IMG/VR virus record: IMGVR_UViG_3300043450_000376 | Length of the DNA stretch: 64,000 bases | Source of the DNA: a virus | Lineage: Duplodnaviria; Caudoviricetes | Reading direction: 5' to 3' (one strand) | Shown here: positions 1-64,000 of the stretch, piece by piece | Layout of the letters: each line of letters opens with the position of its first letter | Position numbering within the stretch: position 1 is the first letter of the stretch | Program-made: the position numbers and the translations under genes | The notes under the pieces: generated by a model | Databases searched by the model: none | Told to the model about the DNA's origin: nothing | What the model saw: only the letters and a program-made list of their open reading frames with translations

Positions 1-40
1 AATAATTGAAGATACAAATAATGTTAAGCCAATCTCAGAG

Positions 41-550
41 TTGCCTACATTTAATTGTGTAATTGAACACCCTCACTATACAGGTTCAGCATATGCTATT
101 AATATGAACATGAATCTTATTGAGATTATTGCTGGAATGGAAAAAATTCCAAGAGAAGAGCGTGGAGATTACCGTAAAAAACACAATATCCTAACTCCTC
201 AAATGGTTGCTACGGCATTTGCAAACTGGGCAGCATTTCATGGTTGTGAAGTTGATGGAGACCGAGTAATTATTAATGCAGCTGGAAAAAACTTTGCATC
301 ATTTGATAAAGTTTGGTTAGAGACCCTAATTCCAACTTGGAATACTAAGATTAAAATTAGAAATCGTATTATTGATCCAGCTGTATTGGTTACAGATTGG
401 AAAAACGATCAAGCTTTGCCTGGTCTTGGAAAATGCAAAGAACGCATTGGTCTTGAAAATCATGTTACGCACGATGGATTAGATGATGCAATTGATGTTG
501 TTGAGGTAATCCGTAAAGCCACAAATAATTATCAGAATGCGAACTATTGA
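41..550 (+). CDS. DEDDh-type 3'-5' exonuclease/exoribonuclease, C-terminal part (frame is open to the window edge)
   Basis: GKNFASFD (ExoII-like) and HDGLDDA (ExoIII H..D) motifs; reading frame open from base 2. Confidence 0.55.
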   Translation: MPTFNCVIEHPHYTGSAYAINMNMNLIEIIAGMEKIPREERGDYRKKHNILTPQMVATAFANWAAFHGCEVDGDRVIINAAGKNFASFDKVWLETLIPTWNTKIKIRNRIIDPAVLVTDWKNDQALPGLGKCKERIGLENHVTHDGLDDAIDVVEVIRKATNNYQNANY

Positions 551-755
551 TTATAGTGCAGCTTTAGAAAGCATGTACCTTGACATGATGGAAGAAATGT
601 ACAAACACCTAAGTGCAAATTCTTTTACATGGCCAACTGATATTCCATTTGATGAAAAAGAAAAAGCAGACCTTTTAGTTGAAATGATTGACTATTTTGA
701 AGAAAAGGAAGAATTTGAAAAGTGTGAAGAGCTCACAAAAATGAATAGTATTTAG
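537..755 (+). CDS. small protein with UvrB/UvrC(UVR)-like C-terminal motif
   Basis: EEKEEFEKCEEL; overlaps upstream ORF. Confidence 0.5.
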   Translation: MRTIDYSAALESMYLDMMEEMYKHLSANSFTWPTDIPFDEKEKADLLVEMIDYFEEKEEFEKCEELTKMNSI

Positions 756-767
756 TATATTAGTTTT

Positions 768-1727
768 ATGATAAACGAAACAACTCGCCTTGGCTATTGC
801 TGCATTAACTTGTCACTAGATAGAAAGGTTACTGCAAATCGTGGAATGATTAAAAAAACCTTTCAACAAAAGGGCGTGCAATATTGCAGCGAGTTGGCTC
901 ATCAAAATATCAAAGATATCTTAACTATTTTGGAATGGAATCTTGCAAATGGCATTTACGTTTATCGTATGTCTAGCGATGTTTTTCCATGGATGTCAGA
1001 ATATGAAATTCAAGAGCTTCCTAATTTCCAAGAAATTTTACCAGATATGCAGGCCATTGGCAAATTTGTACTTGCAAATAATATCAGGTTATCAATGCAC
1101 CCAGGTCAGTTTGATGTTTTACCATCACCAACGCCAAGTGTTGTTACTAAAACAATCAAGGATCTAAACCAACACGCTGAAATTATGGATCTTATGGGTT
1201 TACCAACCGATCATAGATTTCCTATTAATATCCATGTAGGTGGAACATATGGAGATAAAGAATCCGCAGCTGATAGATTTTGCCAAAATTTTAGGTTACT
1301 CAGTAAAGCTGCGCAAAGCCGGCTTGTGGTTGAAAATGATGATAAGGCTACTCAATACTCAGTACAAGACTTGTTTGACTTAATTACTGCAAGAATTGGT
1401 ACACCAATCACCTTTGATTTTCACCATCACCGATTTAATACTAGTGGCTTAACTGAAGAGGCTGCACTAAAACTTGCAGCTTCAACTTGGTCATGTACGC
1501 CGCTAACTCACTACTCAAGTTCAAGGAAAACATTCGAGGATTCTTCAGTTATTGCCAGATCCCATGCTGATTATATCTATGAAAAAATTAATCCATATGG
1601 CCTAACTCTAGATATTGAGGTCGAGGCAAAAGCCAAAGACTTAGCTGTTCTAAAATATCGTGAGCAGTATAATACTTTATTAGAAAATTATATTCAACTT
1701 GATCATGAGCGATTGCAAGAACTGTAA
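768..1727 (+). CDS. uvsE: UV DNA damage endonuclease (UvsE/UVDE family)
   Basis: RLGYCC, YRMSSD, RLSMHPGQF, INIHVGG, RLVVENDD, FDFHHH, EVEAKAKD. Confidence 0.92.
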   Translation: MINETTRLGYCCINLSLDRKVTANRGMIKKTFQQKGVQYCSELAHQNIKDILTILEWNLANGIYVYRMSSDVFPWMSEYEIQELPNFQEILPDMQAIGKFVLANNIRLSMHPGQFDVLPSPTPSVVTKTIKDLNQHAEIMDLMGLPTDHRFPINIHVGGTYGDKESAADRFCQNFRLLSKAAQSRLVVENDDKATQYSVQDLFDLITARIGTPITFDFHHHRFNTSGLTEEAALKLAASTWSCTPLTHYSSSRKTFEDSSVIARSHADYIYEKINPYGLTLDIEVEAKAKDLAVLKYREQYNTLLENYIQLDHERLQEL

Positions 1728-1932
1728 CTCAACCGAGGTACGAACAAAAATCAAAGGAATCTTTGATGATTTATTTGTTGGCGACGATATTAGAAATGAA
1801 AGGCTCTCTATTTGTTATGAGTGCGACAAATTTCTAGGAGCAAGTGGTCAGTGCGGTGAGTGCGGCTGCTATATTTTTGCAAAGACTGCAACTAAAGGCG
1901 AGGCCTGTCCATTGGAAGAACCTAAGTGGTAA
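1699..1932 (+). CDS. small Cys-rich zinc-binding protein (DUF6171-like)
   Basis: RLSICYECDKF..QCGECGC..AK....EACP..KW. Confidence 0.6.
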   Translation: MIMSDCKNCNSTEVRTKIKGIFDDLFVGDDIRNERLSICYECDKFLGASGQCGECGCYIFAKTATKGEACPLEEPKW

Positions 1933-2014
1933 TAAATAATTAAGATTTCTACAAATCCTCAGTTTATTCAATTAATCCTTTTCTCTACTGAGAAAATATC
2001 TAATACCATGGAAA

Positions 2015-2239
2015 GTGACAGTATTCACCAAATTAAAAAACAATCAGAAGAGCCTGATAGGGACATGGATCCTGATCCTAGCTACATTCTTCAACCCTCT
2101 TGGATTCGATGCCCTCTTTGCTCTGGTAATGAAATGGACCGGTTCATACTGGATTACGGACGCTATTTTCTATTGCCTATCGGCATTCTTTTTTGGACTT
2201 TATTTTTTATTCTTTAGGGAAAAACCAAAGAAATCTTAG
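2015..2239 (+). CDS. small membrane protein
   Basis: two hydrophobic segments; FFNPLGFD motif. Confidence 0.55.
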   Translation: MTVFTKLKNNQKSLIGTWILILATFFNPLGFDALFALVMKWTGSYWITDAIFYCLSAFFFGLYFLFFREKPKKS

Positions 2240-2265
2240 TATATTATCTCTATAAACTTATTAAT

Positions 2266-2481
2266 ATGAATGTAGAATTAACCTCAGTAACATCATCAAC
2301 TGTTGATGCATTTGGATATGACCAGTCCCTAAACGAACTTTACGTTCAATTTAAAAGTGGCACAACCTATACCTATGTTGGAGTTTCCGAATCAGTCTAT
2401 GCTGAGTTGTGTGAAGCTGAATCATTTGGTAAATTTCTAAACGCCAATATCAAAGGCACATACGATTACCTTAAATCATAA
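2266..2481 (+). CDS. KTSC domain protein
   Basis: SSTVDAFGYD....LYVQFKSGTTYTYVGV....YAEL..AESFGKFLN..IKG.Y. Confidence 0.9.
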   Translation: MNVELTSVTSSTVDAFGYDQSLNELYVQFKSGTTYTYVGVSESVYAELCEAESFGKFLNANIKGTYDYLKS

Positions 2482-2484
2482 ACC

Positions 2485-2700
2485 ATGGGATTCAACAAGT
2501 ATTTTATTCCAGACCCTATTGATTTTATTGAACGACTTGAAACTGGCACTGGCCCTAGAGAGTTTGTTGCAATTAAAAAAATTGATGCAGTAATGGGCGA
2601 TAGTCTATCTGTAGATATGCTCGATAAAATGTATGAAATGGTCAGAGCCGGTCGCACAAACGAGGAAGTTTTAACAGAACTTAAATCAATGTTAAAGTAG
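2485..2700 (+). CDS. hypothetical protein
   Basis: co-oriented, 3-bp gap after KTSC gene. Confidence 0.6.
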   Translation: MGFNKYFIPDPIDFIERLETGTGPREFVAIKKIDAVMGDSLSVDMLDKMYEMVRAGRTNEEVLTELKSMLK

Positions 2701-2723
2701 AATAACCTATAAATCAAAAACCT

Positions 2724-2921
2724 ATGTATTATTTAGTAAGAATCAAATTTGAGACCGAAACCGAAAGCGGTAAACGTAAATTCATTAAAGAATTGTATGT
2801 CGTAAGTGCAACCTCTGTATCTGATGCAGAATCAAAAATCCGAGCTAGATTTGGAGATGGAATTTCAGCAATGACAGTTGAAGCAGTTCAAGAATCTAAG
2901 ATTCTTGGAATTATCGAATAA
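2724..2921 (+). CDS. hypothetical protein (resembles Bacteroidota DUF4494-like short beta proteins)
   Basis: YYLVRIKFE..ESGK.KFIKELYVV.A.SVSDAE. Confidence 0.5.
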   Translation: MYYLVRIKFETETESGKRKFIKELYVVSATSVSDAESKIRARFGDGISAMTVEAVQESKILGIIE

Positions 2922-2943
2922 TCTTATACCTCATGTAAAAAAG

Positions 2944-2973
2944 AAAGGGACGGCTAATAGCTGTCCCTTTTTT
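2944..2973. terminator. bidirectional intrinsic terminator
   Basis: AAAGGGAC-N11-GTCCCTTT flanked by A and T runs between convergent genes. Confidence 0.8.
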
Positions 2974-3012
2974 ATTGTGTAACAAATTTATTCAATATTT
3001 GTTACAGTTAAA

Positions 3013-3414
3013 CTATTTCATAATGTAGAGATATCCTAAGCTACCAATTAATATTCCACTAATAACTTTAGTAAATGTTAATTTGGTTTTAAGTTTCTTA
3101 TTTTGCTTTTGAAGATCTTTAACCCATAATCCTTGAGTTTCAAATTTCAATTGCTCGTTTTTAATACGATCTTCGTACATACTGCCCTTTTGAACATGTC
3201 CAGAAATAATACTGTCCTTTAATACTATTTTTTGATTAAGTAAAAAAAGTTGTTTATTTACAAGAGTAAGTTCAGCTTTTGCGCTATCACCACTAATTAA
3301 ATCTTTAACAATCTGTTTTGCAACAGGTGCTGGAATTTTAACTGTATCTTGTGGTGCAGTTTGTGCAAATGCAAAAACTGGAAATAGTGCAATTATAAAA
3401 AGTAAGTTCTTCAT
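3013..3414 (-). CDS. signal-peptide/coiled-coil membrane protein (possible lysis/spanin-like partner)
   Basis: likely start MKNLLFIIALFPVFAFAQ at 3414; coiled coil; C-terminal TM. Confidence 0.55.
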   Translation of the reverse strand: MKNLLFIIALFPVFAFAQTAPQDTVKIPAPVAKQIVKDLISGDSAKAELTLVNKQLFLLNQKIVLKDSIISGHVQKGSMYEDRIKNEQLKFETQGLWVKDLQKQNKKLKTKLTFTKVISGILIGSLGYLYIMK

Positions 3415-3415
3415 A

Positions 3416-3823
3416 TTAATAATTGTATCTAGCTTTAAAGAAAGAATCAATTTGGGTTGAATTGTAAGTAGAAGCGGCTGCGCTTTTTTCATGATAAAAT
3501 TCACGAATAATTGTAGTCTTTTCTTTAATATTATCAACCTGAAAATCAATCGCCTTTACTTCGGTTTCATAAACCTTAATTGAACTATCGATTTTTAGTT
3601 GTTTTGCCTCTAACTCTTTATTTGCAACAGTTAACGAATCAATAATTGCTTTATACTCTACTGGCATTTGTGGCTTTGGAGTAAAAACATAAACTAATCC
3701 ATAAAAAACAAGTAGGCCGCCTATTACATATAGAATATAGCGCCACTTACTTTTATTTGCTTTTGCAAATTCAACAATTTTGATACCCTCTTCTTTAAGC
3801 TTTGCTTTTTGTTGAGATTTCAT
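3416..3823 (-). CDS. N-anchored membrane coiled-coil protein (possible spanin-like)
   Basis: single TM (YILYVIGGLLVFYGLVYVF) followed by coiled coil. Confidence 0.55.
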   Translation of the reverse strand: MKSQQKAKLKEEGIKIVEFAKANKSKWRYILYVIGGLLVFYGLVYVFTPKPQMPVEYKAIIDSLTVANKELEAKQLKIDSSIKVYETEVKAIDFQVDNIKEKTTIIREFYHEKSAAASTYNSTQIDSFFKARYNY

Positions 3824-3836
3824 AGGAAAAATTTAA

Positions 3837-4259
3837 TTATGCTTCTGGAGTTTCCTCAGCAGCTGGTTCTTCAGCAGGTTCTTCACCTTCTTCAGGAGCT
3901 TCTTCTTCTTTCTCTTCTTCGCCTAATTGGAACATATCCTTAATTTTATTAAGAATCTCTTCTTTTTTAGCTTCCTTTTCTTCACCATCTTCCATTTCTT
4001 TCCACTCTTTGAATTCGCTAGAATAGAATGAATCGAAATCATCAGATGAAAGTTCATTGAACATTACATCAAGGTGTTCTTTTTTGAAAGCTTCTAAATC
4101 AGCACCTTCTTCAGGAGCTTCTTCAGTTGGCTCTTCTTCAACTGGAGCATCAGCTTCTGCCGCATCTTCTTCTTCAGTTAAACCGAATTTGTTTAAAAAC
4201 TCATTAGAGTTTACGTTCTCGTCAACCTTAGTAACGAAATCTTTGAAATTGTAAATCAT
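3837..4259 (-). CDS. highly acidic late protein with capsid-targeting-like leader
   Basis: likely start MIYNFKDFVTKVDE at 4259; E/A/P-rich; ATAAATA upstream at 4283-4289. Confidence 0.65.
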   Translation of the reverse strand: MIYNFKDFVTKVDENVNSNEFLNKFGLTEEEDAAEADAPVEEEPTEEAPEEGADLEAFKKEHLDVMFNELSSDDFDSFYSSEFKEWKEMEDGEEKEAKKEEILNKIKDMFQLGEEEKEEEAPEEGEEPAEEPAAEETPEA

Positions 4260-4324
4260 TTTAAATAGATCTATTTTACAGTTATTTATTTGCGCAAATA
4301 GGTATAATATTAAAAACAACAATT

Positions 4325-5125
4325 ATGCCAGAAGGACCTGAGTGCAGACGAGTATATGAAGGTTTAAGAAACCACTGCATTAATAAAAAATTAGTTAACG
4401 TAGAAATACTTGGAGGGCGCTTCCTAAAGACTCCCCCAAGCGGCCTGGAGACCCTGGGGCTGCCCCTGGAGGTAGTTGGAGGCGGAGTTAAGGGTAAATT
4501 CATCTGGCTGGAATTAGAAGAGGGCATGTCTATCTGGATTACTCTAGGTATGAGCGGCTTTTGGTCAATCTATGAAAAGCCGCATTCTCATATTAAATTA
4601 GTATTTGATGATGGCCTAGAGCTATTTTTTGTTGACCAGCGCCGATTTGGTACGCTTAAATTTGCAACTAAGGTTGAATTGGATGCAAAATTAAAAACCC
4701 TAGGGGTTGATGCACTCAATGACCAAAGTGCAACTATGTATGATACAATAAGATCGTTTGAACGGGTTCCAAACAAAACTATAGTTGAGGCACTAATGGA
4801 TCAGCGCCTTTTTGCAGGAATAGGAAACTATATTAAATGCGAAATGTTATACAGAACAAAGATCTCCCCACATAGATTAGTTAGAGACCTTACTGATAAT
4901 GACGTTTCTTTATTATGGGATTATGCTAAGCTAATAAGTAGGTCATCCTATAAGCAAGGTGGAGCAAGTATTAGAAACTATCAACAGGTGACAGGCGAAA
5001 CTGGCGACTTTGTGTTTGAATTTGAAGTATATGGCAAACGGGAAGATCCTCATGGAAATACAGTAATTAGAGAAAAAACAGCAGACGGCAGAACTACTCA
5101 TTGGGTACCAAGCCTACAACAATAA
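4325..5125 (+). CDS. mutM: formamidopyrimidine-DNA glycosylase / endonuclease VIII (Fpg/Nei family)
   Basis: N-terminal catalytic PEGPE, KGKFIW, LGMSG, DQRRFG, H2TH LMDQ..FAGIGNYIKCE. Confidence 0.92.
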   Translation: MPEGPECRRVYEGLRNHCINKKLVNVEILGGRFLKTPPSGLETLGLPLEVVGGGVKGKFIWLELEEGMSIWITLGMSGFWSIYEKPHSHIKLVFDDGLELFFVDQRRFGTLKFATKVELDAKLKTLGVDALNDQSATMYDTIRSFERVPNKTIVEALMDQRLFAGIGNYIKCEMLYRTKISPHRLVRDLTDNDVSLLWDYAKLISRSSYKQGGASIRNYQQVTGETGDFVFEFEVYGKREDPHGNTVIREKTADGRTTHWVPSLQQ

Positions 5126-5132
5126 ATATAAT

Positions 5133-5690
5133 ATGCAACACATTAAACCATACACACAATTTAATGAGAGTGTCCAGACAGCGCGAATATTTTGCGATAT
5201 GGATGGAGTACTTTCAGATTGGGATTCTCAGTTTGAAAAGGAGGCTGGAATGACAATAGCTGAATTTCAAAAGGAATATTCAAAAAATGCAAGTTGGAAA
5301 CTGGTTGGAAAAGCCGGCGAACCATTTTGGGCCGGCATGGAATGGATGACTGATGGTATTGACCTTTGGACATTTATTCGAAAGTTTAACCCAACTATCC
5401 TGTCTTCACCATCGCTTGATCCTAATTCAATTACAGGTAAAGCAAAATGGCTTAAGCGCAATCTAAACTGGGACTTTCCATATATTACAAAACTAGAGGA
5501 CTGGACCGGTAAAGAAAGGACTATTTTTTATAGTAACAAATTTGAATTTGCAACTGGCCCAAGCGATATCTTGATTGATGATACTCCAAAGAAATTAGAT
5601 GCATGGATTGCAGCTGGAGGAACTGGCATTTTACATACTAGTGCCAAGGAAACTATTGCAGAGCTAAAGAAATTAGGTTTCGATAAATAA
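5133..5690 (+). CDS. HAD-family 5'(3')-nucleotidase-like protein with capsid-targeting-like leader
   Basis: IFCDMDGVL (HAD motif I), ILSSP, LIDDT; leader MQHIKPYTQFNE|S. Confidence 0.8.
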   Translation: MQHIKPYTQFNESVQTARIFCDMDGVLSDWDSQFEKEAGMTIAEFQKEYSKNASWKLVGKAGEPFWAGMEWMTDGIDLWTFIRKFNPTILSSPSLDPNSITGKAKWLKRNLNWDFPYITKLEDWTGKERTIFYSNKFEFATGPSDILIDDTPKKLDAWIAAGGTGILHTSAKETIAELKKLGFDK

Positions 5691-5709
5691 CTAAAATTAC
5701 TTAATCGCA

Positions 5710-6786
5710 GTGAGAATCATTGAATCTTTTACAGGATTTTTAAAAATACAGGAAATGGGAGGTTGGGCAACAACAAAAACTCAGGGGACTAAAATTACAC
5801 CAACTGTTCTACAGGAGTCAGTTAAAGTATTGGAATTTATTTTTGGTAAATTTAATACTCATCTAGAAAAATTGGATATGGCTCCGCTAAAAGTACTTGG
5901 TCCAGGTGGATCTGGCGTTTATTTTAAACAGGATTTAGAAGAGAACCCAGACAAAGCATACGGCGACGTTGACATTTTAGTTGAATATCCATTAACTGAA
6001 CCTCAATCAAGACGAGTTGAAATTGATACCATGAAAGAATACAATCAGCTTATGCTGAAGTGGATTCAGGCAAATCCTCAACCTGAAATTGATGCAGAGG
6101 AGAGCGATGCAATTTCAGATGGCAGTCTAAAACTTGTAATTAACCTAAGCGCAGGCCCAGTTCAAGTTGATATTATTCCAACATTTACCTATTCAGCCGA
6201 ATGGGCAAAGGCTCGATATACTCCAATTAGAGGAATTAAAGGTTTTGTAGTAGGATTTTTATATCAATCTTTTGGCAATGCGCTAGACGTATCTGTTACT
6301 GATCGTGGAGTTGTTGCTAAAATTAAAAATGGAGAATTGGTTGGACCCAATATGCGTAAAGATGTTGAGGAAAAGATTATCACAAGAGATTTCTCTAAAT
6401 TTATTTTACATCTTGCTGAATTTGTTGATGAATTCTCTGGAACTAAACGCGAACTTGTAATTGATGATTACCTAAATGAACATCCTGGAATTGATGTAAC
6501 ACAACTTTCACTTGAACAAATTTGTAATGGAATCTTAGGATTTGCCAGAACTCTTGAAAAAACTGGCACGTATGATTTACCAAATTTTAAGTATAATAGT
6601 TCAAAGGAACTTTTAGAAGAGGTTGTTAAGATTTATGCACAAAAACTACATAAACACAGAACTTCATCTAAATACGATAAAGCCTTAACTGATTTAGCTA
6701 ACCAACAGAAAGATAAAGTAATGCAAGACGCTGAAACTGCATTCGAGTATGTTAGTAATAAACTATTAGATGGAACAAATATTTAG
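5710..6786 (+). CDS. Pol beta-superfamily nucleotidyltransferase with capsid-targeting-like leader
   Basis: GGSG..., YGDVDILV (DxD), VQVDII third acidic residue. Confidence 0.65.
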   Translation: MRIIESFTGFLKIQEMGGWATTKTQGTKITPTVLQESVKVLEFIFGKFNTHLEKLDMAPLKVLGPGGSGVYFKQDLEENPDKAYGDVDILVEYPLTEPQSRRVEIDTMKEYNQLMLKWIQANPQPEIDAEESDAISDGSLKLVINLSAGPVQVDIIPTFTYSAEWAKARYTPIRGIKGFVVGFLYQSFGNALDVSVTDRGVVAKIKNGELVGPNMRKDVEEKIITRDFSKFILHLAEFVDEFSGTKRELVIDDYLNEHPGIDVTQLSLEQICNGILGFARTLEKTGTYDLPNFKYNSSKELLEEVVKIYAQKLHKHRTSSKYDKALTDLANQQKDKVMQDAETAFEYVSNKLLDGTNI

Positions 6787-7399
6787 TGCAGAAAACACAT
6801 TTGACAGAGCCACCACTTGGTTCATTAGCGATTTACATATAGGACATGGAAATGTCTTACGATTCGAAGAAGGATTACACAACTTTGCTGATATTAAAGA
6901 GCACGACCAAACCATTGCCAAAAACTGGCATGAGACAGTAGGCGAAGACGATCACGTTTTTTTCTTAGGTGATCTTGCAATGGAGCGAACTAAATTTAAA
7001 CACATTCGTGAAAACCTAGGAAAATTTGGAAAACTTCCTGGAAAAGTCCACTGGATTATTGGTAACCATGATCTTCACATAGATCAAGCCTGGCTCTATA
7101 ATTTAAGAGAAGTAATGGATATTGTAGAATTTACAAACTACAAAGAAATTATGATTAAAGACGATAGCGATTGGGGTTTTAAAAGATTTGTGCTATTTCA
7201 CTATCCTCTTTATGAATGGAATGGCAAATATCGTGGAGCATACCACCTATATGGACACTCTCACAGGCACATCCACCCATTAGCGGGAACCATGTCAGCT
7301 TGTGCGTGTATAACAGATTATAAACCAGTCAACGTCGATTGGATGATTGACAAGATAGAAGAACTACGATGCAAACTAACGACACAATTAAGCGAGTAA
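6770..7399 (+). CDS. calcineurin-like metallophosphoesterase
   Basis: SDLHIGH, LGDL, GNHD, HYP, GHSH. Confidence 0.9.
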   Translation: MEQIFSAENTFDRATTWFISDLHIGHGNVLRFEEGLHNFADIKEHDQTIAKNWHETVGEDDHVFFLGDLAMERTKFKHIRENLGKFGKLPGKVHWIIGNHDLHIDQAWLYNLREVMDIVEFTNYKEIMIKDDSDWGFKRFVLFHYPLYEWNGKYRGAYHLYGHSHRHIHPLAGTMSACACITDYKPVNVDWMIDKIEELRCKLTTQLSE

Positions 7400-8124
7400 C
7401 GCTTAACAATAAAAGATATTACCAAGTAAATTCTGAAGAACATGGTCAATTGGGACCATTTCCAAGTGTAACGACTATTTTAGGATCAACTGCCGATACT
7501 ACAGGTATTGATAAATGGAAAGAACGGGTTGGCGAAGCTGAGGCAACTCGAGTAAGTCAAAATGCACTAGACCGTGGCAATATTATGCACAGACTTTGCG
7601 AAATTTATCTTAATCTTCCAGGTTCAATGACTACTCAAACTCGATTAGAGGAAACATTGGGACTTACCCGATTAGACGAGGAAATTGACAAACAGGATAA
7701 TCGTGCTAAGATTGTTGGCGGAATGATGTTCTATAATTACATTAGATCAGGTTCGTTTGACCGAATCAAGAAAACTGTAATGCAGGAACAGTTTCTGTGG
7801 ACTCATAGAAACGGCGGATATGCTGGAACTGTTGATAATGTTTCAGAATTAGTTGATGGTTCGTTTGCGGTAATTGATTTTAAAACTTCACGTAAACCAA
7901 AAAGGGAAGAGTGGATTGAAGATTATAAACTTCAAGTTGCAGCGTACTCAGTTGCGGTTTGGGATAGATATAAAATTAAGATTTCTCAGGCACAGATTTG
8001 GATCTCTAACGAGCAAACAATGGATCCTCAATATTTCGAAATGAATACTGAGGATCTTAAATTGTATTATAATAAATTCTTAGAAAGGCTTGATAAATTC
8101 TACGAAATGTTTCCTGTTAATTAA
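7369..8124 (+). CDS. PD-(D/E)XK exonuclease (T4-like phage type)
   Basis: FPSVTTIL, RGNIMH, YAGTVD, VIDFKTS, LQVAAY. Confidence 0.85.
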   Translation: MQTNDTIKRVTLNNKRYYQVNSEEHGQLGPFPSVTTILGSTADTTGIDKWKERVGEAEATRVSQNALDRGNIMHRLCEIYLNLPGSMTTQTRLEETLGLTRLDEEIDKQDNRAKIVGGMMFYNYIRSGSFDRIKKTVMQEQFLWTHRNGGYAGTVDNVSELVDGSFAVIDFKTSRKPKREEWIEDYKLQVAAYSVAVWDRYKIKISQAQIWISNEQTMDPQYFEMNTEDLKLYYNKFLERLDKFYEMFPVN

Positions 8125-9932
8125 TAGGCAACGATTTTACGTAGTGCAGCAACCCTAATTGCAATTTTTCTTGCACGACCGCTTGTATTATCAAAAACTC
8201 TTAAGTAAATATACTCTTCGTTTCTAGCACGGTTAACTACATAATAGTCAACTGGTGCAACAATTCCATAATATGTATTATGCGATGCAATATAGAGCAT
8301 TTCGTTTGGTGTAGTTGCACGCTTGCTATCAAATCTTTCTAAACGGAATCTTGTAAGACCTAATCCATCAATTGGTTCTTCGATTGAATATCCATTGATT
8401 GTATTTAAATAGTTGGTTCTAACTGGTGCAAATACTGGTGTAGATTTTCTTCTATTAAATCTATCCATTTGATCTGGTGAAAGTGCAATATCTGTCATTT
8501 GACCACGCTTAAGTTGCTTGGTACCGTATGTTCCACCTGGACTACGACCTTCTAGTGATGCTTTATATTGATCGTCTAAGAAAGTTTCTACGCTTGGCCC
8601 AAATCTTTCTTCATTTTGTGCACGCTGTATTTGACGTTCAGCTTCAATTCTTTCGCGCTCTTCTCTTTCAGTACGTTCCCTTTCTTCACGTTCAGCTCTT
8701 ATTCTAGCTGCAACTTCTGGATCAATTAGGTTTATAATAAAATCTTTAACTATTCGCCAATCAGTTGAACTATATCTGCTTCTAATCACAGTTGAATCAT
8801 CCTCGATTCCTGGGATTTGTGCAGGATCTACTTTAACAAATTGAGCTTTAATTGCTTCAGGATTATTGTTACAGGTTCTAGTATCAAAAGAAGAAAGTTG
8901 GCTTGCCTCGCTACCTCTTTCAACCCAATCAATATAATTTGGAACTGTAATTGCAATTACAGTATTATTAAGAACTCCGGCTAATACCCTAACTGGAATT
9001 GAGGTATCTCTGCCGTTTGCATATTGTCTAACATAAACAATATCTCCAATTTCTGGTTGAGCTTCCCATTGAATTCCTCGTTCAGTGCCATATGCTCTTG
9101 CGCGTTCAGCTGCTTCAAGATTTTCTCTTTCTCTACGTTCGCGTTCTAATCTTTCTCTTTCAGCTGGATCAAACCTTGCCATTACATCAGCTGGTAAAAT
9201 AGCTTTTAATTCATCATCAATTCCAAAATTTCTTGGAGTTACATTATTGTAGCTAACATTATTATCTAGGAAACTTGTTGCAAATCTAATTTTTTGATCA
9301 TTACTGATTGTTTTAATCATTGCAAATACACAGTCTGGTCCAAGAATTGCATGTACGTCATCCTCACTAAGGGATCCGTCTGCATTTAATTTTGGAGAAA
9401 TTAAAGATGCCCATGCATTATCTTTTTCTAGGGTTCCAGCCGTATTTGATTTTAACCATTTCTTTTGTTCAAGTAGGGCTCTATACAATTTATAACCAAG
9501 CCGAGCTCCTCTGAGCGAACTTGGAATTCCTCCACCTGGAAAGTGTGAACGACCGCTTGAGTCTACTTCCATATGAATACAGTCGCTTTGGTTATTAGCA
9601 TCAGCCCATTTACCAAAATTACTATTCATATAATTACTAATAAATGAATCGCCGCCTCCAGTAATTTTACCTTTAGCCTCAGTATAGATTGCCATAATTG
9701 GTGCAGGCAGCAGTGGATAGAATGAGCTTCCTCTGGTTTGCCAGGTAATTTCTCTCCAATTTAAATTAACCAAAGCTTCTTGAAAGCTTTTAGCCAATGG
9801 CGCAATTTCTCTAGCAAGGGCTTGACGGTCCTTTGCCTTCTTTAGATAATTATCTGGAAACTGTTCTGGCTGTAGAGCCATTTCTTCGACTTGATTAGAC
9901 TCTAGTACTAGGTCCAGGAATGATTTGTGCAT
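8121..9932 (-). CDS. large late protein with GNAT-like acetyltransferase segment and coiled coils
   Basis: LRGARLGYKLYRAL resembles GNAT motif A; ERER repeats; leader MHKSFLDLVLE|S. Confidence 0.45.
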   Translation of the reverse strand: MHKSFLDLVLESNQVEEMALQPEQFPDNYLKKAKDRQALAREIAPLAKSFQEALVNLNWREITWQTRGSSFYPLLPAPIMAIYTEAKGKITGGGDSFISNYMNSNFGKWADANNQSDCIHMEVDSSGRSHFPGGGIPSSLRGARLGYKLYRALLEQKKWLKSNTAGTLEKDNAWASLISPKLNADGSLSEDDVHAILGPDCVFAMIKTISNDQKIRFATSFLDNNVSYNNVTPRNFGIDDELKAILPADVMARFDPAERERLERERRERENLEAAERARAYGTERGIQWEAQPEIGDIVYVRQYANGRDTSIPVRVLAGVLNNTVIAITVPNYIDWVERGSEASQLSSFDTRTCNNNPEAIKAQFVKVDPAQIPGIEDDSTVIRSRYSSTDWRIVKDFIINLIDPEVAARIRAEREERERTEREERERIEAERQIQRAQNEERFGPSVETFLDDQYKASLEGRSPGGTYGTKQLKRGQMTDIALSPDQMDRFNRRKSTPVFAPVRTNYLNTINGYSIEEPIDGLGLTRFRLERFDSKRATTPNEMLYIASHNTYYGIVAPVDYYVVNRARNEEYIYLRVFDNTSGRARKIAIRVAALRKIVAY

Positions 9933-10012
9933 AGTTTATTAAATATTTCTATAGATATTTATTTGGGTTCAAAATATTTTTCTAGAGTATAAAAAATAAA
10001 AATTCGGTACCT

Positions 10013-10750
10013 GTGATACACAAGAGCATTTTAATAAAGTCCGATGGATTCTATCAAGTTGATTGGGATCCAGAAACTGGCCAGCCCATTAAAGAAACCA
10101 GAATAACTGGAAGACTATCAAGCTATTTTGGTAATTTTGCTGAATTTGATAATGACGTTACAGTTAGCAATCTTCTTTTAATAATTGGAGACTTTGCTGA
10201 TGAAGTTAACTTAATTTTTAATGGTTATCTTAATGAAGTAGATTTTGACCTTTTTTTACAAGAGGCGTATATGGCCTCAATTAAACAACCGGCGCTCGAT
10301 TATATCGAATTGGCGTGGAAAGTCAGAATGACGGCATCTTCGGATATGACGATTTTAGATATTGTTCCAAATCTACTTGGAGTTAGCACAATAGTAGGCA
10401 GTGACTCGGATGTTATTACTGACCTAGATTTTATTATGTTAAGGGACCTATGTAAATTTGTAATATGCGAACAGACTGCTCTAGATATTCCAAACGATCA
10501 AACTTATGAAATTGCAGTTGAAGCTGAACGCAGATGGACCCTATTTGATATTATTTCTGGGTTTTTGCTTGAAATTGCAAGGTACGGTTCGCCAGAAGAA
10601 AAAGAATATATGATTGACGAACTAAATAAAGAAGCTAAGCTTTCATTTACTGAATTAATGGAATATGTTGATGAAATTGAAGAGCTTAGTAAAGAAATAG
10701 AAATCGGCTCACCAGATGATTTCTTAGATGATGAGGACGATGACAACTAG
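10013..10750 (+). CDS. hypothetical acidic protein
   Basis: 245-aa ORF with acidic tail. Confidence 0.65.
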   Translation: MIHKSILIKSDGFYQVDWDPETGQPIKETRITGRLSSYFGNFAEFDNDVTVSNLLLIIGDFADEVNLIFNGYLNEVDFDLFLQEAYMASIKQPALDYIELAWKVRMTASSDMTILDIVPNLLGVSTIVGSDSDVITDLDFIMLRDLCKFVICEQTALDIPNDQTYEIAVEAERRWTLFDIISGFLLEIARYGSPEEKEYMIDELNKEAKLSFTELMEYVDEIEELSKEIEIGSPDDFLDDEDDDN

Positions 10751-10937
10751 TTACCTAATTCGGGTTCCAAATGAGTCCCTGGCAGTCACCAGAGTAGCCC
10801 TGGAGCAGCTAGAGAGTCTAATTGAATACGAATACCCAGGTGCCATTTTTACAGATCTTTTGGTATTATTAGATATAGAAAGGCTAGACCAATTGGTCTC
10901 GGCCATTTCTGGTATCACTATATTACAAGGATTATGA
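10728..10937 (+). CDS. hypothetical protein
   Basis: overlaps both neighbours in the same direction. Confidence 0.4.
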   Translation: MMRTMTTSYLIRVPNESLAVTRVALEQLESLIEYEYPGAIFTDLLVLLDIERLDQLVSAISGITILQGL

Positions 10938-11911
10938 GAAAAAATACAATTAAAGTACACTACACACCTAAACAGGTCCTAGCAAAGGACTCCGGTGGTA
11001 ATTTTAGCAAGTCTCCGCTAAAACCAAAGAGGTTACTTGAAAATTTTGAGGCAGAGGGATTAGGCGAACATTTTGATATTGTTGAAGATTTTACACCATA
11101 TACAAATAAAGATTTTAAGATTGCCCACACTAAAAGATATGTAAATTCATTCTTTAGTGGACAAAAAGGCTGTGAATCAAATGGACTCGACTGGTCTACT
11201 CAATTTGCAGAGTCAGTTCGCTATACTAATGCATCACTGCACGCTGCAATACGGGGTTCTATTGTAGAACCAGATCAGGTTCATTTTAGTCCAACTAGCG
11301 GATTTCACCATGCTCGACCAGATGGAGGCAGCGGCTTCTGTACATTTAGTGGTCAAGTTATTGCATCAATTAAAATCCTACAAGAGTTTGGATTAAGCGG
11401 AGCTTATTTAGATCTAGACGGACACTTTGGAAATTCGGTTGAAGATGCTAGGGCATTTGTTAAAGATTTAGATAAAGCTGTTCCTTCTGAATTTAATATT
11501 AATCCAATTGGCAGAGGTACTTCATATATTAATAATCTTAAATGGAATCTACAAAAATTAGAAGAGGCTATCTTAACTGGCCAAATTGGATATGTTGTAT
11601 GGTGTCATGGTGCAGACTCGCATGAATGGGATGATTTAGGATTTCAGTGTTCAACTGAACAATGGTTAGAGTGCTCTACAATTTTTTGGAATTGGGTTAA
11701 ATCCATGGATAAAAAGTTAGGCAGGCCTCTTCCAGTAAGTTGCGCTCTATTTGGAGGATATCGTAAAGACGATTATCAAAGTGTCTTGAATTTGCATACA
11801 GCGGACTTTGTTGAGTGCATGAATATTTTGCTTAACCTTGAGGTTAAATATACTATAAAGGTACAGCCAAAATATTCATATTCGCATGGTAAAGAAGAAT
11901 ACGTCCGATGA
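10934..11911 (+). CDS. Zn-dependent histone-deacetylase-family amidohydrolase (HDAC/AcuC-like)
   Basis: SGFHHA, GFCTF, LDLDGHFGNS, GADSH..DDLG, FGGY. Confidence 0.88.
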   Translation: MRKNTIKVHYTPKQVLAKDSGGNFSKSPLKPKRLLENFEAEGLGEHFDIVEDFTPYTNKDFKIAHTKRYVNSFFSGQKGCESNGLDWSTQFAESVRYTNASLHAAIRGSIVEPDQVHFSPTSGFHHARPDGGSGFCTFSGQVIASIKILQEFGLSGAYLDLDGHFGNSVEDARAFVKDLDKAVPSEFNINPIGRGTSYINNLKWNLQKLEEAILTGQIGYVVWCHGADSHEWDDLGFQCSTEQWLECSTIFWNWVKSMDKKLGRPLPVSCALFGGYRKDDYQSVLNLHTADFVECMNILLNLEVKYTIKVQPKYSYSHGKEEYVR

Positions 11912-12074
11912 GGAAATGGAAAAGGTCTTTAAGGACCTTGATAAGTATGGATATAATTCCAAATACTGGTCAAGAATAGATGAAGTAATCCACTGGTTAG
12001 AATCCAGGGAAGAATATGAAAAGTGTGCGGATCTTTATGACTATAAAAAGTTTTACATAGACCCCATAAAATGA
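11886..12074 (+). CDS. small protein with UVR-like motif
   Basis: ESREEYEKCADL. Confidence 0.55.
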   Translation: MVKKNTSDEEMEKVFKDLDKYGYNSKYWSRIDEVIHWLESREEYEKCADLYDYKKFYIDPIK

Positions 12075-12331
12075 TAACACACAAACTCTGCCTAACCCTA
12101 ACAATTACACTGCATGGACTTTTACTTTTTTGTATGGCATGCTACCTACCTCATCTACTCATACATTCTCCAGCATGGGTTGCATTTCCAGTAATCTTTA
12201 TGTTAATAAATTTTATTTGGACTGGAGGCGCTCAACCACTAACTGATTTAGAAAATTCATTTAGGGCAAAATTAGGCTGGCCCAGAATACACTGCTTTAT
12301 TGGACACTACCTTACAAACATGTTAAAATAA
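12071..12331 (+). CDS. small membrane protein
   Basis: two hydrophobic helices; PLTDLEN motif. Confidence 0.55.
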   Translation: MITHKLCLTLTITLHGLLLFCMACYLPHLLIHSPAWVAFPVIFMLINFIWTGGAQPLTDLENSFRAKLGWPRIHCFIGHYLTNMLK

Positions 12332-12357
12332 AAAAGAGGAGACTGGGTCTCCTCTTT
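12329..12357. terminator. intrinsic terminator
   Basis: AAAGAGGAGAC-TGG-GTCTCCTCTTT perfect 11-bp stem between convergent genes. Confidence 0.75.
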
Positions 12358-12380
12358 CAGTTTATCAATATTGGATAATC

Positions 12381-12677
12381 TTATTTAGGTTCGTCAGTTG
12401 GAGTTTCTTCGGTTAAAGTTTCAGATTTCTTACCTCCCACAATATTCTTAACACCAAGCAAAGCTGCTCCGATTGTTGTAAACATTACAGATTGGTTGAT
12501 AATGTCAATAGATTTATCTAAAAACATTTTGTCAATGCAACCTAATAGGAAACATAGACCTCCAATAAAAATAATGTAAACTCCAGCCGTTGAGGTAGAA
12601 GAAGTTTTGCCAGTATCGTTTGAAGTCATTTCACCAAATGAAAACTTCTTAATATCTCCGATTTTAGGTATTGCCAT
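12381..12677 (-). CDS. holin-like two-TM membrane protein
   Basis: 98 aa, two TM helices, charged C-terminus, late promoter at 12696-12703. Confidence 0.4.
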   Translation of the reverse strand: MAIPKIGDIKKFSFGEMTSNDTGKTSSTSTAGVYIIFIGGLCFLLGCIDKMFLDKSIDIINQSVMFTTIGAALLGVKNIVGGKKSETLTEETPTDEPK

Positions 12678-12694
12678 AATTAAAGGATTTTTTA

Positions 12695-13546
12695 TTATTT
12701 ATCTGATAAGTAATCTTCAAGGAACTCAGTAAGCTTCTCGGAATCAGATAATTCTGTGTAATCCATTTTGTATTGTTGGTTAAATCTTTCGGCTAATAGA
12801 TTAGAAGCCTTTGTTTTATTGTGCTGAATTAATAGATTAATACCAAGCCAATCTGCCTCCTGCTCCTGTCTTGTTGAATAGTAAGGTTCGCCTTGATGAT
12901 TTGCAATTGAGTGACCAATTTCATGAGCCTCAACCGCAAGCATATGATCCTTTGTAAAATATGATTCGCTTACCTCTGATCCATCAAAATAGATAGTTTG
13001 ATTTTCTAAATTGGCAAATGCAATTCCAAGTTTTTCAAAGTATGGTTTAGTAGTATTGTATAAACTATCATTTGGATAGGTAATAACTAGAGTCCAGCTT
13101 GGATCCAGTTGAGCTGACATTGTAATAGGTTCTTCAATACTTTCACTAAGGCTTAGGTCTCTAACTTCATCTTCAGTATCTTCGTTTCCCTTAAATGGAT
13201 CTTTAAAATTAACTTGGCCCTTGACTTTGCTTGCATTACGACCCATCATGTCTCTCCATAATTCTCTAACATCAGGCTGGCCCATTTGATCGGCTAACGC
13301 GGCTGAATAAAATCCTTTGTCTTCGATTTGCGCAATTTCAAACCATTTCTCAACTCCAATTCTTTTTCCGTGTTTATCACGAATTGAGGCTAGGTGCTTA
13401 AACCTTAAAAACAGGTCTGTATTATAAGTATCACCTATGTATTTACGTTGAGGATTCAGCTCAGACAGTTTTTTTGTATATGGCTTTGCTGGTGCGATTG
13501 CTTCGGTTATCCAGTCAGTAAATTGTTTAACTTGCATGTTTTGCAT
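12695..13546 (-). CDS. HExxH zinc-metallopeptidase-like late protein
   Basis: AHEIGH plus downstream EQEAD; leader MQVKQFTDWITE|A. Confidence 0.6.
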   Translation of the reverse strand: MQNMQVKQFTDWITEAIAPAKPYTKKLSELNPQRKYIGDTYNTDLFLRFKHLASIRDKHGKRIGVEKWFEIAQIEDKGFYSAALADQMGQPDVRELWRDMMGRNASKVKGQVNFKDPFKGNEDTEDEVRDLSLSESIEEPITMSAQLDPSWTLVITYPNDSLYNTTKPYFEKLGIAFANLENQTIYFDGSEVSESYFTKDHMLAVEAHEIGHSIANHQGEPYYSTRQEQEADWLGINLLIQHNKTKASNLLAERFNQQYKMDYTELSDSEKLTEFLEDYLSDK

Positions 13547-13622
13547 ATTGTTTAATTATCTTGTACTACATTATTATTTATCGTCACTAAGATAGATAAA
13601 CTAAAATAACGAGTCTATTCCA

Positions 13623-14246
13623 ATGAAACCTAGATTCCATGAAGAAGACGACCTGGAGTTCAACCCAGACGACTTTGACACAATTCCAGCTGCAAACTTT
13701 GATTTTGCAGATGAGTTTGAACCAATTGAAAAAGAAGAACCAGAGTATGGATCTGGTGATGAAGCTGAGCTAAAATCACTACAAGCTAAACTTAGAGAAC
13801 TTCCAAAAGGTCACCCTATGAAAAAAGATCTTGCAATTAAAATACTAGATCTACATAAAAAACTTTCAGCCGAAGATACTGGTTATAATAGCCGTAGAGA
13901 ACAGGCTGAAGTAAAAGCGCAAAGAGCGAATCAGAAAAAACAGCAATGGATTGATTCTGTAGTAGACGACGAGCCCTCCTACAATGGTTTTGAAAGTAGA
14001 CGTGTTATGAAGTGCTCAGACTTTATTATCTTAGAAAAGAAAAGAGCAGAAGTTTTAAAGGATGCCGATAAGAAATTTCCAAATCTAAAAAAAGCAGAAA
14101 TGAAAAAAATGCTTAGAGATCAGGAAGCTGGCTCAAAAGATTTTAAACAAAAATCTAAAAAATATTTTGGTTGGGCGAAGGATCCTGAAGCAGCAGCCGC
14201 TGCTTTTATAAGAAAAGCGACCGGCAAAGAACCAAAAGATCTTTAA
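13623..14246 (+). CDS. hypothetical protein (acidic N-terminus, basic C-terminus)
   Basis: 207-aa ORF followed by terminator. Confidence 0.65.
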   Translation: MKPRFHEEDDLEFNPDDFDTIPAANFDFADEFEPIEKEEPEYGSGDEAELKSLQAKLRELPKGHPMKKDLAIKILDLHKKLSAEDTGYNSRREQAEVKAQRANQKKQQWIDSVVDDEPSYNGFESRRVMKCSDFIILEKKRAEVLKDADKKFPNLKKAEMKKMLRDQEAGSKDFKQKSKKYFGWAKDPEAAAAAFIRKATGKEPKDL

Positions 14247-14258
14247 TTAAAAATTTAG

Positions 14259-14286
14259 AGCCGAGCGTAAAACCTCGGCTTTTTTT
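14259..14286 (+). terminator. intrinsic terminator
   Basis: AGCCGAG-N8-CTCGGCT + T6. Confidence 0.75.
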
Positions 14287-14290
14287 AGCT

Positions 14291-14773
14291 ATGTTGAGAC
14301 ATTTTTTAATTATAATTATCCTGTTTTTTATAACTAATTGGGCAAATGCTCAAATAGTTGTCGATAAAGGCGGAGACAGTTGGTCGACTAAAGTTGATTC
14401 AGCTCTAGTTTTAATTAAGAAAACTTCGCCGAAGCATTGGCAAATGGTTCAAGAATCGTGCAATCATATTTCAATGTGGAATGGAAAAACTTCAACTACA
14501 CAACCTGGCAAAGGAAGTGAACTGGGTACAATCGTAATATCCAGGGATGATTTTAAATTAAATTCAATAAACAATATAGCTGCAGTAATTGTTCACGAGA
14601 GCAAACACCTATGGATCTCTATTAATACTATTAATTATAGTAGCGGTAGTGCAGAAGAGGCAGACTGCTATTTATGGGAACTTGAATTTTTACAAATGAT
14701 TCCAAACGTTGAACCATGGTTAGTCCAACATGTCTTTAACCAATTTATTGGTAACACTGAACCTCGTAAATAA
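14291..14773 (+). CDS. secreted HExxH metallopeptidase-like protein
   Basis: signal peptide ...WANA|Q; VHESKH; EEADC. Confidence 0.55.
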   Translation: MLRHFLIIIILFFITNWANAQIVVDKGGDSWSTKVDSALVLIKKTSPKHWQMVQESCNHISMWNGKTSTTQPGKGSELGTIVISRDDFKLNSINNIAAVIVHESKHLWISINTINYSSGSAEEADCYLWELEFLQMIPNVEPWLVQHVFNQFIGNTEPRK

Positions 14774-14860
14774 AAAAGGGCAGAGATAGTAGCGAACTTT
14801 TCTCTGCCCAACCCGTGAACTAGTCCCGGTCCTAAAGTGAGGTATTAAACCTCAACTATC
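14772..14860 (-). ncRNA. candidate structured RNA/3' element containing 23S rRNA H69/H71-like segments and a terminator hairpin
   Basis: stems GGGCAGAGA/TCTCTGCCC (14778-14809) and TGAGGT/ACCTCA (14838-14854); GATAGT(14785-90)/ACTATC(14855-60); CGGTCCTAA and GTAGCGAA. Confidence 0.5.
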
Positions 14861-15496
14861 TTAATCTTTATCAGGATCTTTTTCGTCGTCGTCTTCTTCA
14901 TCGTCTTCATTTGGTCCAGAGATTTCGTCTAATTCTTCTTGAACTCTCTCGTGTAACATCCAAGTATTTTCATCTCGCCAATCGTTAAGAGTTTCTACAA
15001 GTTCACTACAAAAAGAGTCAATATCATCTAAATTATTCATGGAACCGCCAGTAAGATCTTCAATTGATATAAATTCATAACTACTTAAATCGCCATCGGC
15101 AATGTCTAATTGCGAAACGTCCTTTGAATCAATTTGAAATGCCCATGAATGGTTAAATCCTTTAATTAAATCTGTAACTGGGGCTAAGCCCAATTTCCAA
15201 AGTCTAACTAATTCTGGTGATAATTCGGATTCATCATCTTGAAAAGCAAGCCTAAGTCTAACTGCATAACTTGCATAAACCCTAGGTTCTTCGCCCTGAA
15301 AGTTTAGGTCATCAATATTCCAATCCTGATCAATATGTAGCGTGCTATTATTTTCATCTAGATATGCCCGGTAACCGCTCCAGCTATCCATACCATCTGC
15401 AATTTGTTCTAAGATTTCGTTAAATGCTGAATCGGCTGGTTCTTCTAGATAACCGTCGCTTTCATTTATAAATTGATTAAATCTTTTAATTTTCAT
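14861..15496 (-). CDS. acidic late protein with capsid-targeting-like leader
   Basis: MKIKRFNQFINE|S; RLWKLGL motif. Confidence 0.7.
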   Translation of the reverse strand: MKIKRFNQFINESDGYLEEPADSAFNEILEQIADGMDSWSGYRAYLDENNSTLHIDQDWNIDDLNFQGEEPRVYASYAVRLRLAFQDDESELSPELVRLWKLGLAPVTDLIKGFNHSWAFQIDSKDVSQLDIADGDLSSYEFISIEDLTGGSMNNLDDIDSFCSELVETLNDWRDENTWMLHERVQEELDEISGPNEDDEEDDDEKDPDKD

Positions 15497-15497
15497 A

Positions 15498-16787
15498 TTA
15501 ATCTAAATATTTTGCAAGTTTTCCAACCTCAGCGTAATCGCCTGCATCTAGAGCAGCATCCAGTAATTCCTGAATTTCTCTTTTACTTAATTGTGATAGG
15601 TCAGCTGGTTCGTTTTGAGTAGGAGCCATTCCAAAATCTGGAACCTCTTCATCAAATTGGCCTCTTTCCCAATCCTTTATCTCTTGTTGAATTTCTAGAA
15701 TAATATCTTTTATTTTTGCAGTTGCTCCAGCATCTTCACTAAAGATTTCTTTCATTAACTGTAAAAATTGCGTAGATTCCATTTGCATTAGTTTGCCAAA
15801 TACATGTTCTCTAATATTTTCAACCTCAACGTTATCTGTAAATCTGTTTATAAAATCTCTAAGATCTGCCGCTAAATATGGCCCATATCTTAAATCTTCT
15901 AATTCATCGCTAAGTGTTCCAGTACTTGCAATCACCTTTTCTGCCTCTTCTTCATCTTCGGGAATTGCAGCAGCACCAATTAATTTGTAAATACCTTTAA
16001 TTGTTTCATGTAATAACATTGCAAAATCTGTACCAAGTGCAGTAATGGTAGGTTCCATTTCATTAAGCGAATCTTCGATTTCTGGAGTTTGGATATCTCC
16101 ACTCTCTAAGGACTTAATGATTTCGTCTGCAGTTTGCTCGTCATTCTTAATTGGTTTCCAATCAACATCAACTGAACCACTAAATCCACTCTTATCTCGT
16201 TCCCACATCTGCTTTTGAACTTCCATTGGAATTCTCCAATCAAGTGCAGATGCAATATCTGTAATTTTCTTAAGAAGATCTATCATTTTTGCAGCACCAG
16301 CTGGTCCAAAAATCTTAATCATTCCATCCATAGTTTCAGGTAAAGCTAACATAAGTTTTGCATTTTTAGCTTCGCCCTGCATAATTGCATTGCCTATTTT
16401 ACGTTTATTAATTGCGGCAATTGTACCTGCATCAGTAATTTCCTTTTGGTCAGCTGGTGTTTCCATTTCAACTGGTTCCATCATTTGTTGGATTTCTCCC
16501 TCTTTTGGAAATTTAATAATTAATTTAGTTTGACCCAAGATTGAACCATACTGTTGCAAAATAATATATTCTGCAAGTTTTTCTAATTGAGCCTTAACCT
16601 GAGGGGTTTGCATTTGCTGAACTTGTCCAACCAACTGCATAAACTGACCCATTTCTCTGCCCAGTCTCTGCTCAGTACCTTGAACATCTTGCATTGCTCG
16701 GCGTTCAACTCCTTTTAAATATTCGCCAGGCGTGCCAGGATTTCCCTGTAAACTTGCCTCTTGTAAAAATTGTTTTATTGTTTTCAT
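15498..16787 (-). CDS. late protein with capsid-targeting-like leader
   Basis: MKTIKQFLQE|A; 429 aa helical. Confidence 0.7.
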   Translation of the reverse strand: MKTIKQFLQEASLQGNPGTPGEYLKGVERRAMQDVQGTEQRLGREMGQFMQLVGQVQQMQTPQVKAQLEKLAEYIILQQYGSILGQTKLIIKFPKEGEIQQMMEPVEMETPADQKEITDAGTIAAINKRKIGNAIMQGEAKNAKLMLALPETMDGMIKIFGPAGAAKMIDLLKKITDIASALDWRIPMEVQKQMWERDKSGFSGSVDVDWKPIKNDEQTADEIIKSLESGDIQTPEIEDSLNEMEPTITALGTDFAMLLHETIKGIYKLIGAAAIPEDEEEAEKVIASTGTLSDELEDLRYGPYLAADLRDFINRFTDNVEVENIREHVFGKLMQMESTQFLQLMKEIFSEDAGATAKIKDIILEIQQEIKDWERGQFDEEVPDFGMAPTQNEPADLSQLSKREIQELLDAALDAGDYAEVGKLAKYLD

Positions 16788-16788
16788 A

Positions 16789-18420
16789 TTACTTAAGGAA
16801 TTCCTTTGGTGTAGTACCTAATTTTTTTAATTCCATTTCAAACCTCTTAATAACATCTTCAGCAGTTGCGCTTGGTTCAGGCTTAACTGATGGTTTTTTA
16901 GTTGGGATTGGCCCTGGTCTTGGTGTTACTTTAGGTTTAGTTACTGGCTCTTTAATTGCAGGTTCAGCTGCATAGAACTCATTTACAATACTTTCACCAA
17001 GTAGTTCTAAAATTTTAGGTTCACTCTTAACGGCATTTAGTAATTGTGGATATTTAAATAATCCAGTACTGGCATAACCTTTAATCTCATCTAAAATTGC
17101 CTTTGCATTTTGAATAACCTCAGCTTTGGTTTGAGGATTAATATTTGGAAGTAACATATTAAATAGTTTAGCAGAGAAAATTGACATTACACCAAACTTC
17201 ATATATAGAGTAACAATCTCTTCTTCCTTAACTGCTGGTGCAATTCTTTCCATTAGGATATTAAGAATTACTCTAGCAGATTCTTGGTCGTCTTCTGGAT
17301 TTACTTTATAACTTGCCTTAATAACTGATTCCAATACTTGGATTGGAGATTTTTTATCAAGGTTTAATTCAGTAATTACCTTTTTAATCATTGCTTCAAT
17401 TGGAAATACTGTAATTAAGGTTTTGATTAATTTTTCTGGATAGCCAAACTGGTTAAAGTGTTTAGTAATATCGTCAGTTTGTTTAACACTTTTATCATTA
17501 ATATCATGACTATATGTAACTTTACCATCATAGGAAATAGTTGTTCCAATTAGGTGACGTGGATCAGTTGGCGGTAAACCAAAATCAAATGTATTAATTT
17601 GCACAGCGCCTCCGCCATATGAACTATTATTAAAACTTCCTCTGTTAATACACCAACTTGCAACTGAACATAATTCCTTTTGAGCTTTTTCAGTTCGGGC
17701 ACTTAACATTAAGTAGCGATCATCTGCATAAATTACAGAACCTTCTGGTTCTAATTCTTCTAATTTATCAATTTTACTTTGAACATCAGAATTTAGGTAA
17801 CCTTTAACATAGCTTTCAGCATAAACAATAAAATCAATTGGATTAGTAAAAGCTTTTGCTTTCTTTAAGAGACGCACTTTAACTTCTTGACCTAAATCAT
17901 TCATGATTGTTGCTGCATTAAATAGTCTCTGTAAGTCTTCTTTTGGTAATTCTCTAGCAGCTCTACGTAAATTTCCTGGCAATTCGTTAAGAATCCATTT
18001 TGATTTACGGCGAGTTTCAATTTGACTAAACTCATCCATTAAGGCTTCAAATGCAGGAACTCCATTTACTTTATCTTGATTTGGAAACTCAATAAGTGGA
18101 ATTGATAATTCTCCAAGAAATTGGGAATTTGCTTTGATTTTATCAAGCAATTGCTGCAACTGTTCAAATGAAACTCGGTGGTCAAATTTAAATTTAACAA
18201 AGGTTGAAGCATATCCAGGAAGTGGCTGAATTAACTGAAGAACTTTTTTATAATCTTCATTTGCAAAAACTCTAGCCTGATCCTCTGGCGCAATTTCAGA
18301 AACTTCAATTCCTTTTGCTTGTGCAAAACGTTTTAACATATATTGCTTAGCTGCCTGAACATTCTCAGTTAAGAGTCTGCTCGAACGTTTCCAGCTATTA
18401 AATGATTCTATTATTCTCAT
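16789..18420 (-). CDS. late protein with capsid-targeting-like leader
   Basis: MRIIESFNSWKRSSRLLTE|N; ELCS.ASWCI motif; Pro/Lys-rich C-terminus. Confidence 0.7.
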   Translation of the reverse strand: MRIIESFNSWKRSSRLLTENVQAAKQYMLKRFAQAKGIEVSEIAPEDQARVFANEDYKKVLQLIQPLPGYASTFVKFKFDHRVSFEQLQQLLDKIKANSQFLGELSIPLIEFPNQDKVNGVPAFEALMDEFSQIETRRKSKWILNELPGNLRRAARELPKEDLQRLFNAATIMNDLGQEVKVRLLKKAKAFTNPIDFIVYAESYVKGYLNSDVQSKIDKLEELEPEGSVIYADDRYLMLSARTEKAQKELCSVASWCINRGSFNNSSYGGGAVQINTFDFGLPPTDPRHLIGTTISYDGKVTYSHDINDKSVKQTDDITKHFNQFGYPEKLIKTLITVFPIEAMIKKVITELNLDKKSPIQVLESVIKASYKVNPEDDQESARVILNILMERIAPAVKEEEIVTLYMKFGVMSIFSAKLFNMLLPNINPQTKAEVIQNAKAILDEIKGYASTGLFKYPQLLNAVKSEPKILELLGESIVNEFYAAEPAIKEPVTKPKVTPRPGPIPTKKPSVKPEPSATAEDVIKRFEMELKKLGTTPKEFLK

Positions 18421-19027
18421 CGTTAAAATAACCTTGTTTAGTTTTTCCTTTTACATAATATCTCCAATCTTCACGACTCTTTCTTTCAGCCATTTCCAAT
18501 TGATCCCAATCAATATGTTCAGCTGCCCATTTCATTGCAACTCTATAAAATTCAGTTTCATTCGAGTACGCTGATTTTGGGATAGCTTTCATTTCGATAT
18601 CCATTGAACCTATACGGCGGCCCCATACTCCAATATTAATTCCTTTAGGAGTCATTCTGCGAATTTTACTTGGACCGGGAAAAAATCCTATACCCCAACC
18701 AGTTGATCTTGTATAACCCGGTTTTGCCCAAACAAGGGTACCATTTAAGAGTTGAGTTGGGCTTGAAACTACTGCAAGACCTTTGGCCTTTAGTAATTGA
18801 GCTTCTGGTGAATCTAAAACTTCTCTAATTTCCGGAAGCGCTGTTCCTGCGTGTTCGCCTCTAGACGTAGCCGAAAGCATTGCATCCTTTCGGATATTCT
18901 TGGAATCTTGTCTATATTGATCTGTATCAAGTAAACCAAGTTCCTTTAATCTAGCAAGCTTGGCCAATTTCTCTTCGGAAGATTCGTCTTCATTGATAAA
19001 TGCACCAAATTTTTTAAAGTATGACAT
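18398..19027 (-). CDS. late protein with capsid-targeting-like leader and RLxxLGL motif
   Basis: MSYFKKFGAFINE|D...ARLKELGL; GATAAATA at 19049-19056. Confidence 0.7.
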   Translation of the reverse strand: MSYFKKFGAFINEDESSEEKLAKLARLKELGLLDTDQYRQDSKNIRKDAMLSATSRGEHAGTALPEIREVLDSPEAQLLKAKGLAVVSSPTQLLNGTLVWAKPGYTRSTGWGIGFFPGPSKIRRMTPKGINIGVWGRRIGSMDIEMKAIPKSAYSNETEFYRVAMKWAAEHIDWDQLEMAERKSREDWRYYVKGKTKQGYFNDENNRII

Positions 19028-19098
19028 TGAATTTATCCTATTTGTAGTTATTTATCCAGATCTAGTACTATTAGTCTGACATTAGGTATAATAGAATT

Positions 19099-19317
19099 AT
19101 GATAGAATTAGGAAAACTTTTTACGTATTTGGTTTTAGTAGTAACATCTGGCTCAGGTACACCAGATTTTCAAGGTACATACCAATATAGTGTATATGAT
19201 GCAGAAACCTGTATTGAAGGAACTGTGTATTGTAGAACTGCACACCAGGCTGGCGATACTATTAGAATACAGATAGAAAAACCACAAGTTGCACGAAAGG
19301 TGCCAGTAAAGAATTAG
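19099..19317 (+). CDS. hypothetical protein
   Basis: follows GGTATAAT motif. Confidence 0.5.
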   Translation: MIELGKLFTYLVLVVTSGSGTPDFQGTYQYSVYDAETCIEGTVYCRTAHQAGDTIRIQIEKPQVARKVPVKN

Positions 19318-19871
19318 TAGTTACCTTGTACAATCATAAATTCTAGTTCGCCAAGATCGTCAACACCTTGTTCGTTCATCCATTCACGGCGTTGGTCCCA
19401 CTCTACTTCGTCCTCCGGATCGCCAAAATCAATATGCTTATTGATAATTTCGCTAGTTTTTCTTCTAAGAGCTTGGATTGCTTGGTCAATTTCTGGATCG
19501 CTACCCCACTCGTCTATCATATTATCCCAACGCTCGTCAAATTCTTCCTTAGGCGCAAGCCCTAGGTCTCTAAGGCGGTCTTCAATTTTAGCAGAATCCT
19601 CTTCACTTTCATATACGTCGCCTCCTTCATAATCGGCGTCAGCTTCTTCTGGAGTTGCAAAATCGCCGCAGTCTGAACAAACGCCGTAGTTTAAATTAAA
19701 TTGAGCTCCACAACAATTTGAGTGTAGACCTTGCCAAGAAGTTGGATCGTCTAAATCAATTTCACGCTTAGGGCGCAGGCCTAATTCACCTAGTCTGGCC
19801 TTTATCTTTTCTTCTTCTGGAGAATCAAAGACCCCTTCGTTAAGAAACTGTTTAAATTTTAGTGCTTTCAT
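19314..19871 (-). CDS. late protein, two RLxxLGL modules flanking a Zn-ribbon
   Basis: MKALKFKQFLNE|G; SNCCGA..GVCSDCGD; ARLGELGL and DRLRDLGL. Confidence 0.7.
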   Translation of the reverse strand: MKALKFKQFLNEGVFDSPEEEKIKARLGELGLRPKREIDLDDPTSWQGLHSNCCGAQFNLNYGVCSDCGDFATPEEADADYEGGDVYESEEDSAKIEDRLRDLGLAPKEEFDERWDNMIDEWGSDPEIDQAIQALRRKTSEIINKHIDFGDPEDEVEWDQRREWMNEQGVDDLGELEFMIVQGNY

Positions 19872-19928
19872 AATTATATTTATTTGCGCAATAGAGGATC
19901 AAATAGCCTAATTTGTGTATAATAAAAC

Positions 19929-20339
19929 ATGTCGATCATTAACTGGGAACTGTGGCACAGGATTAAAGGTGCAAATATACCGATCGTAACAAAACTCGAT
20001 CCACGATTTAAGATGAAAAAGAAAACAAAAATACAGCAAATTGTCAGGGATTGGCAAGAGGCTAGTCCGGCTGAGGTTTGGGAAGGGGTAAGAGATAATT
20101 TTCTCTTTGGATTTATTGGTGCTACCCTAGTGGTGTTTATTGCAACGCGAACAGACCTTGCCGTTTTTATCGGCTATATTACCTATTATTTTTATATGGG
20201 CCGAATTGTCAATCGACCTAAATATGTAACTGACCTTGGTAAATTGGTAGTGTTTCCAATTCCTAGTGCACTGGGTGCTTTTACTGGATATAAACTTTCA
20301 TACTTATTAATACAACTAACTAATCAATGGCTGGCATAG
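19929..20339 (+). CDS. membrane protein
   Basis: three hydrophobic segments. Confidence 0.6.
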   Translation: MSIINWELWHRIKGANIPIVTKLDPRFKMKKKTKIQQIVRDWQEASPAEVWEGVRDNFLFGFIGATLVVFIATRTDLAVFIGYITYYFYMGRIVNRPKYVTDLGKLVVFPIPSALGAFTGYKLSYLLIQLTNQWLA

Positions 20340-20638
20340 TTAAATCACTTAATTTAGGTCACTTTAAAGCGACCATGGTAATTCGTCACAAGTGGGAAAA
20401 TTACCGAAATTCTGAATACTCAACCAAAATGATGGATGACATTACACTATGGCATCGACGTTATCAGTTAGGTATTTGGTTTAAAAAAGACATGGCAGTC
20501 GGCACCCGTAAAAAGGGTAAGGCGATGTTTGCCAAGTCAAACCTATCGCCAAGTTGGTATATTGGATTCGACCTAATCTGGATTAAAGTTTGGTTTAACT
20601 TTAACTGGAAGGTCTTAACCTTTAAAATAGATGACTAG
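20327..20638 (+). CDS. hypothetical protein
   Basis: coupled to neighbours. Confidence 0.55.
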   Translation: MAGIVKSLNLGHFKATMVIRHKWENYRNSEYSTKMMDDITLWHRRYQLGIWFKKDMAVGTRKKGKAMFAKSNLSPSWYIGFDLIWIKVWFNFNWKVLTFKIDD

Positions 20639-21246
20639 TGACTAATAATTTTAGCCAAATTTCCAAGCTACTTCAATTCCGAAGTGATGATGATTTCTAT
20701 CATCTACAAATTATCAAGCGTAAAAAGGACCATCCAGAAATTGGATCAAATTCGCTTGTGGTCAAGACATATTATATTAAGTCCCATGACCACTTAGCCA
20801 AAGTTGGCCCAGAAATTATTGCACTTTGCGATTTTCATGGAGCGCGAGCCTGTATTAATCTTAATCGTCGATCATTTGAAAGGATGGCTTTTCATACCCT
20901 AAAGAAAATAACTGATCAAATTATGAACAGGGATTTTAGGTCTGTTCGTAAAGCTTATGAATCAGTTTGTGGAGCCTACTCAAATGAACCTAACAAAAGT
21001 TGGATAATTGATATTGACAATATTTCGCTTGATGGATTTAATCATAGCCCTGATATGATTGCATTAAGAGAAAAGATTATTGAACTACAGCTTGAAATTG
21101 GTGGAGAACCACGAATGGATTTTATTAAGACTCGCAGCGGAGTTCATATTATTTGTCGACCATTTAATCTACAAAAATTTAAGGAAGAATTTCCAGAGGT
21201 TGATGTACATAAAGATAATCCAACAATTTTATACATATCAGCATGA
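20638..21246 (+). CDS. archaeo-eukaryotic primase (AEP)-like fold protein
   Basis: WIIDID (motif I-like) and TRSGVH (motif II-like). Confidence 0.45.
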   Translation: MTNNFSQISKLLQFRSDDDFYHLQIIKRKKDHPEIGSNSLVVKTYYIKSHDHLAKVGPEIIALCDFHGARACINLNRRSFERMAFHTLKKITDQIMNRDFRSVRKAYESVCGAYSNEPNKSWIIDIDNISLDGFNHSPDMIALREKIIELQLEIGGEPRMDFIKTRSGVHIICRPFNLQKFKEEFPEVDVHKDNPTILYISA

Positions 21247-21482
21247 AGACTAGACTATCAAGAAAGGGAGTTGACCTAGGTGAAGACCGACAAGGCGGCA
21301 TGTTTGGGCTATTTGATTCCCTAATTAAGGAGACTTGCCGAATTAGTGAAGATGAATTGGATCTACTATGCGAAACTGCAACTGAAGATGAGCTTGATTT
21401 AGCAGTAGCGGATCGGCTATCATTTGCAGACAAGAGACTACTCTTAAAATTTTTAGAAGAAAAAATTTATAATAAATCATGA
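21243..21482 (+). CDS. hypothetical protein
   Basis: ATGA overlap. Confidence 0.55.
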   Translation: MKTRLSRKGVDLGEDRQGGMFGLFDSLIKETCRISEDELDLLCETATEDELDLAVADRLSFADKRLLLKFLEEKIYNKS

Positions 21483-21850
21483 CATACGAAAATTTCTTAA
21501 AACTGACACTGGGTCTACAAAAGACCTCTAGACAATTAGAAGACCTCAATAAATTAGGGGTCGACCTGATTGATTTTACTGATCCTTATAGTACAATCAT
21601 CCATAACCTATTGGGTGAAATCTGGACTCCCGAGGGTGTCGACTGGCTAACCTGGTTTATGTGGGAAGCTGACTTTGGCACCAAAGATTTTAGCAAAACC
21701 CCAAGTTATAAAAAGGTCGATGGCAAAATGGTTAAAGTCGAAGGGGACAGGTGGGGAGCACATGACGAAAATGGCGAACCTATTTGCTATTCTCATGAAT
21801 CTACTTGGGAATTCCTAAAACAATATGAACTTGCCAAAGGCGCAGAGTAG
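21479..21850 (+). CDS. hypothetical protein
   Basis: ATGA overlap; DWLTWFMWE.DFG. Confidence 0.6.
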   Translation: MTYENFLKLTLGLQKTSRQLEDLNKLGVDLIDFTDPYSTIIHNLLGEIWTPEGVDWLTWFMWEADFGTKDFSKTPSYKKVDGKMVKVEGDRWGAHDENGEPICYSHESTWEFLKQYELAKGAE

Positions 21851-21885
21851 TTAGTATATTAAATTTAACCAAAATTAGATTTAAT

Positions 21886-22287
21886 ATGAAAAAGCAAATT
21901 TTAACTATCTTAACCTGTTTAGCGTCAATCACAGTATTTTCGCAAACTACCGAAATTAACTTAAGTTTAAGTGCAGTTGAAACTGCAAGTGTTAGTAAAG
22001 TTAATGGATATTTAGTATGGAGTAATCAAATTAACACTAAATCATCGGCCTTAATCACTGACAGCTGTGTAGTATTAACTGACGATATTGGTAAAGAAAC
22101 TAACTATCGGGTCCTAACTACTTCAACTGGATTTACCGAAACTACTATTAAGCTTTTTGTAATCAACGATTTATCTGGTAAATTCTACAATATTGAATTC
22201 TTTACTACAGATAATAACACGACTGCCGTAGTATTGCACATATCCAATATGGAAAGTGTTATCCACTACACAGGTTCTAAATTATAA
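21886..22287 (+). CDS. secreted protein
   Basis: signal peptide ...ITVFS|Q. Confidence 0.6.
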   Translation: MKKQILTILTCLASITVFSQTTEINLSLSAVETASVSKVNGYLVWSNQINTKSSALITDSCVVLTDDIGKETNYRVLTTSTGFTETTIKLFVINDLSGKFYNIEFFTTDNNTTAVVLHISNMESVIHYTGSKL

Positions 22288-22304
22288 TTGACTCTATTTA
22301 AATA

Positions 22305-22331
22305 AAAAGTCCTGCCATTGGCAGGACTTTT
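22305..22331. terminator. bidirectional terminator
   Basis: AAAAGTCCTGCC-AT-TGGCAGGACTTTT. Confidence 0.8.
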
Positions 22332-22357
22332 GTTGTTTTATATTAAGCTTGATACTA

Positions 22358-23902
22358 TTAACTGTTAGGGACAGCTGGCTGAGCTATAACTGTTCCCTTA
22401 GGTAAAATTTTATTAATAACATCACCTTTATTGTATTGAACATTATTTATTGTAAATACCTTATTTACTAGATAGGTATTATCTTTTTGTTTAGCAACTG
22501 TGCCGTTTGTTAGGTAATTTTGAAGAGCTTGGTCAGAATTAAGTGTTCCAACTTTATTTGCTGCAAATGCTACTTTAACTCCAGTTAAGGTAGGCCCGGT
22601 TGCAGTAGTAACTGCTCCTTTAGCGTCTGCACTTTTTGGAACCGCTGTATTTTGAACTCCTAGGTTATTTCCGCATAGGTCAGTTTTAGCAAGTTCGCCA
22701 TTATCAGTTTTAGGATAAGTTGGGAAACCTTTTGTAATATTACCGTCAGATCCATATATCCATACGTGAGGTGCATCTGTATGACAAGCTAACCCTTTAG
22801 GTACACTATAGCCATCACCATTTTTTATACACCTAGCTCTAACTACCAGTGTCTTACCGTCGCCGGCTGATGCAATTTTCTTAACTAGGGCAGCATCATC
22901 TAAACGAAATACGTTTCGTCTAACACCGCCGTTAACCGCACCGCTATAGACTTTGTATAATTCATCGGTTGGCCCTTTTGAATTACTCATACTTGCAAAA
23001 GGCAGACCGGCTGGAATATAGCCCGACTCAGTCTTTCCACCATATGAAGTTTTTAGAGGAATTCCATTCACGGTTATTTCAAAATTTGCATGGTCACATG
23101 AATGACCAATTGTTGTATCATCATAGTTAACATAAATTTTCATACCTAATGCGCATTGACCTATTCCTGCATCTTGAACTACTATAAATTGAACAGTTGT
23201 TTTTTGATCTGCGTCATAACCCTTTTTAAGTCTAGTATATTCAAGATTAATTGCCATTGCTGCCTTTTTTACAGGGTCAGCTTCTCTCATCCATGTGCGA
23301 TAATCATCCCAGCCGCCAGACGGTTCAGTTAAGGTTTTGGCCTCTTCAAAAATAAGTCTAGCCTCTGGTAATTTAGAAATAGTTCCAGCCTGAAATAATG
23401 GTTTAAGTACATCACTAACATATGCTGCAATTTTCTCTTTACGCTTTTCAGATAACCAACCGGTTGCCTTTTGGCCAGTGCCGCCTTCCATATCAAAGTT
23501 TGGAATAATTGATTCGCTAGATTTAATAATAACTTTAGATACCCAAGTTTTAGCAGGTTCCGCTTTAAGGAAAGCTATCATATTATCAAGAGTTTCTTTA
23601 AATCTGTCTGAGTTTTTAAATGTTTTAGGCTCGCCAACCTTTGGTTTGGTTGTATGGTCTACTGAATAGTAACCTGATCCATAAAGACATAAAATATCTT
23701 TAGAGTTTCCGCCTTTGCCTGCAACAAACGGGCCAAATGTCTCGCCGGCTTCGTCAATTGGTTGAATCGCATTTGCTTCGTGATTGGCCATTACCTGGTC
23801 AATACTAATACTTTCGGTAATAAATGAGTGACTTGCACAACCGCACTCGCTAATTGGGTTTTGTTTTTCAAATAACCAATCGTGGTATTTCTTAATTTCC
23901 AT
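22358..23902 (-). CDS. late protein with OmpA-C-like domain and capsid-targeting-like leader
   Basis: MEIKKYHDWLFE|K; VIIKSSES..WLSEKRKEKIAAYV..YDADQ. Confidence 0.55.
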   Translation of the reverse strand: MEIKKYHDWLFEKQNPISECGCASHSFITESISIDQVMANHEANAIQPIDEAGETFGPFVAGKGGNSKDILCLYGSGYYSVDHTTKPKVGEPKTFKNSDRFKETLDNMIAFLKAEPAKTWVSKVIIKSSESIIPNFDMEGGTGQKATGWLSEKRKEKIAAYVSDVLKPLFQAGTISKLPEARLIFEEAKTLTEPSGGWDDYRTWMREADPVKKAAMAINLEYTRLKKGYDADQKTTVQFIVVQDAGIGQCALGMKIYVNYDDTTIGHSCDHANFEITVNGIPLKTSYGGKTESGYIPAGLPFASMSNSKGPTDELYKVYSGAVNGGVRRNVFRLDDAALVKKIASAGDGKTLVVRARCIKNGDGYSVPKGLACHTDAPHVWIYGSDGNITKGFPTYPKTDNGELAKTDLCGNNLGVQNTAVPKSADAKGAVTTATGPTLTGVKVAFAANKVGTLNSDQALQNYLTNGTVAKQKDNTYLVNKVFTINNVQYNKGDVINKILPKGTVIAQPAVPNS

Positions 23903-23994
23903 TAACTTTTTAGTTTATTTGTAGTTATTTATCTTTCCAGGAAAGATCTTGTTTATTATACTTAGGTATAAGATCTTGAACAAAATTTAATATA

Positions 23995-24273
23995 ATGAAA
24001 AAATCAAGTATTGTTGCCGCCGTTGCAACTGGGTTAGTACTTTTAACCATTGCGGTTAGCTCAATTGTGTCAAACCGCAAACTGGCTGGGCAAGTCGCCG
24101 CACAAAAGCAATTTATTGAACAGCGCGAGGCCCTAATTGATTCGCTGCATGCCGAACTATTTATTGCCAATGTTACAATTGCCCGTACTGAATTTACGCT
24201 CGAGTGGCTAAACGAGGTCAATCCACCAGCATTTATTCAGTTTAGTCAGTACTATGATCATCAGACTGAATAG
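23995..24273 (+). CDS. N-anchored membrane protein
   Basis: N-terminal TM. Confidence 0.55.
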   Translation: MKKSSIVAAVATGLVLLTIAVSSIVSNRKLAGQVAAQKQFIEQREALIDSLHAELFIANVTIARTEFTLEWLNEVNPPAFIQFSQYYDHQTE

Positions 24274-24308
24274 TGGCAAATAAATAACTCAAATAAATCT
24301 ATTATAGG

Positions 24309-24944
24309 ATGCCACAACACATTAAATTATTTGAAAGCTGGTTAGGCGATATCGCAGATAAGGTAAAGTCTGCCTTTACTGGCGAACCGGGAGCAGACTC
24401 TGCCGAAGTCTCAGATTCGGAATTTAAACAGGAGTTTAAACAAGAAATTGAAGATATTTCAGCCCAAGCGACCCAGCCACGAATGGACCCGCTAAAAGAC
24501 GACAAATATTTTGTTGTACACCATACTGCAGGTCGAGGCCGTGCTGAGGATGTAGTTAATGTTTTAAATGATCGCGGACTTGGAGTCCAGTGGGTTATTG
24601 ATCGTGATGGTAAAGTATTTCAAACCTTACCTGATGGTGTAGTTGGCTGGCATGCTGGTCATAGTGATCAAAAGGATGCCCCACATGACTTGCAGAATCA
24701 AACTGCTCAGGGCGTAGAGGTTATTGCTAAAGACGATGCTGATGTTTTACCTATCCAGGTGGTTGCAGCTTTTAAACTAATGAAATATCTTGGTTATGAA
24801 AAGGATGCAGTTTGGGGACATGGTGAAGTAACCTATAATAAACAGGCAACTGAGGGCCAAACTATAGTTGATTACTGGCGAGAAAATTTTGATAAGACCC
24901 CAGCCCAGGTTGAGGCGGATCTTATTGGTGGAGACCTAGCCTAG
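24309..24944 (+). CDS. N-acetylmuramoyl-L-alanine amidase (Amidase_2/PGRP type)
   Basis: VVHHTAG, VQWVIDRDG, GWHAG, GVE, WGHGEV Zn ligands; leader MPQHIKLFE|S. Confidence 0.8.
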   Translation: MPQHIKLFESWLGDIADKVKSAFTGEPGADSAEVSDSEFKQEFKQEIEDISAQATQPRMDPLKDDKYFVVHHTAGRGRAEDVVNVLNDRGLGVQWVIDRDGKVFQTLPDGVVGWHAGHSDQKDAPHDLQNQTAQGVEVIAKDDADVLPIQVVAAFKLMKYLGYEKDAVWGHGEVTYNKQATEGQTIVDYWRENFDKTPAQVEADLIGGDLA

Positions 24945-24971
24945 CTAGACTCACCTATATCTTAAATTACT

Positions 24972-24996
24972 AAAGAGGCGCCTAGCCTCTTTTTTT
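24972..24996 (+). terminator. intrinsic terminator
   Basis: AAAGAGGC-N5-GCCTCTTT + T run. Confidence 0.7.
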
Positions 24997-25062
24997 ATGC
25001 AGTATTCCTGGACCCCGCCGAGTGCGCCCGCGCAAGGGGGTTGGGGTTAAGAGTGGTGAGGC

Positions 25063-25635
25063 CTAGCGCCTACCCCAGCGCCAACTACGACCATGGGCAT
25101 CAAGTGCAACTTGGTACATAAATCTGGCCAGGGCTGTACCCGGCTCAGTTAAGCCATCGAATATAACCTGACGGTTAGAGGTTGGTTGGCCAATTCGACC
25201 AGAGTTACGTAGAGAACCTGGGAAAATCCAGTATTCAAACCTAGAGCTCAATGAGGTCTCCATCTCCATTTGACGCTGCCACTGCTGCAGCTCCCCTTTT
25301 ATCTTTGCATAGCGTGCCTCTTGAGCAGGGCTTAAGCCCTTAGGCAAGTCAGCAGTAAAGAGAATTTCGGCTGCATCAGCTGGGCTAATTTTAAGCACGA
25401 CTGTACCATTATCCGCCTGGCGGCCTGTTGCCCAATCCCGCCACTCTAGCCCAAGATCCGCAAATAGGGTCTTGAGGGCGGCAACAAATTCGCTACGATA
25501 CTGTTTATCCAAACCAAGCTCCTGTAATTTCTGTTTAAAATCCTCGGGTTCTATTAAGCCTAGTGCCAACATGCGCCTAGCTGCGGCAATCTCTTCAGCG
25601 GATTCAAATAGGCGGTATGGTTTTAAATATTTCAT
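25063..25635 (-). CDS. late protein with leader and RLxxLGL-like motifs
   Basis: MKYLKPYRLFE|S..RRMLALGL, KLQELGL. Confidence 0.65.
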   Translation of the reverse strand: MKYLKPYRLFESAEEIAAARRMLALGLIEPEDFKQKLQELGLDKQYRSEFVAALKTLFADLGLEWRDWATGRQADNGTVVLKISPADAAEILFTADLPKGLSPAQEARYAKIKGELQQWQRQMEMETSLSSRFEYWIFPGSLRNSGRIGQPTSNRQVIFDGLTEPGTALARFMYQVALDAHGRSWRWGRR

Positions 25636-25637
25636 AG

Positions 25638-26288
25638 TTAGTTGGTTTCTTCTATTTCAACACCGATAAATGGTACAAAGACCTTGTCCATCCACTTGAT
25701 AATTTCGTCTGCTATCCACCTACTCTGTGCAACCGTGCTTGGTATCCATTGATACCCACCAATTGGTCTTTCCCAGAAATAGTCAGGTACCGTAATAAGC
25801 TGACTACTATCAAGTCGACCGGCTGCCTTTTGAAAACGAATTACCAATCTGCAATTCCATACCTTATAACTATAGTTAACGCCCTTATCAATATAGACAC
25901 TATAATAAGGATCGCGCCCGCCTTTACCCTGCTGGTGGATCCTGATTTCGTCAAATGCCAGTTTTTCTACATCTAAATTAGGGTAGTGACTGGCTAACCG
26001 CTCCTTAACTAGCAATACTACATCATCTTTAATCTTGCTCCAATCCTCTAGATCAATCATACCTAGATCAACAAGTCTAACATATTGGGTCCAGAAAGGA
26101 TCCGCAGATTCGGTAATAGCAGGGGTATTGTCATGCCAGCACTTGTGACATAGATAGGGATTGGTTTCGCCGCCATCCAAGCCATCCGCTAGATTCCAAC
26201 TCCAGTTACAGCTTTTACCACTGCAGTGCACAACACCAGACTGGACCTCTTCGGTAATAAAATCTTTGTATAGTCTGATATGTTTCAT
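25638..26288 (-). CDS. late protein with leader, Zn-ribbon and RLxxLG motif
   Basis: MKHIRLYKDFITE|E; CSGKSC..YLCHKC; ITE|S..VRLVDLGM. Confidence 0.65.
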   Translation of the reverse strand: MKHIRLYKDFITEEVQSGVVHCSGKSCNWSWNLADGLDGGETNPYLCHKCWHDNTPAITESADPFWTQYVRLVDLGMIDLEDWSKIKDDVVLLVKERLASHYPNLDVEKLAFDEIRIHQQGKGGRDPYYSVYIDKGVNYSYKVWNCRLVIRFQKAAGRLDSSQLITVPDYFWERPIGGYQWIPSTVAQSRWIADEIIKWMDKVFVPFIGVEIEETN

Positions 26289-26291
26289 AGA

Positions 26292-26717
26292 TTAATATCT
26301 ACTTGTTTTGATGCCTTTACCTGCTGTACTAAACTTAGCTAGGGTTGCTGTATCGGATTTAGCAAGACTCTGCTGTATTGCTGAAATAACTACCTTAACC
26401 ATTTCTTGTAGATCTGGAGTTGCATCGTCTACAATTGGATCTGCACCTAACCAGTCTGGATCAGGAGTTACCCCGTCCCTCTTGTCTTCAGCATAGATAT
26501 CAGTAACCTTAATAACTACCATGGCAGTTATCTTATCTCCAGTTGCCTTTTCTAAGCTGGTCTTAAGTTTTTCACGGTTAATATCTAGATAACCTCTAAC
26601 TGCTGACCAGTCTGTTACCCCCTCGATAGGTTCCACGGTACCACCTAATTGAGTAGCCAATTGATCTAAGGCTACTGCCTCTACTAGATACTCACTAAAT
26701 CTTTTAATCCTGTTCAT
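26292..26717 (-). CDS. late protein with capsid-targeting-like leader
   Basis: likely start MNRIKRFSEYLVE|A at 26717; ATAAATA at 26743-26749. Confidence 0.65.
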   Translation of the reverse strand: MNRIKRFSEYLVEAVALDQLATQLGGTVEPIEGVTDWSAVRGYLDINREKLKTSLEKATGDKITAMVVIKVTDIYAEDKRDGVTPDPDWLGADPIVDDATPDLQEMVKVVISAIQQSLAKSDTATLAKFSTAGKGIKTSRY

Positions 26718-26759
26718 AATAATATTGTTATAGTTATAAAGATATTTATTAGCAAAAGA

Positions 26760-27127
26760 CCTGGACAACAGCCCCCAAGCCAGGGGAAATTCGCCACCAG
26801 TAGAAATGCCCCGAGGAAAAGCCCCTGGATAAATGAATCTAGGCAAAAAGGTCTGGACCACTAGCCAAGCCGGGGAGACAAGAGAAAAAAGTAAAAATGC
26901 TTGCTTCCCCCTGGCTACAAAAACTTATACCAGGGATAGGCCCCGGGGCAGCCCCTGGACAGCTCCCCAGGGTCACCCAGGAGCAGTCTGGACCTGTCCT
27001 GGTGTACCCCAGGAGTCACCTGGAGACAGCTGCCAGGACGGTCCCCAGGGCAGCCAGGAGCAGTACCAGACCGGTCCTGGGTAGGTATTATATAGCCTCC
27101 TGGGCTAGCCTGACCAGCAGCTCCAGG
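26760..27127. repeat. GC-rich non-coding array of 17 CCWGG sites
   Basis: CCWGG at 26760,26780,26824,26910,26930,26954,26967,26977,26998,27009,27019,27033,27045,27054,27076,27099,27123. Confidence 0.85.
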
Positions 27128-27222
27128 CAGGTCTCCAGCCGGTCCAGCAGGAGGTATTGCACTAGCCCTGTACCTACTCTGCGCAGGTAAACCTATACCC
27201 CTAGCCTAGTATAATAACTATA

Positions 27223-27528
27223 ATGCTAAACCAAAAGGAGATGCCTGAATACTTATCTACACTAATTAAAGACCGAATCCTTACTGGGCTGGAAGGAGTA
27301 GGTCGAGACCAGCAGGCGATACGCCACTGTCTAGGCAAGATAGTCGAAGACCTAGGTAAAACAGCAGGCGAAGAGGATTGGAGTGCAGAGTATCTTGAAT
27401 ACTTATTACATGCTCTATACCATGCCTGTATTACTGCGCTCGACGTGGCGGTTGCTAGGGAAGAATATGAATGGGCTGCTGAGTTATTCTATCGGGTTAA
27501 ACGCGAAGCAGCTATAAACAAACTATAA
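27223..27528 (+). CDS. small protein with UVR-like motif
   Basis: AVAREEYEWAAEL; after AGTATAAT. Confidence 0.55.
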   Translation: MLNQKEMPEYLSTLIKDRILTGLEGVGRDQQAIRHCLGKIVEDLGKTAGEEDWSAEYLEYLLHALYHACITALDVAVAREEYEWAAELFYRVKREAAINKL

Positions 27529-27531
27529 CAT

Positions 27532-27717
27532 ATGCAGATACAAGACTTTAAACCGGGAGATACTATCCAATGGTTACAGAAATTCGAAGAGCTAGAAGCC
27601 CCTATCACGGGTATTGTAGAAGTAGTAGCACCAGACGTGCTAACTGTGCGCGATAACCTTGGCCAGTTTTGGCAGGTAACAGCTGAAGATAGCCCGACTA
27701 GCTGGGATAATTGTTAA
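27532..27717 (+). CDS. hypothetical SH3-like small protein
   Basis: FKPGDTIQW..GIVEVV..LTV. Confidence 0.5.
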   Translation: MQIQDFKPGDTIQWLQKFEELEAPITGIVEVVAPDVLTVRDNLGQFWQVTAEDSPTSWDNC

Positions 27718-27758
27718 TAACTTTATTTTTGGGTGTCAAGTTAATTGGTTATATTTAC
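27711..27758 (+). promoter_or_regulatory. early promoter, copy 1 (TGTTAATAAC box 38 bp upstream of TATATTTAC)
   Basis: TTGTTAATAACTTT..GTGTCAAG..TATATTTAC. Confidence 0.75.
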
Positions 27759-27779
27759 TCTATAACTAAATGATATACG

Positions 27780-28082
27780 ATGATACACAAAGAATTTAAA
27801 TTAACCGTTACCGAACCTATTCGCGAAGAGTCAGGTCGTAGTGTAAAGCCTGTCCACTGGAGTATTGGGCAAGAGTTAACCCTTAGCGAGGCCGAGTTTA
27901 GCAGGCTAAGAGGTGGCGAAGTTGTCGAGAGATTTACCAACGAAGGGAGACTCAGATTTGATAAGCACCATTTTGCAAATGGGGTCAGGGTAATTGAAAT
28001 AGAAATTACCGAGAGCGAGGTAAAGCTTGGTAATACTAGAGGTCGTAAAGAGGTAAAGCTATTTTTCAACAGCAGCATATGA
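27780..28082 (+). CDS. hypothetical early protein
   Basis: directly follows promoter. Confidence 0.6.
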   Translation: MIHKEFKLTVTEPIREESGRSVKPVHWSIGQELTLSEAEFSRLRGGEVVERFTNEGRLRFDKHHFANGVRVIEIEITESEVKLGNTRGRKEVKLFFNSSI

Positions 28083-28187
28083 CCAGCCTCTTGTCAACTA
28101 TCGAGAAATTGGGTATATTAGCCCTAAAGATAATCGTGTTCTTTATAGTCGCGAAAGTATTATTTAAAATCTTAAACTGGATATAAT

Positions 28188-28415
28188 ATGTCAACTAAAA
28201 CAAAAGAAGCAATTTACAAACTATTTGTCGGTGTCTGTAGCTTTATGCTCGAAGCCTTTTTTCTTAAGGTAATATGGAATAGCATTGGCCCTGATCAAGG
28301 TCTACACGAAATTACCTGGCTCTCCGCAATGGGCTGGATGGTTATCGGCAAGACAGTAATGGGAACTGGTGCAATTAGGAGTGCTATCGCAGATGCCAAT
28401 AAGCCAAAGGGGTAG
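28188..28415 (+). CDS. small membrane protein
   Basis: two hydrophobic segments. Confidence 0.55.
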   Translation: MSTKTKEAIYKLFVGVCSFMLEAFFLKVIWNSIGPDQGLHEITWLSAMGWMVIGKTVMGTGAIRSAIADANKPKG

Positions 28416-28439
28416 GTATAATAATCTAAACAATATAAA

Positions 28440-28748
28440 ATGTCTATGTCTATAAAGAAAGCATTTGCAGCATTTACTGCAAAATTTAAAACCAAACCGA
28501 CTACAATGTCAAACACAGCAAACCAAACCAAGATAGGCATGACCTATCGCAAATTGCCTTACACAGCAAAATTAGCAGTTATTAACTCTCGTCTACGTCA
28601 AGGCGACTTAGTGAAAGTAGCTGCACGTACTGGATTCTCGCCTAACTACACAAGTGAAGTTATCGGTGGCTTGTACCAAAATGCAAAGATTGTAAACAAA
28701 GCTTTCGATATGACCCGCGGTCGTATCAAGAATTCTCAACTTGTCTAA
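28440..28748 (+). CDS. HTH DNA-binding protein
   Basis: LVKVAARTGFSPNYTSEVIGG helix-turn-helix-like; followed by terminator. Confidence 0.55.
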   Translation: MSMSIKKAFAAFTAKFKTKPTTMSNTANQTKIGMTYRKLPYTAKLAVINSRLRQGDLVKVAARTGFSPNYTSEVIGGLYQNAKIVNKAFDMTRGRIKNSQLV

Positions 28749-28770
28749 GTAGAGAATCTCTTAAGCCTTG

Positions 28771-28799
28771 AACCTGCCCCGTAAGGCAGGTTTTTTTTT
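28771..28799 (+). terminator. intrinsic terminator
   Basis: AACCTGCC-CCGTAA-GGCAGGTT + T run. Confidence 0.8.
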
Positions 28800-28800
28800 G

Positions 28801-28852
28801 AAAAATAAGTAATAAAAAGTTTTTTAGTGTCAACTTAATTGTTTATATTTAC
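28801..28852 (+). promoter_or_regulatory. early promoter (no upstream box)
   Basis: AAAAATAA..TTTTTTAGTGTCAACTTAATTGTTTATATTTAC. Confidence 0.7.
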
Positions 28853-28880
28853 ATATCATTAATAACCTAAACAATCTATT

Positions 28881-29090
28881 ATGAAAGCATCTATTAAATT
28901 TTTATTGGGTTCAGTCTTATTCTTATCAATTGCGTTCTTAACTGCGAGCGGTCATGTCGGAAAGGTTATCCCATTTGCAGGAACATTAAATGAAATGGGA
29001 TTCTTTATGTTAAGCGGAGCAATGGGAATACTATACGCGATTGCTGGATTCTCAAGAGAATCTAGTGATACTAAAGGGAGTATAAGATAA
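28881..29090 (+). CDS. small membrane protein
   Basis: two TM helices. Confidence 0.6.
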   Translation: MKASIKFLLGSVLFLSIAFLTASGHVGKVIPFAGTLNEMGFFMLSGAMGILYAIAGFSRESSDTKGSIR

Positions 29091-29091
29091 T

Positions 29092-29376
29092 ATGAAGACA
29101 AAGAAAGACAGGCTATGGTTAGTCGAGATCTGGAATTCAGATATCCTAACCGGTCGCAGCGTGCTAACCACACTGAAAGGGGTACACCAATTTACTAAGG
29201 TCCAACTGGATGCAAAGACCCTAAATATTGAATACAAAACCCTATGTCGAGAAGCGGCGAGCAGGCCAGTTCTCCTATGGGATAGGAGCAAGTGGAATAC
29301 TGAAGAAGAAGCATTATACAATCCCGAAGCCCAGCACTGCCAGGTCTCGATCGTACCCTTAATTAAAATGAAGTAA
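29092..29376 (+). CDS. hypothetical early protein
   Basis: 1-bp gap after upstream gene. Confidence 0.55.
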   Translation: MKTKKDRLWLVEIWNSDILTGRSVLTTLKGVHQFTKVQLDAKTLNIEYKTLCREAASRPVLLWDRSKWNTEEEALYNPEAQHCQVSIVPLIKMK

Positions 29377-29398
29377 TAATTATTAAACAACAAATATA

Positions 29399-29527
29399 AT
29401 GTCTAAATTCAAACTTATAGTAAAAGGTGCTGGAGTTTACAAGTGCGATAGCTTAGGTTCCCTAATAATCGAAGTATTAAAGCATAGGTTTTGGCATTTG
29501 ATACATGATGGTAAATGGATGGATTAA
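29399..29527 (+). CDS. small protein (42 aa, not in ORF track)
   Basis: MSKFKLIVKGAGVYKCDSLGSLIIEVLKHRFWHLIHDGKWMD. Confidence 0.5.
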   Translation: MSKFKLIVKGAGVYKCDSLGSLIIEVLKHRFWHLIHDGKWMD

Positions 29528-29577
29528 AAATAATCTATTAAAAATTTTTTACTGTCAAATAAAAGTATTATATTTAC
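29525..29577 (+). promoter_or_regulatory. early promoter
   Basis: TTTTTTACTGTCAAATAAAAGTATTATATTTAC. Confidence 0.75.
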
Positions 29578-29604
29578 AGTATAATCAATAAAAACAAAAA
29601 GGAT

Positions 29605-29751
29605 ATGGAAATTAAAACAACAAGAGAGTTAAAAGAAATTTTACAGTTTAACCTAATTACTTACTTAGATGGACATGATGACGAAGTACTTGATACCATT
29701 TGTAAAATAGTAATTGATGCAGTCAATAATTACGAAGTAAATAAAAAATAA
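29605..29751 (+). CDS. small protein (48 aa, not in ORF track)
   Basis: MEIKTTRELKEILQ..; follows promoter. Confidence 0.5.
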   Translation: MEIKTTRELKEILQFNLITYLDGHDDEVLDTICKIVIDAVNNYEVNKK

Positions 29752-29756
29752 AGGTT

Positions 29757-29933
29757 ATGGCAAAACTAACTAACGTAGAAAAAGAAGCACTAAGGGCTGG
29801 ATTAGAATTATGGGTCGAAGGAGTCCAAAAGGAGATTCAAGCAATCGAAGATCAAGGCAAGACCCCGCTATTTGCGAAAGCCTGGCCAGAAATGATTAAG
29901 AAAGAATTATTAACTAAACTTAAAGTTCAATAA
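29757..29933 (+). CDS. small protein (58 aa, not in ORF track)
   Basis: MAKLTNVEKEALRAGLELW..; fills gap in operon. Confidence 0.55.
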   Translation: MAKLTNVEKEALRAGLELWVEGVQKEIQAIEDQGKTPLFAKAWPEMIKKELLTKLKVQ

Positions 29934-29934
29934 T

Positions 29935-30174
29935 ATGACAAATAATAAACAACAATCGGCAGTGAAAAAGGTAAAAACAGGTATCATAAGATTCCTAAGC
30001 GGAATAGAGATGTTAATTCGTAGGAACATGATAACTGAGCCGGTTGGCGAAACCTTAGATCTTAGCTATGGTAATGGTCCTCGTGTTATGCGAACGGTTG
30101 AACCAAAGGAGCAGGCGGATTTTAATAGTTGGGCTAACCATGTCCATAGAGAAATCCTATCTAAATATAAGTAA
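29935..30174 (+). CDS. hypothetical protein
   Basis: FNSWANHV motif; coupled. Confidence 0.55.
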   Translation: MTNNKQQSAVKKVKTGIIRFLSGIEMLIRRNMITEPVGETLDLSYGNGPRVMRTVEPKEQADFNSWANHVHREILSKYK

Positions 30175-30290
30175 TACTATATTTAACATGACACATTGTC
30201 CTATTGACCTTGAGTTGGTAGGACACTTTGTCATAAAATAGTATTTGGCACCAAATTTGATCTATTAATATTAAAATAATTATATGTAAC

Positions 30291-30680
30291 ATGTTATTAC
30301 GTACTTTTTTCTCGGGAGAACCGAGCCTAACTCAAGAAATCCTAAAAGGATTACGCGACCCAATGTGGTCTACACTAATGTCAACTACACATCAGTCAGA
30401 CAACTATGATGTCAAAATTACAGACGAACTTGCACAGTATCGAATGATTATTGCTGGCCGTACTGAAGAAGAAATTGATATCGATATTGTTAATGATTAT
30501 CTAGTTGTTAAGGCTAAGAAAGCCAGTTGGATTCCTGCGCAGGAATTCCAGTTTGGTCTGCCTAGCCGTAGAGAATCTATTACAGCCAAGCTTATCGACG
30601 GAATCCTAACTGTTGATGTCGCTATTGCCAAAAGAGATTCTAAAGTTGGTAAGATAGTTATTAGTAGAGAGAAGAAATAA
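30291..30680 (+). CDS. small heat-shock protein (Hsp20/alpha-crystallin domain)
   Basis: IAGRTEEEIDIDI..YLVVK..F.LP....ITAKLIDGILTVDV. Confidence 0.8.
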   Translation: MLLRTFFSGEPSLTQEILKGLRDPMWSTLMSTTHQSDNYDVKITDELAQYRMIIAGRTEEEIDIDIVNDYLVVKAKKASWIPAQEFQFGLPSRRESITAKLIDGILTVDVAIAKRDSKVGKIVISREKK

Positions 30681-30822
30681 TAGTTTGATTGATTGGTTAA
30701 TAATGAGAGAGGGTCCTAGTAATAGGGCCTTTTTCTTTTAGGAAAGATTCCCTAAAATAAATTTTTTACTTTCAAGTATTTTAGTTATATTTACATATCA
30801 ATTAATAATTAAACCTTTTACT

Positions 30823-31011
30823 ATGAAACAATTTATCGGAACCCTTTTATTCTTTAGCTGGTTATTAGTCTTTATTCTTATGTGCGCAACTGATGGTCCA
30901 ATGGAAATTCCAGCCAAACCCTCGTCGCCAATCCTAGTTGCTATTTGTTTTTATGTTATAATCTTTGGCACCCCATTCCTTTCGATTTATTTAATGAAAG
31001 AAAAAAAGTGA
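30823..31011 (+). CDS. small membrane protein
   Basis: two TM helices; promoter TATATTTAC at 30786. Confidence 0.55.
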   Translation: MKQFIGTLLFFSWLLVFILMCATDGPMEIPAKPSSPILVAICFYVIIFGTPFLSIYLMKEKK

Positions 31012-31073
31012 TACAAAGTTTTTTAGTGTCAACTTAATTGGTTATATTTACTTATAACTTAAAACCTAATAAC

Positions 31074-31253
31074 ATGAAAAAGAAGCAAATTATTGAAAAG
31101 GCAGAGGCTTTCCTAAAGCTTTATGGATTTACCCAACAGGATTACATAGTTTCCCTACAGGGGCCAACGATAATTCTCTCAATTAGTGGCACTGAAAAAA
31201 TGCATGGAAACCTAAAAAACGAATTATTAAACGTAGGGATGCAGATCCTGTAA
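31074..31253 (+). CDS. hypothetical early protein
   Basis: likely start MKKKQ at 31074 after promoter 31043. Confidence 0.55.
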   Translation: MKKKQIIEKAEAFLKLYGFTQQDYIVSLQGPTIILSISGTEKMHGNLKNELLNVGMQIL

Positions 31254-31254
31254 A

Positions 31255-31323
31255 TTGTTAATAACTTTTAGGAAAATAAGTGCCTAAAAGTTTTTTACTG
31301 TCAAATAAAAGTATTATATTTAC
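31255..31323 (+). promoter_or_regulatory. early promoter with upstream box (59-bp spacing)
   Basis: TTGTTAATAACTTT..AAAATAA..TTTTTTACTGTCAAATAAAAGTATTATATTTAC. Confidence 0.8.
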
Positions 31324-31349
31324 TTATAACCAATTAAACCCTATAGATT

Positions 31350-31556
31350 ATGAAAAGATTATTTTGTACATCAGTTACAGACTTTGATGGAAATTTTGAA
31401 AGTCCAATTATCTTCCACATCCGTGCCGAAACAACGGACGATGCTGAGAAGTGTACGCGCGAACATTTAGTAGAGTCCGGCTATGATAAAGAAACAATTG
31501 ATGAAACCTTTGACATGGTTACATTTGAAGTAACTGAGATATTAGAACAAGACTAA
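31350..31556 (+). CDS. hypothetical early protein
   Basis: follows promoter. Confidence 0.6.
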   Translation: MKRLFCTSVTDFDGNFESPIIFHIRAETTDDAEKCTREHLVESGYDKETIDETFDMVTFEVTEILEQD

Positions 31557-31631
31557 TTATTAATAACTTTTGAAAAAAGATTTTTTACTGTCAATAATTT
31601 TAGTTATATTTACTTTATAAAATAAACAAAC

Positions 31632-32024
31632 ATGAAAATACTCTTAGAAAAAAATGAAGCGGAAGAAATATTCTTTAACGCAATGTGTAACGGCTTAGGC
31701 TACGTAACTAGCGGTTATGATTTAGAACTGGATTTCGACGACAAGGAATACCAAACCGCAGCTGCAAAACTAAAAGCAGGCGGTGCTAGCCCTTGTTTTG
31801 AAGATGTCTTAATGCAGATCTTACGTGATGGTAACAAGATTACCCTAGTAGATATTGGCTGTGAAGGCGAATACACTAGATCTGTAACCCTAGCGGATGT
31901 ACATGAACGCGTGGCCTTGACCCCAGCCAGCCATCTCCTAGATATGATAAACGAAAACGACGATGCATGCACTGCGGATGTTGTACTACAAAGCGTGTTC
32001 TTTGAAGATATAATCTTTGGCTAG
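31632..32024 (+). CDS. conserved hypothetical early protein
   Basis: follows promoter 31557-31613; ADVVLQSVFF..IIFG terminus. Confidence 0.65.
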   Translation: MKILLEKNEAEEIFFNAMCNGLGYVTSGYDLELDFDDKEYQTAAAKLKAGGASPCFEDVLMQILRDGNKITLVDIGCEGEYTRSVTLADVHERVALTPASHLLDMINENDDACTADVVLQSVFFEDIIFG

Positions 32025-32143
32025 ACCCCGGCTAGGGCCACTCCCTAGTAGACAATGTTAATAACTTTATTAAAAAACATTGTACTATGTCAAATAAAAG
32101 TATTATATTTAAATTATAAATCAATCAATCTAAAAAAATAACT

Positions 32144-32860
32144 ATGGCAAAATTTGAAGCATCAACCAACTTACCAGCATACTTTAAAAGTATTGACAAA
32201 CTGGCGAAGCCTTTAAGCAAGGCTGCGGAAAAAGAATTAGCTATCCGGATTCAGGCCGGCGACGAGGCTGCAATGCACTCCCTAGTAAATGCTAACCTTA
32301 AGTTCGCTGTCAGCTTAGCGAATAAGTTTATTGGACTAGGCTTGCCTGTCGACGATCTTATTATGGAAGCTAACTGCGGTCTTATCGAAGCTGCAAAGCG
32401 TTTTACTCCAGAAAAAGATGTTAAGTTTATTACCTATGCACAGTTCTGGATTCGTAAGAAGTTAAATACTGCACTAGGCGAGTATGGTCGTACTGTACGA
32501 TTACCTATGAATCAGGAATACGATATCTACAAGCGCAAAATGGCTGGCGAAGATATCAACTTAACTAATATTAGATTAGACAAGCCAATCGGCGAAGATG
32601 GTTCTAATACCTTAGGCGATCTTATTCTTCGTGCAGAATTCGTGGATCCATTTGAAGAACAAAGCGTTGAGCAACAAGTTGCCGCAGTGTTAAGCAAATT
32701 AAATGACCATGATCGCAAGGTAATCGAGACTTTCTATGGAATCGACAGAGGCGAAGCTCGCTCTGCTAAAGAAACTGCTGATGAATTAGGAATGGAAGTT
32801 TCTAAAGTAAATCAAACTCTTCGATTAGCTCGTCACAAATTACGTAAAACTTTTAACTAA
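32144..32860 (+). CDS. RNA polymerase sigma70-family factor (regions 1.2-4)
   Basis: LVNANLKFAVSLA, DDLIMEANCGLIEAAKRF, KFITYAQFWIR, VRLP, region 4 HTH SAKETADELG. Confidence 0.92.
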   Translation: MAKFEASTNLPAYFKSIDKLAKPLSKAAEKELAIRIQAGDEAAMHSLVNANLKFAVSLANKFIGLGLPVDDLIMEANCGLIEAAKRFTPEKDVKFITYAQFWIRKKLNTALGEYGRTVRLPMNQEYDIYKRKMAGEDINLTNIRLDKPIGEDGSNTLGDLILRAEFVDPFEEQSVEQQVAAVLSKLNDHDRKVIETFYGIDRGEARSAKETADELGMEVSKVNQTLRLARHKLRKTFN

Positions 32861-32876
32861 TTAAATCCTAAAGAAA

Positions 32877-33278
32877 ATGTCAGATCAAATTAAACAATGG
32901 ATAGCTAAAGGCTATGCGCTAGAAGTAACAGAAGTAATTATAGAGAATGATAAGGCAGGGGATCTAGATCAAGAAACTCTTTTACTTGATATAACTAATG
33001 CTGCACTGGAAAATATGAAGGATGATATAGTTCCTTTTGTAAATCCTAACTTGACTGAAGAGCAGGTCAGTGCAGTGATAGACTCTGCAGCGAAAGCCCA
33101 AATAAGAAATACTATTTCTGAAATGGTAGACGCTGGATTAATTGATGCAGCGCTTAGCGAATCAGGCGAGGTAATGTACAAGCAGTCTGCAAAAGGCGCA
33201 GCCTACGAAGACATGCTTCAAGATGGATTCATAAAGCCAGAAGACTTTACTAAACAATTAAAAGGAGGAAAACTATGA
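32877..33278 (+). CDS. hypothetical acidic protein
   Basis: coupled to sigma gene. Confidence 0.6.
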   Translation: MSDQIKQWIAKGYALEVTEVIIENDKAGDLDQETLLLDITNAALENMKDDIVPFVNPNLTEEQVSAVIDSAAKAQIRNTISEMVDAGLIDAALSESGEVMYKQSAKGAAYEDMLQDGFIKPEDFTKQLKGGKL

Positions 33279-33586
33279 TAAGTTATGTCGAAGAACAGGG
33301 TAGTATTGCAAGCGTGGTGCACGACAACGGGACCCGAACCCAGTTTGTATTAGGTAACTATGAACTTATAGGTTGGGATTCAGAAGAGGTCTGCTGCATG
33401 TCTCAAACAGGCGAGGTTAATTTCTTTACTGCAACCGGCGAGAATAGAGGTATGTATAGATTAGGATTACCCAATCAAGAACCTCTCTCTTTTAATAATG
33501 GTATATTACTTTACGAAGACCTTGGCCTAAGAGAAAAGTTTGCATATAATCGTCGCACAGGCGAAACCCGGCAGTCGAATCGATAG
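33275..33586 (+). CDS. hypothetical beta-rich protein
   Basis: ATGA overlap. Confidence 0.55.
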   Translation: MISYVEEQGSIASVVHDNGTRTQFVLGNYELIGWDSEEVCCMSQTGEVNFFTATGENRGMYRLGLPNQEPLSFNNGILLYEDLGLREKFAYNRRTGETRQSNR

Positions 33587-33623
33587 TACAATAATAGATA
33601 ATACTATAATATAACCAGGAATC

Positions 33624-33788
33624 ATGTCAGTAGGAACCTATTACTATTACTCAAAACTAGATAAATCAACCGAGGCTGTTGATAAAGTTTTTACAACTGG
33701 CAGATTGGCCGCCGCTAAACACTTCGCAAACCGTAAGAATCTGCCGCTAAAGGCATTCTTACAAATATGGGCAGTAAGCAAAAAATAA
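33624..33788 (+). CDS. small protein (54 aa, not in ORF track)
   Basis: MSVGTYYYYSKLDK..FANRKNLPL..FL. Confidence 0.5.
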   Translation: MSVGTYYYYSKLDKSTEAVDKVFTTGRLAAAKHFANRKNLPLKAFLQIWAVSKK

Positions 33789-33797
33789 TCTCGATGT

Positions 33798-33941
33798 ATG
33801 GATCCAAAAGAAAAAGAAGGGGCAGACTCAGCTGCGCAACAAGAGCTAGACCAATGGTTAAAGGATCTTGATAAAGAACTTGATAATCTTGAAGAAGAAC
33901 AAAAAGAGAGATGGGGACCAGATGGAAAACCTGAAGAATAA
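33798..33941 (+). CDS. small acidic protein (47 aa, not in ORF track)
   Basis: MDPKEKEGADSAAQQELDQWLKDLD.. Confidence 0.45.
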   Translation: MDPKEKEGADSAAQQELDQWLKDLDKELDNLEEEQKERWGPDGKPEE

Positions 33942-33943
33942 AA

Positions 33944-34011
33944 TGTTAATAACTTTTTTAAAAATAAATGAACCTGGATTTTTTTAATTCAGGTTTTTTT
34001 ATTATATTTAC
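33944..34011 (+). promoter_or_regulatory. early promoter, hairpin subclass; 65 bp identical to 39579-39643
   Basis: TGTTAATAAC..GAACCTGGATT-T5-AATTCAGGTTT..TATATTTAC. Confidence 0.8.
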
Positions 34012-34037
34012 ATATAACAAACTAACAAAGATATAAT

Positions 34038-34319
34038 ATGAACTACTCACAAATCCTTTCTCAAATCAACACCCTTTCTACTGCTGACCTTTCAAAGTTA
34101 AATGCAGATCTTATTGACATTATTAAATTACGTCGCAGACAAGAAGCGCGTATGGTAAAACGTTCTTTAATAATTGGGATGTCGGTTAGAGTTAACCATC
34201 CTAAAGCTGCGGGTAAAACGTTCGAAGTTGTTAAAATCAACCGCACCAAAATACATTTAAAAGAAGCTGGTAAATTAGGCATTATAATCGCTCCACTTAG
34301 TTTGACTGAGGCAATTTAA
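34038..34319 (+). CDS. hypothetical basic early protein
   Basis: follows promoter. Confidence 0.65.
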   Translation: MNYSQILSQINTLSTADLSKLNADLIDIIKLRRRQEARMVKRSLIIGMSVRVNHPKAAGKTFEVVKINRTKIHLKEAGKLGIIIAPLSLTEAI

Positions 34320-34335
34320 TAATAAACAAATCAAT

Positions 34336-34647
34336 ATGAAAATGACAAGAGAAGAACAGATTAACATCGTAAGGGCAGAGGTAGAAATATACCTTGATAA
34401 TAATGCTCAATGGACAGAACTCGTCGACCTATCGGAAAGTGAAAGAGTTCATATTATTGATATAGGAACCTCGATTCTCTGCACTAAGTGGAAGGTAGGA
34501 TATGAAGGTGGAAGCTTTGTACAGAGCTTTGTTGCTAACGATCTTATGGGTGCGATTGGTCGCGCAGATTATACAACATACAAAGGATTAAAATTCTTTG
34601 CAAACTTAGTCTATAATGTAGGAATACCAACTAAACTATTAAAATAA
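34336..34647 (+). CDS. hypothetical protein
   Basis: GGSFVQSFVANDLMGAIGRAD. Confidence 0.65.
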   Translation: MKMTREEQINIVRAEVEIYLDNNAQWTELVDLSESERVHIIDIGTSILCTKWKVGYEGGSFVQSFVANDLMGAIGRADYTTYKGLKFFANLVYNVGIPTKLLK

Positions 34648-34653
34648 AAAGAT

Positions 34654-34893
34654 ATGAAGATACACGAAAAGGCGAGAGCCTATGACGAATTAATGAAGGA
34701 TATAGATTCCTTTATTACTCAATTAGAGGAACACTCTAACTCCATTAAAGAAATCGATAAGGACGAAACTGGTAAAGACGGGATGGGATATTATCCTATG
34801 AAAGTAGGTCGTCTCGTTGGAAGCAACTTTGGTCTAGAGCTAAAGATTCAAAAAATGGTGGGTATATTAGAATGGTATAAGAAATTAAAGTAA
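34654..34893 (+). CDS. hypothetical protein
   Basis: coupled. Confidence 0.55.
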   Translation: MKIHEKARAYDELMKDIDSFITQLEEHSNSIKEIDKDETGKDGMGYYPMKVGRLVGSNFGLELKIQKMVGILEWYKKLK

Positions 34894-34914
34894 TCAATTA
34901 AATCAAATATAACT

Positions 34915-35217
34915 ATGGCAAAACTAAGCTTTAACCCTGGATCAGGAACCTCGTTCCACGACACTGTAATTACATGTTCTTATAACCAATTAGCCCAAGC
35001 AATTGGTGAGCCCCAGCATAGCGATAATACTGGCGAGGATAAAGTAAACTTCGACTGGAGGTGCGAGTTGGAAGACGGACAGATATTTACAATTTATGAT
35101 TGGAAAGAGTATAGACCAATTGGGAAAGACGAAATGATTGAATGGCATATTGGTGGTTACAACCATATTGTTACAGAGCAAGCTCTCATTGAGTTGACAG
35201 CACTCTTAGCACAGTAA
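34915..35217 (+). CDS. conserved phage hypothetical protein
   Basis: KVNFDW..FTIYDWK..EWHIGG. Confidence 0.65.
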   Translation: MAKLSFNPGSGTSFHDTVITCSYNQLAQAIGEPQHSDNTGEDKVNFDWRCELEDGQIFTIYDWKEYRPIGKDEMIEWHIGGYNHIVTEQALIELTALLAQ

Positions 35218-35341
35218 TATAGTTTCTATTATATCAAGAAATATAATCCAACAGGAGTGTCCCAGCGACCTCCTGTTCTGGGTTAGTATTAAAACCTTTT
35301 GGCTTATTCTAATAAAAGATATCAAAATAATACTTATATTC

Positions 35342-35701
35342 ATGTTTAAAGCGATCGCAAACTGGTTTAAAGGATTGTTAGGTAAAGCAGAACAAGAAGT
35401 AGTTAAGGACAAGCAAGTAGTAGATTCATTCGAGAAATGGTCAACTGTTGTTAATGAGATTCCTAAAGCAAAAGTTGAAGAGGTTAAAAAACCTTATCCA
35501 ATCGTAGCCGAAGAAACTGTAAAGCCTGCCCCTACTAAAGCTGAGAAGAACTCTCGTAAGAAAGATTCAACGAAGCCTGCTAAAGAGACAACTAAGACAA
35601 CTGCAAAGACGTCTAAGCCCTCTACAAAACCTGCGCAGAAGGCTGGCAAGCCAGCTGCAAAGACTACACCTAAGTCCAATACAACTAACACAACTAAGTA
35701 A
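35342..35701 (+). CDS. protein with histone-H1-like K/T/P/A-rich tail
   Basis: AKETTKTTAKTSKPSTKPAQKAGKPAAKTTPK. Confidence 0.6.
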   Translation: MFKAIANWFKGLLGKAEQEVVKDKQVVDSFEKWSTVVNEIPKAKVEEVKKPYPIVAEETVKPAPTKAEKNSRKKDSTKPAKETTKTTAKTSKPSTKPAQKAGKPAAKTTPKSNTTNTTK

Positions 35702-35928
35702 TGGTAAAGACACTAGTACTACACAGAGAAGACACAAAGGTAATATATTGCCTAGGTGGTGGCGAAGAAATCCAATTGAATAATGCGGTAATCCGTATTA
35801 CATTTCCGGAAACTACTCGTCAAATTAAGACCATTTCGTTTGGCACTCAAGAAGAAGCAGACTCTGCTTTTAAGGAGATTCAAGACTGGCTTGCTAGCAC
35901 GCTAGCCCAGTTGGTTATGGAACTATAA
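35701..35928 (+). CDS. hypothetical protein
   Basis: 1-bp overlap. Confidence 0.55.
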   Translation: MVKTLVLHREDTKVIYCLGGGEEIQLNNAVIRITFPETTRQIKTISFGTQEEADSAFKEIQDWLASTLAQLVMEL

Positions 35929-35931
35929 GAA

Positions 35932-36000
35932 TTGTTAATAACTTTTCTTAAAATAAGTCCTCAAAGATTTTTTTCTTTGAGGATTTTTTATTATATTAGC
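35932..36000 (+). promoter_or_regulatory. early promoter, hairpin subclass
   Basis: TCCTCAAAGA-T6-TCTTTGAGGA (35958-35983) before TATATTAGC. Confidence 0.8.
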
Positions 36001-36026
36001 TCTATAACCAATTAACTAAAGAAGAT

Positions 36027-36182
36027 ATGTGGACACTAGATTGCAGCTACTACAAGAAAGAATTCTCAACTCTACAAGAACTTATCGATGATGTCATGTC
36101 CAGCGGCATGGATCCAAATTACGAGATCCTGCGAGATGGCAAGCCTACGGGCGAAGAGCTATGGGATTTTATAGTCCCATAA
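36027..36182 (+). CDS. small protein (51 aa, not in ORF track)
   Basis: MWTLDCSYYKKEFSTLQELIDDVMSSGMDPNYEI..; between two promoters. Confidence 0.6.
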   Translation: MWTLDCSYYKKEFSTLQELIDDVMSSGMDPNYEILRDGKPTGEELWDFIVP

Positions 36183-36270
36183 TTTTTTGAAAATACGTGC
36201 TCAAATATTTTTTACTGTCAATTATTTTTATTATATTAGCTTTATATTAATCAACTAAACCCTTAAATGT

Positions 36271-36489
36271 ATGTATGTAATTATTAATCTTAATCACGAT
36301 GGTGATTCCTATTTCTTAACTGAAAACCTAGACAAAGCCCAAGCGGAGTTTAATGAGTGTTGCAAAGAAGACGAATATAACTTCAAAGTAATCCTATGTC
36401 GTCCAACTCTTGAAGGAACATTTGGATTTGGAAGTCGTGGCGAACTTTATGGTGCGGAGATCATTGAAGAATGGGAGAGAGAAGATTAG
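36271..36489 (+). CDS. hypothetical early protein
   Basis: follows promoter 36183-36240. Confidence 0.55.
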   Translation: MYVIINLNHDGDSYFLTENLDKAQAEFNECCKEDEYNFKVILCRPTLEGTFGFGSRGELYGAEIIEEWERED

Positions 36490-36500
36490 TCTCTCCCAAA

Positions 36501-36568
36501 TTGTTAATAACTTTATGAAAATAATTAATAAAAAGTTTTTTACTGTCAAATAAAAGTATTATATTTAC
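36501..36568 (+). promoter_or_regulatory. early promoter with upstream box (58-bp spacing)
   Basis: TTGTTAATAACTTT..TTTTTTACTGTCAAATAAAAGTATTATATTTAC. Confidence 0.8.
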
Positions 36569-36593
36569 TCTATAACCAATTAAAAAATAACAT

Positions 36594-37010
36594 ATGTCAA
36601 ATCAAATCGTGTTCGCCCGTTTCGGAATGGGACCAGACCCAAGAGTTTCAGAAGTATTAATGTCTGAAATTATTTTAAACAAAACTGACGCAAAAATTCT
36701 TCCACTTCCTGGAATTATTATCTCAGTTTTTAAAAGTGAGTTGACACCAACTCAAATTCGGGATCGTTTTAAAAACGATAGTGAGTTAAATGAAGTTCCA
36801 TTTATGGTTACGACCTTAGAAGATTTCGATATTAATCTTCCAGAAAAAATTCGTAAATCAGTTTTTGGTTTAGGTGAAACCTCATCACCAACAAGTTCCA
36901 CATCACACTTAACAATGGATGACTTATTGGAATTGATTTCAGTTAAAGGTTTAAGTGGACTAACCGTCGACGAAAAATCCAGACTCGATGTATTACGAAG
37001 TGAGTTTTAG
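36594..37010 (+). CDS. protein with DUF6576-like C-terminal helical domain
   Basis: MDDLLELISVKGLSGLTVDEKSRL. Confidence 0.55.
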   Translation: MSNQIVFARFGMGPDPRVSEVLMSEIILNKTDAKILPLPGIIISVFKSELTPTQIRDRFKNDSELNEVPFMVTTLEDFDINLPEKIRKSVFGLGETSSPTSSTSHLTMDDLLELISVKGLSGLTVDEKSRLDVLRSEF

Positions 37011-37033
37011 TTTAGTAGTTAATTGATAGAATT

Positions 37034-37060
37034 GGGAGAGCGAAAGTTCTCCCTTTTTTT
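37034..37060 (+). terminator. intrinsic terminator
   Basis: GGGAGA-GCGAAAGT-TCTCCC + T7. Confidence 0.8.
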
Positions 37061-37127
37061 GTTAATAACTTTTTGAAAAATAATTGACCCCAGATTTTTT
37101 AGTTTGGGGTTTTTTGTTTATATTTAC
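37059..37127 (+). promoter_or_regulatory. early promoter, hairpin subclass; no ORF downstream
   Basis: ACCCCAGATT-T4-AGTTTGGGGT (37087-37110) before TATATTTAC. Confidence 0.75.
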
Positions 37128-37222
37128 TATGTCAATCAATCAATAAGACGGGACGGTTCTGAACAAGGAAGCGGGAGGTATACTCCGACCTACCTCTATA
37201 TTTGGCTAGGATTACAGGAAAA

Positions 37223-37290
37223 TTGTTAATAACTTTTTGAAAATAAGTGTATAAAAGTTTTTTATTGTCAAACTAATTGCTTATATTTAC
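37223..37290 (+). promoter_or_regulatory. early promoter with upstream box
   Basis: TTGTTAATAACTTT..TTTTTTATTGTCAAAC..TATATTTAC. Confidence 0.75.
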
Positions 37291-37313
37291 TTAACCAATT
37301 AACTTAACTACAT

Positions 37314-37826
37314 ATGACAAATCAAATCAGAGCAGCTCGGCCAAACCTTAATCCAAAGTCACTACCAACCTTGGCGCTTGCAGGTAGAGCCAACATCACC
37401 TTCCGCAATAATGAACAACTTACCCACATGAACGTGCGTATCAAGCAGTTACGTGACAAGGAGGATCGCAAAAAGATGCTGCCTATTTACTACGTCAATA
37501 TCTCTCTATTGGCGGACGGGCGTAGCGGTCATCAGTTTGCAGGTACCCTATTTGCCGAGCCCTTAACCTATGTATTGGGCAAAGGAGTTACACCAAGCTC
37601 GCGACTGGCACAGGCTCTAGGCTGGGTGGTAGCTGCTATTAAGGACCCTACAATTTTGGGAACCCGAGTAGGTCTATTTCATAATGGGACCTGCTGCAAA
37701 TGTGGCTTGCCATTAACCCATCCAGAAAGTATCAATACTGCAATGGGACCTGTTTGTTTGGAGAGAGTAAAAGCCGCAATGACATCAGTAGACTTTTTCG
37801 ACACCTTTACCCCAATCGGGGTATAG
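37314..37826 (+). CDS. DUF6011-like Zn-finger protein
   Basis: CCKCGLPLTHPESINTAMGPVC. Confidence 0.7.
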   Translation: MTNQIRAARPNLNPKSLPTLALAGRANITFRNNEQLTHMNVRIKQLRDKEDRKKMLPIYYVNISLLADGRSGHQFAGTLFAEPLTYVLGKGVTPSSRLAQALGWVVAAIKDPTILGTRVGLFHNGTCCKCGLPLTHPESINTAMGPVCLERVKAAMTSVDFFDTFTPIGV

Positions 37827-37843
37827 GTTATACTTAGTTACAG

Positions 37844-37910
37844 TGTTAATAACTTTTTGAAAATAAGTAACAAAAAGTTTTTTACTGTCAAATAAAAGTA
37901 TTATATTTAC
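37844..37910 (+). promoter_or_regulatory. early promoter with upstream box
   Basis: TGTTAATAACTTT..TTTTTTACTGTCAAATAAAAGTATTATATTTAC. Confidence 0.8.
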
Positions 37911-37935
37911 TTATAACTAATTAAAACAAATAAAG

Positions 37936-38187
37936 ATGATTTTTCAAATAAAAAACGAAAGCAACGAGGTTGGACTGTTAAAAGTCGTTGAATGTATAGG
38001 AAATACCTGGTCTCCCGAGTCATATGGTGATATTATCAGTAAGTCATTAAAACTCTTTTCTGAAATAGGAGAGGCCGATGGATGGGATGTTGATGATCTT
38101 GATGATTTTGTGGAATTCAACAATCTGAGAAACGTATTAATTTTGGAGCATTTTTTTATAGTGGACGAAATACAATTTTATCAATAA
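37936..38187 (+). CDS. hypothetical acidic protein
   Basis: follows promoter. Confidence 0.55.
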   Translation: MIFQIKNESNEVGLLKVVECIGNTWSPESYGDIISKSLKLFSEIGEADGWDVDDLDDFVEFNNLRNVLILEHFFIVDEIQFYQ

Positions 38188-38229
38188 AATACTTATATTT
38201 ACTTTATAATCAATTAAACTATATACAAT

Positions 38230-38643
38230 ATGCAAGAAAATCAAGTAACTTTAGTGGACCAAATGTACGCATGGGGTCAAGGTGAATCAGCTCTCTACCC
38301 GCACTGTCATGACTTCTATGACTGGTTCTGTAGCGATGCTTCGCTCGATCGTAGAGCTAAATCCCTTCAGAGCAAGGTAATCAAGTTGGTAAAGTACTTT
38401 TGCAAAAATGGAAATCCAATCGATTGCAGCAAGGTGTATGTATTCTTTAAGAATAACTGTCCAATGGGCGGACCGCTTTATGATTCATTCTCTATCTGTG
38501 ATCGCGAATCAGGTGATGTTCTCTTTTGGGTAACTCCTAAATCCGGTCATAGCGGTAAAGCTGAAATCTTTTCACGCGCAAAGGGATTTAGCGATCCTTT
38601 GGCCGAAGCTGATAATTTCTCTCAACTCTTAAAATCTATCTAA
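38230..38643 (+). CDS. conserved phage hypothetical protein
   Basis: FYDWFC.D.SL, YVFFKNNCP..GPLYDSFSICD. Confidence 0.7.
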   Translation: MQENQVTLVDQMYAWGQGESALYPHCHDFYDWFCSDASLDRRAKSLQSKVIKLVKYFCKNGNPIDCSKVYVFFKNNCPMGGPLYDSFSICDRESGDVLFWVTPKSGHSGKAEIFSRAKGFSDPLAEADNFSQLLKSI

Positions 38644-38645
38644 CT

Positions 38646-38831
38646 ATGGCAACACAAGAAGCAATCGATGAAGCAATCGCGATATGGGGTCAAGACGCAG
38701 TCTATCAAGCAATGGAGGTCGTAGCAATGTCAGACCCCGATGGGGCCTACACAATGTTCGAAGATCTAGGAATCTTTGATCAAGCCGAGGTAGTAGAATT
38801 CCTCTATTTCGATGGGGCAGGTAATGAATAA
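38646..38831 (+). CDS. small acidic protein
   Basis: coupled. Confidence 0.55.
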   Translation: MATQEAIDEAIAIWGQDAVYQAMEVVAMSDPDGAYTMFEDLGIFDQAEVVEFLYFDGAGNE

Positions 38832-38881
38832 AGAGACTCCGTAGTAAGTATAATAATATTAATCAATTAAATCAAAGAACA

Positions 38882-39262
38882 ATGGGATTAGACATGTATG
38901 CACAGGTTCGCAGTAACAAGCCAAAAACTGCAGTAGACTTTAAAACTGAAGAAGGTGTTGAAGATCAGGAGTTACACTACTGGCGTAAGCACCCTAACCT
39001 GCACGGTTGGATGGAAAACCTATACTACCTTAAGGGCGGTACGGCCGAGAGTTTCAACTGCGTAAACGTGCTAATTGAGTCAGATGACTTAGACCAGTTA
39101 GAGCGTCATATTAAAGAGCGTCACCTACCTCAAACCGCTGGATTCTTTTTTGGTAATAGCCAATCCGATGAGCGTGAGATAGAAGACGATCTACAGTTTA
39201 TTAAAGAGGCGAGGAGAACGATCGCGGCTGGAGAGTATGTCTACTATACTTCATGGTGGTAG
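38882..39262 (+). CDS. conserved phage hypothetical protein
   Basis: MGLDMY..YWRKHPNLHGWM..GFFFG..Y.SWW. Confidence 0.7.
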   Translation: MGLDMYAQVRSNKPKTAVDFKTEEGVEDQELHYWRKHPNLHGWMENLYYLKGGTAESFNCVNVLIESDDLDQLERHIKERHLPQTAGFFFGNSQSDEREIEDDLQFIKEARRTIAAGEYVYYTSWW

Positions 39263-39322
39263 GCCCGCCTGCCCACTCCCTAGTAGATTAGGTATATTAA
39301 TAACTAGATAAATAACCCATAC

Positions 39323-39577
39323 ATGAACGAAATAAAAAGAGACCTTAAGACTTCACAAATGCTAGCCGAGCTGGTAAGTCTTCGTCATACAGATTTCGAT
39401 GCATTTATGAATCTGTTATATGATGCACTACAGCGCGAACTTAGCGGTGCTATCTTTGATGAGACTCCACTTACTGAAAAACAGGAAGCACTCAACTCAA
39501 TGATTCAATACTTTCAAGATAAGGAAGAATACGAGAAGTGTGCAGTGCTTAGGGACATGGTCCTAACGATCGAATAA
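39323..39577 (+). CDS. small protein with UVR-like motif
   Basis: QDKEEYEKCAVLRD. Confidence 0.6.
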   Translation: MNEIKRDLKTSQMLAELVSLRHTDFDAFMNLLYDALQRELSGAIFDETPLTEKQEALNSMIQYFQDKEEYEKCAVLRDMVLTIE

Positions 39578-39646
39578 TTGTTAATAACTTTTTTAAAAAT
39601 AAATGAACCTGGATTTTTTTAATTCAGGTTTTTTTATTATATTAGC
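39578..39646 (+). promoter_or_regulatory. early promoter, hairpin subclass (duplicate of 33944)
   Basis: 65-bp identity with 33944-34008; TATATTAGC. Confidence 0.8.
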
Positions 39647-39757
39647 TTATGTAGTTTAGACCCCAGCCGGACTCCGTAGTAAATAGATAACTAAAGAGCA
39701 GTGCCAAAAACTACTCTACATTAGTATAATAATAGTAATCAATTAAAAATCAAACAT

Positions 39758-40876
39758 ATGACAGGAAAAAAAGAAGTCCAAGTCCGCAAGTATTTCTCAC
39801 AGGAATTCGGCGGCGAAGTTCCAACCGGCAAGGTATTGGATCTATTCCAAAACTTTCAGACCCATCCTCTAGGCGAGGGTATCTCTTATTCGCTCTTTAA
39901 CGGAGTTATAAAGAAGTTACGCGGTCCACAAACCCCAGCTGATGTAACACAAACCAGCCGAGTAGTTGCAACACCAGCTGCAGCAACCAAGGATTTTGAA
40001 TTAGAGATTGTCGAGATTGGCAATATGGAATTTCCTGATTTTAAATGCTTTAAGACTGGTACCCTATTAGACAAGTTATTTTCAGACCACGAAGATGGCG
40101 GAGGTATCTATGGTGGTACTGCTAATATTGTAATCGGCGAGTCGGGCGTGGGTAAATCAACTGTAATGCTAGATGTTCTTGCTAAGATTAAGCGTAATCA
40201 ACCTGAAGCAAAGATCCTCTATATCTCTAGCGAAATGACTCGTAATGATCTCTTCTTCTACTACAGTAAAATGCCGATTATTGCCGAGGTTCCTACCTTA
40301 CTCTTAATGGATTATATCCAAACGGGTTTTGTGAAAGCAATTGAAAAGGCCTTGACTGGAGAACACGATGTAATCCTTATTGACTCGCACCAAGATATTA
40401 TTGTAAAGCTAAAGGATGTCTTAGGCTGGAAGTCAACCTATGCAGAGGCATGGTTAACTAATCTTGTAATCAAAGCTGCAGACGGTATGGGTAAATCAAT
40501 CTTCTGTATTCAACACATGACAAAGGGCGGTACCTATGTAGGAAGTACTTATCTTAAACATGCGACTACCTCAATGATGGAGATTAAGTTTGGCCCAGGC
40601 AATCGCAGATACTTAGAGTTCACAAAGAACCGTAGAGGCGGCAGCTTAGTAAATAAACCCCTCTTCTATTCAATGGCAGATGGTCAAGTAGTTTACGATC
40701 AAGCAAGTTGGGATCTTCAAATCCGAGCTGAGGATGTTGCACATACCGAAGAGGCAAGGCGAGAAGAATTAGAGAGCGAGTTTGATGCTCTATTTCTAAG
40801 CGCAACCTTAGCAACCTCATCAGTAGAGGAGCCAACTGAATTTACTGAAGAAAATAAAGTTGAGGTAGAGCAGTAA
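39758..40876 (+). CDS. RadA/Sms-like RecA-fold ATPase (no Zn finger or Lon domain)
   Basis: Walker A GESGVGKST, LYISSEM, Walker B ILIDS, HMTKGG.YVGS..LKH. Confidence 0.75.
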   Translation: MTGKKEVQVRKYFSQEFGGEVPTGKVLDLFQNFQTHPLGEGISYSLFNGVIKKLRGPQTPADVTQTSRVVATPAAATKDFELEIVEIGNMEFPDFKCFKTGTLLDKLFSDHEDGGGIYGGTANIVIGESGVGKSTVMLDVLAKIKRNQPEAKILYISSEMTRNDLFFYYSKMPIIAEVPTLLLMDYIQTGFVKAIEKALTGEHDVILIDSHQDIIVKLKDVLGWKSTYAEAWLTNLVIKAADGMGKSIFCIQHMTKGGTYVGSTYLKHATTSMMEIKFGPGNRRYLEFTKNRRGGSLVNKPLFYSMADGQVVYDQASWDLQIRAEDVAHTEEARREELESEFDALFLSATLATSSVEEPTEFTEENKVEVEQ

Positions 40877-40930
40877 CTCTGCCTACTTCTTTAGTATAAT
40901 AGTATTAACCAAAAAAACCAAATAAAATAT

Positions 40931-42052
40931 ATGTTATCACAAGCACAATTTAACGAGGCAAAATTAGCCGCAATCAACACTGAACCGCTGACTAAACCCG
41001 TAATGCTAAGTGAGATCAAATTGAGTGACAATTCACAGAAGGATGGCTTCATCCACTTGAATGACTCAAGGGTCCCAGCTAGCGGCGCGTTTTTTAAACA
41101 GCTGGCTTCCCTACTTAACATCAACCAAACCTTAAACTCTAAGTTTGAGAAGAATGGTGATGCTGCAATCGGTAATAAACTTATCGGCGCAGTCAAGCAC
41201 TACACAGAGAACCGAGGTGGAGATGTTCCCCTAATGATGGTTGCAAATCGTGATCATCGCGAAATTACAGGTATCGTAAAGGCAGACAAGTTTGCACGTA
41301 TCTCTAATGAGACTCTATTTAAAACTGCAGAAGGAATCCTTAACGAGGTACCGGACATGCATATTGAGTCTATTGACAATGGTAACGGCACCAGTCGTAT
41401 TAACTTGATCCATACCAGTGAGGTAGGTTTTGAGCGTATCGGCCCAGACGAAGTATTCCGTTTCGGAGTTTCATTAGTGAACAGCCCTACACAAACTCAA
41501 GTAGATGATTTCTTCTACAGATTAGTATGTGCTAATGGCGCAGTTGCTAAAGACATGACAGCAGCCTTCCAATTAAAACAGGCAAATGCTACAGGTATTG
41601 CCGAGTTATTCCAATCCCTTAAAGCTTATGGTAAAACAGGTTTTGTACCGCGTGCCTTTGCTGAAAGATTAGAACGTGCAACCGGTACACGCGCAAGTTT
41701 GCAAGAGGTACAAAGAGCAGTGGACTCCGTAGTAGGTAACCTTAAACATGAGGATCCGGAAATGAGACGTCGTCTACAGGAAAGCGTAGTGGACAACCAC
41801 TTCCCAATGTATAAGTCTACCATGGCCAGAGTATTTAATGCAGGCCATAACCCAGATTTCTTAACAGACAAGCAAAAGAGTTTCGTTAAGACAGGTATGA
41901 GTGTATGGGATCTTGTCAACGAGTTGACTTGGTTAGGTAGCCATAACACTGTTGAAGAGTATGAAAACCGTGCACGCTTTAAAGCTGCAGGTGGAAGCCT
42001 CTTCGCTAAGAGTAACTATGATTTAGAAGCAGCACAGTTTGCGACTATATAG
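40931..42052 (+). CDS. DUF932/DUF945-like protein
   Basis: GVSLVNS....FYRLVCANG; WDLVNELTWLGSH. Confidence 0.6.
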   Translation: MLSQAQFNEAKLAAINTEPLTKPVMLSEIKLSDNSQKDGFIHLNDSRVPASGAFFKQLASLLNINQTLNSKFEKNGDAAIGNKLIGAVKHYTENRGGDVPLMMVANRDHREITGIVKADKFARISNETLFKTAEGILNEVPDMHIESIDNGNGTSRINLIHTSEVGFERIGPDEVFRFGVSLVNSPTQTQVDDFFYRLVCANGAVAKDMTAAFQLKQANATGIAELFQSLKAYGKTGFVPRAFAERLERATGTRASLQEVQRAVDSVVGNLKHEDPEMRRRLQESVVDNHFPMYKSTMARVFNAGHNPDFLTDKQKSFVKTGMSVWDLVNELTWLGSHNTVEEYENRARFKAAGGSLFAKSNYDLEAAQFATI

Positions 42053-42076
42053 TTTGATGATTGATTGATTAGGATT

Positions 42077-42100
42077 AGGCCCTCTACAAGAGGGCCTTTT
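42077..42100 (+). terminator. intrinsic terminator ending the early island
   Basis: AGGCCCTCT-ACA-AGAGGGCCT + T run. Confidence 0.8.
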
Positions 42101-42231
42101 TCTTTTAGGATAAAACCGTACTCCGTAGTAGAGTACAAGATCTTGGAGTTCTTATCCAGCTATTTAAATCTAGACCGTTTCAATAGCAAACCCAAAGGGA
42201 TCTGCGCAAGCTGATCCCTTCTTTTTTGGAG

Positions 42232-42360
42232 TCAGCGACCTTGTCCTTGATACTTCTTAGGTTTCTGTTCCTTAGGACCGAAGCTCTTCTTTGCCTTGCC
42301 AACCTTCTTTACAGTAGGACGGAAGGTAGAGCCAGCAGTTGCGCCTTTCTTTGTTGCCAT
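42232..42360 (-). CDS. small basic late protein (42 aa, not in ORF track)
   Basis: MATKKGATAGSTFRPTVKKVGKAKKSFGPKEQKPKKYQGQGR; TATAAATA at 42385-42392; hairpin 42195-42220 downstream. Confidence 0.7.
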   Translation of the reverse strand: MATKKGATAGSTFRPTVKKVGKAKKSFGPKEQKPKKYQGQGR

Positions 42361-42524
42361 TTCTAGACCGGGTTATTTTGCAATTATTTATAAGTTATAG
42401 GTATAATAGAAATAGGCCCAAAAGCCCGGGCCCATGCCGACGGGGCATAGGTATTTATGGTGACCCCGCTCCGTGGGGATCCCCGGCCCCTGGAGAAATG
42501 CTCCTCTATTAGGGCCGCCAGAAA

Positions 42525-42582
42525 TTGTTAATAACTTTATGCAAAAAGATTGTCAGGAGTCATGGAAAAGTGGTATATTAGC
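42525..42582 (+). promoter_or_regulatory. early-type promoter (48-bp spacing) with no convincing downstream ORF
   Basis: TTGTTAATAACTTT..TTGTCA..TATATTAGC. Confidence 0.6.
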
Positions 42583-42734
42583 TATAGGTAACCGGTTAAG
42601 AACTCCGACCCAGGGCTGGACCCAGCATAAGGATCCAGAAGAGTATACTCCGACCTGCCTCTCTCTAGGGGGCAGGACTAATGTACTACTCTATACAACG
42701 CATTAGTTTTGAACCAGTTAGACAACCCTAAGTG

Positions 42735-43367
42735 CTAGATACCAAGCTCCTTGGCGCTAGCGATTATATCGACCAGCTCCTCCTTGATTTCGTCGATATA
42801 TTCCTGTCGGCCAACCTTCGGCTGGATTATATGTATATCTACACCATGATAAATCAGTACCCGTTCAAGTATATCCCAAGCAAGGAATCTGGCTAGCCTG
42901 TCCGGGGTCTCGATAATCAGGGTGCTGACCTTTTTACGTACAACCAGATCCATAATTCGGTTCAAGCCCGGTGCATTATCATCTAGCCTGTTCGCGCGCC
43001 TAACCTCTTGGATTACCTCATCGACCCTGATACCCCGGGCTGTGCAGTAACCCTGTACCCGGTCTAGCTGGCTACGCAGCCTGCTCGTACTGGATATTCC
43101 GGCTGCCCCAGAGTCTGGAATGGGGCTCGTTCTACAATATATTATTACTAGCCTGTCTTGAGGTACTCTACTCCCTAGTAGATATAGTATCTGGTCTGAG
43201 TCTATATAGACCCTACCATTAACCCGGTTCTTCATAGGTGTTATCTTACCCTGTTCTATATAGCGACCTAGAGTTCGGGTAGTTACACCTAGTCTCTGCG
43301 CGGCTTCGCGACTACTTATTAATTCGCCAGTAGGCAAGGTCTGCGGTATCGTAGGTTCTATCTTCAT
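42735..43367 (-). CDS. tnpA: IS607-type serine recombinase (MerR-like HTH + resolvase catalytic domain), no adjacent tnpB
   Basis: SSREAAQRLGVTTRTL.RY, YCRTS nucleophile, DRLARF; GATAAATAA at 43374-43382. Confidence 0.8.
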   Translation of the reverse strand: MKIEPTIPQTLPTGELISSREAAQRLGVTTRTLGRYIEQGKITPMKNRVNGRVYIDSDQILYLLGSRVPQDRLVIIYCRTSPIPDSGAAGISSTSRLRSQLDRVQGYCTARGIRVDEVIQEVRRANRLDDNAPGLNRIMDLVVRKKVSTLIIETPDRLARFLAWDILERVLIYHGVDIHIIQPKVGRQEYIDEIKEELVDIIASAKELGI

Positions 43368-43500
43368 ATAGGGTTATTTATCTAGCCCCATACAGACAGC
43401 CTGGAACCCGGTGTCAGCGGATGTCTACTAGTGTCTACAGTTCCGGGTGGATCGCCCGACCCGAGGATTCCGTTGCGGGCCCCGAGTCGAGAGGCGCACC

Positions 43501-43630
43501 ACTCCGTAGTCCTTAAGTAGGACCAAGTGGGTCAGTCTGGGTCGGCTGGCTGCTGGCACTCCGTAGTCCCGGTATCTAGGCTAGGTGCTGGCTGGGGTCT
43601 AGCCTATATAGGTTACTCCGTAGTCCCGGT
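43501..43630 (+). repeat. three ACTCCGTAGTCC direct repeats at exact 57-bp period
   Basis: copies at 43501, 43558, 43615; last two extend to ACTCCGTAGTCCCGGT. Confidence 0.85.
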
Positions 43631-43843
43631 CTGGGCAGGTAGAGTCTATATAGGATTGGTGATAATATAGAGAAGAGTAGACTAGGAGGGTCTTATACCT
43701 AGGGTTAGGCTTGTTCTTTCTATTATTAATATAAGTAGAGAAAGTATCTATAGAAACAGGAGTAGTCTAGATATAGGTAGTATTATTATTGGTAAAGAGC
43801 CGCCCCTTTGAGTTTAGAGGCGGCAAAATACCTAGACCCGGTT

Positions 43844-44458
43844 TTAGCAGGCAAAATAGCCATGTACCCAGCCGCAATTATTAACCTGTAAGGTTGTACC
43901 GCCAGATGGAATATCAACATCATTAACATGGTACCAGCTACCCCCACCAAGGAAGGGCTGAGTCAAGGACTGGTCTAGCCAGATGCGGTCGACCTGTTGC
44001 CACTCCTCGCGCTGTACCCATACCGTCTGATTATACGGCCCTTGTAGATTACACTGGGTTGAGCTTGGCTGGGTGATCCTGACCTGGATAGCCTCGGGCT
44101 GGGCAATAGTTTCAATCGCTGCAATACCCGACGCGTTGTATTTTATTAGCTGGCTATCAATGCGATACCAGTTACCGTTAATTAAGGTCGCAATCTCTTG
44201 GCTTAGGCCGCTATCTAGATAGAGTCGGGCGCCAACCTCTAGGGTAGGGCTGCTTGGCCATACTTGAGCAAAGCTGCTATTGTTGCCGGCTAGACTCCAC
44301 CAGTCATTAATATCGCCATCGCCTTGTGCGCCAACAAATAGGCTGTCAAATTCATAGCCGTATCGCAATTGTAGAGAGTTGGTACAGGCAACAGTTAGTG
44401 TGGCGGCTGCTCCACCTGCTCGGCGGCCTAATAGGGTATAGTAGTAGTTATGATTCAT
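43844..44458 (-). CDS. hypothetical late beta-rich protein
   Basis: ATAAATA at 44482-44488; W/Y/G-rich. Confidence 0.6.
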   Translation of the reverse strand: MNHNYYYTLLGRRAGGAAATLTVACTNSLQLRYGYEFDSLFVGAQGDGDINDWWSLAGNNSSFAQVWPSSPTLEVGARLYLDSGLSQEIATLINGNWYRIDSQLIKYNASGIAAIETIAQPEAIQVRITQPSSTQCNLQGPYNQTVWVQREEWQQVDRIWLDQSLTQPFLGGGSWYHVNDVDIPSGGTTLQVNNCGWVHGYFAC

Positions 44459-44481
44459 AGGTATAGAGACTTTGTTATAGC

Positions 44482-44503
44482 TATTTATTATCCGGATAAA
44501 TAA
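44482..44503. promoter_or_regulatory. back-to-back T4-type late promoters
   Basis: TATTTAT-TATCCG-GATAAATAA between divergent genes. Confidence 0.65.
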
Positions 44504-44525
44504 TAAGAAAAGAGTTCTACTCTAT

Positions 44526-44948
44526 ATGAAGGCAAAATCATTTAGTCAATTTATTACCGAAGACCACAACGATGATGCACAACAACATCAGGTTTATCGC
44601 AGACTACAGGGGCTTGGACTTGCTGACTCTCCACTTGAAGGATTGGAGAAGATGTTGATACAGCGCCGCTGGAAATGGGAAAAGGTTGATAGCGACCGCA
44701 CCTTTGCAATTGAGCTAACCCGATGGGAAGCTGAGTCGACCTATCTGTCGCGAATGGGTGCGCGCCACCAAAAGAAATATCCTAATGTCTACTATTTTAG
44801 TGTAACTGATCTAGGTGCCGAGCCCAATCAGGTTCGAATCCTGTGGTATTCAAGTAAAGACTCTGTTAAGGAGGTGCAGGTTGCCGCAGAGCCAGAGGTA
44901 ATAGTACGCAAGATTGAACAATTATTTGGTGAACGCAGTGCAGATTAA
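44526..44948 (+). CDS. late protein with leader and RLxxLGL motif
   Basis: MKAKSFSQFITE|D..RRLQGLGL. Confidence 0.7.
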   Translation: MKAKSFSQFITEDHNDDAQQHQVYRRLQGLGLADSPLEGLEKMLIQRRWKWEKVDSDRTFAIELTRWEAESTYLSRMGARHQKKYPNVYYFSVTDLGAEPNQVRILWYSSKDSVKEVQVAAEPEVIVRKIEQLFGERSAD

Positions 44949-45375
44949 CAGAGCCAACATATCAGAAGCATTTTCATTTGGGGCATGGCAGCGACTACAG
45001 GATCTGGGCCTAAGCGAAGAAGGTATTGTTGCAAAGCGTATTGAACTATATCGCAAGCTGGTAAGTCAGGTTGTAGATCCAGAAGAATTTAAAAGGGTTC
45101 TAGTTGAACTTGGTCTCGCTATTATTAAGGTTAACGTTACCCGCAATAAAGGCTATGCTATGCACCAATCGGTTGCCATTGCTGGGCCAGAAGAGGCGTT
45201 TGAAGAATTAGATAGGTGGTGGCATAGTCAAACTGGTCGAGACTGTCCACTATACCTGCACCTTGAGCCTCACCATGCAAATAGCCCGCTGGTTAGGGAT
45301 CGTTGGGAAAGGGCAGTTTCAAGCGGAACCCCATTTACAGTTGGTGCGCTTAGCGACCATGCTGCAAAATTATAA
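44914..45375 (+). CDS. protein with RLxxLGL motif
   Basis: NISE|A..QRLQDLGL; start codon uncertain. Confidence 0.55.
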   Translation: MNNYLVNAVQINRANISEAFSFGAWQRLQDLGLSEEGIVAKRIELYRKLVSQVVDPEEFKRVLVELGLAIIKVNVTRNKGYAMHQSVAIAGPEEAFEELDRWWHSQTGRDCPLYLHLEPHHANSPLVRDRWERAVSSGTPFTVGALSDHAAKL

Positions 45376-45384
45376 TTAAGTACT

Positions 45385-46260
45385 ATGAAAAAATTAATAC
45401 TATTAACCCTATTGGTCCTAACCTGCTTTACTGCCACTTCACAAGTTGCGCAAGATACGGTTAAGCTTACTCCGCAAGAACTATTTGAATTTAATTCAGA
45501 GTGGTTGAGCTTGGGCACAACACAGTCCTATATTGATTTTTCAAAGGATGTCCTAAATACATCAGATCTTTCGCTTGGTATAGTTGGTCGTAAGGTTTCA
45601 ACTACCCTCAACTTGACCCTTAACAGGGCGTCAACTAGTGGTAAGTGGAGCCATGCTGGTATACTATCCATAAATCCAGGTTGGAAATATTATGGTGTAG
45701 GTTATGGCCTTACCCGAAAGCGGGCCAATCGCAGCACAACTTTACAAGTAGTTGGTTCGGCCGACTTTGATTTTCAGAAAAATATTAACATTTCGCTAAT
45801 CGATATGGTTAAAACCCGCCGCTTTGGTAACTTTGGTTATAACCTAACTGCAAGCCAAACCTGGTGGGGTGAGTGGCAAGGCCCATGGCAAGGTGAATAC
45901 ACAGTAGATTCGCTAGGCAATTGGGTTGCTAACATCTATCCAACGATGCCACCTTCTAGACAGCTAACAACCCGTGCGATGATTGTCTATTCCTATCCGG
46001 TTAAATTAAGACGGGTTACCCTTTCACCACAACTTATTTTAGTTAGTGATATTCATAAATCATTTAGTGATGGTACTCTTAATATTAGTTATCTAGCAGA
46101 TTTTAACATTGATGCCTATTATGGGGTACAGGCTGACTGGAAAATAGGCAAGCACTTTATCCTAAATAGCGGTCTTAGATTTAATAGCACAATTGAAAAA
46201 AACAGTCAAGATTTTAAAAAGAGTAATCCAATTCTTTTTTCAATCGGCACCGGCTTCTAG
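45385..46260 (+). CDS. predicted outer-membrane beta-barrel protein
   Basis: signal peptide ..TATS|Q; alternating beta strands; C-terminal ILFSIGTGF. Confidence 0.55.
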   Translation: MKKLILLTLLVLTCFTATSQVAQDTVKLTPQELFEFNSEWLSLGTTQSYIDFSKDVLNTSDLSLGIVGRKVSTTLNLTLNRASTSGKWSHAGILSINPGWKYYGVGYGLTRKRANRSTTLQVVGSADFDFQKNINISLIDMVKTRRFGNFGYNLTASQTWWGEWQGPWQGEYTVDSLGNWVANIYPTMPPSRQLTTRAMIVYSYPVKLRRVTLSPQLILVSDIHKSFSDGTLNISYLADFNIDAYYGVQADWKIGKHFILNSGLRFNSTIEKNSQDFKKSNPILFSIGTGF

Positions 46261-46269
46261 AAATAAATA

Positions 46270-46614
46270 ATGTATATGAAACACGTATCAAACTTTGGAG
46301 GCTGGAAAGCCGAAAATAATATTAATGAAAGCTTGATTCTTACTATTCAAGCTGGTATTGTACTTGGTCTACTTGGTATAAAGGGCCTTATGATGATTGT
46401 ACGCAAGGTTGCGCAAAAGGTTGGTGAAGGGGTTGAACTGCCTAAAGCTGAACTAAAATCCCTAGTTGATGACATTATCTCCGATATTAAAAAGGCAGAT
46501 AAGGGTAACTCATCATTTGCTGAATTAGAACGCGAACTAAAAAAGAGGATTGATGGTGGTGAAATTACCAAAGCCAAAGATATTATTCCTGTAATTAAAG
46601 AATTTACTAAATGA
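46270..46614 (+). CDS. late protein with leader and TM helix
   Basis: MKHVSNFGGWKAENNINE|S; ATAAATA at 46263. Confidence 0.6.
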   Translation: MYMKHVSNFGGWKAENNINESLILTIQAGIVLGLLGIKGLMMIVRKVAQKVGEGVELPKAELKSLVDDIISDIKKADKGNSSFAELERELKKRIDGGEITKAKDIIPVIKEFTK

Positions 46615-47444
46615 AACACTTAATGCTCTATGAAGAGTGGTGTGCAGCTGGTAAGTTAGACACCGATTCATATCAAATAGACGAACAGCTTTCTGATATC
46701 CTACATTTTGTTGGTGATGTTGCAGCTGCCGTGGCCGATGTAGTCGTACCTGGTTCGGGCGCTGTACTTGATGTTATTAATATGCTTTCCTATTGGGTGC
46801 AGGCTCATCTAGCAACAGACGGTCTTGACAAAACCAAATACATACTTAGTGGTATAATTCAGGCATTTGCTATATTTGATCCAATTAATGCGCTTAGTAC
46901 AATACTTAAAACTGGTCTTAACAAGGTAATTGCCGCAATCGCAACCAAGAGCCCAGCCACACTTGCTGCCGCCAGGATTGCAGCACGCCAAGTTGCAGAT
47001 GGCCTAACTACACTGCTAGGAGCCTTAACTGGCTTTGCAACCAAAATGATAACTGGGCTAAGTGGTTCAAAATTTGGCTCAGCTGTTGCATGGCTAAGTA
47101 CAAAATTAGGCATGACTAATGTACTTGCCTGGCTAAAGACTTTTATTACCCAAACTGCGCCAACTTATATTAAACAGTTTCTAACCCGAATCCGCGATAC
47201 ATTTAATCCAGCTCAAGCTGGTGCAAATACTGCTGCAACTGAATTTAATCAGGTACTAAGCCGAAATATTGCAAAGACAGTTGTTAACTATGGTGCAGCT
47301 AATGCTATTCACCAAAAGGTATCAACCTTTGCTCAAAACTGGAATAGTTCAATCCAAAATATTAAGAACTATCCAGATCCAAGAATTATGGCTAGGGACA
47401 ATACTTATGTTGCTCAAAACCACAGACTACCTGGTTTAAACTAG
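46611..47444 (+). CDS. Ala/Gly-rich amphipathic late protein (pre-toxin/pore-former-like helices)
   Basis: MKHLMLYEEW; VGDVAAAVADVVVPGSGAVLDVINMLSY. Confidence 0.5.
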   Translation: MKHLMLYEEWCAAGKLDTDSYQIDEQLSDILHFVGDVAAAVADVVVPGSGAVLDVINMLSYWVQAHLATDGLDKTKYILSGIIQAFAIFDPINALSTILKTGLNKVIAAIATKSPATLAAARIAARQVADGLTTLLGALTGFATKMITGLSGSKFGSAVAWLSTKLGMTNVLAWLKTFITQTAPTYIKQFLTRIRDTFNPAQAGANTAATEFNQVLSRNIAKTVVNYGAANAIHQKVSTFAQNWNSSIQNIKNYPDPRIMARDNTYVAQNHRLPGLN

Positions 47445-47507
47445 ACTTAATCCAAATTCATGGTATCTAGTACAAGATAAATAATTACAAATAAACATTA
47501 TCTTAAA

Positions 47508-48779
47508 ATGTCTACAATTAAATCATTTGAATCCTTTGTTAATGAAGGTCTAACCAATCAATACCTAACTCAACTTAATGAGGGGTTTGAAAAAGATAGC
47601 TATACATATCGCACAGAATCTACTAATTTAAGACCAATGCAATATTTTGACCAGGTTACCACGGTTTTGCAAACTGGAACTTTAACCAAAGGAAATATTC
47701 CACCGTGGTTGGGTCGATATGGTAATTTTGAAGGAAAATCTGCTAACGAAATTTATCAAGTGTTAATGGCAAAGGAGGCCCTAATTGAAATAGATTTAAT
47801 TATTACAGCTAAGGCTCAAAAAAGTAATACTGCAGAAGAGCTTATCAAATGGAAAGCTGACCCAACTAAGAATTTATTGTATGCAATGGTTTTGCTTGAT
47901 CTAAACTCAAATAATCGTGAATCTTGGCGAAGCTCTCTAGACAAAGGTAGAACCTCTGTAATTGTTTCTGATATTGAAACAAAGAAAAAAATTACTAAAC
48001 CAGGTTCTTCCGTAACTACACCGGGTACACAATCTGCGCCAAATGCAACATCTGTTCCATTTAGTCATTCACAAGATGGTTCTAAAGGAGATGTGTTTGT
48101 AATTAATGAATGGATTTTAAGTGATTCATTTAAATCTGAGCTTGATGCTAGAATTCAAGATATTAAACAAACGGTTGATTTATTAAATCCGCCTTCAGGT
48201 AAGCCTAAAGCATTTTGCTCAAATATTGAAATTGAATCCAGTTGTTCAACCGCTCCAAATGGTACACCAAAATCTTCACCTGGTGCTTCAAAATATGCAG
48301 GAACAAAAATCTCTTTTATGGATTTGTCTAAAGAGCGAGCAAATGCAATTTTAACATATCTTAAAACTGGATTATCTTCAGTTGGAGTTTTAATTGATAC
48401 TGATACTAAAGTTACAATTAAAGCTGATGGTCAAAATGCAGATGGTACAAGCGGACCAGCTTGGAATAGTGTAAAGGGTAATTCAAATGAAGAAAAACTT
48501 GCACAAGTTAAAAAATATCAAATGGCAAAGTTTGATTTTACAATTCTATTTAATGATACAACGGCGTCAATTACTCCATCTGAGGAAACAAAACCCGAAG
48601 GTTCGGTTGTTCCGCCAGAAATGGTTGAAGTACCGGTTGGAGAATACAAATTGACTCTTGCAATTAACACATTTAGATTCCACTTGCCTGAAATTACTTT
48701 ACCTAGAATCAAAATCAGACTTCCTAAATTAGGTAGTGGTCGACGTAATTGGGGTTCAACTAAATGTTATAAATTCTAA
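47508..48779 (+). CDS. late protein with OmpA-C-like domain and leader
   Basis: MSTIKSFESFVNE|G; IEIESSCS..MDLSKERANAILTYL..YQ. Confidence 0.6.
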   Translation: MSTIKSFESFVNEGLTNQYLTQLNEGFEKDSYTYRTESTNLRPMQYFDQVTTVLQTGTLTKGNIPPWLGRYGNFEGKSANEIYQVLMAKEALIEIDLIITAKAQKSNTAEELIKWKADPTKNLLYAMVLLDLNSNNRESWRSSLDKGRTSVIVSDIETKKKITKPGSSVTTPGTQSAPNATSVPFSHSQDGSKGDVFVINEWILSDSFKSELDARIQDIKQTVDLLNPPSGKPKAFCSNIEIESSCSTAPNGTPKSSPGASKYAGTKISFMDLSKERANAILTYLKTGLSSVGVLIDTDTKVTIKADGQNADGTSGPAWNSVKGNSNEEKLAQVKKYQMAKFDFTILFNDTTASITPSEETKPEGSVVPPEMVEVPVGEYKLTLAINTFRFHLPEITLPRIKIRLPKLGSGRRNWGSTKCYKF

Positions 48780-48798
48780 TAGCTAAATACTTTATTGT

Positions 48799-48829
48799 AA
48801 AAAGCCGGGAAAATCTCTCGGCTTTTTTT
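48799..48829 (+). terminator. intrinsic terminator
   Basis: AAAAGCCGGGA..TCTCGGCTTTT + T run. Confidence 0.7.
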
Positions 48830-49337
48830 GTATATTAGATATATGAAGAAGTTGCTAATTATAGGAATCTTTGCAATAAGTCCACTTGCAAAAGCACAGG
48901 TAAAAACCGATTCAGTTTATACTGTAATTCGTGAATTGGTTGCTCCATCTACCAAAATAACCAGAACATCAAACCTTGATTCTGCTGCAGCCTTTCACGC
49001 AAATTACCTAATCTCTGGTAAAAAGACTGGCCACTATGAAGAAGAGTGCCCTCTAACCAAAACCCCAATGCGCAGAGCAGAAAAGTTTGGAGATGAAGGA
49101 TTGGGTATCTATGAAGTATGCTGGGCTGGAACCCCAAAGTATGGAAATCTGCCGGCCTCAGTACGATCGGCTATCTATTATTTTAAACTTAGTGATAAAC
49201 ACTGGGATATTATGACCAGAGCAGTTAGTCAATTTACTGAAATCAGATTCGGCTATAGCCGAATTGAAACTAAAGACTGGAGTGTATGCGTTATTATCTA
49301 CTCAACTGGTCCAGAACCGGTTGGATCTAACAGATAA
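48828..49337 (+). CDS. secreted CAP/SCP-like domain protein
   Basis: signal ..LAKA|Q; LDSAAAFHANYL..GH, PMRRA, EVC, SDKHWDIM. Confidence 0.55.
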   Translation: MYIRYMKKLLIIGIFAISPLAKAQVKTDSVYTVIRELVAPSTKITRTSNLDSAAAFHANYLISGKKTGHYEEECPLTKTPMRRAEKFGDEGLGIYEVCWAGTPKYGNLPASVRSAIYYFKLSDKHWDIMTRAVSQFTEIRFGYSRIETKDWSVCVIIYSTGPEPVGSNR

Positions 49338-49364
49338 ATAACTACAAACAAACATTAATGTACA

Positions 49365-50714
49365 ATGTCAAACATTTTAAGATACCAAACTTGGTTAAAT
49401 GAAAACCGTATCTTTGAGGCAGACTCTAGTCTCTTCATTGATTGGAAAGGAAAATTAAGCGGAGCATTTCCTAAATTAGGATTAGCTGGAGAAGGCAAAC
49501 GAATAATTGGAATTGGTGCAAAGTCCGGAAAAGAAGACGCAATGGGAATAACATTTGGCTCAGCTGCAAATCGCGGAACTAAGTGGTCAGTAATTACACC
49601 GCCTAAATCTACTCCGCCAGTTGCAACTACTCCACAATTAACACCGCCTACTATTACCCCATCTGTTGATTTTAAAGGAACAGATTTTCCTTATCCAGAT
49701 AATATTATTACCCCAAACTGGACCATTGCACAAGGTGCAAAGACTCTATTTGATGGTTTTATTATAAATCTGGTTGACTATTTTAAATTAGATCCAACTC
49801 AAGCTAAAAACAATTTTAAATCAATTGCAATTGAAGGAGCAGCCGACGTTGCAACTGCAACGCTAGATGTTCCAGCTGGATATACGAAGCTAGATCATAA
49901 TTATGGTGGAGCTAAACCCAGTAACGAATTTCTTGCAGAGAATCGTGCACTTAAAATGAAAGAAGCAATTGTTAAAGCCCTAACTGCAAATGGCGGACTT
50001 ACTCCAGAATTAGTTACTTTTATATCAGGTAAAATTACAACCACTTTTAAAACAGGTTTACCGAGAGGCGGTCGTTATGTTAAAATCACAACTGCAGCTA
50101 CTCCATATGATGTAAAAACAGCAGGCACAGCAATTCCAGCCACAACTACACCAGGAACAGAAACTCCAGGCCAAGTTGGACCTAGCGGAGAAATTTCTAA
50201 AACCTATTCGGTTCTAACTGATAATTTATTAGAATTCTTTTTTGGAGATGCCAGTACGCATAAAATTGAATCTAGTGCAATTACTCCATTTAGACCAGAT
50301 AAAAATGGTAAATCTGATTTTGTAAAAATTGAAATTTCAGCTTTACAAAATTGGGCTAAAGCATATTTAGGTGGTGAGCTATTAAGTTCAGCTGAAGTTG
50401 CTAATCTTACTGCAACTATTGAAATGGGTGAAGCTGAGACTCGTCAAAATGCATACGGTAAAGAAAGAACCTATTCAATTTCATTTAATGTTCCATCTGG
50501 AAAAGTATTTGCTCCATCTGATGAAGGTAATACTGTTACATGCTCAACTCAAAATAGTAGATATCTAAACCAATTTGGTTATGGAACAGATCAGCAAGGA
50601 ATAAAAACAGGTATGCCATTTGTAATATTCTATACTGCAATTGGAGACGGTCAGTGGGGAATATTAGAAATGAATTCAATTGCAATTGCAAAAGAAACTT
50701 TAATAATGGGATAA
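49365..50714 (+). CDS. late protein with OmpA-C-like domain and leader
   Basis: MSNILRYQTWLNE|N; IAIEGAAD..NEFLAENRALKMKEAI..RYVKI. Confidence 0.6.
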   Translation: MSNILRYQTWLNENRIFEADSSLFIDWKGKLSGAFPKLGLAGEGKRIIGIGAKSGKEDAMGITFGSAANRGTKWSVITPPKSTPPVATTPQLTPPTITPSVDFKGTDFPYPDNIITPNWTIAQGAKTLFDGFIINLVDYFKLDPTQAKNNFKSIAIEGAADVATATLDVPAGYTKLDHNYGGAKPSNEFLAENRALKMKEAIVKALTANGGLTPELVTFISGKITTTFKTGLPRGGRYVKITTAATPYDVKTAGTAIPATTTPGTETPGQVGPSGEISKTYSVLTDNLLEFFFGDASTHKIESSAITPFRPDKNGKSDFVKIEISALQNWAKAYLGGELLSSAEVANLTATIEMGEAETRQNAYGKERTYSISFNVPSGKVFAPSDEGNTVTCSTQNSRYLNQFGYGTDQQGIKTGMPFVIFYTAIGDGQWGILEMNSIAIAKETLIMG

Positions 50715-50721
50715 TTTACTT

Positions 50722-51486
50722 ATGCGATACATCAAACTATTTGAAGACCTAGAACCATTTTATCAGCCGAGCCTTAACCCAAGGGTTTGGGGAGTTACTG
50801 ATGTAAATACTGCACCTAAAATCCATCCAGGTTTAAGAAACAGGCTACTTGTTATTGCGCAAGATTTCTATGAAGCCCTTAAAGTTGAGATTCCAATTGA
50901 GGATATCCACTTAACTGGCTCGCTTGCTAATTATAACTGGACTAAGTATTCAGATTTTGATGTGCATGTTCTATTTGATTTTACTAAGATTAATGAAGAT
51001 ACTGCACTAGTTAAAAAAGCACTCGACGGTCAACGATTTATGTGGAATCAGCGTCATCCAGTCCAAATCTTAAGTCATGATGTTGAACTATATGCCCAAG
51101 ATATTAGTGAACCACACATCGCAAGCGGTCTCTATTCTCTCCTAAAAGACGAGTGGATTACAATTCCTCGCTTTACTCCACCTTCAATTGATCCTAAAGA
51201 CGTTAGTCGTAGAGTTGAAGCACTAGAAACTGAAATTGAAATGCTGGCTAAAGAGATTGTTACGGGCGATTTCGGGTTAATTCAGGAGCCTCTAATCTCA
51301 AGAGTTGATTGGCTTAAAGAGAAAATCATGAAAGCTCGCAAGGATGGTCTAAGTGCACGAGGAGAGTTCTCAGTTGAGAACCTAACGTTTAAAGCGCTTA
51401 GAAATTCAGGCCATATTGAAAAACTAATTGATCTAGGCAAAGAAGCCTATCGACGTCGTCACTCAGACGGAAACCCTATTGTATAG
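50722..51486 (+). CDS. Pol beta-superfamily nucleotidyltransferase with leader
   Basis: MRYIKLFE|D; IHLTGSLANYNW..SDFDVH (GS, DxD), DVELY. Confidence 0.75.
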   Translation: MRYIKLFEDLEPFYQPSLNPRVWGVTDVNTAPKIHPGLRNRLLVIAQDFYEALKVEIPIEDIHLTGSLANYNWTKYSDFDVHVLFDFTKINEDTALVKKALDGQRFMWNQRHPVQILSHDVELYAQDISEPHIASGLYSLLKDEWITIPRFTPPSIDPKDVSRRVEALETEIEMLAKEIVTGDFGLIQEPLISRVDWLKEKIMKARKDGLSARGEFSVENLTFKALRNSGHIEKLIDLGKEAYRRRHSDGNPIV

Positions 51487-51653
51487 TAGAGTAGAATATA
51501 GAATAAATCTCTATACTATGCGATCAAAAATTAAAGCCCTTTCGAATTTTGCACTATCAAGCATTTGGAATTTTGTCTTTACCTTATTAGGCATAAGCCT
51601 TGCACTTCGTTTTATTGCACTATTCGTTAAGTACTGTATATTACAGAATTAGT

Positions 51654-51860
51654 ATGAAAGAATTAGACTATATCGAAATCGCTAAGTGGATTAACCGAAT
51701 AGTCGAATCCTCTACCACTAACGCTCATCTTAAATGTTGCGAAAAGTTATTGGATCAATATCAAGATCTAATTATCAAACAACGGGATTCTCAATTGTGG
51801 ACACTGCACCACCAAATTCGCAACCATATTTTTACCAAAGCCTGTAAAATTAAAGTATAA
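51654..51860 (+). CDS. hypothetical protein
   Basis: likely start MKELDY at 51654. Confidence 0.5.
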   Translation: MKELDYIEIAKWINRIVESSTTNAHLKCCEKLLDQYQDLIIKQRDSQLWTLHHQIRNHIFTKACKIKV

Positions 51861-52000
51861 TAATACTATGAAAATAGTGTACATGGAGCAGACCATTAAT
51901 TGGCTTGCTCAAATAGATCCTGAGCGGGTCAATGAACTTATAAAAGTCAGTACTGTTAAAAAGACAGAATCTGGTATTAATTATTTAGTAATAGAAGAAG

Positions 52001-52201
52001 ATGGAAACACAAACACAAAAGGCAATTAACGAAGCTCGTGAAATTATGGAAAGCTTTGATCCAAGTCCAGCAATGACAATTGGATTTGACTTGCCGACTT
52101 ATACCCTAACCGCAGAGCAAATGATTAAAATCGCTGGCGCTCTTTACCTGGCCGATTGCGAAATTGGCGAACTTACAATTAATAAATGCAAATGTAACTA
52201 A
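52001..52201 (+). CDS. hypothetical protein
   Basis: co-oriented ORF. Confidence 0.45.
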   Translation: METQTQKAINEAREIMESFDPSPAMTIGFDLPTYTLTAEQMIKIAGALYLADCEIGELTINKCKCN

Positions 52202-52502
52202 TATGCCAACTCTAATTAAAATACACCAAGACGGCCGAGAAGAATTTAAGGAACAGGGCCAAAGAGTAGAGGCAATTGCTTGGAATGAAGACAAGACTTT
52301 TAAAGAAATTGTTGATTCAAAACCAGTGGTTGGCTGTTCTCTCTTAGTAGGATCAGTTACCGCTAGATCTTATTCAAGTCAAGATTATTGGTTAACGACA
52401 GTCGTAACTGAAATCTTAGAAGAGAAAAAAGATGCAGAAGGTCATTTAGAATTTGTAAAATTCAAGACCAAAAACTCAGATTATATCTTAACGAACAGAT
52501 AA
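52164..52502 (+). CDS. hypothetical protein
   Basis: YWLTT.VTEI..KFKT.NS.Y. Confidence 0.6.
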   Translation: MANLQLINANVTNMPTLIKIHQDGREEFKEQGQRVEAIAWNEDKTFKEIVDSKPVVGCSLLVGSVTARSYSSQDYWLTTVVTEILEEKKDAEGHLEFVKFKTKNSDYILTNR

Positions 52503-52503
52503 A

Positions 52504-53076
52504 ATGAAAGTAATATTTTTAGATCATGATGGAGTTATTTGCTTAGCCACTGAATGGGGCGGCAGATTTAAAAAGCAACAAAAACACGGCCGAAAACTGA
52601 GTCAATCTGTTTTGTCTCTTCCAGTAGATTGTAGGTTTGATAACTTTAATAAGAAAGCTATTCTAATCTTAAATGAAATTATCCAAGAAACTGGCGCAGA
52701 GATTGTTGTAAGTTCAGATTGGAAACGTTGGGCAACCTGCGAAGAGATGGGAGACTATTATGAAGCTAAAGGCATCTGTAAGAAACCTATTGCATTTACA
52801 CCTGATCTTAGAGACTGTACAATACATGGTACTAATTTTATATGGAGTCCTCAATGGGATTTGGAACAAACCAGATCTATTGAAATCAAACAATATTTAC
52901 ACGACCATCCTGAAGTAACGCATTGGGTTGCAATCGATGACTTAAATATGGGAATGGATGAGGACCATAAAGTTTGGGGTTTATCAAATTTTGTCTTAAC
53001 TCCAAAATCAAGAGAAGGCATAAAACAAAGCGGAATAAAAGAATCAATTTTAAAATTTTTAAAAGATGGGAACTAA
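52504..53076 (+). CDS. HAD-superfamily phosphatase (Swiss-Army-knife RNA-repair HAD type)
   Basis: IFLDHDGV, IVVSSDW, WVAIDDL. Confidence 0.8.
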   Translation: MKVIFLDHDGVICLATEWGGRFKKQQKHGRKLSQSVLSLPVDCRFDNFNKKAILILNEIIQETGAEIVVSSDWKRWATCEEMGDYYEAKGICKKPIAFTPDLRDCTIHGTNFIWSPQWDLEQTRSIEIKQYLHDHPEVTHWVAIDDLNMGMDEDHKVWGLSNFVLTPKSREGIKQSGIKESILKFLKDGN

Positions 53077-53563
53077 TTATTATAGAATTCCGACTGAATC
53101 GGAAATGCAAGAGCGTAAAGCTCGTTTAGAAAATCGTATTCAAGAATTAGAGATGACGGCTGGAAATATTGAACGCAAATTTAATACGATTCCAACTCAT
53201 GATTCAGATTATGTTTGGGAATATGAAACTCCATGGGACGAGTTTTGTAACAACACTAATATCCATTTAGGAAAACGCAGCAGCGGCTGGAAGTTTAGCT
53301 GGAATTTCCATAAGAATAAGTTTTACAATAACAAAGAAACCCTATTCGCCTTTATTAGAGCGGGCCGAATTGTTGATGAATATGGTACAGAACTTCCAGC
53401 AGAAGAATTTATTCAAATGGCCATGGAATGGGGTCAACCCGATGGCTTAATTGCAGATGAAGCTTACCTAAGAAAGTACGAACGTAATATTGGTAATTGG
53501 CAAGACTATGTGGATCGGGACATTGACGGGCTTAGGGTTTCTTCTTCAACTGAATTCTGTTAA
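53066..53563 (+). CDS. conserved phage hypothetical protein
   Basis: MGTNYY..IHLGKRSSGWKF. Confidence 0.65.
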   Translation: MGTNYYRIPTESEMQERKARLENRIQELEMTAGNIERKFNTIPTHDSDYVWEYETPWDEFCNNTNIHLGKRSSGWKFSWNFHKNKFYNNKETLFAFIRAGRIVDEYGTELPAEEFIQMAMEWGQPDGLIADEAYLRKYERNIGNWQDYVDRDIDGLRVSSSTEFC

Positions 53564-53604
53564 AATTAACTAGACCCTAGTCAATAATTAAAGTATAATA
53601 CAGT

Positions 53605-53910
53605 ATGGAAAACCAAGAAGTTTTAATATGTGAATGTCACTCAACTGATCATCAGATCCTATTTATGTGGGAACACGATCCATTTATCGATGATCAATTG
53701 GCTTTTATGCACATACACTTATCGAATTACCGAGGTTTTTGGCAAAGACTTCGCTATGGCTTAGCCTATGCGTTTGGTAGAAAGAGCCGCTTTGGGGCTT
53801 TTGATGAAATTATCTTAGATCCAAAGGATGCTGATAAACTACAAAAGGTAGTTAATCACCTCAAAAATATAAAGAAACAACGTGAAAAGAAAGTTAAGAG
53901 AACTGTTTGA
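53605..53910 (+). CDS. hypothetical protein
   Basis: CECHSTDH..FWQRL..AFG. Confidence 0.6.
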   Translation: MENQEVLICECHSTDHQILFMWEHDPFIDDQLAFMHIHLSNYRGFWQRLRYGLAYAFGRKSRFGAFDEIILDPKDADKLQKVVNHLKNIKKQREKKVKRTV

Positions 53911-54085
53911 TAATCTTGCTAAAAAAGCAGGATATGTAACAGTTGCCGAGGCTGAGAAACTTGTAATAGACCAGCGCGAAAGATGCGCGGTTAGAGCAAG
54001 TCAAAGATTCCAACATGCTAAAAGTAATAGAGACATGTTTGGTGCAGTAATAAACACATGGTTAGTAACAGAAAAACAAGACTAG
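53882..54085 (+). CDS. hypothetical protein
   Basis: overlapping co-oriented ORF. Confidence 0.45.
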   Translation: MKRKLRELFDNLAKKAGYVTVAEAEKLVIDQRERCAVRASQRFQHAKSNRDMFGAVINTWLVTEKQD

Positions 54086-54090
54086 AAAAC

Positions 54091-54456
54091 ATGCAAATTG
54101 CCCTAATTGCACACGATGGAAAGAAAGCCGAAATGGTTGCCTTCCTAATGGAAAATCGTGAAGCACTTAACGGAATTAATCTTATCTCAACCGGTACTAC
54201 CGGAAAATTTGTTGAGCAGGCAGGACTTAAGGTAACGCGAGTCCTGTCTGGCCCAATGGGTGGAGACGCCCAAATTGCAGCTAAGATTGCTGAAAAGGAA
54301 ATCGAAGCAGTAATATTTTTTAGAGATCCACTCAATGCCCATCCACACGAACCAGATGTTCAAATGTTAATGCGTATTTGTGATGTACATAATATCCCGC
54401 TTGCAACAAATCCTAGTTGTGCTCGCCTTATCTTAAAAGGCCTACATAGTAATTGA
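54091..54456 (+). CDS. mgsA: methylglyoxal synthase
   Basis: IALIAHDGKK, STGTTG, SGPMGGDAQI, FFRDPL..HPHEPDV..L.RICDV.NIPLATN; start MQIAL at 54091. Confidence 0.95.
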   Translation: MQIALIAHDGKKAEMVAFLMENREALNGINLISTGTTGKFVEQAGLKVTRVLSGPMGGDAQIAAKIAEKEIEAVIFFRDPLNAHPHEPDVQMLMRICDVHNIPLATNPSCARLILKGLHSN

Positions 54457-54471
54457 TAAATATTTACAGTT

Positions 54472-54723
54472 ATGCAATTTATAGAATTTTATATTACAAC
54501 GTACAACTCTACAACAGAAAGAGTTATTGAAACTATCCTTGTTCAACTAGCTGATGCTGGCATGGTTAAAAAGTGGAAGACTCACGAAAGTGATTCGACT
54601 CTGCACTGGACTGTAACTGGCAGCTGGGCTGCGTATTCAACAGTTTCAGCAGTCGATAAGAATAAATTTATTTCAGAATCAGAACCAATCTCTTTTAGTC
54701 TAGAGCACTTCGAGGAAGATTAA
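54472..54723 (+). CDS. hypothetical protein
   Basis: GATAAATA upstream at 54455. Confidence 0.5.
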   Translation: MQFIEFYITTYNSTTERVIETILVQLADAGMVKKWKTHESDSTLHWTVTGSWAAYSTVSAVDKNKFISESEPISFSLEHFEED

Positions 54724-54795
54724 TAAACATAGTGTTAATGATTTGATAATCCTAAAACAGATTATCGGATTGGCAAAGCCAATAGATAACCTTAT

Positions 54796-55500
54796 ATGAT
54801 TAGTACCAAATTAACTATAGTTATTCCATGTAAAAACGAGGGCAATACAATTTATGCCTGCCTACTTGCCATCTCGAACCAAGTAGATTCCAACAACCTT
54901 TCCATTATTATTGCAGATAGTTCAGATAACCAAGAGTCTCTTGATATTTTAGCTAAGTGCAAATTTGATTTTAAAAATCTAGATATTCAAATAGTAAATG
55001 GCGGATTTCCAGCTCAAGCCAGATTAAATGGTTCGTATCTAGTTAAAACAGATTATCTACTCTTTTTAGATGCAGATATTATGCTAACTGATATTAATAC
55101 ACTAATACAGTCTATAATTTATTGCTGCGCTAACCCACATATTGATTTACTTACAATACCTTTTTACACAGATCCTAAATGGAACTGGGCTTTTAAAGCG
55201 TTTAAATTCTTTCAAATGATTGGCCCACCATTTGCAATAGGCGGCTTTCAATTATGGAAAACCTCAGCCTATTGGAAAACTGGCGGTTATAATCCAGCTG
55301 AAATATTTGCAGAAGACTATTCAATTTCTTCTAAAGTAGATCGAGCTAATTTTAAAATGCTAAAGTCTAGTCTTGCATATACTTCGCCAAGACGATTTGA
55401 GAATAAGGGTATCTTTTATATGTTTAAGTTAATGATCTTAAGCTATCTTAACCGAAATAAACCAGACTTTTTTAAAAAACACCATGATTATTGGACATGA
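54796..55500 (+). CDS. glycosyltransferase family 2
   Basis: IVIPCKNE, IIIADS, ARLNG, LLFLDAD, AED, TSPRRF. Confidence 0.85.
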   Translation: MISTKLTIVIPCKNEGNTIYACLLAISNQVDSNNLSIIIADSSDNQESLDILAKCKFDFKNLDIQIVNGGFPAQARLNGSYLVKTDYLLFLDADIMLTDINTLIQSIIYCCANPHIDLLTIPFYTDPKWNWAFKAFKFFQMIGPPFAIGGFQLWKTSAYWKTGGYNPAEIFAEDYSISSKVDRANFKMLKSSLAYTSPRRFENKGIFYMFKLMILSYLNRNKPDFFKKHHDYWT

Positions 55501-56240
55501 CCTATCAATCTATAATAGTATCTGACCTACACTTAGGAACAAAAGATTCTAAATGTGAAGAGTTCTTGGAATTCTTAGATACACATAAAACCCATCAGCT
55601 AATTCTTAATGGAGACATTATAGATGGTTGGGCCATTAATAGAGGAGGCAAGTGGAGAAAAGAACACACTAAAGTTCTTGGTAAATTACTAAGACTTTCA
55701 AATGATATTCAAATTATTTGGATTAGAGGAAACCACGACGACTTCTTAACTGAATTTATTGGCAATGCCTTTGGCGGAATTGAATTTAGAGAAGACTATA
55801 CGCTAGAATATTCTGAATGGATTGAATCTGATGTATGGAAGCGCAAAAGTTACTATGTTTTTCATGGAGATGTTATTGATGTTTTTATTACTAACTATAA
55901 ATGGTTAGCCAAAATTGGAGCAGTAGGCTACGACTTTGCACTATGGTTAAATCGTATCTACAATGGATATAGAAAATGGAGAAATCTTCCATATCAATCA
56001 ATTTCTCAGAAAATAAAGGCTGGAGTTAAAGTTGCAACCAATTATGTTAATGATTTTGAAGTAACAGCTCTGCGTATGGCAGAAAAGAAAGGCTGTCATG
56101 GAGTTATTTGTGGTCACATTCACCAACCAGCTGACCGCTATATCAATGGTCACCACTACCTAAACTCTGGAGACTGGGTTGAAAACATGTCTGCTATCTT
56201 AATTGATAACAAGGGCCATGTTAAATTATATCAAGCTTAA
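55491..56240 (+). CDS. LpxH-like (UDP-2,3-diacylglucosamine hydrolase family) metallophosphoesterase
   Basis: SDLHLG, NGDIIDGW, RGNHD, HGD, CGHIH, NSGDW. Confidence 0.8.
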   Translation: MDMTYQSIIVSDLHLGTKDSKCEEFLEFLDTHKTHQLILNGDIIDGWAINRGGKWRKEHTKVLGKLLRLSNDIQIIWIRGNHDDFLTEFIGNAFGGIEFREDYTLEYSEWIESDVWKRKSYYVFHGDVIDVFITNYKWLAKIGAVGYDFALWLNRIYNGYRKWRNLPYQSISQKIKAGVKVATNYVNDFEVTALRMAEKKGCHGVICGHIHQPADRYINGHHYLNSGDWVENMSAILIDNKGHVKLYQA

Positions 56241-56423
56241 ACTCTTTCAGCGTACACCAGTATAATAATCCATGAAATGGAAGAAATATAACTGGACTTT
56301 CCTTGTTACATGGGTACTTGTCCTAATTACAGCAGGCTTTCTTTGGGGTAAGCTAATCGCCTGGTTAACGTCTTAGCCAAACCCAATAGTATTGGGTATA
56401 TTAATTTAAATTACGTCTAAACG

Positions 56424-58259
56424 ATGGCATCAACAAAAGAAATTAGTAAGAAATACCAGCTGCTTGATGAGATCGAGCACGTCCTAAAAAGACCTGGCAT
56501 GTATATTGGTTCAACTAAACCTCATACAAGTCAGGAGTGGATCCTTAAAGATGGTATGTATGAGAAAGAGGAATTGACTTACAATCCCGGCTTTCTAAAG
56601 TTATTTGATGAGATTATCTCAAACTCAGTCGACGAGCATAAACGCTCAGGTAAAATTAACCAGATCAAAGTTGTTATTAAAGACAACCTTATTTCAGTTT
56701 GGGATAATGGCGGAATTCCAGTAGTTCAGCATCCAGAACATAAAGTCTGGATTCCCGAATTAATCTTTTCTAACCTTAGAGCTGGCTCTAATTTTAATGA
56801 TGATGAAGGTAGAATTGTAGCTGGAACAAATGGAGTTGGTGCATCACTAGTTAATATCTTTTCTAATAAGTTTAAGATTGAAACAGCTGATGGTAAAAAG
56901 AGACTAGTTCAGCTTTTTACCAAAAACATGTCAGTTAAGGGTGTTGCAAAGATTTCTGCATCAACTCAAGGTTTTACTGAAATTTCATATGAAACAGATT
57001 TAAGCAGATTTGAAATGAAATCTCTTGATGAAGCTCATATTAAAATGATGCGTAAACGTGTTATTGATATTGCAGCAGCAAATCCGGGTCTTAAGCTAGA
57101 ATTTAATGGCGAGAAATTTAGATTTAAAAATTTCAAAGAATACGTTGAGCTCTATGTTCAAGCTCCAGTTTGGGAAAAGAGCGAGCATTGGGAATTTGCA
57201 GTTGGCCATTCAAAAGATGGCTATCAATCTATTTCATTTGTTAATTCAATTGAAACTAAAGATGGCGGTACCCATGAAAACTATATCTTAAATCAGGTAA
57301 TTGAAGACCTAAGAGTCTTAATTAAAAAGAAACATAAGGTTGAAGTTAAACCTTCGGAAATTCGTAATCATGTTTTCTTATTCATAAACTGTACAGTAAT
57401 TAATCCGGCGTTTTCTTCTCAAACCAAAGAAAAACTAATTACTGAACCTAAAGAATTTGGAACAGCCCATACTGTTTCAGACAAATTTGCTAAAGCAGTT
57501 TTTGCATCAGAAATAATTGAATCATTATTAGATTGGATTCAACAAAAGAAACAGGCTGAAGAGAGAGCTGAGTTACGTAAACTTAATAAATCTCTTGCAA
57601 CAACTAAAGTTCTTAAGTTAATTGATGCTAAAGGCAAGGACAGAAGCAAGTGTTCGCTTGGAATATTTGAAGGTATGTCTGCCCTATCAGCAGTTCGTAA
57701 GTTTAGAGATCCTCAGGTATTTGGAGCATTTCCACTTAAAGGTAAATTTCTTAATGTAAGTGAGATGAAGAATACTGAAGTTATTAAGAACGAAGAAGTA
57801 GTTCAGCTGATGGCATCGTTAGGAATTAAATTAGGAGAAGATCCCAAGGAAATGCGTTATAATAAAATCCTAATCTATACTGATGCTGATCCAGATGGAG
57901 ACTCGATTGCAGGTTTACTAATTAACTTTTTTAATAGGTATTGGCCAGAATTAGTAACAGAAGGCAAGGTCTTTAAAGTAATGACGCCGCTTGTTGTTGC
58001 AAAGAAAGGTAAAGAAATCATGCCATTTTATACAGCCGATTCTTATTTAAAATGGGAAGCTGAAACTAAAATGACAGGCTGGACAGTTGAATACAAAAAA
58101 GGTCTTGCAGCACTTGAAGATGCAGAGTATCGAGAGATTATTCATAACCCAAATTTAGTACAATTAACTAACGATAAACAGGCAGCGAAATCACTAGACG
58201 ACTGGTTCGGAAATGATTCAGCTCCTCGAAAAGCACGTCTTTTACAATTTTCAATATGA
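56424..58259 (+). CDS. type II DNA topoisomerase, ATPase/TOPRIM subunit (GyrB/ParE; T4 gp39+gp60-like)
   Basis: EHVLKRPGMYIGS, DEIISNSVDE, GTNGVGA, FEGMSA, PLKGK, TDADPDG. Confidence 0.95.
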   Translation: MASTKEISKKYQLLDEIEHVLKRPGMYIGSTKPHTSQEWILKDGMYEKEELTYNPGFLKLFDEIISNSVDEHKRSGKINQIKVVIKDNLISVWDNGGIPVVQHPEHKVWIPELIFSNLRAGSNFNDDEGRIVAGTNGVGASLVNIFSNKFKIETADGKKRLVQLFTKNMSVKGVAKISASTQGFTEISYETDLSRFEMKSLDEAHIKMMRKRVIDIAAANPGLKLEFNGEKFRFKNFKEYVELYVQAPVWEKSEHWEFAVGHSKDGYQSISFVNSIETKDGGTHENYILNQVIEDLRVLIKKKHKVEVKPSEIRNHVFLFINCTVINPAFSSQTKEKLITEPKEFGTAHTVSDKFAKAVFASEIIESLLDWIQQKKQAEERAELRKLNKSLATTKVLKLIDAKGKDRSKCSLGIFEGMSALSAVRKFRDPQVFGAFPLKGKFLNVSEMKNTEVIKNEEVVQLMASLGIKLGEDPKEMRYNKILIYTDADPDGDSIAGLLINFFNRYWPELVTEGKVFKVMTPLVVAKKGKEIMPFYTADSYLKWEAETKMTGWTVEYKKGLAALEDAEYREIIHNPNLVQLTNDKQAAKSLDDWFGNDSAPRKARLLQFSI

Positions 58260-59611
58260 TGATTAAAGCAGAATTAAAATCAGTATCTCAATTTCTAGAT
58301 CAGGACTATGCAGCCTATGGTATGTACACTCTTGAAAACAGAGCAATTCCCTCAGTTATAGATGGATTTAAGCCAACTCAGCGTAAAATTATTTTTATTG
58401 CAGATAAAGTTTGGAAAGGTTCTAATGATAAACCACTAAAGATATTTCAGCTAGGCGGCCGAATTGCAGCAGATGCACACTATCATCATGGAGATGGATC
58501 TCTTAATGGAGCTATTATTGGAATGGCTCAATCATTTAAAAACTCCCTTCCGTTATTGGATGAGGTTGGCCAATTTGGATCAATGCGATCTCCCGAAGCA
58601 GGTGCTGCTCGTTATATTTCAACCAAACTTACTCCAAATTTTAGATTACTCTATAAAGATTTTGAACTATTAACTTCGCAAATCGAAGAAGGTAATGAAA
58701 TCGAACCTAAATATTTCTTACCAATTATTCCAACTGTCCTCCTAAATGGAAGTTCAGGTATTGCAGTAGGTTTTGCTACAAATATTTTGAACAGAAATCC
58801 TGCTCAATTAATAGAAGCTTGCACTAAAGTATTAGATGGTAAAAAGATTGGAGAATTACTTCCATGGTTTAAGGATTTCAATGGGCCAATCTCTAGAATT
58901 GGAGATAACCAATATCAATTTAAAGGAGTTGCTCGAGTAGTTAATACAACAACGGTTGAAATTACCGAGTTACCTCCATCAATGACATTCCAAAAATATG
59001 AGAACCATTTAAATAATTTACAAGAGCGTGGAGTTATTTTCTCATATGAAGATAACTGTTCAAACGGAATTTCATATACCCTTAAATTTCAACGAGCTAG
59101 CCTTGCTGACTTGATTGCAAAAGATAAATTAGAGACAACTCTTAAATTAGTAGAAACTGATAGTGAGAATTTAACATGTCTAGATGAAAGAGGTAAACTT
59201 AAAATATTTTCAAGTCTACCAGAATTAGTTGATTACTTTGTTAAATTTCGTTTAGCGTATTATGATAAACGCAAGGCTTACTTAATTGATACATTAGAAA
59301 AAGATTTAGTGTATCTTTCAAATAGAGCCAGATTTATTAAGATGATTATTGATGGTAAACTTAAATTAGGTAATCGCCCAAAACAAGAAATCGTTTTAGA
59401 ATTAGATGAGCTTAAGTTTGACCGTATCAATTCAGGCTTTGACTATTTGCTAAGCATGCAAATTCAAACTTTAACTAAGGAGAAATACGAGCAGTTAGTC
59501 AATGAAGTTAAAGAAAAATCTGCAGAATTGGTAACTGTAAAAAAGACTGCACCAATTGATATGTATAGAACCGATCTTGCAGAATTAAAGAAAAATCTTA
59601 AGACTAAATAA
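58256..59611 (+). CDS. type II DNA topoisomerase, breakage-reunion subunit (GyrA/ParC; T4 gp52-like)
   Basis: RAIPSVIDGFKPTQRK, YHHGD.S, GQFGS, AARYI catalytic Tyr, NGSSGIAVGFAT. Confidence 0.95.
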   Translation: MMIKAELKSVSQFLDQDYAAYGMYTLENRAIPSVIDGFKPTQRKIIFIADKVWKGSNDKPLKIFQLGGRIAADAHYHHGDGSLNGAIIGMAQSFKNSLPLLDEVGQFGSMRSPEAGAARYISTKLTPNFRLLYKDFELLTSQIEEGNEIEPKYFLPIIPTVLLNGSSGIAVGFATNILNRNPAQLIEACTKVLDGKKIGELLPWFKDFNGPISRIGDNQYQFKGVARVVNTTTVEITELPPSMTFQKYENHLNNLQERGVIFSYEDNCSNGISYTLKFQRASLADLIAKDKLETTLKLVETDSENLTCLDERGKLKIFSSLPELVDYFVKFRLAYYDKRKAYLIDTLEKDLVYLSNRARFIKMIIDGKLKLGNRPKQEIVLELDELKFDRINSGFDYLLSMQIQTLTKEKYEQLVNEVKEKSAELVTVKKTAPIDMYRTDLAELKKNLKTK

Positions 59612-60018
59612 TGAAGTTTTTAAATCAACACCCTATCAAGAAATCTGATCTTGGATTTCATGGTAATTTATTTGGAGGTAAACTCCTAGCCTGGATTGAT
59701 GCAGCGGCAGCCGGTTATGCAATGGAATATGCACATAATCGTAGAATGGTTACAGTTAAAATTGATGAATGTATATTTAAAAAGCCAGCCAAAGAGGGCA
59801 GTCTACTTAAAATTTATGGTTCTATAACAAAGGTTGGTAATACCAGTATTACTCTGTACATAGAGGCAAGATCCTTTAATGTCTATACGCACGACGAAGA
59901 TATTGTCCTGTCCACTCATATTACATTTGTTAGAATAGATGAAGACGGTAGTCCTATTCCAATTTCAGATAAGGTTCGAAACGGCTTTCATTATGAAGTA
60001 GCATCGAAAGATAAATAA
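59611..60018 (+). CDS. acyl-CoA thioesterase (HotDog fold)
   Basis: GNLFGGKLLAWIDAAA, VTV, FKKP, VGNTS. Confidence 0.85.
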   Translation: MKFLNQHPIKKSDLGFHGNLFGGKLLAWIDAAAAGYAMEYAHNRRMVTVKIDECIFKKPAKEGSLLKIYGSITKVGNTSITLYIEARSFNVYTHDEDIVLSTHITFVRIDEDGSPIPISDKVRNGFHYEVASKDK

Positions 60019-60040
60019 TACTGAAAAAAGAACTATTAAT

Positions 60041-60913
60041 ATGTCATTAGTAACTAGCTTCGATAAATTTAATGTAAACGAAGAAGAAATTGAAACTCCT
60101 ACTCCAGCCCCGGCTGAAGATCCAATGGCTGAACCTGCTGCTTCTGAAGAAGTTAAAGTAGAAGAGCCTGCTGCTGAAGAAGCTCCAACCGAAGAAGTTA
60201 AAGCGGACGAACCTCAAGCTGAAGAACACGAATACTATTTTACATGGTATGGCTGGGTTCCTAGTTATGGAGATTTTGACCAAGACTGGATGTCAGTTAA
60301 AGCAAAATCGGATAGCGAAGCAATTGAAAAATTATCTGAATACAAACCACTTCAATATTCAAAAGGTGGAGTTGGTCTTGATACACTAGACGGAGAAAAA
60401 CCTAAAGGTGCATCTGTTGCTGGATGGGACGAACAAGAAGATGGTTCTAAAATTGCAAAATCTTATGAAGTAGATTTTAAAAACAAGAAATTTGTTCTTA
60501 ATGTTACTACATATCCAAAGGATCACTTTGCTAATCCTAAAGAAAACCCTAAAAAGAATGAAAAACAGGACGTTGAACCATTCTTTAGTGGAGAAACTAA
60601 AACTAATGAAGGAATGGATTCTATGATGGAAGTTTCTCTTGAAGAGAAGTACGATACATTTGTAGAGTCAATTCGCAAAAGCGGTAAAGGCGCAAAGCTT
60701 ACCTTAACACCTAACGATATTATTGTTGAATTTGGATTTGACTATCCAGATGAATTAGCTCAGCTTGCATTTGAAACTGCAGATGAATTAGGAATTTCTA
60801 GTAGAGAACTTTCAGTTTGTGCAGAATCTAGCGGACACAAAGCTATTAAGATCAATAGAGTTAACGGTGGCCCTAAGAACTGGAACATGCTAAATAGATA
60901 CGGGCGTCGTTAA
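60041..60913 (+). CDS. acidic late protein with leader
   Basis: MSLVTSFDKFNVNE|E; E/P/A-rich; GATAAATAA at 60010. Confidence 0.65.
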   Translation: MSLVTSFDKFNVNEEEIETPTPAPAEDPMAEPAASEEVKVEEPAAEEAPTEEVKADEPQAEEHEYYFTWYGWVPSYGDFDQDWMSVKAKSDSEAIEKLSEYKPLQYSKGGVGLDTLDGEKPKGASVAGWDEQEDGSKIAKSYEVDFKNKKFVLNVTTYPKDHFANPKENPKKNEKQDVEPFFSGETKTNEGMDSMMEVSLEEKYDTFVESIRKSGKGAKLTLTPNDIIVEFGFDYPDELAQLAFETADELGISSRELSVCAESSGHKAIKINRVNGGPKNWNMLNRYGRR

Positions 60914-60916
60914 TCA

Positions 60917-61174
60917 GTGCCAAAGGTATTATCATATAACGAGTGGGCTGATCTTAAGCAAGCCAATCATGTAAACCACGATGGCTATCTAGACTCATCT
61001 CCAAATAATACAAACCCCTATAATATTATTCCTTCTGCTGACATCACAATGGATGGCGTTAGCAGAAGGCTTAAACTTACCCCCGAAAAAGGCGAATCTA
61101 TTATCGCTGAACCAAACTCAGGTTCATATAATTTCGGAGACTCTAGTTGGGTACTAGAAATTCCTCAAGATTAA
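60917..61174 (+). CDS. small protein (weak leader-like start)
   Basis: MPKVLSYNEW; NIIPS..ITM.GV. Confidence 0.55.
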   Translation: MPKVLSYNEWADLKQANHVNHDGYLDSSPNNTNPYNIIPSADITMDGVSRRLKLTPEKGESIIAEPNSGSYNFGDSSWVLEIPQD

Positions 61175-61228
61175 GTTAATCTAATTCAAGTTTTTTAGTA
61201 TAATAGTTTAGATACTAATTATAACTAT

Positions 61229-61951
61229 ATGAAACTTGGACACTGGTTTTGCGAAATGGTTGGAATTAAAATTAGATCGTTTTATTTAGGCGACCTATAT
61301 TTTACCATTACCAAAGATTCCCCTTACTATTCATCAGGCAATGATGTTTTAAACACCCTACATTTTAAATTTCTAGGTCTTTATTTTGCCAGTCGGCTAA
61401 AGAAGCGAAAAACTAAAGCTGGTTTTAGGAAAAATCAAAAATTAATTAAGATTTTTGAATCTACATGCGGAGTTATTGTTGGTAACTATCAAGTTAAAGA
61501 TAACTCTAGCAATACATATGATGATTGGGCTTTACCGGATGCAGTTGTTACCATACAGGATAAAAAATTAGTTGGCACACTAAGCGATTGTTACTGGCTT
61601 CTAGAGAAATCTGTAGTAGTTTGCGAAGAGTTCCCAAGTGCAGGCTATTCAATGACTGATAACATGTGGGTAGGCTGGTCTCATAGAGCAACTGCAGGTT
61701 TCAAAAAAGGTGATCGTCTTTTTGATGAAACATATAAACCAATCGAATCTGATTATACACAAGCTGAGTGGAAAGACTGGACAGTTAAATTTCAAAAGGC
61801 AATCAATAAAGCTGACGATCTTGAAAAGAAGTGGATTATTGAAGATGGTATGTCTTATGTAATACCGTTTAAACAAAGAGGGCCAAAGATTATTGAAACA
61901 AATCAGGAAGCTAAACAGGCAGCAATTAATTTTTCTAAATACGTATCATAA
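61229..61951 (+). CDS. hypothetical protein
   Basis: WVGWSHRA..GF..GD; AAINFSKYVS. Confidence 0.65.
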   Translation: MKLGHWFCEMVGIKIRSFYLGDLYFTITKDSPYYSSGNDVLNTLHFKFLGLYFASRLKKRKTKAGFRKNQKLIKIFESTCGVIVGNYQVKDNSSNTYDDWALPDAVVTIQDKKLVGTLSDCYWLLEKSVVVCEEFPSAGYSMTDNMWVGWSHRATAGFKKGDRLFDETYKPIESDYTQAEWKDWTVKFQKAINKADDLEKKWIIEDGMSYVIPFKQRGPKIIETNQEAKQAAINFSKYVS

Positions 61952-61952
61952 T

Positions 61953-62258
61953 ATGAAATTAACAACCGAATTCCAATCAATTAGAGATTGGGCAGAAGAA
62001 AAAGGAATCTACTCTAAAGGGGATCCTAAAACACAATACATTAAACTATGTGAAGAGATGGGAGAGCTGGCTCAATCTATCTTAAAGCAGGACGAAGCAG
62101 AATTTAAGGATGCAGTTGGAGATTGTGTTGTAGTCTTAACAAACTTAGCCAAATTAAAGGGTTATACAATCGAAGAGTGCATTAACGGATCTTATGATGT
62201 TATTGCAAAGCGTACAGGTAAAATGGTTAATGGAACATTTGTTAAAGAACAAAACTAA
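61953..62258 (+). CDS. MazG-like NTP pyrophosphohydrolase
   Basis: KLCEEMGELA, KDAVGDC, IEECI; start MKLTTEF at 61953. Confidence 0.85.
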   Translation: MKLTTEFQSIRDWAEEKGIYSKGDPKTQYIKLCEEMGELAQSILKQDEAEFKDAVGDCVVVLTNLAKLKGYTIEECINGSYDVIAKRTGKMVNGTFVKEQN

Positions 62259-62260
62259 TA

Positions 62261-63229
62261 ATGAAACAATATAAACTTTTCTCAATTGACGGTCGTCCAC
62301 TCGCAAACGAAATTTGCGAACATCTTTCAACCCTAACTGACTCTGATATTAGAGTCGGTAAATTTAAAATTGATCAATTCTCAGATGGAGAATTTAGTCC
62401 ACAGTTTTTAGAATCAATTAGAGACAAGTCTGTATTTTTAACAACTACTTTAACTAGTTCAGATGCTATTATTAAATTAGTACTTTCAATTGATGCAGCA
62501 AAGCGAGCATCTGCATCTGAAATTATTATAGTACTGCCATACCTTGCATATTCGCGACAAGATCGAAGAGAAGGCCATCGTGGTTCAATCGGCGGAAAGG
62601 CGATTGCCGATCTTATTAAAAACGCAGGTGCTGATAAAGCAATTCTATTTGATCTACACTCAGAACAGATTCAGGGTTTCTTTGATATGCCAGTTGAACA
62701 CATTCCTGGCTGGGTTGCATTTACTGATTATGTAAAAGACTTGGATCCAACTTGTGATTGGACAGTATGCTCGCCAGATGCCGGCGGTGTTAAACGAGCA
62801 AACCGTTTTTATCAGCACTTTGTTAAAACACATGAGACGGCAACCTTTTCAATGTTATCTAAACTAAGAGACAAGCCAAATTCAATTGAACGAATGGATC
62901 TGATTGGAGATGTTAATGGTCGATGCGTAATCTTAATTGATGATATGGTTGATACTGGCGGAACTCTTCTACTTGCAGCTAAACTGCTAAAAGAAGCAGG
63001 CGCGCTAAAGGTTCATGCAATCTGTACGCATGGAGTTTTATCTGGCCCTGCATATGACCGACTAAGCGGAGAAAATGGTCAATATCTAGATTCGTTAGTT
63101 ATTAGTACTTCAATTCCATCTAATTTTCACGATAAAATAAAAACCGTAAGCTGTGCTCAGCCCATTGCTAAAACTATTTTTGCAATGACTAGATCTGTAT
63201 CTGTAGCACAAACTCTATTACCACTATGA
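62261..63229 (+). CDS. prs: ribose-phosphate pyrophosphokinase (PRPP synthetase family)
   Basis: FSDGE, PYLAYSRQDRR, DLHSEQIQGFF, SPDAGG, DDMVDTGGT, THGVLSG. Confidence 0.9.
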   Translation: MKQYKLFSIDGRPLANEICEHLSTLTDSDIRVGKFKIDQFSDGEFSPQFLESIRDKSVFLTTTLTSSDAIIKLVLSIDAAKRASASEIIIVLPYLAYSRQDRREGHRGSIGGKAIADLIKNAGADKAILFDLHSEQIQGFFDMPVEHIPGWVAFTDYVKDLDPTCDWTVCSPDAGGVKRANRFYQHFVKTHETATFSMLSKLRDKPNSIERMDLIGDVNGRCVILIDDMVDTGGTLLLAAKLLKEAGALKVHAICTHGVLSGPAYDRLSGENGQYLDSLVISTSIPSNFHDKIKTVSCAQPIAKTIFAMTRSVSVAQTLLPL

Positions 63230-63960
63230 AGAAATTAATTTTTATCCTATGCTTTTTGCCAAGCTTGGCAGGAGCACAAACCCAAATCTATTCCCTAACT
63301 GGAATGTTAAATATTGGTAACCGTGCAGGTTATCTGGTCGGAACAAAGGCAGAATACAAATCAAAGGACACTGGCAAAATTGGTTTAGTTAGCAATGCAT
63401 CAGGTCAAATTCAATATGCATCAGTCAATGACGCGATGCTATTACAGAGAAGAGATATTAACCTTTCTGTGTATGGCTGGAAGACTCTGGATAAGGTACA
63501 GTCACTTATATTTTTTAGTGAAGGTGAACATTCATATACCAGAAAGGTTGAATTCAGGGTGACCGGAGGAGCTGGTTATAAAAAGGTTCTAGTTGATATT
63601 CCAGGTAAAAAGATTGAAGTTTCACAAGCAGTTACGACCGAGCAACTTCAATTAATAGATGGCAATCGTAGCTGGACCATTCGCAGTTCAACTAGAGGTA
63701 AACTTGTGTTGGGTACAGACACTAAATTAACAATCATTGCCACCATACAGCCGCCCCTTGCCTCTAATACTGGAGCAGACGTTAAGAACAATATGGTAGG
63801 TCGAGTTATTGCTCAATTGGAGCACCCATTATCAAAAAGTCTGTCATTTTCAGTTAGTAGCGATATAAACTATCAAACATATCAGTCTTGGGTTAAACCA
63901 GACGTTAAACCTTACGACGGAGTTATTCAGCTTGGCCTAATGTGGAGGCCGAATAAATAA
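63226..63960 (+). CDS. predicted outer-membrane beta-barrel protein (DUF481-like)
   Basis: signal ..LAGA|Q; R.TGGAGYK; alternating strands. Confidence 0.5.
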   Translation: MKKLIFILCFLPSLAGAQTQIYSLTGMLNIGNRAGYLVGTKAEYKSKDTGKIGLVSNASGQIQYASVNDAMLLQRRDINLSVYGWKTLDKVQSLIFFSEGEHSYTRKVEFRVTGGAGYKKVLVDIPGKKIEVSQAVTTEQLQLIDGNRSWTIRSSTRGKLVLGTDTKLTIIATIQPPLASNTGADVKNNMVGRVIAQLEHPLSKSLSFSVSSDINYQTYQSWVKPDVKPYDGVIQLGLMWRPNK

Positions 63961-64000
63961 TCCTATATGACAACTGCCAGTCGACTAGAACATCCACGTA

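Follow-up and report, generated by a model that had tools for sequence, protein, structure and literature searches.

A probable T4-like capsid-targeting leader shared by unrelated late proteins of an uncultivated jumbo phage, and the protein cargo it may mark

Why should between 12 and 23 unrelated late proteins of one phage begin with almost the same short peptide, and where would that peptide take them? The question arises in a stretch of 64,000 nucleotides (the whole of the DNA analysed here, referred to as the window), which comes from the ~250-kb genome of an uncultivated jumbo phage that probably infects a Bacteroidota bacterium. The head genes of this lineage bear a distant likeness to those of T4, and its capsid protein has its nearest counterparts in huge, Lak and pT24 phages. 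The original prediction held that about 23 proteins carry a leader resembling that of the T4 internal proteins and that they probably form an injected arsenal of enzymes. From sequence analysis, we consider it probable that the leader is a propeptide of the T4 type, serving for targeting and cleavage, that has been expanded onto enzymes.

The shared leader itself is confirmed, with all seven of the N-termini originally quoted found in place (at 15496, 19871, 26717 and 26288 on the minus strand, and at 44526, 47508 and 49365 on the plus strand). A strong consensus, M-x(0-3)-[IV]-K-x-[FY]-x-x-[FW]-[ILV]-x-E, stands at the start of 12 unrelated ORFs and degenerate versions at the start of a further 11, so that 12 leaders are strong and the figure of about 23 is reached only when the degenerate ones are counted (Table 1). 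When all six frames of the window were searched for ORFs of 60 aa or longer in which a start codon precedes a PSSM match scoring 10 bits or more, 12 were found, against none in the reversed window and a mean of 0.07 when residues 2–18 were shuffled; with a matrix seeded by two relatives (G001 and G003) only, 11 window N-termini still reached at least 10 bits. The core [FYW]xx[FWY][ILVM]xE occurs nine times within the first 10–17 residues of the 113 called ORFs, where the internal rate predicts 0.31. Of the degenerate versions, five (5133, 5710, 8121, 15498 and 24309) have partial support, and for the first three the leader of the G003 orthologue is better or canonical. In the other six (3837, 16789, 25063, 46270/46611, 50722 and 60041/60917), the leader is either gapped or limited to its [IL]K-x-[FY]-xx-[FW] half. 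The terminal Glu is missing from two of the leaders (3837–4259 and 24309–24944). Orthologues retain the leader at 30–40% identity, and several leader proteins have a second motif in common, RLxxLGL, which hints at further interactions.

Table 1. Leader-bearing genes and late-promoter-like boxes in the window (a slash marks the putative cut; G001–G003 are related phage genomes)
Coordinates	Strand	N-terminus or sequence	Feature	Scores and context	Further observations
3837..4259	-	MIYNFKDFVTK	weak leader (terminal Lys), 140 aa	PSSM 11.1 bits; ATAAATA 30 nt upstream	start corrected to ATG at 4259
5133..5690	+	MQHIKPYTQFNE/S	leader; HAD 5'(3')-deoxyribonucleotidase	phrog_2643 E 1.2e-27	G003 orthologue with canonical ...LKNFSQFITE
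5710..6786	+	MRIIESFTGFLKIQE/M	leader (GTG start); Pol-beta-type nucleotidyltransferase	fold, GSG...DxD	homologues MKNIKSFTDFLQINE/MGGW
8121..9932	-	MHKSFLDLVLE/S	degenerate leader, 603 aa	ATAAATA 30 nt upstream	G003 orthologue start MINSFIQMVNE/S
12695..13546	-	MQNMQVKQFTDWITE/A	canonical leader, 283 aa; weak HExxH metallopeptidase match	PSSM 25.6 bits	G003 orthologue start MKLLQFSTWLTE
14861..15496	-	MKIKRFNQFINE/S	canonical leader, 211-aa orphan protein	PSSM 28.8 bits, HMM 22.3 bits	G003 orthologue start MKTFSQFINE; one RLxxLGL
15498..16787	-	MKTIKQFLQE/A	shortened leader, 429 aa	PSSM 11.5 bits	in operon, flanked by two leader genes
16789..18420	-	MRIIESFNSW...LLTE/N	weak leader, 543 aa	late operon	N-terminus similar to that of 5710..6786
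18398..19027	-	MSYFKKFGAFINE/D	canonical leader, 209 aa	PSSM 21.1 bits; ATAAATA 28 nt upstream	RLxxLGL immediately past leader
19314..19871	-	MKALKFKQFLNE/G	canonical leader, 185 aa	PSSM 22.6 bits; ATAAATA 12 nt upstream	two RLxxLGL; G003 orthologue start MSRIKPFLAHINE
22358..23902	-	MEIKKYHDWLFE/K	canonical leader, 514-aa orphan protein	PSSM 21.0 bits; ATAAATA 30 nt upstream	
24309..24944	+	MPQHIKLFESWLGD	leader-like, no terminal Glu (ends G-D); Amidase_2 peptidoglycan amidase	ATAAATA 29 nt upstream	
25063..25635	-	MKYLKPYRLFE/S	weak leader, 190 aa		two or three xLxxLGL motifs
25638..26288	-	MKHIRLYKDFITE/E	canonical leader, 216 aa	PSSM 19.0 bits; operon behind 26292..26717	RLxxLG[LM] at residue 71
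26292..26717	-	MNRIKRFSEYLVE/A	canonical leader, 141 aa	PSSM 17.0 bits at internal ATG	true start ATG at 26717, not GTG upstream; ATAAATA 32 nt upstream of 26717
44526..44948	+	MKAKSFSQFITE/D	canonical leader, 140 aa	PSSM 24.4 bits; ATAAATA 30 nt upstream	RLxxLGL past leader; G002 homologue with longer N-terminal part, leader MSSIKTFTAWINE
46270..46614	+	MYMKHVSNFGGW...NINE/S	gapped leader-like start, 114 aa	PSSM 5.5-9.1 bits; ATAAATA 7 nt upstream	G002 orthologue start MKHVNNFNNW...LNE/S
46611..47444	+	MKHLMLYEEW...	weak leader, 277 aa	late operon	N-terminus conserved in G001 and G002 orthologues
47508..48779	+	MSTIKSFESFVNE/G	canonical leader, 423-aa orphan protein	PSSM 22.1 bits; ATAAATA 31 nt upstream	G002 orthologue 72% identical, identical leader
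49365..50714	+	MSNILRYQTWLNE/N	canonical leader, 449-aa orphan protein	PSSM 22.9 bits; ATAAATA 31 nt upstream	G002 orthologue start MANILRYQNWLNE
50722..51486	+	MRYIKLFEDLE/P	weak leader; NTP_transf_2 nucleotidyltransferase	PF01909 22.9 bits (cut-off 21)	own ATAAATA 29 nt upstream in G001
60041..60913	+	MSLVTSFDKFNVNE/E	weak leader, 290 aa	ATAAATA 30 nt upstream	N-terminus kept by G001 and G002 orthologues
60917..61174	+	MPKVLSYNEW...	weak leader-like, 85 aa, GTG start	HMM 3.8 bits; operon behind 60041..60913	
47477..47483	+	GATAAATAA	ATAAATA late-promoter-like box (example)		
starts 5122, 5683, 24280, 44496, 46263, 49334, 60011	+		other ATAAATA boxes		
starts 4289, 9962, 13581, 19055, 19883, 23932, 26749	-		other ATAAATA boxes		

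The proposed association with late promoters is borne out, since ATAAATA stands at the head of the unit for each of the 23 leader genes as against 13 of the 85 other genes (Fisher p ~1e-14), and the early region at 27.7–42.6 kb contains 33 genes, not one of which begins with the leader. The box is of the T4 late type (T4 consensus TATAAATA), and 22 of its 28 copies precede a same-strand start codon by 7–35 nt. Leader genes have A/T-rich starts with no visible Shine-Dalgarno sequences. In G001 and G003, ATAAATA is also found ahead of the protease-scaffold gene and of large structural genes.

The capsid targeting sequence (CTS) of T4 IPII and IPIII, MKTYQEFIAE (PMC8442874), described by Mullaney & Black (1996), is removed by the prohead protease gp21 (PMC8442874, PMC9958956, PMC3012670), which prefers to cleave at I/L-x-E (PMC12991175). 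The leader resembles it in occupying ~10 N-terminal residues, in having K at position 2 and in the arrangement aromatic-x-x-aromatic-[IL]-x-E with a putative cut after Glu, but is usually 1–3 residues longer, has a conserved [IV]-K ahead of the first aromatic and prefers N or T before Glu. When scored on a matrix made from the clade only, the T4 CTS reached 18.4 bits, a score attained by 3e-5 of internal windows, and when this matrix was run over all six frames of the complete T4 genome, four loci came out, headed by IPII and IPIII. Neither of the remaining two, gp61.1 and a start inside uvsW, is a known head protein, so that the motif alone is no proof. In T4 gp23, the best matrix window ends at Glu65, which is the known maturation cut removing 65 residues (PMC9958956).

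Evidence on the protease, scaffold and capsid protein (MCP) comes from relatives, the nearest being G002 (76–88% DNA identity over a shared 26 kb). The gp21-like protease that the prediction would need was found there, as a Peptidase_S77 in G001, G002, G003 and G005 (phrog_207 E 7.6e-36), which, together with a gp23-type capsid protein, parallels T4. The S77 protease and a scaffold form one fusion protein, and 8–11 tandem 14-residue repeats (I-x-Y-[ST]-E-Y-[VLI]-A-E; 42-nt period in the DNA) lie in the C-terminal half of the gene. These repeats share the [FY]xx[FY][ILV]xE core with the leader and make up 6–8 of the 19–26 internal core matches per genome; T4 gp22, which starts MLKEQLIAE/A and contains 20 [ILV]xE sites, differs in having no such regular repeat with a full CTS-like core. 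The MCPs of G001–G003 have NAG[AS][IL]NE/[AS] in common near residue 53, right before a variable linker, and the gene immediately 3' of that for the MCP encodes a leader-bearing, internal-protein-like product of 117–119 aa, which is basic (pI ~10.2) and repetitive. Leader proteins number 11 in G005 and 16–19 in G003, and the cargo sets vary among close relatives (the window, G002 and G003).

Several of the enzymes named in the original prediction are recognisable behind the leader. The family profile matches the HAD nucleotidase from residue 15, just past the leader; its AF2 model has a mean pLDDT of 92.6 with residues 1–14 below 50, and its metagenomic homologues carry leader "dialects", a few being without a leader. 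Both nucleotidyltransferases stand, that at 50722..51486 by PF01909 and phrog_36119 (E 3.8e-33), and that at 5710..6786 by its fold, with Foldseek matches to Pol lambda/beta, CD-NTase and OAS at E ~1e-3, and by GSG and DxD motifs that are invariant. In the latter (pLDDT 87.8; residues 1–18 below 50), homologues fix the putative mature end at E/MGGW, and where gene callers took a later ATG, the leader is still present after a TTG start. In the AlphaFold models of these two enzymes the leader lies outside the folded domains (pLDDT <50 as against >90). The amidase matches PF01510 (E 1.9e-11, residues 66–175) and the phrog_1794 amidase. The metallopeptidase is weakly supported by a phrog_87 metallo-protease match (E 2.4e-4), with Pfam M48/M78 matches under the cut-off, and no GNAT-like protein was found. 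The predicted mature proteins are mostly acidic and large (8–67 kDa, pI mostly 4–6).

We propose that the leader, a 10–15-residue N-terminal peptide, would be this lineage's version of the T4 CTS, its core [FY]-x-x-[FW]-[ILV]-x-E copying one unit of the prohead scaffold repeat. Leader proteins would be produced together with the head proteins late in infection and co-assemble, through the leader, with the scaffolding core of the prohead, where the S77 protease would cleave after the leader Glu as well as at the scaffold repeats and the [IL]-N-E site of the capsid protein. The mature proteins would then remain beside the DNA in the head and would probably accompany it into the next host; in the window, this putative cargo would comprise the two Pol-beta-type nucleotidyltransferases, the 5'(3')-deoxyribonucleotidase, the peptidoglycan amidase, the metallopeptidase-like protein and many orphan proteins. 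Every test run agrees with the core of the capsid-targeting reading, while physical packaging, cleavage and delivery by injection are steps that we infer. The amidase or the nucleotidase could act without being packaged.

Leader proteins might instead enter the prohead merely as assembly or core components, where they would be broken down, expelled or kept without serving any function in the next cell, and so form no injected arsenal. The identity of the leader core with the scaffold repeat unit would suit this, given that T4 scaffold proteins are degraded and lost, as would the additional internal [ILV]xE sites and core matches of several leader proteins and the acidic, scaffold-like character of most, unlike the basic T4 internal proteins. 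We nevertheless think it unlikely: well-folded enzyme domains such as the nucleotidase, nucleotidyltransferases and amidase would be needless in a core filler, and tagged T4 proteins are cut once and then kept (PMC8442874). More doubtful still is a docking helix that has nothing to do with the capsid, serves another partner (a chaperone, membrane or host factor) and resembles the T4 CTS by convergence. Points in its favour are the shortness of the peptide and its hydrophobic face (the helical moment being significant in some copies only), the CTS-like start of T4 gp61.1 and perhaps RLxxLGL, but such a helix would leave unexplained both the core in scaffold repeats and at the capsid protein site and the invariant final leader residues, which are the S77 cut motif. 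Other late proteins in the window have ordinary signal peptides, so the leader is no export signal.

It is very improbable that the leader is a RiPP-like recognition sequence for a modifying enzyme, such as a radical-SAM protein: a Radical_SAM domain was found in none of five relatives, including the 93%-complete G003, as against 14 of 14 control genomes, and the tag agrees with the T4 CTS and has a protease site at its end. Equally hard to credit is a shared start that reflects mRNA or translation initiation in late genes, chance or hidden paralogy. The gene starts described above would fit an mRNA feature, but at conserved positions the choice among synonymous codons mirrors usage across the genome and different codons preserve the residue classes, a pattern suggesting that constraint acts on the leader peptide. 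The scan controls speak against chance, and all-against-all BLASTP among the leader proteins gave no matches except one 29-residue stretch.

The proposed capsid targeting has several precedents, from which the present case differs. T4 has two identical CTS copies on small, basic internal proteins, whereas here there are 12–23 bearers in 64 kb (16–19 strong ones in a whole related genome) and the cargo is mostly large, acidic and partly enzymatic. T4 Alt, a head-packaged ADP-ribosyltransferase that is injected, and the core proteins gp22, gp67 and gp68 offer parallels for an enzyme as gp21-trimmed head cargo and for a scaffold cut at many [ILV]xE sites. The giant phages phiKZ and SPN3US have a cut motif of small residue-x-Glu that is not known to be preceded by any single shared short N-terminal address, in contrast to the one T4-like decapeptide reused here. 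Their ejection or inner-body proteins are reported to be matured by a T4-like prohead protease, with eight head proteins cleaved in SPN3US (PMC5694885, PMC7411985, PMC10052503); as proposed here, many different proteins enter the heads of these jumbo phages and are processed by a gp21-related protease. The variable internal-protein loci of T-even phages encode diverse anti-restriction proteins with only the CTS in common (PMC3012670); they likewise combine one conserved address with exchangeable, fast-evolving cargo genes, but their host is an enterobacterium rather than, probably, a Bacteroidota bacterium, and here the bearers are spread across several late operons and include recognisable enzymes. 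In this phage, a tag almost identical to the T4 head-loading tag is found on 12 to 23 unrelated late proteins, enzymes among them, which suggests that an unusually large protein cargo is probably packed alongside its DNA.

Late proteins of the window carry an N-terminal leader of the form M-x(0-3)-[IV]-K-x-[FY]-x-x-[FW]-[ILV]-x-E, and every N-terminus quoted for it in the original prediction is encoded where it had been placed. The core [FYW]xx[FWY][ILVM]xE is observed nine times at N-termini against 0.31 expected, and a six-frame scan of the window with a 10-column PSSM returns 12 ORFs scoring at least 10 bits, with none in the reversed window and 0.07 when residues 2-18 are shuffled. A PSSM made from two related genomes alone (G001 and G003), and therefore independent of the window, recovers 11 of the window leaders, whilst a leader HMM run on the window gives 10 N-terminal matches of at least 8 bits, its sole "internal" match being a wrongly called start at 26717. 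Degenerate versions are found on 11 further ORFs; the "about 23" leader proteins first proposed comprise 12 strong cases and 11 weak or degenerate ones, and the G003 orthologues of 5133, 5710 and 8121 have better or canonical leaders. In all canonical leaders the Glu is invariant and preceded by [ILV] two residues ahead, as in the protease site [IL]-x-E, with N favoured directly before the Glu; the leaders of 3837-4259 (T-K) and 24309-24944 (G-D) end without it.

The leader genes are closely associated with an upstream ATAAATA box, 22 of the 28 copies of which lie 7-35 nt upstream of a same-strand start codon, typically at a spacing of 25-32 nt. All 23 leader genes are in box-headed units compared with 13 of 85 other genes (Fisher p ~1e-14), which bears out the proposed link, and the motif is not equally frequent among early genes, since the 33-gene block at 27.7-42.6 kb is free of leaders. 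The box also stands ahead of the protease-scaffold gene in G001 and G003, as well as of many of their large structural genes. Given this distribution over leader and structural genes, the box behaves like the T4 late promoter, which has the consensus TATAAATA, and the promoter motif suggests that the leader genes are expressed late, alongside the head genes.

The window has a G+C content of 36% and ~110 ORFs. The only DNA matches to its T4-type topoisomerase II genes are in uncultured huge phages (LR7565xx) and, at a weak level, in jumbo phages of Tenacibaculum and Chryseobacterium; the close relatives in IMG/VR are G001 and G002 (topoisomerase 96% identical), G003 (252.6 kb, CheckV completeness 93%) and G005. 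The window at 38-64 kb aligns with G002 at 76-88% DNA identity, and G003 is syntenic with the window at ~70%. Sequences of the phage or its relatives are met repeatedly in metagenomes from lakes. The nearest major capsid proteins (MCPs) to those of the relatives are from LR756500, Lak megaphages and the cultured Tenacibaculum phage pT24 (NC_049383), followed by gp23 of T4-like cyanophages and Aeromonas phages at ~25%. The window ORFs have no visible Shine-Dalgarno sequence, and Bacteroidota-like signal peptides are found on several late proteins; the host is likely a Bacteroidota bacterium. Classical signal peptides, with a hydrophobic stretch and an A-Q or S-Q end, are present in 14291-14773, 21886-22287, 45385-46260, 48828-49337 and 63226-63960, and the genes at 45385 and 48828 sit among leader genes inside late operons. 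Two islands of higher G+C (0.42-0.47 compared with ~0.36), at 24001-28000 and 40001-46000, contain the leader genes 24309-26717 and 44526-45375, as well as two non-leader genes with an ATAAATA box in front (42735-43367 and 43844-44458); the cargo genes in these islands may be recent acquisitions fitted with the local leader.

The capsid targeting sequence (CTS) of T4, MKTYQEFIAE (PMC8442874), scores 18.4 bits on a PSSM built from the clade only, a value equalled or exceeded by 3e-5 of internal windows, and when the whole T4 genome is scanned in six frames with the clade PSSM, IPII and IPIII are the top two of four loci, in agreement with the likeness to the IPII/IPIII leader originally proposed. 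In the T4 capsid protein gp23, from which 65 residues are removed at maturation (PMC9958956), the best PSSM window is residues 56-65, ending ...FGSFLTE/A (slashes here and below mark the putative cut), and the T4 prohead protease gp21 prefers to cut at I/L-x-E (PMC12991175). Taken together, the fit of the T4 CTS, the gp23 window and the gp21 preference indicate that the leader has the sequence of a T4-type CTS and, at the same time, that of a gp21-type cut site. The other two T4 matches (15-17 bits), gp61.1 and a start inside uvsW, are not known head proteins, so the motif by itself is no proof of head localisation. In contrast to the T4 internal proteins, the predicted mature cargo is 8-67 kDa and mostly acidic.

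The gp21-like protease that the original prediction called for is present in G001, G002, G003 and G005 as PF03420 (Peptidase_S77), which is also found in pT24, and the relatives and pT24 have the S77 protease, the scaffold and a gp23-type MCP. In the relatives, the protease gene is 660-700 codons long and encodes the protease domain (phrog_207, E 7.6e-36; about residues 1-300 in G002) followed by ~400 more residues; the gene after it is the capsid gene. The C-terminal half consists of 8-11 tandem 14-residue repeats, x-x-x-I-x-Y-[ST]-E-Y-[VLI]-A-E-x-[LV], seen in the DNA as a tandem array with a 42-nt period. Each repeat contains a seven-residue core, [FY]xx[FYH][ILV]xE, that is the core of the leader and corresponds to Y-Q-E-F-I-A-E of T4; of the 19-26 matches to the core found internally per relative genome, 6-8 are scaffold repeats. 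The MCPs of G001-G003 have a common NAG[AS][IL]NE/[AS] near residue 53, right ahead of a variable linker leading into the conserved body, and this site ends in [IL]NE, the commonest leader ending. Directly 3' of the capsid gene, a protein of 117-119 residues bears the leader (for example MANPVLSYTEFLTE/K). With its repeats and strong basicity (pI ~10.2), the mature part of this protein resembles a T4 internal protein. A complex prediction pairing the G002 protease domain with the leader region (residues 1-40) of 14861-15496 gave a score of 0.00, which speaks neither for nor against binding.

Selected loci in the window, its relatives, pT24 and T4
Feature	Record	Coordinates	Remarks
HAD nucleotidase	window	5133-5690	confirmed
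Pol-beta-type NTase	window	5710-6786	confirmed
Metallopeptidase-like	window	12695-13546	weak
Amidase_2	window	24309-24944	confirmed; leader-like start without Glu
NTP_transf_2	window	50722-51486	confirmed; weak leader
T4-type topoisomerase II subunits	window	56424-59611	
Protease-scaffold gene	G002	L058:10106-12139	fused scaffold-like C-terminal half
Protease-scaffold gene	G001	99219-101315	fused scaffold-like C-terminal half
Protease-scaffold gene	G003	161268-163250	fused scaffold-like C-terminal half
Protease-scaffold gene	G005	45606-47645	fused scaffold-like C-terminal half
pT24 dialect examples	NC_049383	173362-173994, 179862-180485, 43075-43623, 92740-92994	
T4 gene 61.1	NC_000866	18966-19130	54-aa hypothetical protein beside primase gene; N-terminus MKTFKEFIKE
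Former UvsW.1 part, within uvsW	NC_000866	114198-114440	N-terminus MLLEFKQFLYE

The enzymes originally listed as cargo are largely recovered: the HAD nucleotidase, the amidase and two nucleotidyltransferases stand, the metallopeptidase is weak, and no GNAT-like protein was found in the window with Pfam (to E 1) or PHROGs. The remaining leader proteins are orphans, and an Atlas look-up of 49365-50714 gave no usable lead. Two other genes of the window are without a leader: the DNA glycosylase 4325-5125, directly upstream of the nucleotidase gene, whose homologue on L079 matches Pfam Fapy_DNA_glyco/H2TH, and 10934-11911, whose copy on L089 matches Hist_deacetyl.

On folded enzymes the leader appears as an addition. 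The PHROG profile of the deoxyribonucleotidase 5133-5690 begins at residue 15, and its AlphaFold model (63-sequence alignment) has a mean pLDDT of 92.6, with residues 1-14 below 50. Among its metagenomic homologues, the N-terminus is extended in a number of dialects that close with [IL]-x-E, and is unextended in a few. Within this phage 5'(3')-deoxyribonucleotidase family (homologues P0008-P0120), the extensions are 15-27 residues long and lineage-specific, as in MYKLTDLYKQLKEEE... and MKFKEYVLKE..., and in a few members the protein begins right at the DxDGV motif; the family may be a widely conserved head cargo. Homologues of 5710-6786 read ...[IL]-x-E/MGGWAT in every case; many database entries begin at the MGGWAT Met, yet upstream of it the DNA retains a leader-coding stretch that opens with TTG and has an ATAAATA box before it. 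With a pLDDT of 87.8 (below 50 for residues 1-18), the model of 5710-6786 is similar to Pol-beta-superfamily nucleotidyltransferases (among them Pol lambda/beta, CD-NTase and OAS) at a weak E of ~1e-3, and the signature GSG...DxD is invariant.

The N-terminal dialect of pT24 is shorter, M-x(1-3)-I-[ST]-x-Y-[IL]-x-E, and is present on 11 proteins compared with ~0.7 expected. This phage has an S77 protease-scaffold gene with no clear tandem repeat in its scaffold, and the argument that leader and scaffold co-vary therefore rests on G001, G002, G003 and G005. A second short motif in the window, R-L-x-x-L-G-L, occurs nine times between 14861 and 45375 where ~0.3 are expected. Eight copies lie within six leader proteins (for example 18398-19027, 19314-19871, 25063-25635 and 44526-44948), often right behind the leader and an acidic linker and at times as two copies, and the ninth is in 44914-45375, the gene that follows leader gene 44526. 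Leader proteins of G003 contain the motif as well, and the scaffold has no copy.

The likeness between leader and scaffold suggests a mechanism in which the leader would imitate one scaffold repeat and co-assemble with the core, the S77 protease would remove it at the same type of site as is used in scaffold dismantling and capsid protein trimming, and the cargo would remain in the head. Sequence anatomy supports this path up to the shared site type; incorporation of the leader proteins into the head, their cleavage and their ejection into the host would follow by analogy with T4. If the leader equals a single 14-residue unit of the protease-linked scaffold, any protein tagged with the decapeptide would be drawn into the core and freed by the same cut. 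On this tentative reading, to which we give somewhat less than even probability, the head would be pre-loaded with at least 20 proteins, mostly acidic and many of them enzymes (nucleotidyltransferases, nucleotidase, peptidase, amidase), acting in the next host before phage gene expression, for example against nucleotide-based immune signalling.

Other explanations of a shared leader differ in how well they fare. Common descent is rejected, as all-against-all BLASTP found no paralogy among the leader proteins. An RNA-level feature at the shared start is likewise rejected: codons at the conserved positions follow genome-average usage, and the aromatic and aliphatic classes are preserved via differing codons, so selection acts on the peptide. 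A RiPP-like tag recognised by a radical-SAM enzyme would require such an enzyme, and PF04055 is found in none of the five relatives (G001-G005), whilst the domain turns up in all 14 control genomes, which leads to the rejection of this reading. The leader could instead serve another docking function, a rival to head targeting, or the leader proteins could be processed core components that are never delivered, which is plausible for some of them.

The CTS principle, together with variable CTS-bearing internal proteins, has long been known in T-even phages (PMC3012670), and phages of the phiKZ/SPN3US type package many protease-processed proteins in the head (PMC5694885, PMC7411985, PMC10052503). 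As the principle dates from 1996, what is gained is scale, type of cargo and the link to the scaffold, not a new kind of system. Among the papers searched, none that names the CTS gives an account of CTS-like leaders in Bacteroidota jumbo phages or of a scaffold made of CTS-like repeats, and none with virion proteomics of the cultured relatives PTm1, pT24 and MA9V was found; pT24 is a possible experimental model.

The likeness of leader and scaffold repeat offers a concrete, testable mechanism for CTS recognition, a point not settled for T4, and when Bacteroidota phages are engineered the leader could be used to load proteins, in the way that the CTS is used with T4. Should the leaders work as they do in T4, one could list from sequence which proteins an uncultivated jumbo-phage lineage packages. 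Lineage-specific dialects are observed in pT24 and in the nucleotidase family, and if scaffold mimicry holds, such dialects would let the packaged proteomes of uncultivated T4-like phages, jumbo phages and megaphages be read from sequence alone. Proteins packaged in the head are the first phage factors that the host meets, and would be prime anti-defence candidates.

Follow-up and report, generated by a model that had tools for sequence, protein, structure and literature searches.

The spacer between two convergent genes in the window (the whole 64,000-nt stretch of phage DNA analyzed here) is a member of an undescribed family of structured phage RNAs, which is widespread and absent from Rfam. 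The strand evidence supports transcription of this RNA from the minus strand, where it forms the distal end of an operon and is antisense to helices H69-H70 of 23S rRNA. The best reading, which we hold tentatively, is that this phage RNA, embedded in the 3' untranslated region of an mRNA, pairs with domain IV of the host 23S rRNA.

Location and structure of the element

In the window, an 87-bp gap separates two convergent ORFs (14291-14773 on the plus strand and 14861-15496 on the minus strand), and the RNA element, a 95-base spacer on the minus strand, was found there (Table 1). The RNA has a size of approximately 93 nt and contains three hairpins (P1, P2, and P3). Read on the minus strand, the stop codon is followed by 8 nt, P1, the junction UUUAGGA, P2, a brief linker, P3, and UUUUUUAU. 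Two unpaired, near-invariant blocks were recognized, UUAGGACC in block A and UUCGCUAC in the loop of P3 (block B; hereafter also loop B). P3 together with the U-tract forms an intrinsic-terminator-like 3' end, in which six of the nine stem pairs are G-C, located 84 nt past the stop codon. This hairpin was skipped by the terminator pattern scan, because its 14-nt loop exceeds the 8-nt limit of the scan.

Table 1. Features of the RNA element in the window.
Feature	Position	Strand	Remarks
Full RNA element, 3' untranslated end (stop codon region through U-tract)	14771..14865	-	Covariance model R1, 88.1 bits, E 5e-26
UAA stop codon of ORF 14861-15496 (211 aa, acidic C-terminus)	14861..14863	-	8 nt 5' of P1
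P1 hairpin GAGGU-UUAAU-ACCUC	14839..14853	-	Pairing retained while letters vary; 5/5 pairs double-changed, 61 distinct sequences
Block A UUUAGGACCG, single-stranded junction entering P2	14827..14836	-	Exact complement of 23S 1920-1928 (CGGUCCUAA)
P2 hairpin CCGGGA-CUAG-UUC(A)CGG	14813..14829	-	Contains a G.U pair existing on the minus strand only
P3 hairpin, 9-bp stem; loop = block B UUCGCUAC (14789-14796)	14778..14809	-	Loop exactly complements 23S 1930-1937 (GUAGCGAA)
U-tract UUUUUUAU 3' of P3	14770..14777	-	Shares bases with the stop codon of ORF 14291-14773 (convergent)

Predicted folding was better than that of shuffled sequences on both strands (z scores of -3.6 and -3.1). The predicted unpaired probability was 0.75-0.96 for UAGG of block A and 0.75-1.0 for the blocks overall. 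Searches of the upstream genes against Pfam, PHROGs, and NCBIfam yielded no useful names. Contigs over the region were present in four freshwater metatranscriptome runs, including a contig of 984 nt that spans both genes and the spacer; these contigs carry no strand, ends, or level.

An earlier note on this DNA had reported rRNA-like strings, a 9-bp stem, and a second hairpin on the plus strand, and all of these were found in place. CCGTGAACTAGTCCCGGTCCTAAAGT occupies 14813-14838, and GTAGCGAA (14789-14796) lies within the 14-nt loop of the 9-bp stem, the arms of which are GGGCAGAGA (14778-14786) and TCTCTGCCC (14801-14809); the additional hairpin, GAGGT/ACCTC, corresponds to 14839-14853. The note had also proposed that pairing between GATAGT (14785-14790) and ACTATC (14855-14860) competes with the terminator stem. 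The pairing exists in the window (7 bp), but the competing role was not borne out, as the pairing is not conserved in the family, where the longest pairing of this type averaged 4.21 bp compared with 4.04 bp in shuffles. Its suggestions to examine phage metagenomes for covariation and to search Rfam led to homologues with conserved rRNA-like segments and covarying stems, and to no matching Rfam family, respectively, as described below.

Distribution of the RNA family

The RNA family was found to be common to hundreds of uncultured large phages, represented by IMG/VR contigs, metagenomes, and two megaphages in GenBank. Relatives identified through the flanking proteins were three IMG/VR contigs, in which the spacer was more conserved than the coding flanks. 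An exact 19-mer of the spacer matched 42 IMG/VR stretches, which belonged to varied contigs of 8-288 kb, and a pattern consisting of the two blocks and a variable gap was detected at no fewer than 120 loci (at least 120), nearly all of which were structured relatives. On the basis of topoisomerase II, the closest kin of the window were uncultured megaphages of 630-640 kb, and the element was present in two of them.

The element was present once per genome in each of the seven large phage genomes examined. These comprised five large IMG/VR genomes, one of which was complete (353 kb, with terminal repeats), and the two GenBank megaphages (about 635-640 kb), with one match apiece. In the window, the element was likewise a single copy, the next-best match of the covariance model scoring 14.6 bits against 88.1 bits for the element itself. 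Locus L012 was an exception, with two copies located 785 nt apart and flanking an ORF of 130 aa.

No cultured phage with the element was found by megablast and blastn among 50,697 GenBank phage records, which gave only chance matches of 18-24 nt. When bacterial genomes were searched with the two-block pattern, one member that looks genuine (L213, on a MAG contig) was identified among the 120 matches listed, and the other bacterial matches listed were due to chance or to the antisense of real 23S genes. For Rfam 15, the sole overlap within 14000-15600 of the window (E up to 10) was SorY, with 14.5 bits against a gathering score of 111, and fourteen loci with relatives gave no match (E up to 0.1). 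No match was obtained among the Rfam models of small self-cleaving ribozymes (twister, pistol, hatchet, hammerhead, and HDV-like), and no tRNA or tmRNA was detected by ARAGORN in the whole window. Neither Rfam nor the literature searched by sequence words and topic contained a description of the family.

Covariation and two architectures

The covariance model R1 was built on 26 type-1 sequences and aligned 67 matches from 65 loci. Pairing in this alignment extended to 85% of cells (58% in shuffles). Its covariation score was 0.652, compared with 0.182 for shuffled alignments (none of 500 shuffles reached 0.652). The score dropped to 0.11-0.27 when the 3' partner was slid. In P3, all eight modelled pairs were double-changed, and each stem position showed four Watson-Crick pair types. 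In P2, the outer CCG/CGG pairs were constant across relatives and the inner pairs changed (GC, UA, and AU); this hairpin was missing in some relatives. When the 42 loci with the 19-mer were aligned, the stems of P1 and P3 differed in sequence and always paired.

Two architectures were distinguished. In type 1, to which the window belongs, P1 is followed by block A, P2, and then P3 with the U-tract. In type 2, which accounted for nearly half of the members, a closing stem encloses block A, P2 is optional, a pseudoknot hairpin is added, and P3 has the same loop as in type 1, without a U-tract; block A was kept in this type, as was loop B in most cases. The loop of the pseudoknot hairpin pairs with a conserved 3' tail, and compensating changes between the two include GCU/AGC, GGU/ACC, and GCCAC/GUGGC as well as, in L100, a swap of 7 bp. 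This loop also exactly complements 16S rRNA 517-528, but the match was not accepted as a sign of 16S targeting, because loop variants break the complement and covary with the 3' tail of the same RNA.

Transcribed strand and gene context

A U-tract after P3 was found in 71 of 132 family members. Of 149 distinct contexts, 126 had an ORF on the same strand that ended within 60 nt 5' of block A. In the fixed helices of 233 type-2 relatives, the register of which was set by the invariant loops, G.U pairs on the minus-type strand outnumbered A.C mismatches by 58 to 6. In the same manner, the G.U pair in P2 of the window becomes an A.C mismatch if read on the plus strand. From the U-tracts, the G.U excess, and the upstream stop codons on the same strand, it follows that the RNA corresponds to the minus strand and is antisense to the rRNA-like strings.

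The upstream ORFs belonged to about 50 unrelated families, with no constant neighbour gene. The commonest upstream gene, with 33 contexts, encoded ribonucleotide reductase alpha (nrdA), and the downstream side of these contexts was occupied by nrdB or an inserted ORF. Where the element lay between nrdA and nrdB, it had the two genes on its own strand. Assignment as a riboswitch was rejected on the basis of this context: the element is not in a 5' leader, about 50 unrelated families precede it, and the next gene is convergent. An element located between convergent genes cannot be a riboswitch for the downstream gene. Downstream of type-2 members, late-promoter-like boxes were identified and not leaders.

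Conservation of the two blocks

The conservation of the blocks was also observed in sets that were not selected by them. Loop B was invariant in all 42 loci with the 19-mer, although it was not part of that query. Among homologues of nrdA collected by protein search, the element was present in 13 of 73 distinct downstream regions. Block A and block B were each exact in 12 of these 13, the variants being UUAGGGCC and AUCGCUAC.

A further set of type-2 sequences (n = 246) was obtained from viral and metagenome scans anchored on the pseudoknot hairpin and tail only. Block A was exact in 185 of the 246 and carried one change in about 40 more, and its commonest variants were A-to-G changes, by which pairing with U is preserved. 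As a wobble check, which is a weak test, A-to-G changes opposite U were counted in 21 sequences and other changes at the two A positions concerned in 6; block variants that are not wobble-compatible with rRNA, such as UCCGCUAC and CCCUAGGACC, were also found. Loop B was exact in 150 of the 246 sequences and carried one change in 18. In 71 there was no UUCGCUAC-like loop, and about a dozen of these were also without block A and resembled chance matches. The remaining sequences without loop B had other loop classes instead (variants B2-B4). Among these classes, UUACGCCA exactly complements 8 nt of 23S rRNA (1971-1978) and has a possible internal partner too.

Since loop B is replaced in type 2 while block A persists, block A is the constant core, and loop B is a common, exchangeable module. 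The exchangeability of loop B and the occasional absence of P2 also mean that not all of the rRNA-complementary parts are essential.

Complementarity to 23S rRNA

Escherichia coli 23S rRNA was used as the reference, in which CGGUCCUAAGGUAGCGAA corresponds to 1920-1937. UUAGGACC complements 1921-1928 and, extended to the full block A (UUAGGACCG), 1920-1928, which comprises the 3' strand of H69 and the linker. UUCGCUAC complements 1930-1937 at the start of H70. In addition, UAGUU on the loop side of P2 complements AACUA in the loop of H69 (1912-1916). In type 2, block A reads CCUUAGGACCG, which is complementary to 1920-1930. Compared with a simple antisense sequence, the blocks are arranged in a permuted order. 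In type 1, blocks A and B (8-9 nt) have no internal partner and, by inspection, share only 3 bp with each other.

Longer complements were identified in other members. The exact complement extended to 19 nt in L101 (1911-1929), 18 nt in L079, and 13 nt across the junction in L287, and L079 and L101 were near-exact antisense sequences of H69; in L099, 15 of the 16 nt of 23S 1930-1945 were complemented. Exact 8-mers shared with antisense rRNA were concentrated at the target sites of the blocks, whereas those shared with the sense strand were scattered. The 23S genes that had been retrieved by chance in the pattern search, from Acidobacteriota, Bacilli, and Terriglobia, did not differ in the target stretch. 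No sense copy of the 18-nt target was found in five phage genomes.

Within the window alone, the likeness to rRNA is weak, being at or near the level of chance. The 31-nt rRNA motif shared 12 exact 9-mers with the 64 kb, compared with about 11 expected, and a longer 11-mer of the motif was located elsewhere (42270-42280), inside a small ORF. The gapped local alignment score of 14 was the best in the window and was reached in one of 20 simulated windows. The likeness becomes significant only with the relatives, because the rRNA-like blocks are the near-invariant unpaired parts of a covarying family and are adjacent on 23S rRNA. For two fixed words, one of 9 nt and one of 8 nt, to match a single strand of 23S within 25 nt, the joint probability was calculated analytically as about 1.7e-5.

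In silico cofolding of the element with 23S 1900-1945 gave a ddG of -14.5 kcal/mol, compared with -4.0 +/- 2.7 kcal/mol for shuffled targets. The best duplex site on 23S was barely ahead of the runner-up (-24.9 vs. -23.2 kcal/mol).

Possible pairing with host 23S rRNA

The element combines covarying stems with conserved bases that are unpaired and complement a defined target, as is characteristic of trans-acting antisense RNAs that recognize their targets through loops. In the tentatively favored reading, the RNA would constitute the 3'-terminal part of the minus-strand transcript ending at ORF 14861-15496, with P3 and the U-tract providing transcript termination and 3'-end protection, and would possibly be cleaved away from the mRNA. 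The stems would act as a scaffold, the sequences of which drift with compensation, and the conserved stretches would be exposed on it, namely UUAGGAC in the junction, UAGUU in the loop of P2, and UUCGCUAC in that of P3. These loops may pair with the 23S rRNA of the host while it is a nascent precursor or part of a free 50S subunit, with each loop meeting the target segment of corresponding position (upstream with upstream, downstream with downstream). A topology of this kind resembles that of the EBS2 and EBS1 loops of group II introns, and the permuted order of the blocks would therefore be no obstacle to recognition of a contiguous target.

H69 is exposed in the free 50S subunit. In the mature 50S subunit, much of 1920-1937 is paired or buried, so that binding there would need nascent or partly unfolded rRNA. 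Pairing could obstruct the folding of domain IV or the formation of bridge B2a, and the outcome may be altered 50S assembly, altered subunit joining, or a changed fate of the host ribosome during infection. A more specific proposal, to be taken with still greater caution, is that the element might be a dedicated "anti-ribosomal" folded guide RNA of large phages, in which two or three loops would pair with H69-H70 and control assembly, subunit joining, or rRNA turnover. The frequent nrdA context might, as a matter of speculation, link rRNA turnover with nucleotide supply. To our knowledge, base-pairing with rRNA would then be described for the first time as the mode of action of a natural RNA from bacteria or phages.

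If the pairing is real, it would represent a new viral route to seize or disable the bacterial ribosome by means of an RNA rather than a protein, and an RNA component would join the translation-related gene sets of huge phages. With a target conserved in all bacteria, invariant loops would work in any host, which would explain the retention of the element by unrelated large phages. It would also point to a ribosomal site at which natural selection has favored antisense pairing, within a region that is targeted by synthetic antisense antibacterials. Even if the link to rRNA were only ancestral, this widespread, single-copy, and strongly covarying family would be a candidate for structural and functional study.

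Alternative explanations

The main alternative, possible but doubtful, is that the element is a structured phage RNA whose loops bind a conserved protein or a small ligand instead of rRNA, or build a core, catalytic or tertiary, of the kind found in small self-cleaving ribozymes. Its complementarity to rRNA would then be a relic, frozen since the capture of an antisense rDNA fragment by an ancestor. After such a capture, any constraint on the sequence could account for its invariance, and a tandem duplication could account for the permuted order. Covarying stems with a few invariant loop or junction bases are also seen in riboswitches and small ribozymes, and both the internal covariation of the type-2 pseudoknot loop with its tail and the exchange of loop B for B2-B4 would suit such an RNA. 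Further, the block flanks of some members resemble antisense 23S rRNA (the 15 of 16 nt in L099 and the 19 nt in L101), which fits an rDNA ancestry. However, the type-1 blocks lack an internal partner and are predicted to be unpaired, the diversity of upstream genes (about 50 families) leaves no constant neighbour family, and known ribozyme and riboswitch models do not match. This explanation also leaves open why only the exposed, rRNA-complementary bases froze while the stems drifted.

It is improbable that the element is merely an elaborate intrinsic terminator or 3'-end stabilizer that has spread as a mobile regulatory cassette, with conserved bases that have no further role. P3 with its U-tract does have a canonical terminator shape in the 71 of 132 members mentioned above, the element always comes after a stop codon (same-strand ORF in 126 of 149 contexts), and the two copies around the inserted ORF of L012 recall cassette shuffling. 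In contrast, each of the seven genomes had one match, although such genomes need many terminators, and ordinary terminators in the window and in the nrdA relatives were without the blocks. In addition, type 2, with nearly half of the members, has no U-tract and yet keeps block A and mostly loop B, and termination needs neither an invariant 8-nt loop nor a 9-nt junction.

The earlier note had considered an antisense or anti-ribosome RNA, an rRNA mimic, and a decoy for a homing endonuclease. Its deduction from the U-tract, a minus-strand transcript antisense to H69-H71, was upheld for the minus strand (as H69-H70) by the U-tracts, the G.U pairs, and the upstream stop codons; its assignment to a late operon is putative, as the upstream genes matched no family. 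As for the antisense option, which is the best supported of the three, the orientation, conservation, and complementarity were corroborated, and ribosome binding is presumed from these. The other two options we consider very unlikely. In one, the plus strand would be the functional RNA, mimicking 23S H69 with its 3' flank and thereby decoying a factor that binds H69; in the other, the DNA would be a decoy for an I-CeuI-type homing endonuclease. The loop and flank bases do equal sense 23S rRNA, the P2 stem is H69-like, and kept loops with free stems would also suit a mimic. These readings lose their basis, however, because the RNA is the antisense strand. A mimic needs the plus strand, against which stand the G.U pairs and A.C mismatches (58 to 6 in favor of the opposite strand), the change of the P2 G.U pair of the window to A.C, the U-tracts on the opposite strand (71/132), the upstream stop codons (126/149), and the location of the genes flanking the element in nrdA-nrdB contexts on its own strand. 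A DNA site, for its part, should not show covariation of the RNA type, and the permuted blocks leave no collinear I-CeuI target. The I-CeuI target itself (approximately 26 bp, about 1911-1937) was examined and rejected: GTAGCGAA is located 31 bp upstream of CGGTCCTAA, and the 5' half of the alignment contained gaps and mismatches.

The notion that the likeness is pure chance within a real RNA motif is hardly credible: taken by itself, the window gives a match at or close to the chance level, with its score reached in one of 20 simulated windows, and the likeness was recognized post hoc, but the relatives lift it above that level, with two independent invariant blocks adjacent on 23S (joint chance about 2e-5), complements of 13-19 nt in other members, and shared words that cluster at antisense, not sense, sites.

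Comparison with known RNAs

Several bacterial sRNAs derived from 3' UTRs, such as CpxQ, SroC, and DapZ, share the intrinsic terminator of their mRNA. Similar to these, the element directly follows a stop codon on the same strand, ends in a terminator hairpin with a U-tract, and has seed-like unpaired bases upstream. It differs from them in being encoded by phages, with one match per genome checked and very diverse phages and gene contexts, and in that its conserved bases complement rRNA rather than mRNA, with one seed inside the terminator loop; its processing is presumed.

Antisense RNAs that recognize their targets via exposed loops include CopA/CopT, RNA I/RNA II, and OxyS-fhlA, the last with two kissing loops. 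The element resembles them in its covarying stems and its fixed, target-complementary loops, two or three of which correspond to neighbouring segments. In contrast to these systems, its presumed target is a universally conserved stretch of rRNA and not a plasmid or mRNA leader, and it is trans-encoded, with no overlapping gene. In group II introns, the EBS2 and EBS1 loops pair with IBS2-IBS1. There, too, two loops of one RNA face adjacent target segments in matching 5'-to-3' order, but the likeness is topological only, as the element is approximately 93 nt long, has no ribozyme domains or intron-encoded protein, and ends in a terminator.

Tracts complementary to rRNA are also present in eukaryotic viruses, including motif 1 of the calicivirus TURBS (18S h26) and the BYDV-type 3' translation element with its 17-nt 18S-complementary tract. 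Like the element, these are short conserved parts of viral RNAs near the ends of ORFs, complementary to conserved rRNA loops, and they have been proposed to tether ribosomal subunits. They involve the small subunit and act in cis, on the translation of their own RNA, unlike the element, the presumed target of which is domain IV of the large subunit in a bacterial host. With one match per genome checked, the element cannot serve general translation. Synthetic antisense oligomers and PNAs against 23S H69 can reach their target and inhibit translation. Their target region is identical to that of the element, whereas the oligomers are man-made, short, and unstructured; we know of no natural counterpart that has been described. 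Oligomers of this kind are mentioned in two reviews (PMC12828698 and PMC12916000).

The PeSL (promoter-early stem-loop) cassettes of T4-type phages are multi-copy units consisting of a promoter and a terminator. The element differs from these in having one match per genome checked, no promoter part, and invariant loops complementary to rRNA. Like PeSL, it is a conserved intergenic stem-loop module in T4-type phages and can flank inserted genes, as observed for the copies around the ORF in L012.

Ribosomal RNA complementarity in type-2 relatives

In type-2 relatives of the element (Table), the pseudoknot hairpin loop GCGGCUGCUG(GC) was exactly complementary to 16S rRNA 517-528 of E. coli (530 loop). 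Their 3' tail, AGUGAGC, was similar to antisense 16S rRNA over positions 504-510. Variants of the hairpin loop were also identified that had lost the complementarity to 16S rRNA but covaried with the 3' tail, and the likeness to 16S rRNA therefore probably reflects internal pairing or ancestry.

The P3 apical loop of type-2 relatives occurred in exchangeable classes, namely UUCGCUAC (150), GGAGUCGUGCCC, UUACGCCAG, and GGCCGGGAAUCC. The UUACGCCA class was complementary to 23S rRNA 1971-1978 exactly over 8 nt, and UGGCGU was found as a possible internal partner for this class.

Table. Positions of features in the window and loci of type-2 relatives.
Feature	Position or loci	Strand	Remarks
283-aa ORF	12695-13546	minus	Weak zinc-metalloprotease signatures (M48/M78, phrog_87), under curated cut-offs
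G+C-rich 9-bp hairpin	14257-14282		A- and T-runs on its flanks; between ORFs 13623-14246 and 14291-14773
Topoisomerase II subunits	56424-59611
Type-2 relatives with 16S-complementary pseudoknot loop	L099, L350, L338, L063, and others		e.g., L350:5400-5531
Type-2 relatives with exchangeable P3 loop classes	L457, L487, L541, L574, and others

Duplicated element and related phages

At one locus (L012:6663-7563), two copies of the element were found 785 nt apart on either side of a 130-aa ORF immediately downstream of nrdA. The arrangement looks like a gene inserted via recombination between duplicated elements. The topoisomerase II subunits of the window were most similar to those of uncultured 630-640 kb megaphages, LR745206 and LR756502 (55% identity), and the element was matched once in each of these two genomes (L373 and L374).

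Other features of the window

The second-best match of the covariance model in the window (14.6 bits) was the hairpin between two ORFs (Table); the conserved blocks were absent from this simple bidirectional terminator-like site. The octamer TATAAATA occurred only once in the window, a strong depletion relative to the expected 9.1 ± 2.8 occurrences. Its sole occurrence (42385-42392, minus strand) was located 25 nt upstream of a lysine-rich 42-codon ORF (42232-42360, minus strand). Separately, two islands (24001-28000 and 42001-46000) had a G+C content of 45-47%, compared with approximately 36% for the window, and may represent acquired DNA.

Follow-up and report, generated by a model that had tools for sequence, protein, structure and literature searches.

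A SHOCT-like helical hairpin that may head cargo units behind aliphatic-x-Glu sites in large uncultured phages

The recurrence of one short motif, RLxxLGL, in otherwise dissimilar proteins of a single phage, mostly just behind what look like maturation sites, raises the question of what this shared element is and what it does there. We addressed this question in IMG/VR record IMGVR_UViG_3300043450_000376 (Caudoviricetes), using its 64,000-nucleotide stretch (herein referred to as the window). The first-pass annotation had proposed a portable amphipathic helix, exposed by prohead cleavage and acting as an ejection signal, sorting signal or docking tag for a subset of cargo. The account that we consider probable as a whole is that a SHOCT-like hairpin heads cargo units behind aliphatic-x-Glu↓Ser/Ala sites in large uncultured phages (the arrow marks the predicted bond).

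All eight peptides quoted in that annotation were recovered from the open reading frames (ORFs) to which it had assigned them. Written as R[LM]xxLG[LM], the motif has eight copies among the window's 108 non-overlapping ORFs (19,144 aa), spread over seven genes, all of which carry a leader of the T4-like capsid-targeting type. These copies, with two degenerate ones, lie as follows:

15185-15205, minus strand: motif codons in gene 14861..15496
18932-18952, minus strand: motif codons (RLKELGL) in gene 18398..19027
19557-19577 and 19776-19796, minus strand: motif codons in gene 19314..19871
25510-25530, minus strand: degenerate copy KLQELGL
25555-25575, minus strand: motif codons in gene 25063..25635
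26058-26078, minus strand: motif codons in gene 25638..26288
44601-44621, plus strand: motif codons in gene 44526..44948
44992-45012, plus strand: motif codons in gene 44938..45375 (the 44914 ORF)
45097-45117, plus strand: degenerate copy VLVELGL

Shuffling residues within proteins (2000 rounds) produced a mean of 0.06 and a maximum of two matches, against the eight observed. The strict motif is present in 6 of the 23 leader proteins defined by regular expression and in 1 of the 85 others (Fisher p = 3e-4), which bears out the proposed enrichment among leader-bearing proteins; the sole carrier outside the defined set, the 44914 ORF, itself has a short conserved leader (MxINRxxIxE↓A/S). The motif-bearing share amounts to about one third of the proteins apparently packed into the head of a giant phage. 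A 30-aa hidden Markov model of the surrounding module assigns 17-35 bits to the true copies and to their orthologs, and leaves the interval of 8-17 bits empty across about 250 kb (the window and two relatives), the ortholog scores being the only independent ones since the model was trained on window copies. In one of these relatives (G001, 141,925 bp), the strict motif is confined to five orthologous leader genes. The DNA segments that encode the motif share a mean identity of 39% (maximum 52%) and vary freely in the codons of conserved residues, indicating conservation at the protein level and ruling out a repeat or recombination cassette at the level of DNA. The motif is thus shown to exist, to be discrete and to be conserved as protein sequence. 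Similarity in all-versus-all BLASTP is restricted to the leader and motif region, the downstream regions being mutually dissimilar, and about 19 payload clusters that BLAST finds unrelated carry the module; the description of the motif as portable and of its downstream domains as unrelated therefore stands. No near-identical DNA was found among GenBank phages, and PHROGs gave no useful match on the motif proteins. The only phage-record relatives of a neighbouring gene, with 20-26% identity, come from two megaphage contigs that are each about 640 kb long.

In predicted structures, RLxxLGL covers the last part of helix 1 and the glycine turn in a helix-turn-helix module of about 30 residues. Numbered from the glycine (0), the consensus is hydrophobic at -10 and -7, R at -5, L at -4, D/E at -2 and L at -1 on the upstream side, and L/M at +1, I/V at +2, D/P at +3, E/D at +6 and an aromatic or aliphatic residue at +7 on the downstream side. 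Across 24 copies, R occupies -5 in 83%, D/E occupies -2 in 75% and an acid occupies +6 in 67% (13 Glu, 3 Asp), positions -7, -4, -1, +1, +2 and +7 are hydrophobic in 88-100%, and similarity extends over some 30 columns in a fixed register (R -5, D -2, D +3, E +6, aromatic +7). The AF2 model of the 18398 protein has helices at residues 17-29 and 35-52 joined by a turn at 30-34 (L30-G31-L32); that of the 25063 protein has a helix at 9-24, a turn and helices at 30-39 and 42-60, with pLDDT below 50 for exactly residues 1-11. The glycine between the helices is invariant in five family alignments (A1, A2, A3, A5 and A7). The earlier picture of an amphipathic helix is hence altered in that the models place a helix, a glycine turn and a second helix where a single helix had been envisaged; amphipathicity itself stands, at a moderate level (muH about 0.4). 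Together with a mean net charge of -1.8 and a mean hydrophobicity of -0.16 to -0.25 for the module and its flanks, this value disfavours, as weak evidence, both direct DNA binding and membrane surface-seeking helices. The conserved residues can all be explained structurally (a mini-core, helix caps and a possible salt bridge), with no separate binding surface evident. Fold searches of the 18398 and 25063 models against the PDB gave no significant match for either, nor did a search of the 18398 model against AFDB clusters, and the motif profile found nothing below E = 0.4 among PDB sequences. The one complex prediction (25063 residues 12-66 with 18398 residues 14-56, in one job) returned a score of 0.01 and "no answer", which is neither support nor counter-evidence.

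The genes that carry the module, which we take as putative cargo genes, are arranged as follows:

14861..15496, minus strand: putative cargo gene, 211 aa, leader residues 1-12 (FINE↓S)
15149-15238, minus strand: internal SHOCT-like module of the 14861 gene, residues 87-116, motif at residue 98
18398..19027, minus strand: putative cargo gene, 209 aa, leader residues 1-13 (MSYFKKFGAFINE↓D)
18896-18985, minus strand: SHOCT-like module of the 18398 gene, residues 15-44, with RLKELGL inside
19314..19871, minus strand: putative two-unit precursor, 185 aa, leader residues 1-12 (LNE↓G)
19740-19829, minus strand: SHOCT-like copy 1 (residues 15-44), in unit 1 with a Cys4 zinc ribbon (weak Pfam match)
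19605-19616, minus strand: predicted internal site VYE88↓S89
19521-19607, minus strand: SHOCT-like copy 2 (residues 89-117), in unit 2 with a payload
25063..25635, minus strand: putative cargo gene, 190 aa, leader residues 1-11 (LFE↓S)
25450-25602, minus strand: three helices each ending in LG (RMLALGL, KLQELGL, FADLGL), residues 12-62
25638..26288, minus strand: putative two-unit precursor, 216 aa, leader residues 1-13 (FITE↓E)
26109-26249, minus strand: zinc-ribbon mini-unit, residues 14-60, ending at ITE60↓S61
26022-26108, minus strand: SHOCT-like module of the 25638 gene, residues 61-89, then payload
44526..44948, plus strand: putative cargo gene, 140 aa, leader residues 1-12 (FITE↓D)
44568-44657, plus strand: SHOCT-like module of the 44526 gene, residues 15-44, helix 2 out of register with the other copies
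44938..45375, plus strand: putative cargo gene, 145 aa from GTG 44938, short leader VQINRANISE↓A
44959-45048, plus strand: SHOCT-like copy 1 of the 44938 gene
45064-45153, plus strand: degenerate copy 2 of the 44938 gene

The 44914 ORF probably starts at GTG 44938 and not at TTG 44914. All 24 of its homologs keep an I/L-x-E↓A/S site (P3 Ile and P1 Glu invariant) and both motif copies, and most begin M(L/Q)I(N/K/Q)R..I.E↓(A/S); no relatives of this ORF were found in IMG/VR. The 24 homologs of the 18398 protein (A1), the most distant with 38% identity, all share F7, E13 and G31, and L27 is nearly invariant; in the 25063 alignment (A3), S12, L25 and G26 are invariant and E11 is nearly so. The Glu or Ser of the predicted site and the Leu-Gly of the motif thus vary no more than core residues do in three families, at identities as low as 31-38% in these alignments.

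All seven motif genes have a short leader ending in aliphatic-x-Glu (INE↓D, LNE↓G, LFE↓S, ITE↓E, ITE↓D, ISE↓A and INE↓S). The proposal that the motif lies just after a Glu site holds for seven of the eight quoted copies, with 9-14 residues from E to R, and fails for the copy in the 14861 gene, the exception to the rule, where an aliphatic-x-Glu site is absent upstream, as it is in the G001 and G002 orthologs that keep the motif. Among 38 non-redundant copies, 29 have [LIV]xE↓[SAGND] 7-16 residues ahead of the Arg. Internal sites behave as had been suggested: every internal first copy (22/22, in 13 multi-unit proteins) is preceded by [LIV]xE↓[SA], the chance expectation being roughly estimated at about 7% per copy. 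Second tandem copies have no upstream site. Conversely, 17 of the 23 leader proteins have a site without a module, and the 22358 protein has a conserved internal ITE site and no module; since most leader proteins lack it, the module appears dispensable for targeting and for cleavage in general. At the level of sequence, then, the coupling of the module to predicted Glu↓Ser junctions is demonstrated.

Comparison of orthologs extends this coupling to the architecture of the genes, and bears on the suggestion that the 19314 and 25638 genes are mini-polyproteins. In the 19314 type (alignment A9, E88 invariant), unit 1 is missing from P0140 and from the G002 ortholog, in which the leader Glu is followed directly by that Ser/Ala-type position; in the 25638 type (alignment A8, S61 invariant), residues ~14-57 are missing from P0175 and from the G001 ortholog, where the leader runs straight into the payload as leader-ITE↓SADPF or LVE↓SADPF. 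Four homologs of the 25063 protein have an extra domain between the leader and I/LGE↓SQEEV (a SET domain in P0131; PF05618 in P0125, P0132 and P0139). Orthologs thus place the same payload straight after the leader or after an intervening domain, and retain the Glu↓Ser junction in both cases. In P0136, the adjacent 25638- and 25063-type genes are fused via VTE↓SAEEV, and the genes that neighbour the locus are the same. Chains of 3-5 units occur in P0149, P0151, P0164 and P0171 (the units of P0151 and P0171 being paralogous repeats), and the 50%-GC phage contig that encodes P0164 has four further small leader-plus-motif genes. Fusion, fission and insertion polymorphisms thus fall exactly at the predicted Glu↓Ser junctions, and the "portable" and "mini-polyprotein" readings are supported by these comparisons.

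We hypothesize that the evolutionary unit consists of a cleavage site, a short acidic Ser-x-x-Glu helix cap, the SHOCT-like hairpin and a variable payload. Such units stand singly behind a leader of 10-13 residues or are chained two to five times behind one leader, which would make cargo polyproteins, with the two-unit genes 19314 and 25638 as the examples in the window. In this lineage, 9-16 residues separate the module from an aliphatic-x-Glu↓Ser/Ala bond ahead of it, and T4-like capsid-targeting leaders terminate in a bond of this type; cleavage by a Glu-specific prohead protease would hence place the module at the very N-terminus of the mature protein. Both the cutting of these junctions by a prohead protease and the status of the module-bearing proteins as capsid cargo are inferred, the former by analogy: T4 gp21 and giant-phage proteases cut after Glu (T4 Alt at ITE-6 and LTE-619; PMC5694885), and SPN3US gp245 prefers Ser just after the cut (PMC10052503). 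A prohead protease, a T4-type capsid protein and a portal were not found in the incomplete sequences of the window, G001 and G002, so that cleavage rests on this analogy. Specifically, neither G001 (55% complete) nor G002 (20% complete) matched PF03420 (the gp21 family, Peptidase_S77), PF07068 or PF07230; neither PF03420 nor a head-gene family is among the 25 Pfam families listed of the 31 matched by the window's 78 largest ORFs; and PHROGs named neither a prohead protease nor a head gene among 10 ORFs of the G001 structural region.

The closest known domain is the bacterial SHOCT domain (PF09851; SHOCT_2, PF20612; and the "SHOCT-like" bihelical domains of Ravi et al. 2024), of which the module is, judging from profile comparisons, a divergent relative. 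We use the term SHOCT-like because the window proteins fall far below the Pfam cut-off (the best reaches 12.2 bits on SHOCT_2 and 9.8 on SHOCT, against a gathering threshold of 27 bits; the G001 ortholog reaches 14.5 bits). A leader-plus-motif profile searched against 1.84e9 proteins recovers the Pfam SHOCT proteins P0163 (37 bits, E = 1.6e-4) and P0174 (26.8 bits, E = 5e-4), through the motif part of the profile only. By hhalign, a motif alignment (A5) matches one of SHOCT copies (A4) over 31 ungapped columns (probability 95.5%, E = 1.4e-8), a comparison biased by the SHOCT copies having been picked partly for their likeness to the motif. P0147, a member of the 18398 family, scores 24.3 bits (E = 2.4e-5) on Pfam SHOCT; the match covers residues 20-39, and the Gly is residue 31 in P0147 and in the window protein alike. 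Among 39 phage leader-plus-motif proteins, SHOCT is matched more often than any other Pfam family, any SHOCT match being found in just 1/24 and 2/39 family members. The published SHOCT profile (a conserved Gly and Glu, two charged and five hydrophobic positions, and two helices; PMC3581485) agrees with that of the module, which likewise has about 30 residues, two helices with an invariant Gly joint, a basic residue at G-5, an acid at G+6 and an aromatic at G+7, and is joined to many unrelated domains, as SHOCT is (PMC3581485). The conserved Glu is less strict than in Pfam's description, and helix 2 deviates from the register in both the 44526 copy and the second 44914 copy. Unlike SHOCT, which is C-terminal in 89% of Pfam members (PMC3581485), the module follows the leader at the N-terminus or lies internally in every window gene. 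It is found in phage proteins whose leaders are of the capsid-targeting type, and is tied there to an aliphatic-x-Glu↓Ser junction ahead of it. Among possible look-alikes, peptidoglycan-binding, SAP/HeH and UBA-like motifs were dropped in favour of SHOCT, with no such Pfam match on the window proteins; two weak PG_binding_2 matches (best E = 0.023) occur among the 39 phage proteins.

What the hairpin does is a separate matter. It may be a common docking or localisation handle by which each released payload binds the same partner, whether in the capsid or within the infected cell, a reading to which we give a little less than an even chance. A more specific and more speculative version, which we hold to be rather unlikely, makes it a second-stage address tag that would act only once the protease has removed the upstream part: a subset of injected proteins would dock to one partner (the capsid core, setting exit order, or the host inner membrane at the entry site), bacterial SHOCT domains would be tags for the same kind of partner, and injected cargo would be encoded as true polyproteins of up to five payloads. 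For SHOCT itself, self-association was unsupported in the single published oligomerisation test (PMC3581485), and anchoring to the inner membrane leaflet is a prediction (PMC11237479). The hairpin could also be read as a junction or cap with no partner, a stable element that exposes the site, lets the next payload fold and provides a protease-resistant N-terminus. We regard this as a minority prospect, with the following in its favour: the conserved positions are all structural (the mini-core, Ser-x-x-Glu capping helix 1, Asp-x-x-Glu capping helix 2 and the Gly turn), helix 1 begins at the Ser after the predicted cut in the AF2 models, the module is present at every internal junction seen, and the 25063 protein uses LGL as a helix stop three times. 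A pure cap fits poorly with the copies that have no site to serve (the second tandem copies and that of 14861), with the sites that do without a cap (in the 17 leader proteins and 22358), with an E-to-G spacing that varies from 9 to 16 residues and with SHOCT relatives in bacteria outside any cleavage context.

Two further alternatives dispute the premises. Were there no proteolysis, the leader and module would be an uncleaved N-terminal region of non-cargo proteins, hydrophobic-x-Glu-Ser would be a helix cap, and the multi-unit genes would be ordinary repeat or fusion proteins; the failure to find protease and head genes in the available sequence agrees with this, as does the paralogy of the P0151 and P0171 units, whose junction residues could be inherited. 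We nevertheless judge it improbable. An aliphatic residue three before Glu is unneeded for capping, yet is found at 22/22 internal junctions and at the leader ends; the downstream gene fused in P0136 keeps only x-x-Glu↓Ser of its leader; each of the unrelated inserts (SET, PF05618 and the zinc ribbon) has gained a new [LIV]xE↓S at its end; AF2 leaves the 25063 leader disordered up to the site; and the pattern agrees with the T4 gp21 sites ITE and LTE (PMC5694885). We give least credence, and very little, to convergence on a helix stop, whereby hydrophobic-Gly-hydrophobic commonly ends helices and the copies would be homologous neither to one another nor to SHOCT and would share no function. 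The recurrence of LGL within 25063, the sub-threshold Pfam scores of all window proteins and the loose LxxLG[LMI] matches found elsewhere fit such convergence, but the 30-column similarity in fixed register, the bimodal gap in model scores, the E-values of 1e-3 or below in 1.84e9 proteins, the hhalign probability and the P0147 score do not.

The preferred account, cleavable units headed by a SHOCT-like hairpin, has partial parallels in known systems. As in the gp21-processed internal proteins and Alt of T4, diverse unrelated payloads stand behind a common N-terminus with a short leader ending in I/L-x-Glu (ITE and LTE in T4 Alt; PMC5694885; PMC3012670); for T4, however, a second shared element behind the cut has not been described, the cargo proteins are single units, and the gp21-family, T4-type capsid and portal genes were not found in the available sequence of this lineage. 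The phiKZ gp175 and SPN3US gp245 systems likewise have Glu-specific sites, Ser preferred after the cut, several sites per precursor and many cargo proteins in a large capsid (PMC10052503; PMC5694885), the sites being predicted in our case. Their extra cuts fragment long propeptides that are then discarded, whereas the pieces between sites here look like folded payloads, are stand-alone genes in sister phages and are each headed by the same small module. Viral polyproteins, such as those of picornaviruses, similarly hold several units per ORF with short conserved protease sites between them, and their units are separate or fused genes across relatives; in contrast, the chained units here belong to a dsDNA phage, would be accessory cargo and not replication or capsid proteins, and would be processed inside the prohead, the cleavage being predicted by analogy.

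We found no published account of a SHOCT-like tag behind phage cleavage sites or of polyprotein-encoded accessory proteins in dsDNA phages. If the proposed account is true, it would provide a rule by which these phages build and diversify an injected arsenal, namely a leader followed by any number of units of Glu↓Ser site, SHOCT-like handle and payload, and this rule would help to predict virion cargo from sequence in many uncultured jumbo phages. SHOCT, which is widespread and has been of unknown function since 2013, would gain a setting with clear read-outs (packaging, release, localisation and partner capture). Prohead-processed cargo polyproteins would be a new theme of gene organisation for dsDNA phages, and could serve as an off-the-shelf scheme in which a single targeting signal brings several proteins into a capsid.

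Eight peptides of the RLxxLGL type had been quoted in the first-pass annotation of this phage-like, 35% GC window (for which no near-identical sequence was found among GenBank phages), and all eight lie in the ORFs named there, which we denote by their start coordinates (14861, 18398, 19314, 25063, 25638, 44526 and 44914). Additional degenerate copies, KLQELGL in 25063 and VLVELGL in 44914, each lie downstream of the first copy. The pattern R[LM]xxLG[LM] occurs eight times among 108 non-overlapping ORFs, where within-protein shuffles lead to a mean expectation of 0.06. About 22 window ORFs open with a leader of the form MKxxKxFxxF(I/L)xE, resembling T4 internal proteins, and the proposed association of motif and leader holds: the motif occurs in 6 of the 23 leader proteins defined by regex, versus 1 of the 85 others (p = 3e-4), the sole carrier outside the leader set being the 44914 ORF. 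With a 30-residue HMM, true copies score 17-35 bits and everything else <8 bits in the window and 194 kb from two IMG/VR relatives, the ortholog scores being the only independent ones because the model was trained on window copies. The conserved motif residues are encoded by varied codons and the coding DNA segments are on average 39% identical, so the similarity is maintained in protein; a DNA repeat as the origin of the motif is ruled out on the same grounds.

The listed TTG 44914 start probably makes the 44914 ORF too long. The N-termini of 24 homologs point to a start at GTG 44938 (145 aa; hereafter the 44938 gene), which overlaps the stop codon of 44526-44948 and leaves a short leader, M(L/Q)INRxxIxE|A/S (the bar marks the predicted cut), conserved across the 24 homologs. 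Similarly, 26292-26861 (-) has an odd N-terminus from its listed GTG, and starting at an internal ATG instead gives a protein of 141 aa with a typical leader, MNRIKRFSEYLVE|A. Two islands of ~45% GC (24001-28000 and 40001-46000) interrupt a genome of otherwise 35% GC and together contain four of the seven motif genes (25063, 25638, 44526 and 44938); one further gene is pertinent here:

42735-43367, (-) strand: serine recombinase (Resolvase and HTH_17)

The high-GC islands, the recombinase, the failure to find any relative of the 44914 ORF in IMG/VR and the restriction of motif occurrences in G001, a related IMG/VR contig, to orthologs of the five motif genes other than 44526 and 44938 point to recent acquisition.

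A residue profile of 24 diverse copies, anchored on the motif glycine (position 0), extends well beyond the heptapeptide: positions -10 and -7 are hydrophobic, -5 is Arg (83%), -4 Leu/Met (100%), -2 Asp/Glu (75%), -1 Leu (100%), +1 Leu/Met/Ile/Val, +2 Ile/Val/Leu/Ala, +3 Asp/Pro, +6 Glu/Asp (67%) and +7 aromatic or aliphatic (92%). In AlphaFold models of two families (18398, pLDDT 78, helices 17-29 and 35-52; 25063, pLDDT 86, helices 9-24 and 30-39), helix 1 ends in RLxxL, a Gly-Leu turn follows and helix 2 begins at about +4. The single amphipathic helix envisaged earlier must hence be replaced by a hairpin resembling SHOCT, in view of both the modeled shape and profile similarity. SHOCT domains comprise about 30 residues in two amphipathic helices; they are free of indels and, besides an invariant Gly, conserve a Glu, two further charged residues and five hydrophobic positions (PMC3581485), a description that the residue profile and two-helix prediction of the phage module fit.

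A 52-column profile covering leader and motif, run against 1.84 billion representative proteins, retrieved the membrane proteins P0163 (E = 1.6e-4) and P0174 (5e-4) through the motif columns alone, and these score 37 and 26.8 bits, respectively, against Pfam SHOCT. Comparison of the 24 phage copies with seven SHOCT copies by hhalign gave 95.5% probability over 31 ungapped columns, a figure biased by SHOCT copies having been partly picked for similarity. SHOCT is also the most frequent Pfam match among 39 phage leader-plus-motif proteins; P0147, which belongs to the 18398 family and bears a leader, matches it at residues 20-39 (24.3 bits, E = 2.4e-5), and its Gly is residue 31, as in the window 18398 protein. 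The window proteins themselves reach at most 12.2 bits (cut-off 27), and the phage module is N-terminal or internal whereas SHOCT is normally C-terminal; on account of these scores and this position, we call the module SHOCT-like, a probable divergent relative rather than a regular member, and one that may work in the manner of SHOCT. The SHOCT-like core is also used as a repeat outside any leader context: P0153 (579 aa, metagenomic, leaderless) carries three tandem copies of EYKRLRDLGM(S/T)DA(D/E)(V/I)RSA(V/I)TP(V/I)YG(S/T)QTD and then a Gln/Gly-rich tail.

The claim that the motif sits just after maturation sites is upheld, in that the motif Arg of seven of the eight listed copies comes 9-14 residues after an aliphatic-x-Glu, either internal or at the leader end. 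The intervening stretch in window genes is acidic and usually starts Ser-x-Glu-Glu, a helix N-cap. In three families, aligned down to 31-38% identity, the site Glu or Ser and the motif Leu-Gly are invariant and conserved on a par with core residues of the payload (F7, E13 and G31 in the 18398 family; S12, L25 and G26, with E11 nearly so, in the 25063 family; Ile-x-Glu in the 44914 family). Across non-redundant copies, [LIV]xE|[SAGND] lies 7-16 residues before the Arg in 29 of 38, N-terminal copies being biased toward having a site since the search profile included the leader. Internal copies are free of that bias in their selection: each of the 22 internal first copies in 13 multi-unit proteins has [LIV]xE|[SA] upstream, at a Glu-to-Gly spacing of 9-16, where chance would place such a site in roughly 7% of cases. 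Second copies in tandem arrays, the 14861 family and bacterial SHOCT proteins are the exceptions that lack an upstream site.

The window-lineage junctions have the same form as T4 gp21 sites, which include ITE-6 and LTE-619 in Alt (PMC5694885), and share with SPN3US gp245 the preference for Ser directly after the cut (PMC10052503). Neither a prohead protease nor a T4-type capsid protein or portal was found among the matches listed for the window or in the related contigs G001 (55% complete) and G002. Separately, 22358-23902 (-) has a leader MEIKKYHDWLFE|K, a 17-residue Cys-rich peptide and a second FITE|S with no SHOCT-like module after it; GITE|Q is retained in its homolog in L020, and this second site is a possible internal cleavage site that lacks the motif.

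Sequence comparison at the internal sites of orthologs and homologs bears out the suggestion that two window genes resemble mini-polyproteins, with the following order of parts:

25638: leader-FITE|E, 47-residue zinc ribbon, ITE|SADPFW...RLVDLGM
19314: leader-LNE|G, SHOCT-like copy 1, zinc ribbon, VYE|SEED...RLRDLGL

In P0175 and the G001 ortholog of 25638 the ribbon is absent and the leader runs straight into ITE|SADPF or LVE|SADPF, and in P0140 and the G002 ortholog of 19314 the leader Glu is joined directly at the VYE|SEED point, this Glu being invariant. Insertions obey the same borders: within the 25063 family a SET domain (in P0131) or, in P0125, P0132 and P0139, a PF05618 domain follows the leader and ends in a new IGE|S or LGE|S junction, and a SET-domain protein of this kind takes the place of 25063 in a relative's locus, with neighboring genes unchanged. 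P0136 joins a 25638-type and a 25063-type protein in one ORF, the second leader being lost apart from VTE|S; it adjoins amidase and ~530-aa genes, as do the separate window genes. Chains of three to five units are found in P0171, P0149, P0151 and P0164, every unit starting with [LIV]xE|[SA] and the module. The five-unit P0164 lies on L018, a phage-like contig (74 kb, 50% GC), where it adjoins four small genes:

L018 12366-12713: leader-plus-motif gene
L018 14649-15005: leader-plus-motif gene
L018 15002-15370: leader-plus-motif gene
L018 18163-18501: leader-plus-motif gene

The architecture is thus not limited to the window's phage, as this different, higher-GC lineage carries the same gene type. 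That fusion, fission and insertion all fall at a single type of junction is expected of polyproteins processed by a protease and hard to explain by other accounts.

The payloads are diverse, as had been claimed of both the motif's portability and the unrelated downstream domains: the seven window genes are alike in their N-terminal region only, and once leader and module are removed, the remainders of 51 proteins fall into 22 clusters unrelated by BLAST, of which about 19 come from phage leader proteins. Neither the 18398 nor the 25063 payload model, both of them confident, has a significant PDB match, nor the former a significant AFDB-cluster match; judged from the models, both are possibly new folds. 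Examples of leader-bearing proteins without the motif lie at three positions:

12695-13546, (-) strand: motif-free leader-bearing protein
24309-24944, (+) strand: motif-free leader-bearing protein
50722-51486, (+) strand: motif-free leader-bearing protein

Among them are a weakly matched M48/M78-like peptidase, an Amidase_2 cell-wall hydrolase and a nucleotidyltransferase, which would fit an injected enzyme set. A Pfam census of 78 window ORFs identified a Tad6-type Thoeris inhibitor (E = 4e-17), a histone-deacetylase-family protein, UvdE, Fpg, PRPP synthetase, topoisomerase II subunits and a sigma factor, and no head or tail genes among the matches listed.

These sequences support a predicted building block in which a Glu|Ser site and a short acidic cap precede a SHOCT-like hairpin with its payload; the block stands singly behind a targeting leader or is repeated several times in tandem. 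By analogy with T4, whose capsid-targeting sequence and gp21 system we liken to the window leaders and sites, and with giant phages, the leader would carry the precursor into the prohead, where the head protease would cut after each Glu and leave the hairpin heading every payload; the multiple cuts in phiKZ and SPN3US are likened to the multi-unit precursors here, in which cleavage is predicted. We found no published account of a shared structured element right after the cut, of SHOCT-like modules on phage head cargo or of stand-alone payloads chained through such junctions.

What the hairpin does once exposed is more tentative, the ejection or sorting role suggested earlier included. Its charge is near neutral to acidic and its amphipathicity modest; these properties, weak evidence as they are, lend no support to direct binding of DNA or lipid. 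The main rival reading makes it a junction or N-terminal cap with a structural role only and draws on the fact that every conserved residue can be read as a determinant of the fold; we regard this reading as rather unlikely. The module is present without a site in tandem copies and in 14861 and is retained on each unit even where the leader has become dispensable in fusions. Both observations favor a putative common docking or localization handle, as does the attachment of bacterial relatives to many unrelated, mostly membrane-proximal proteins, for which non-self binding or inner-leaflet anchoring has been proposed (PMC3581485; PMC11237479). We tentatively hold, at somewhat less than even confidence, that the hairpin may be such a handle.
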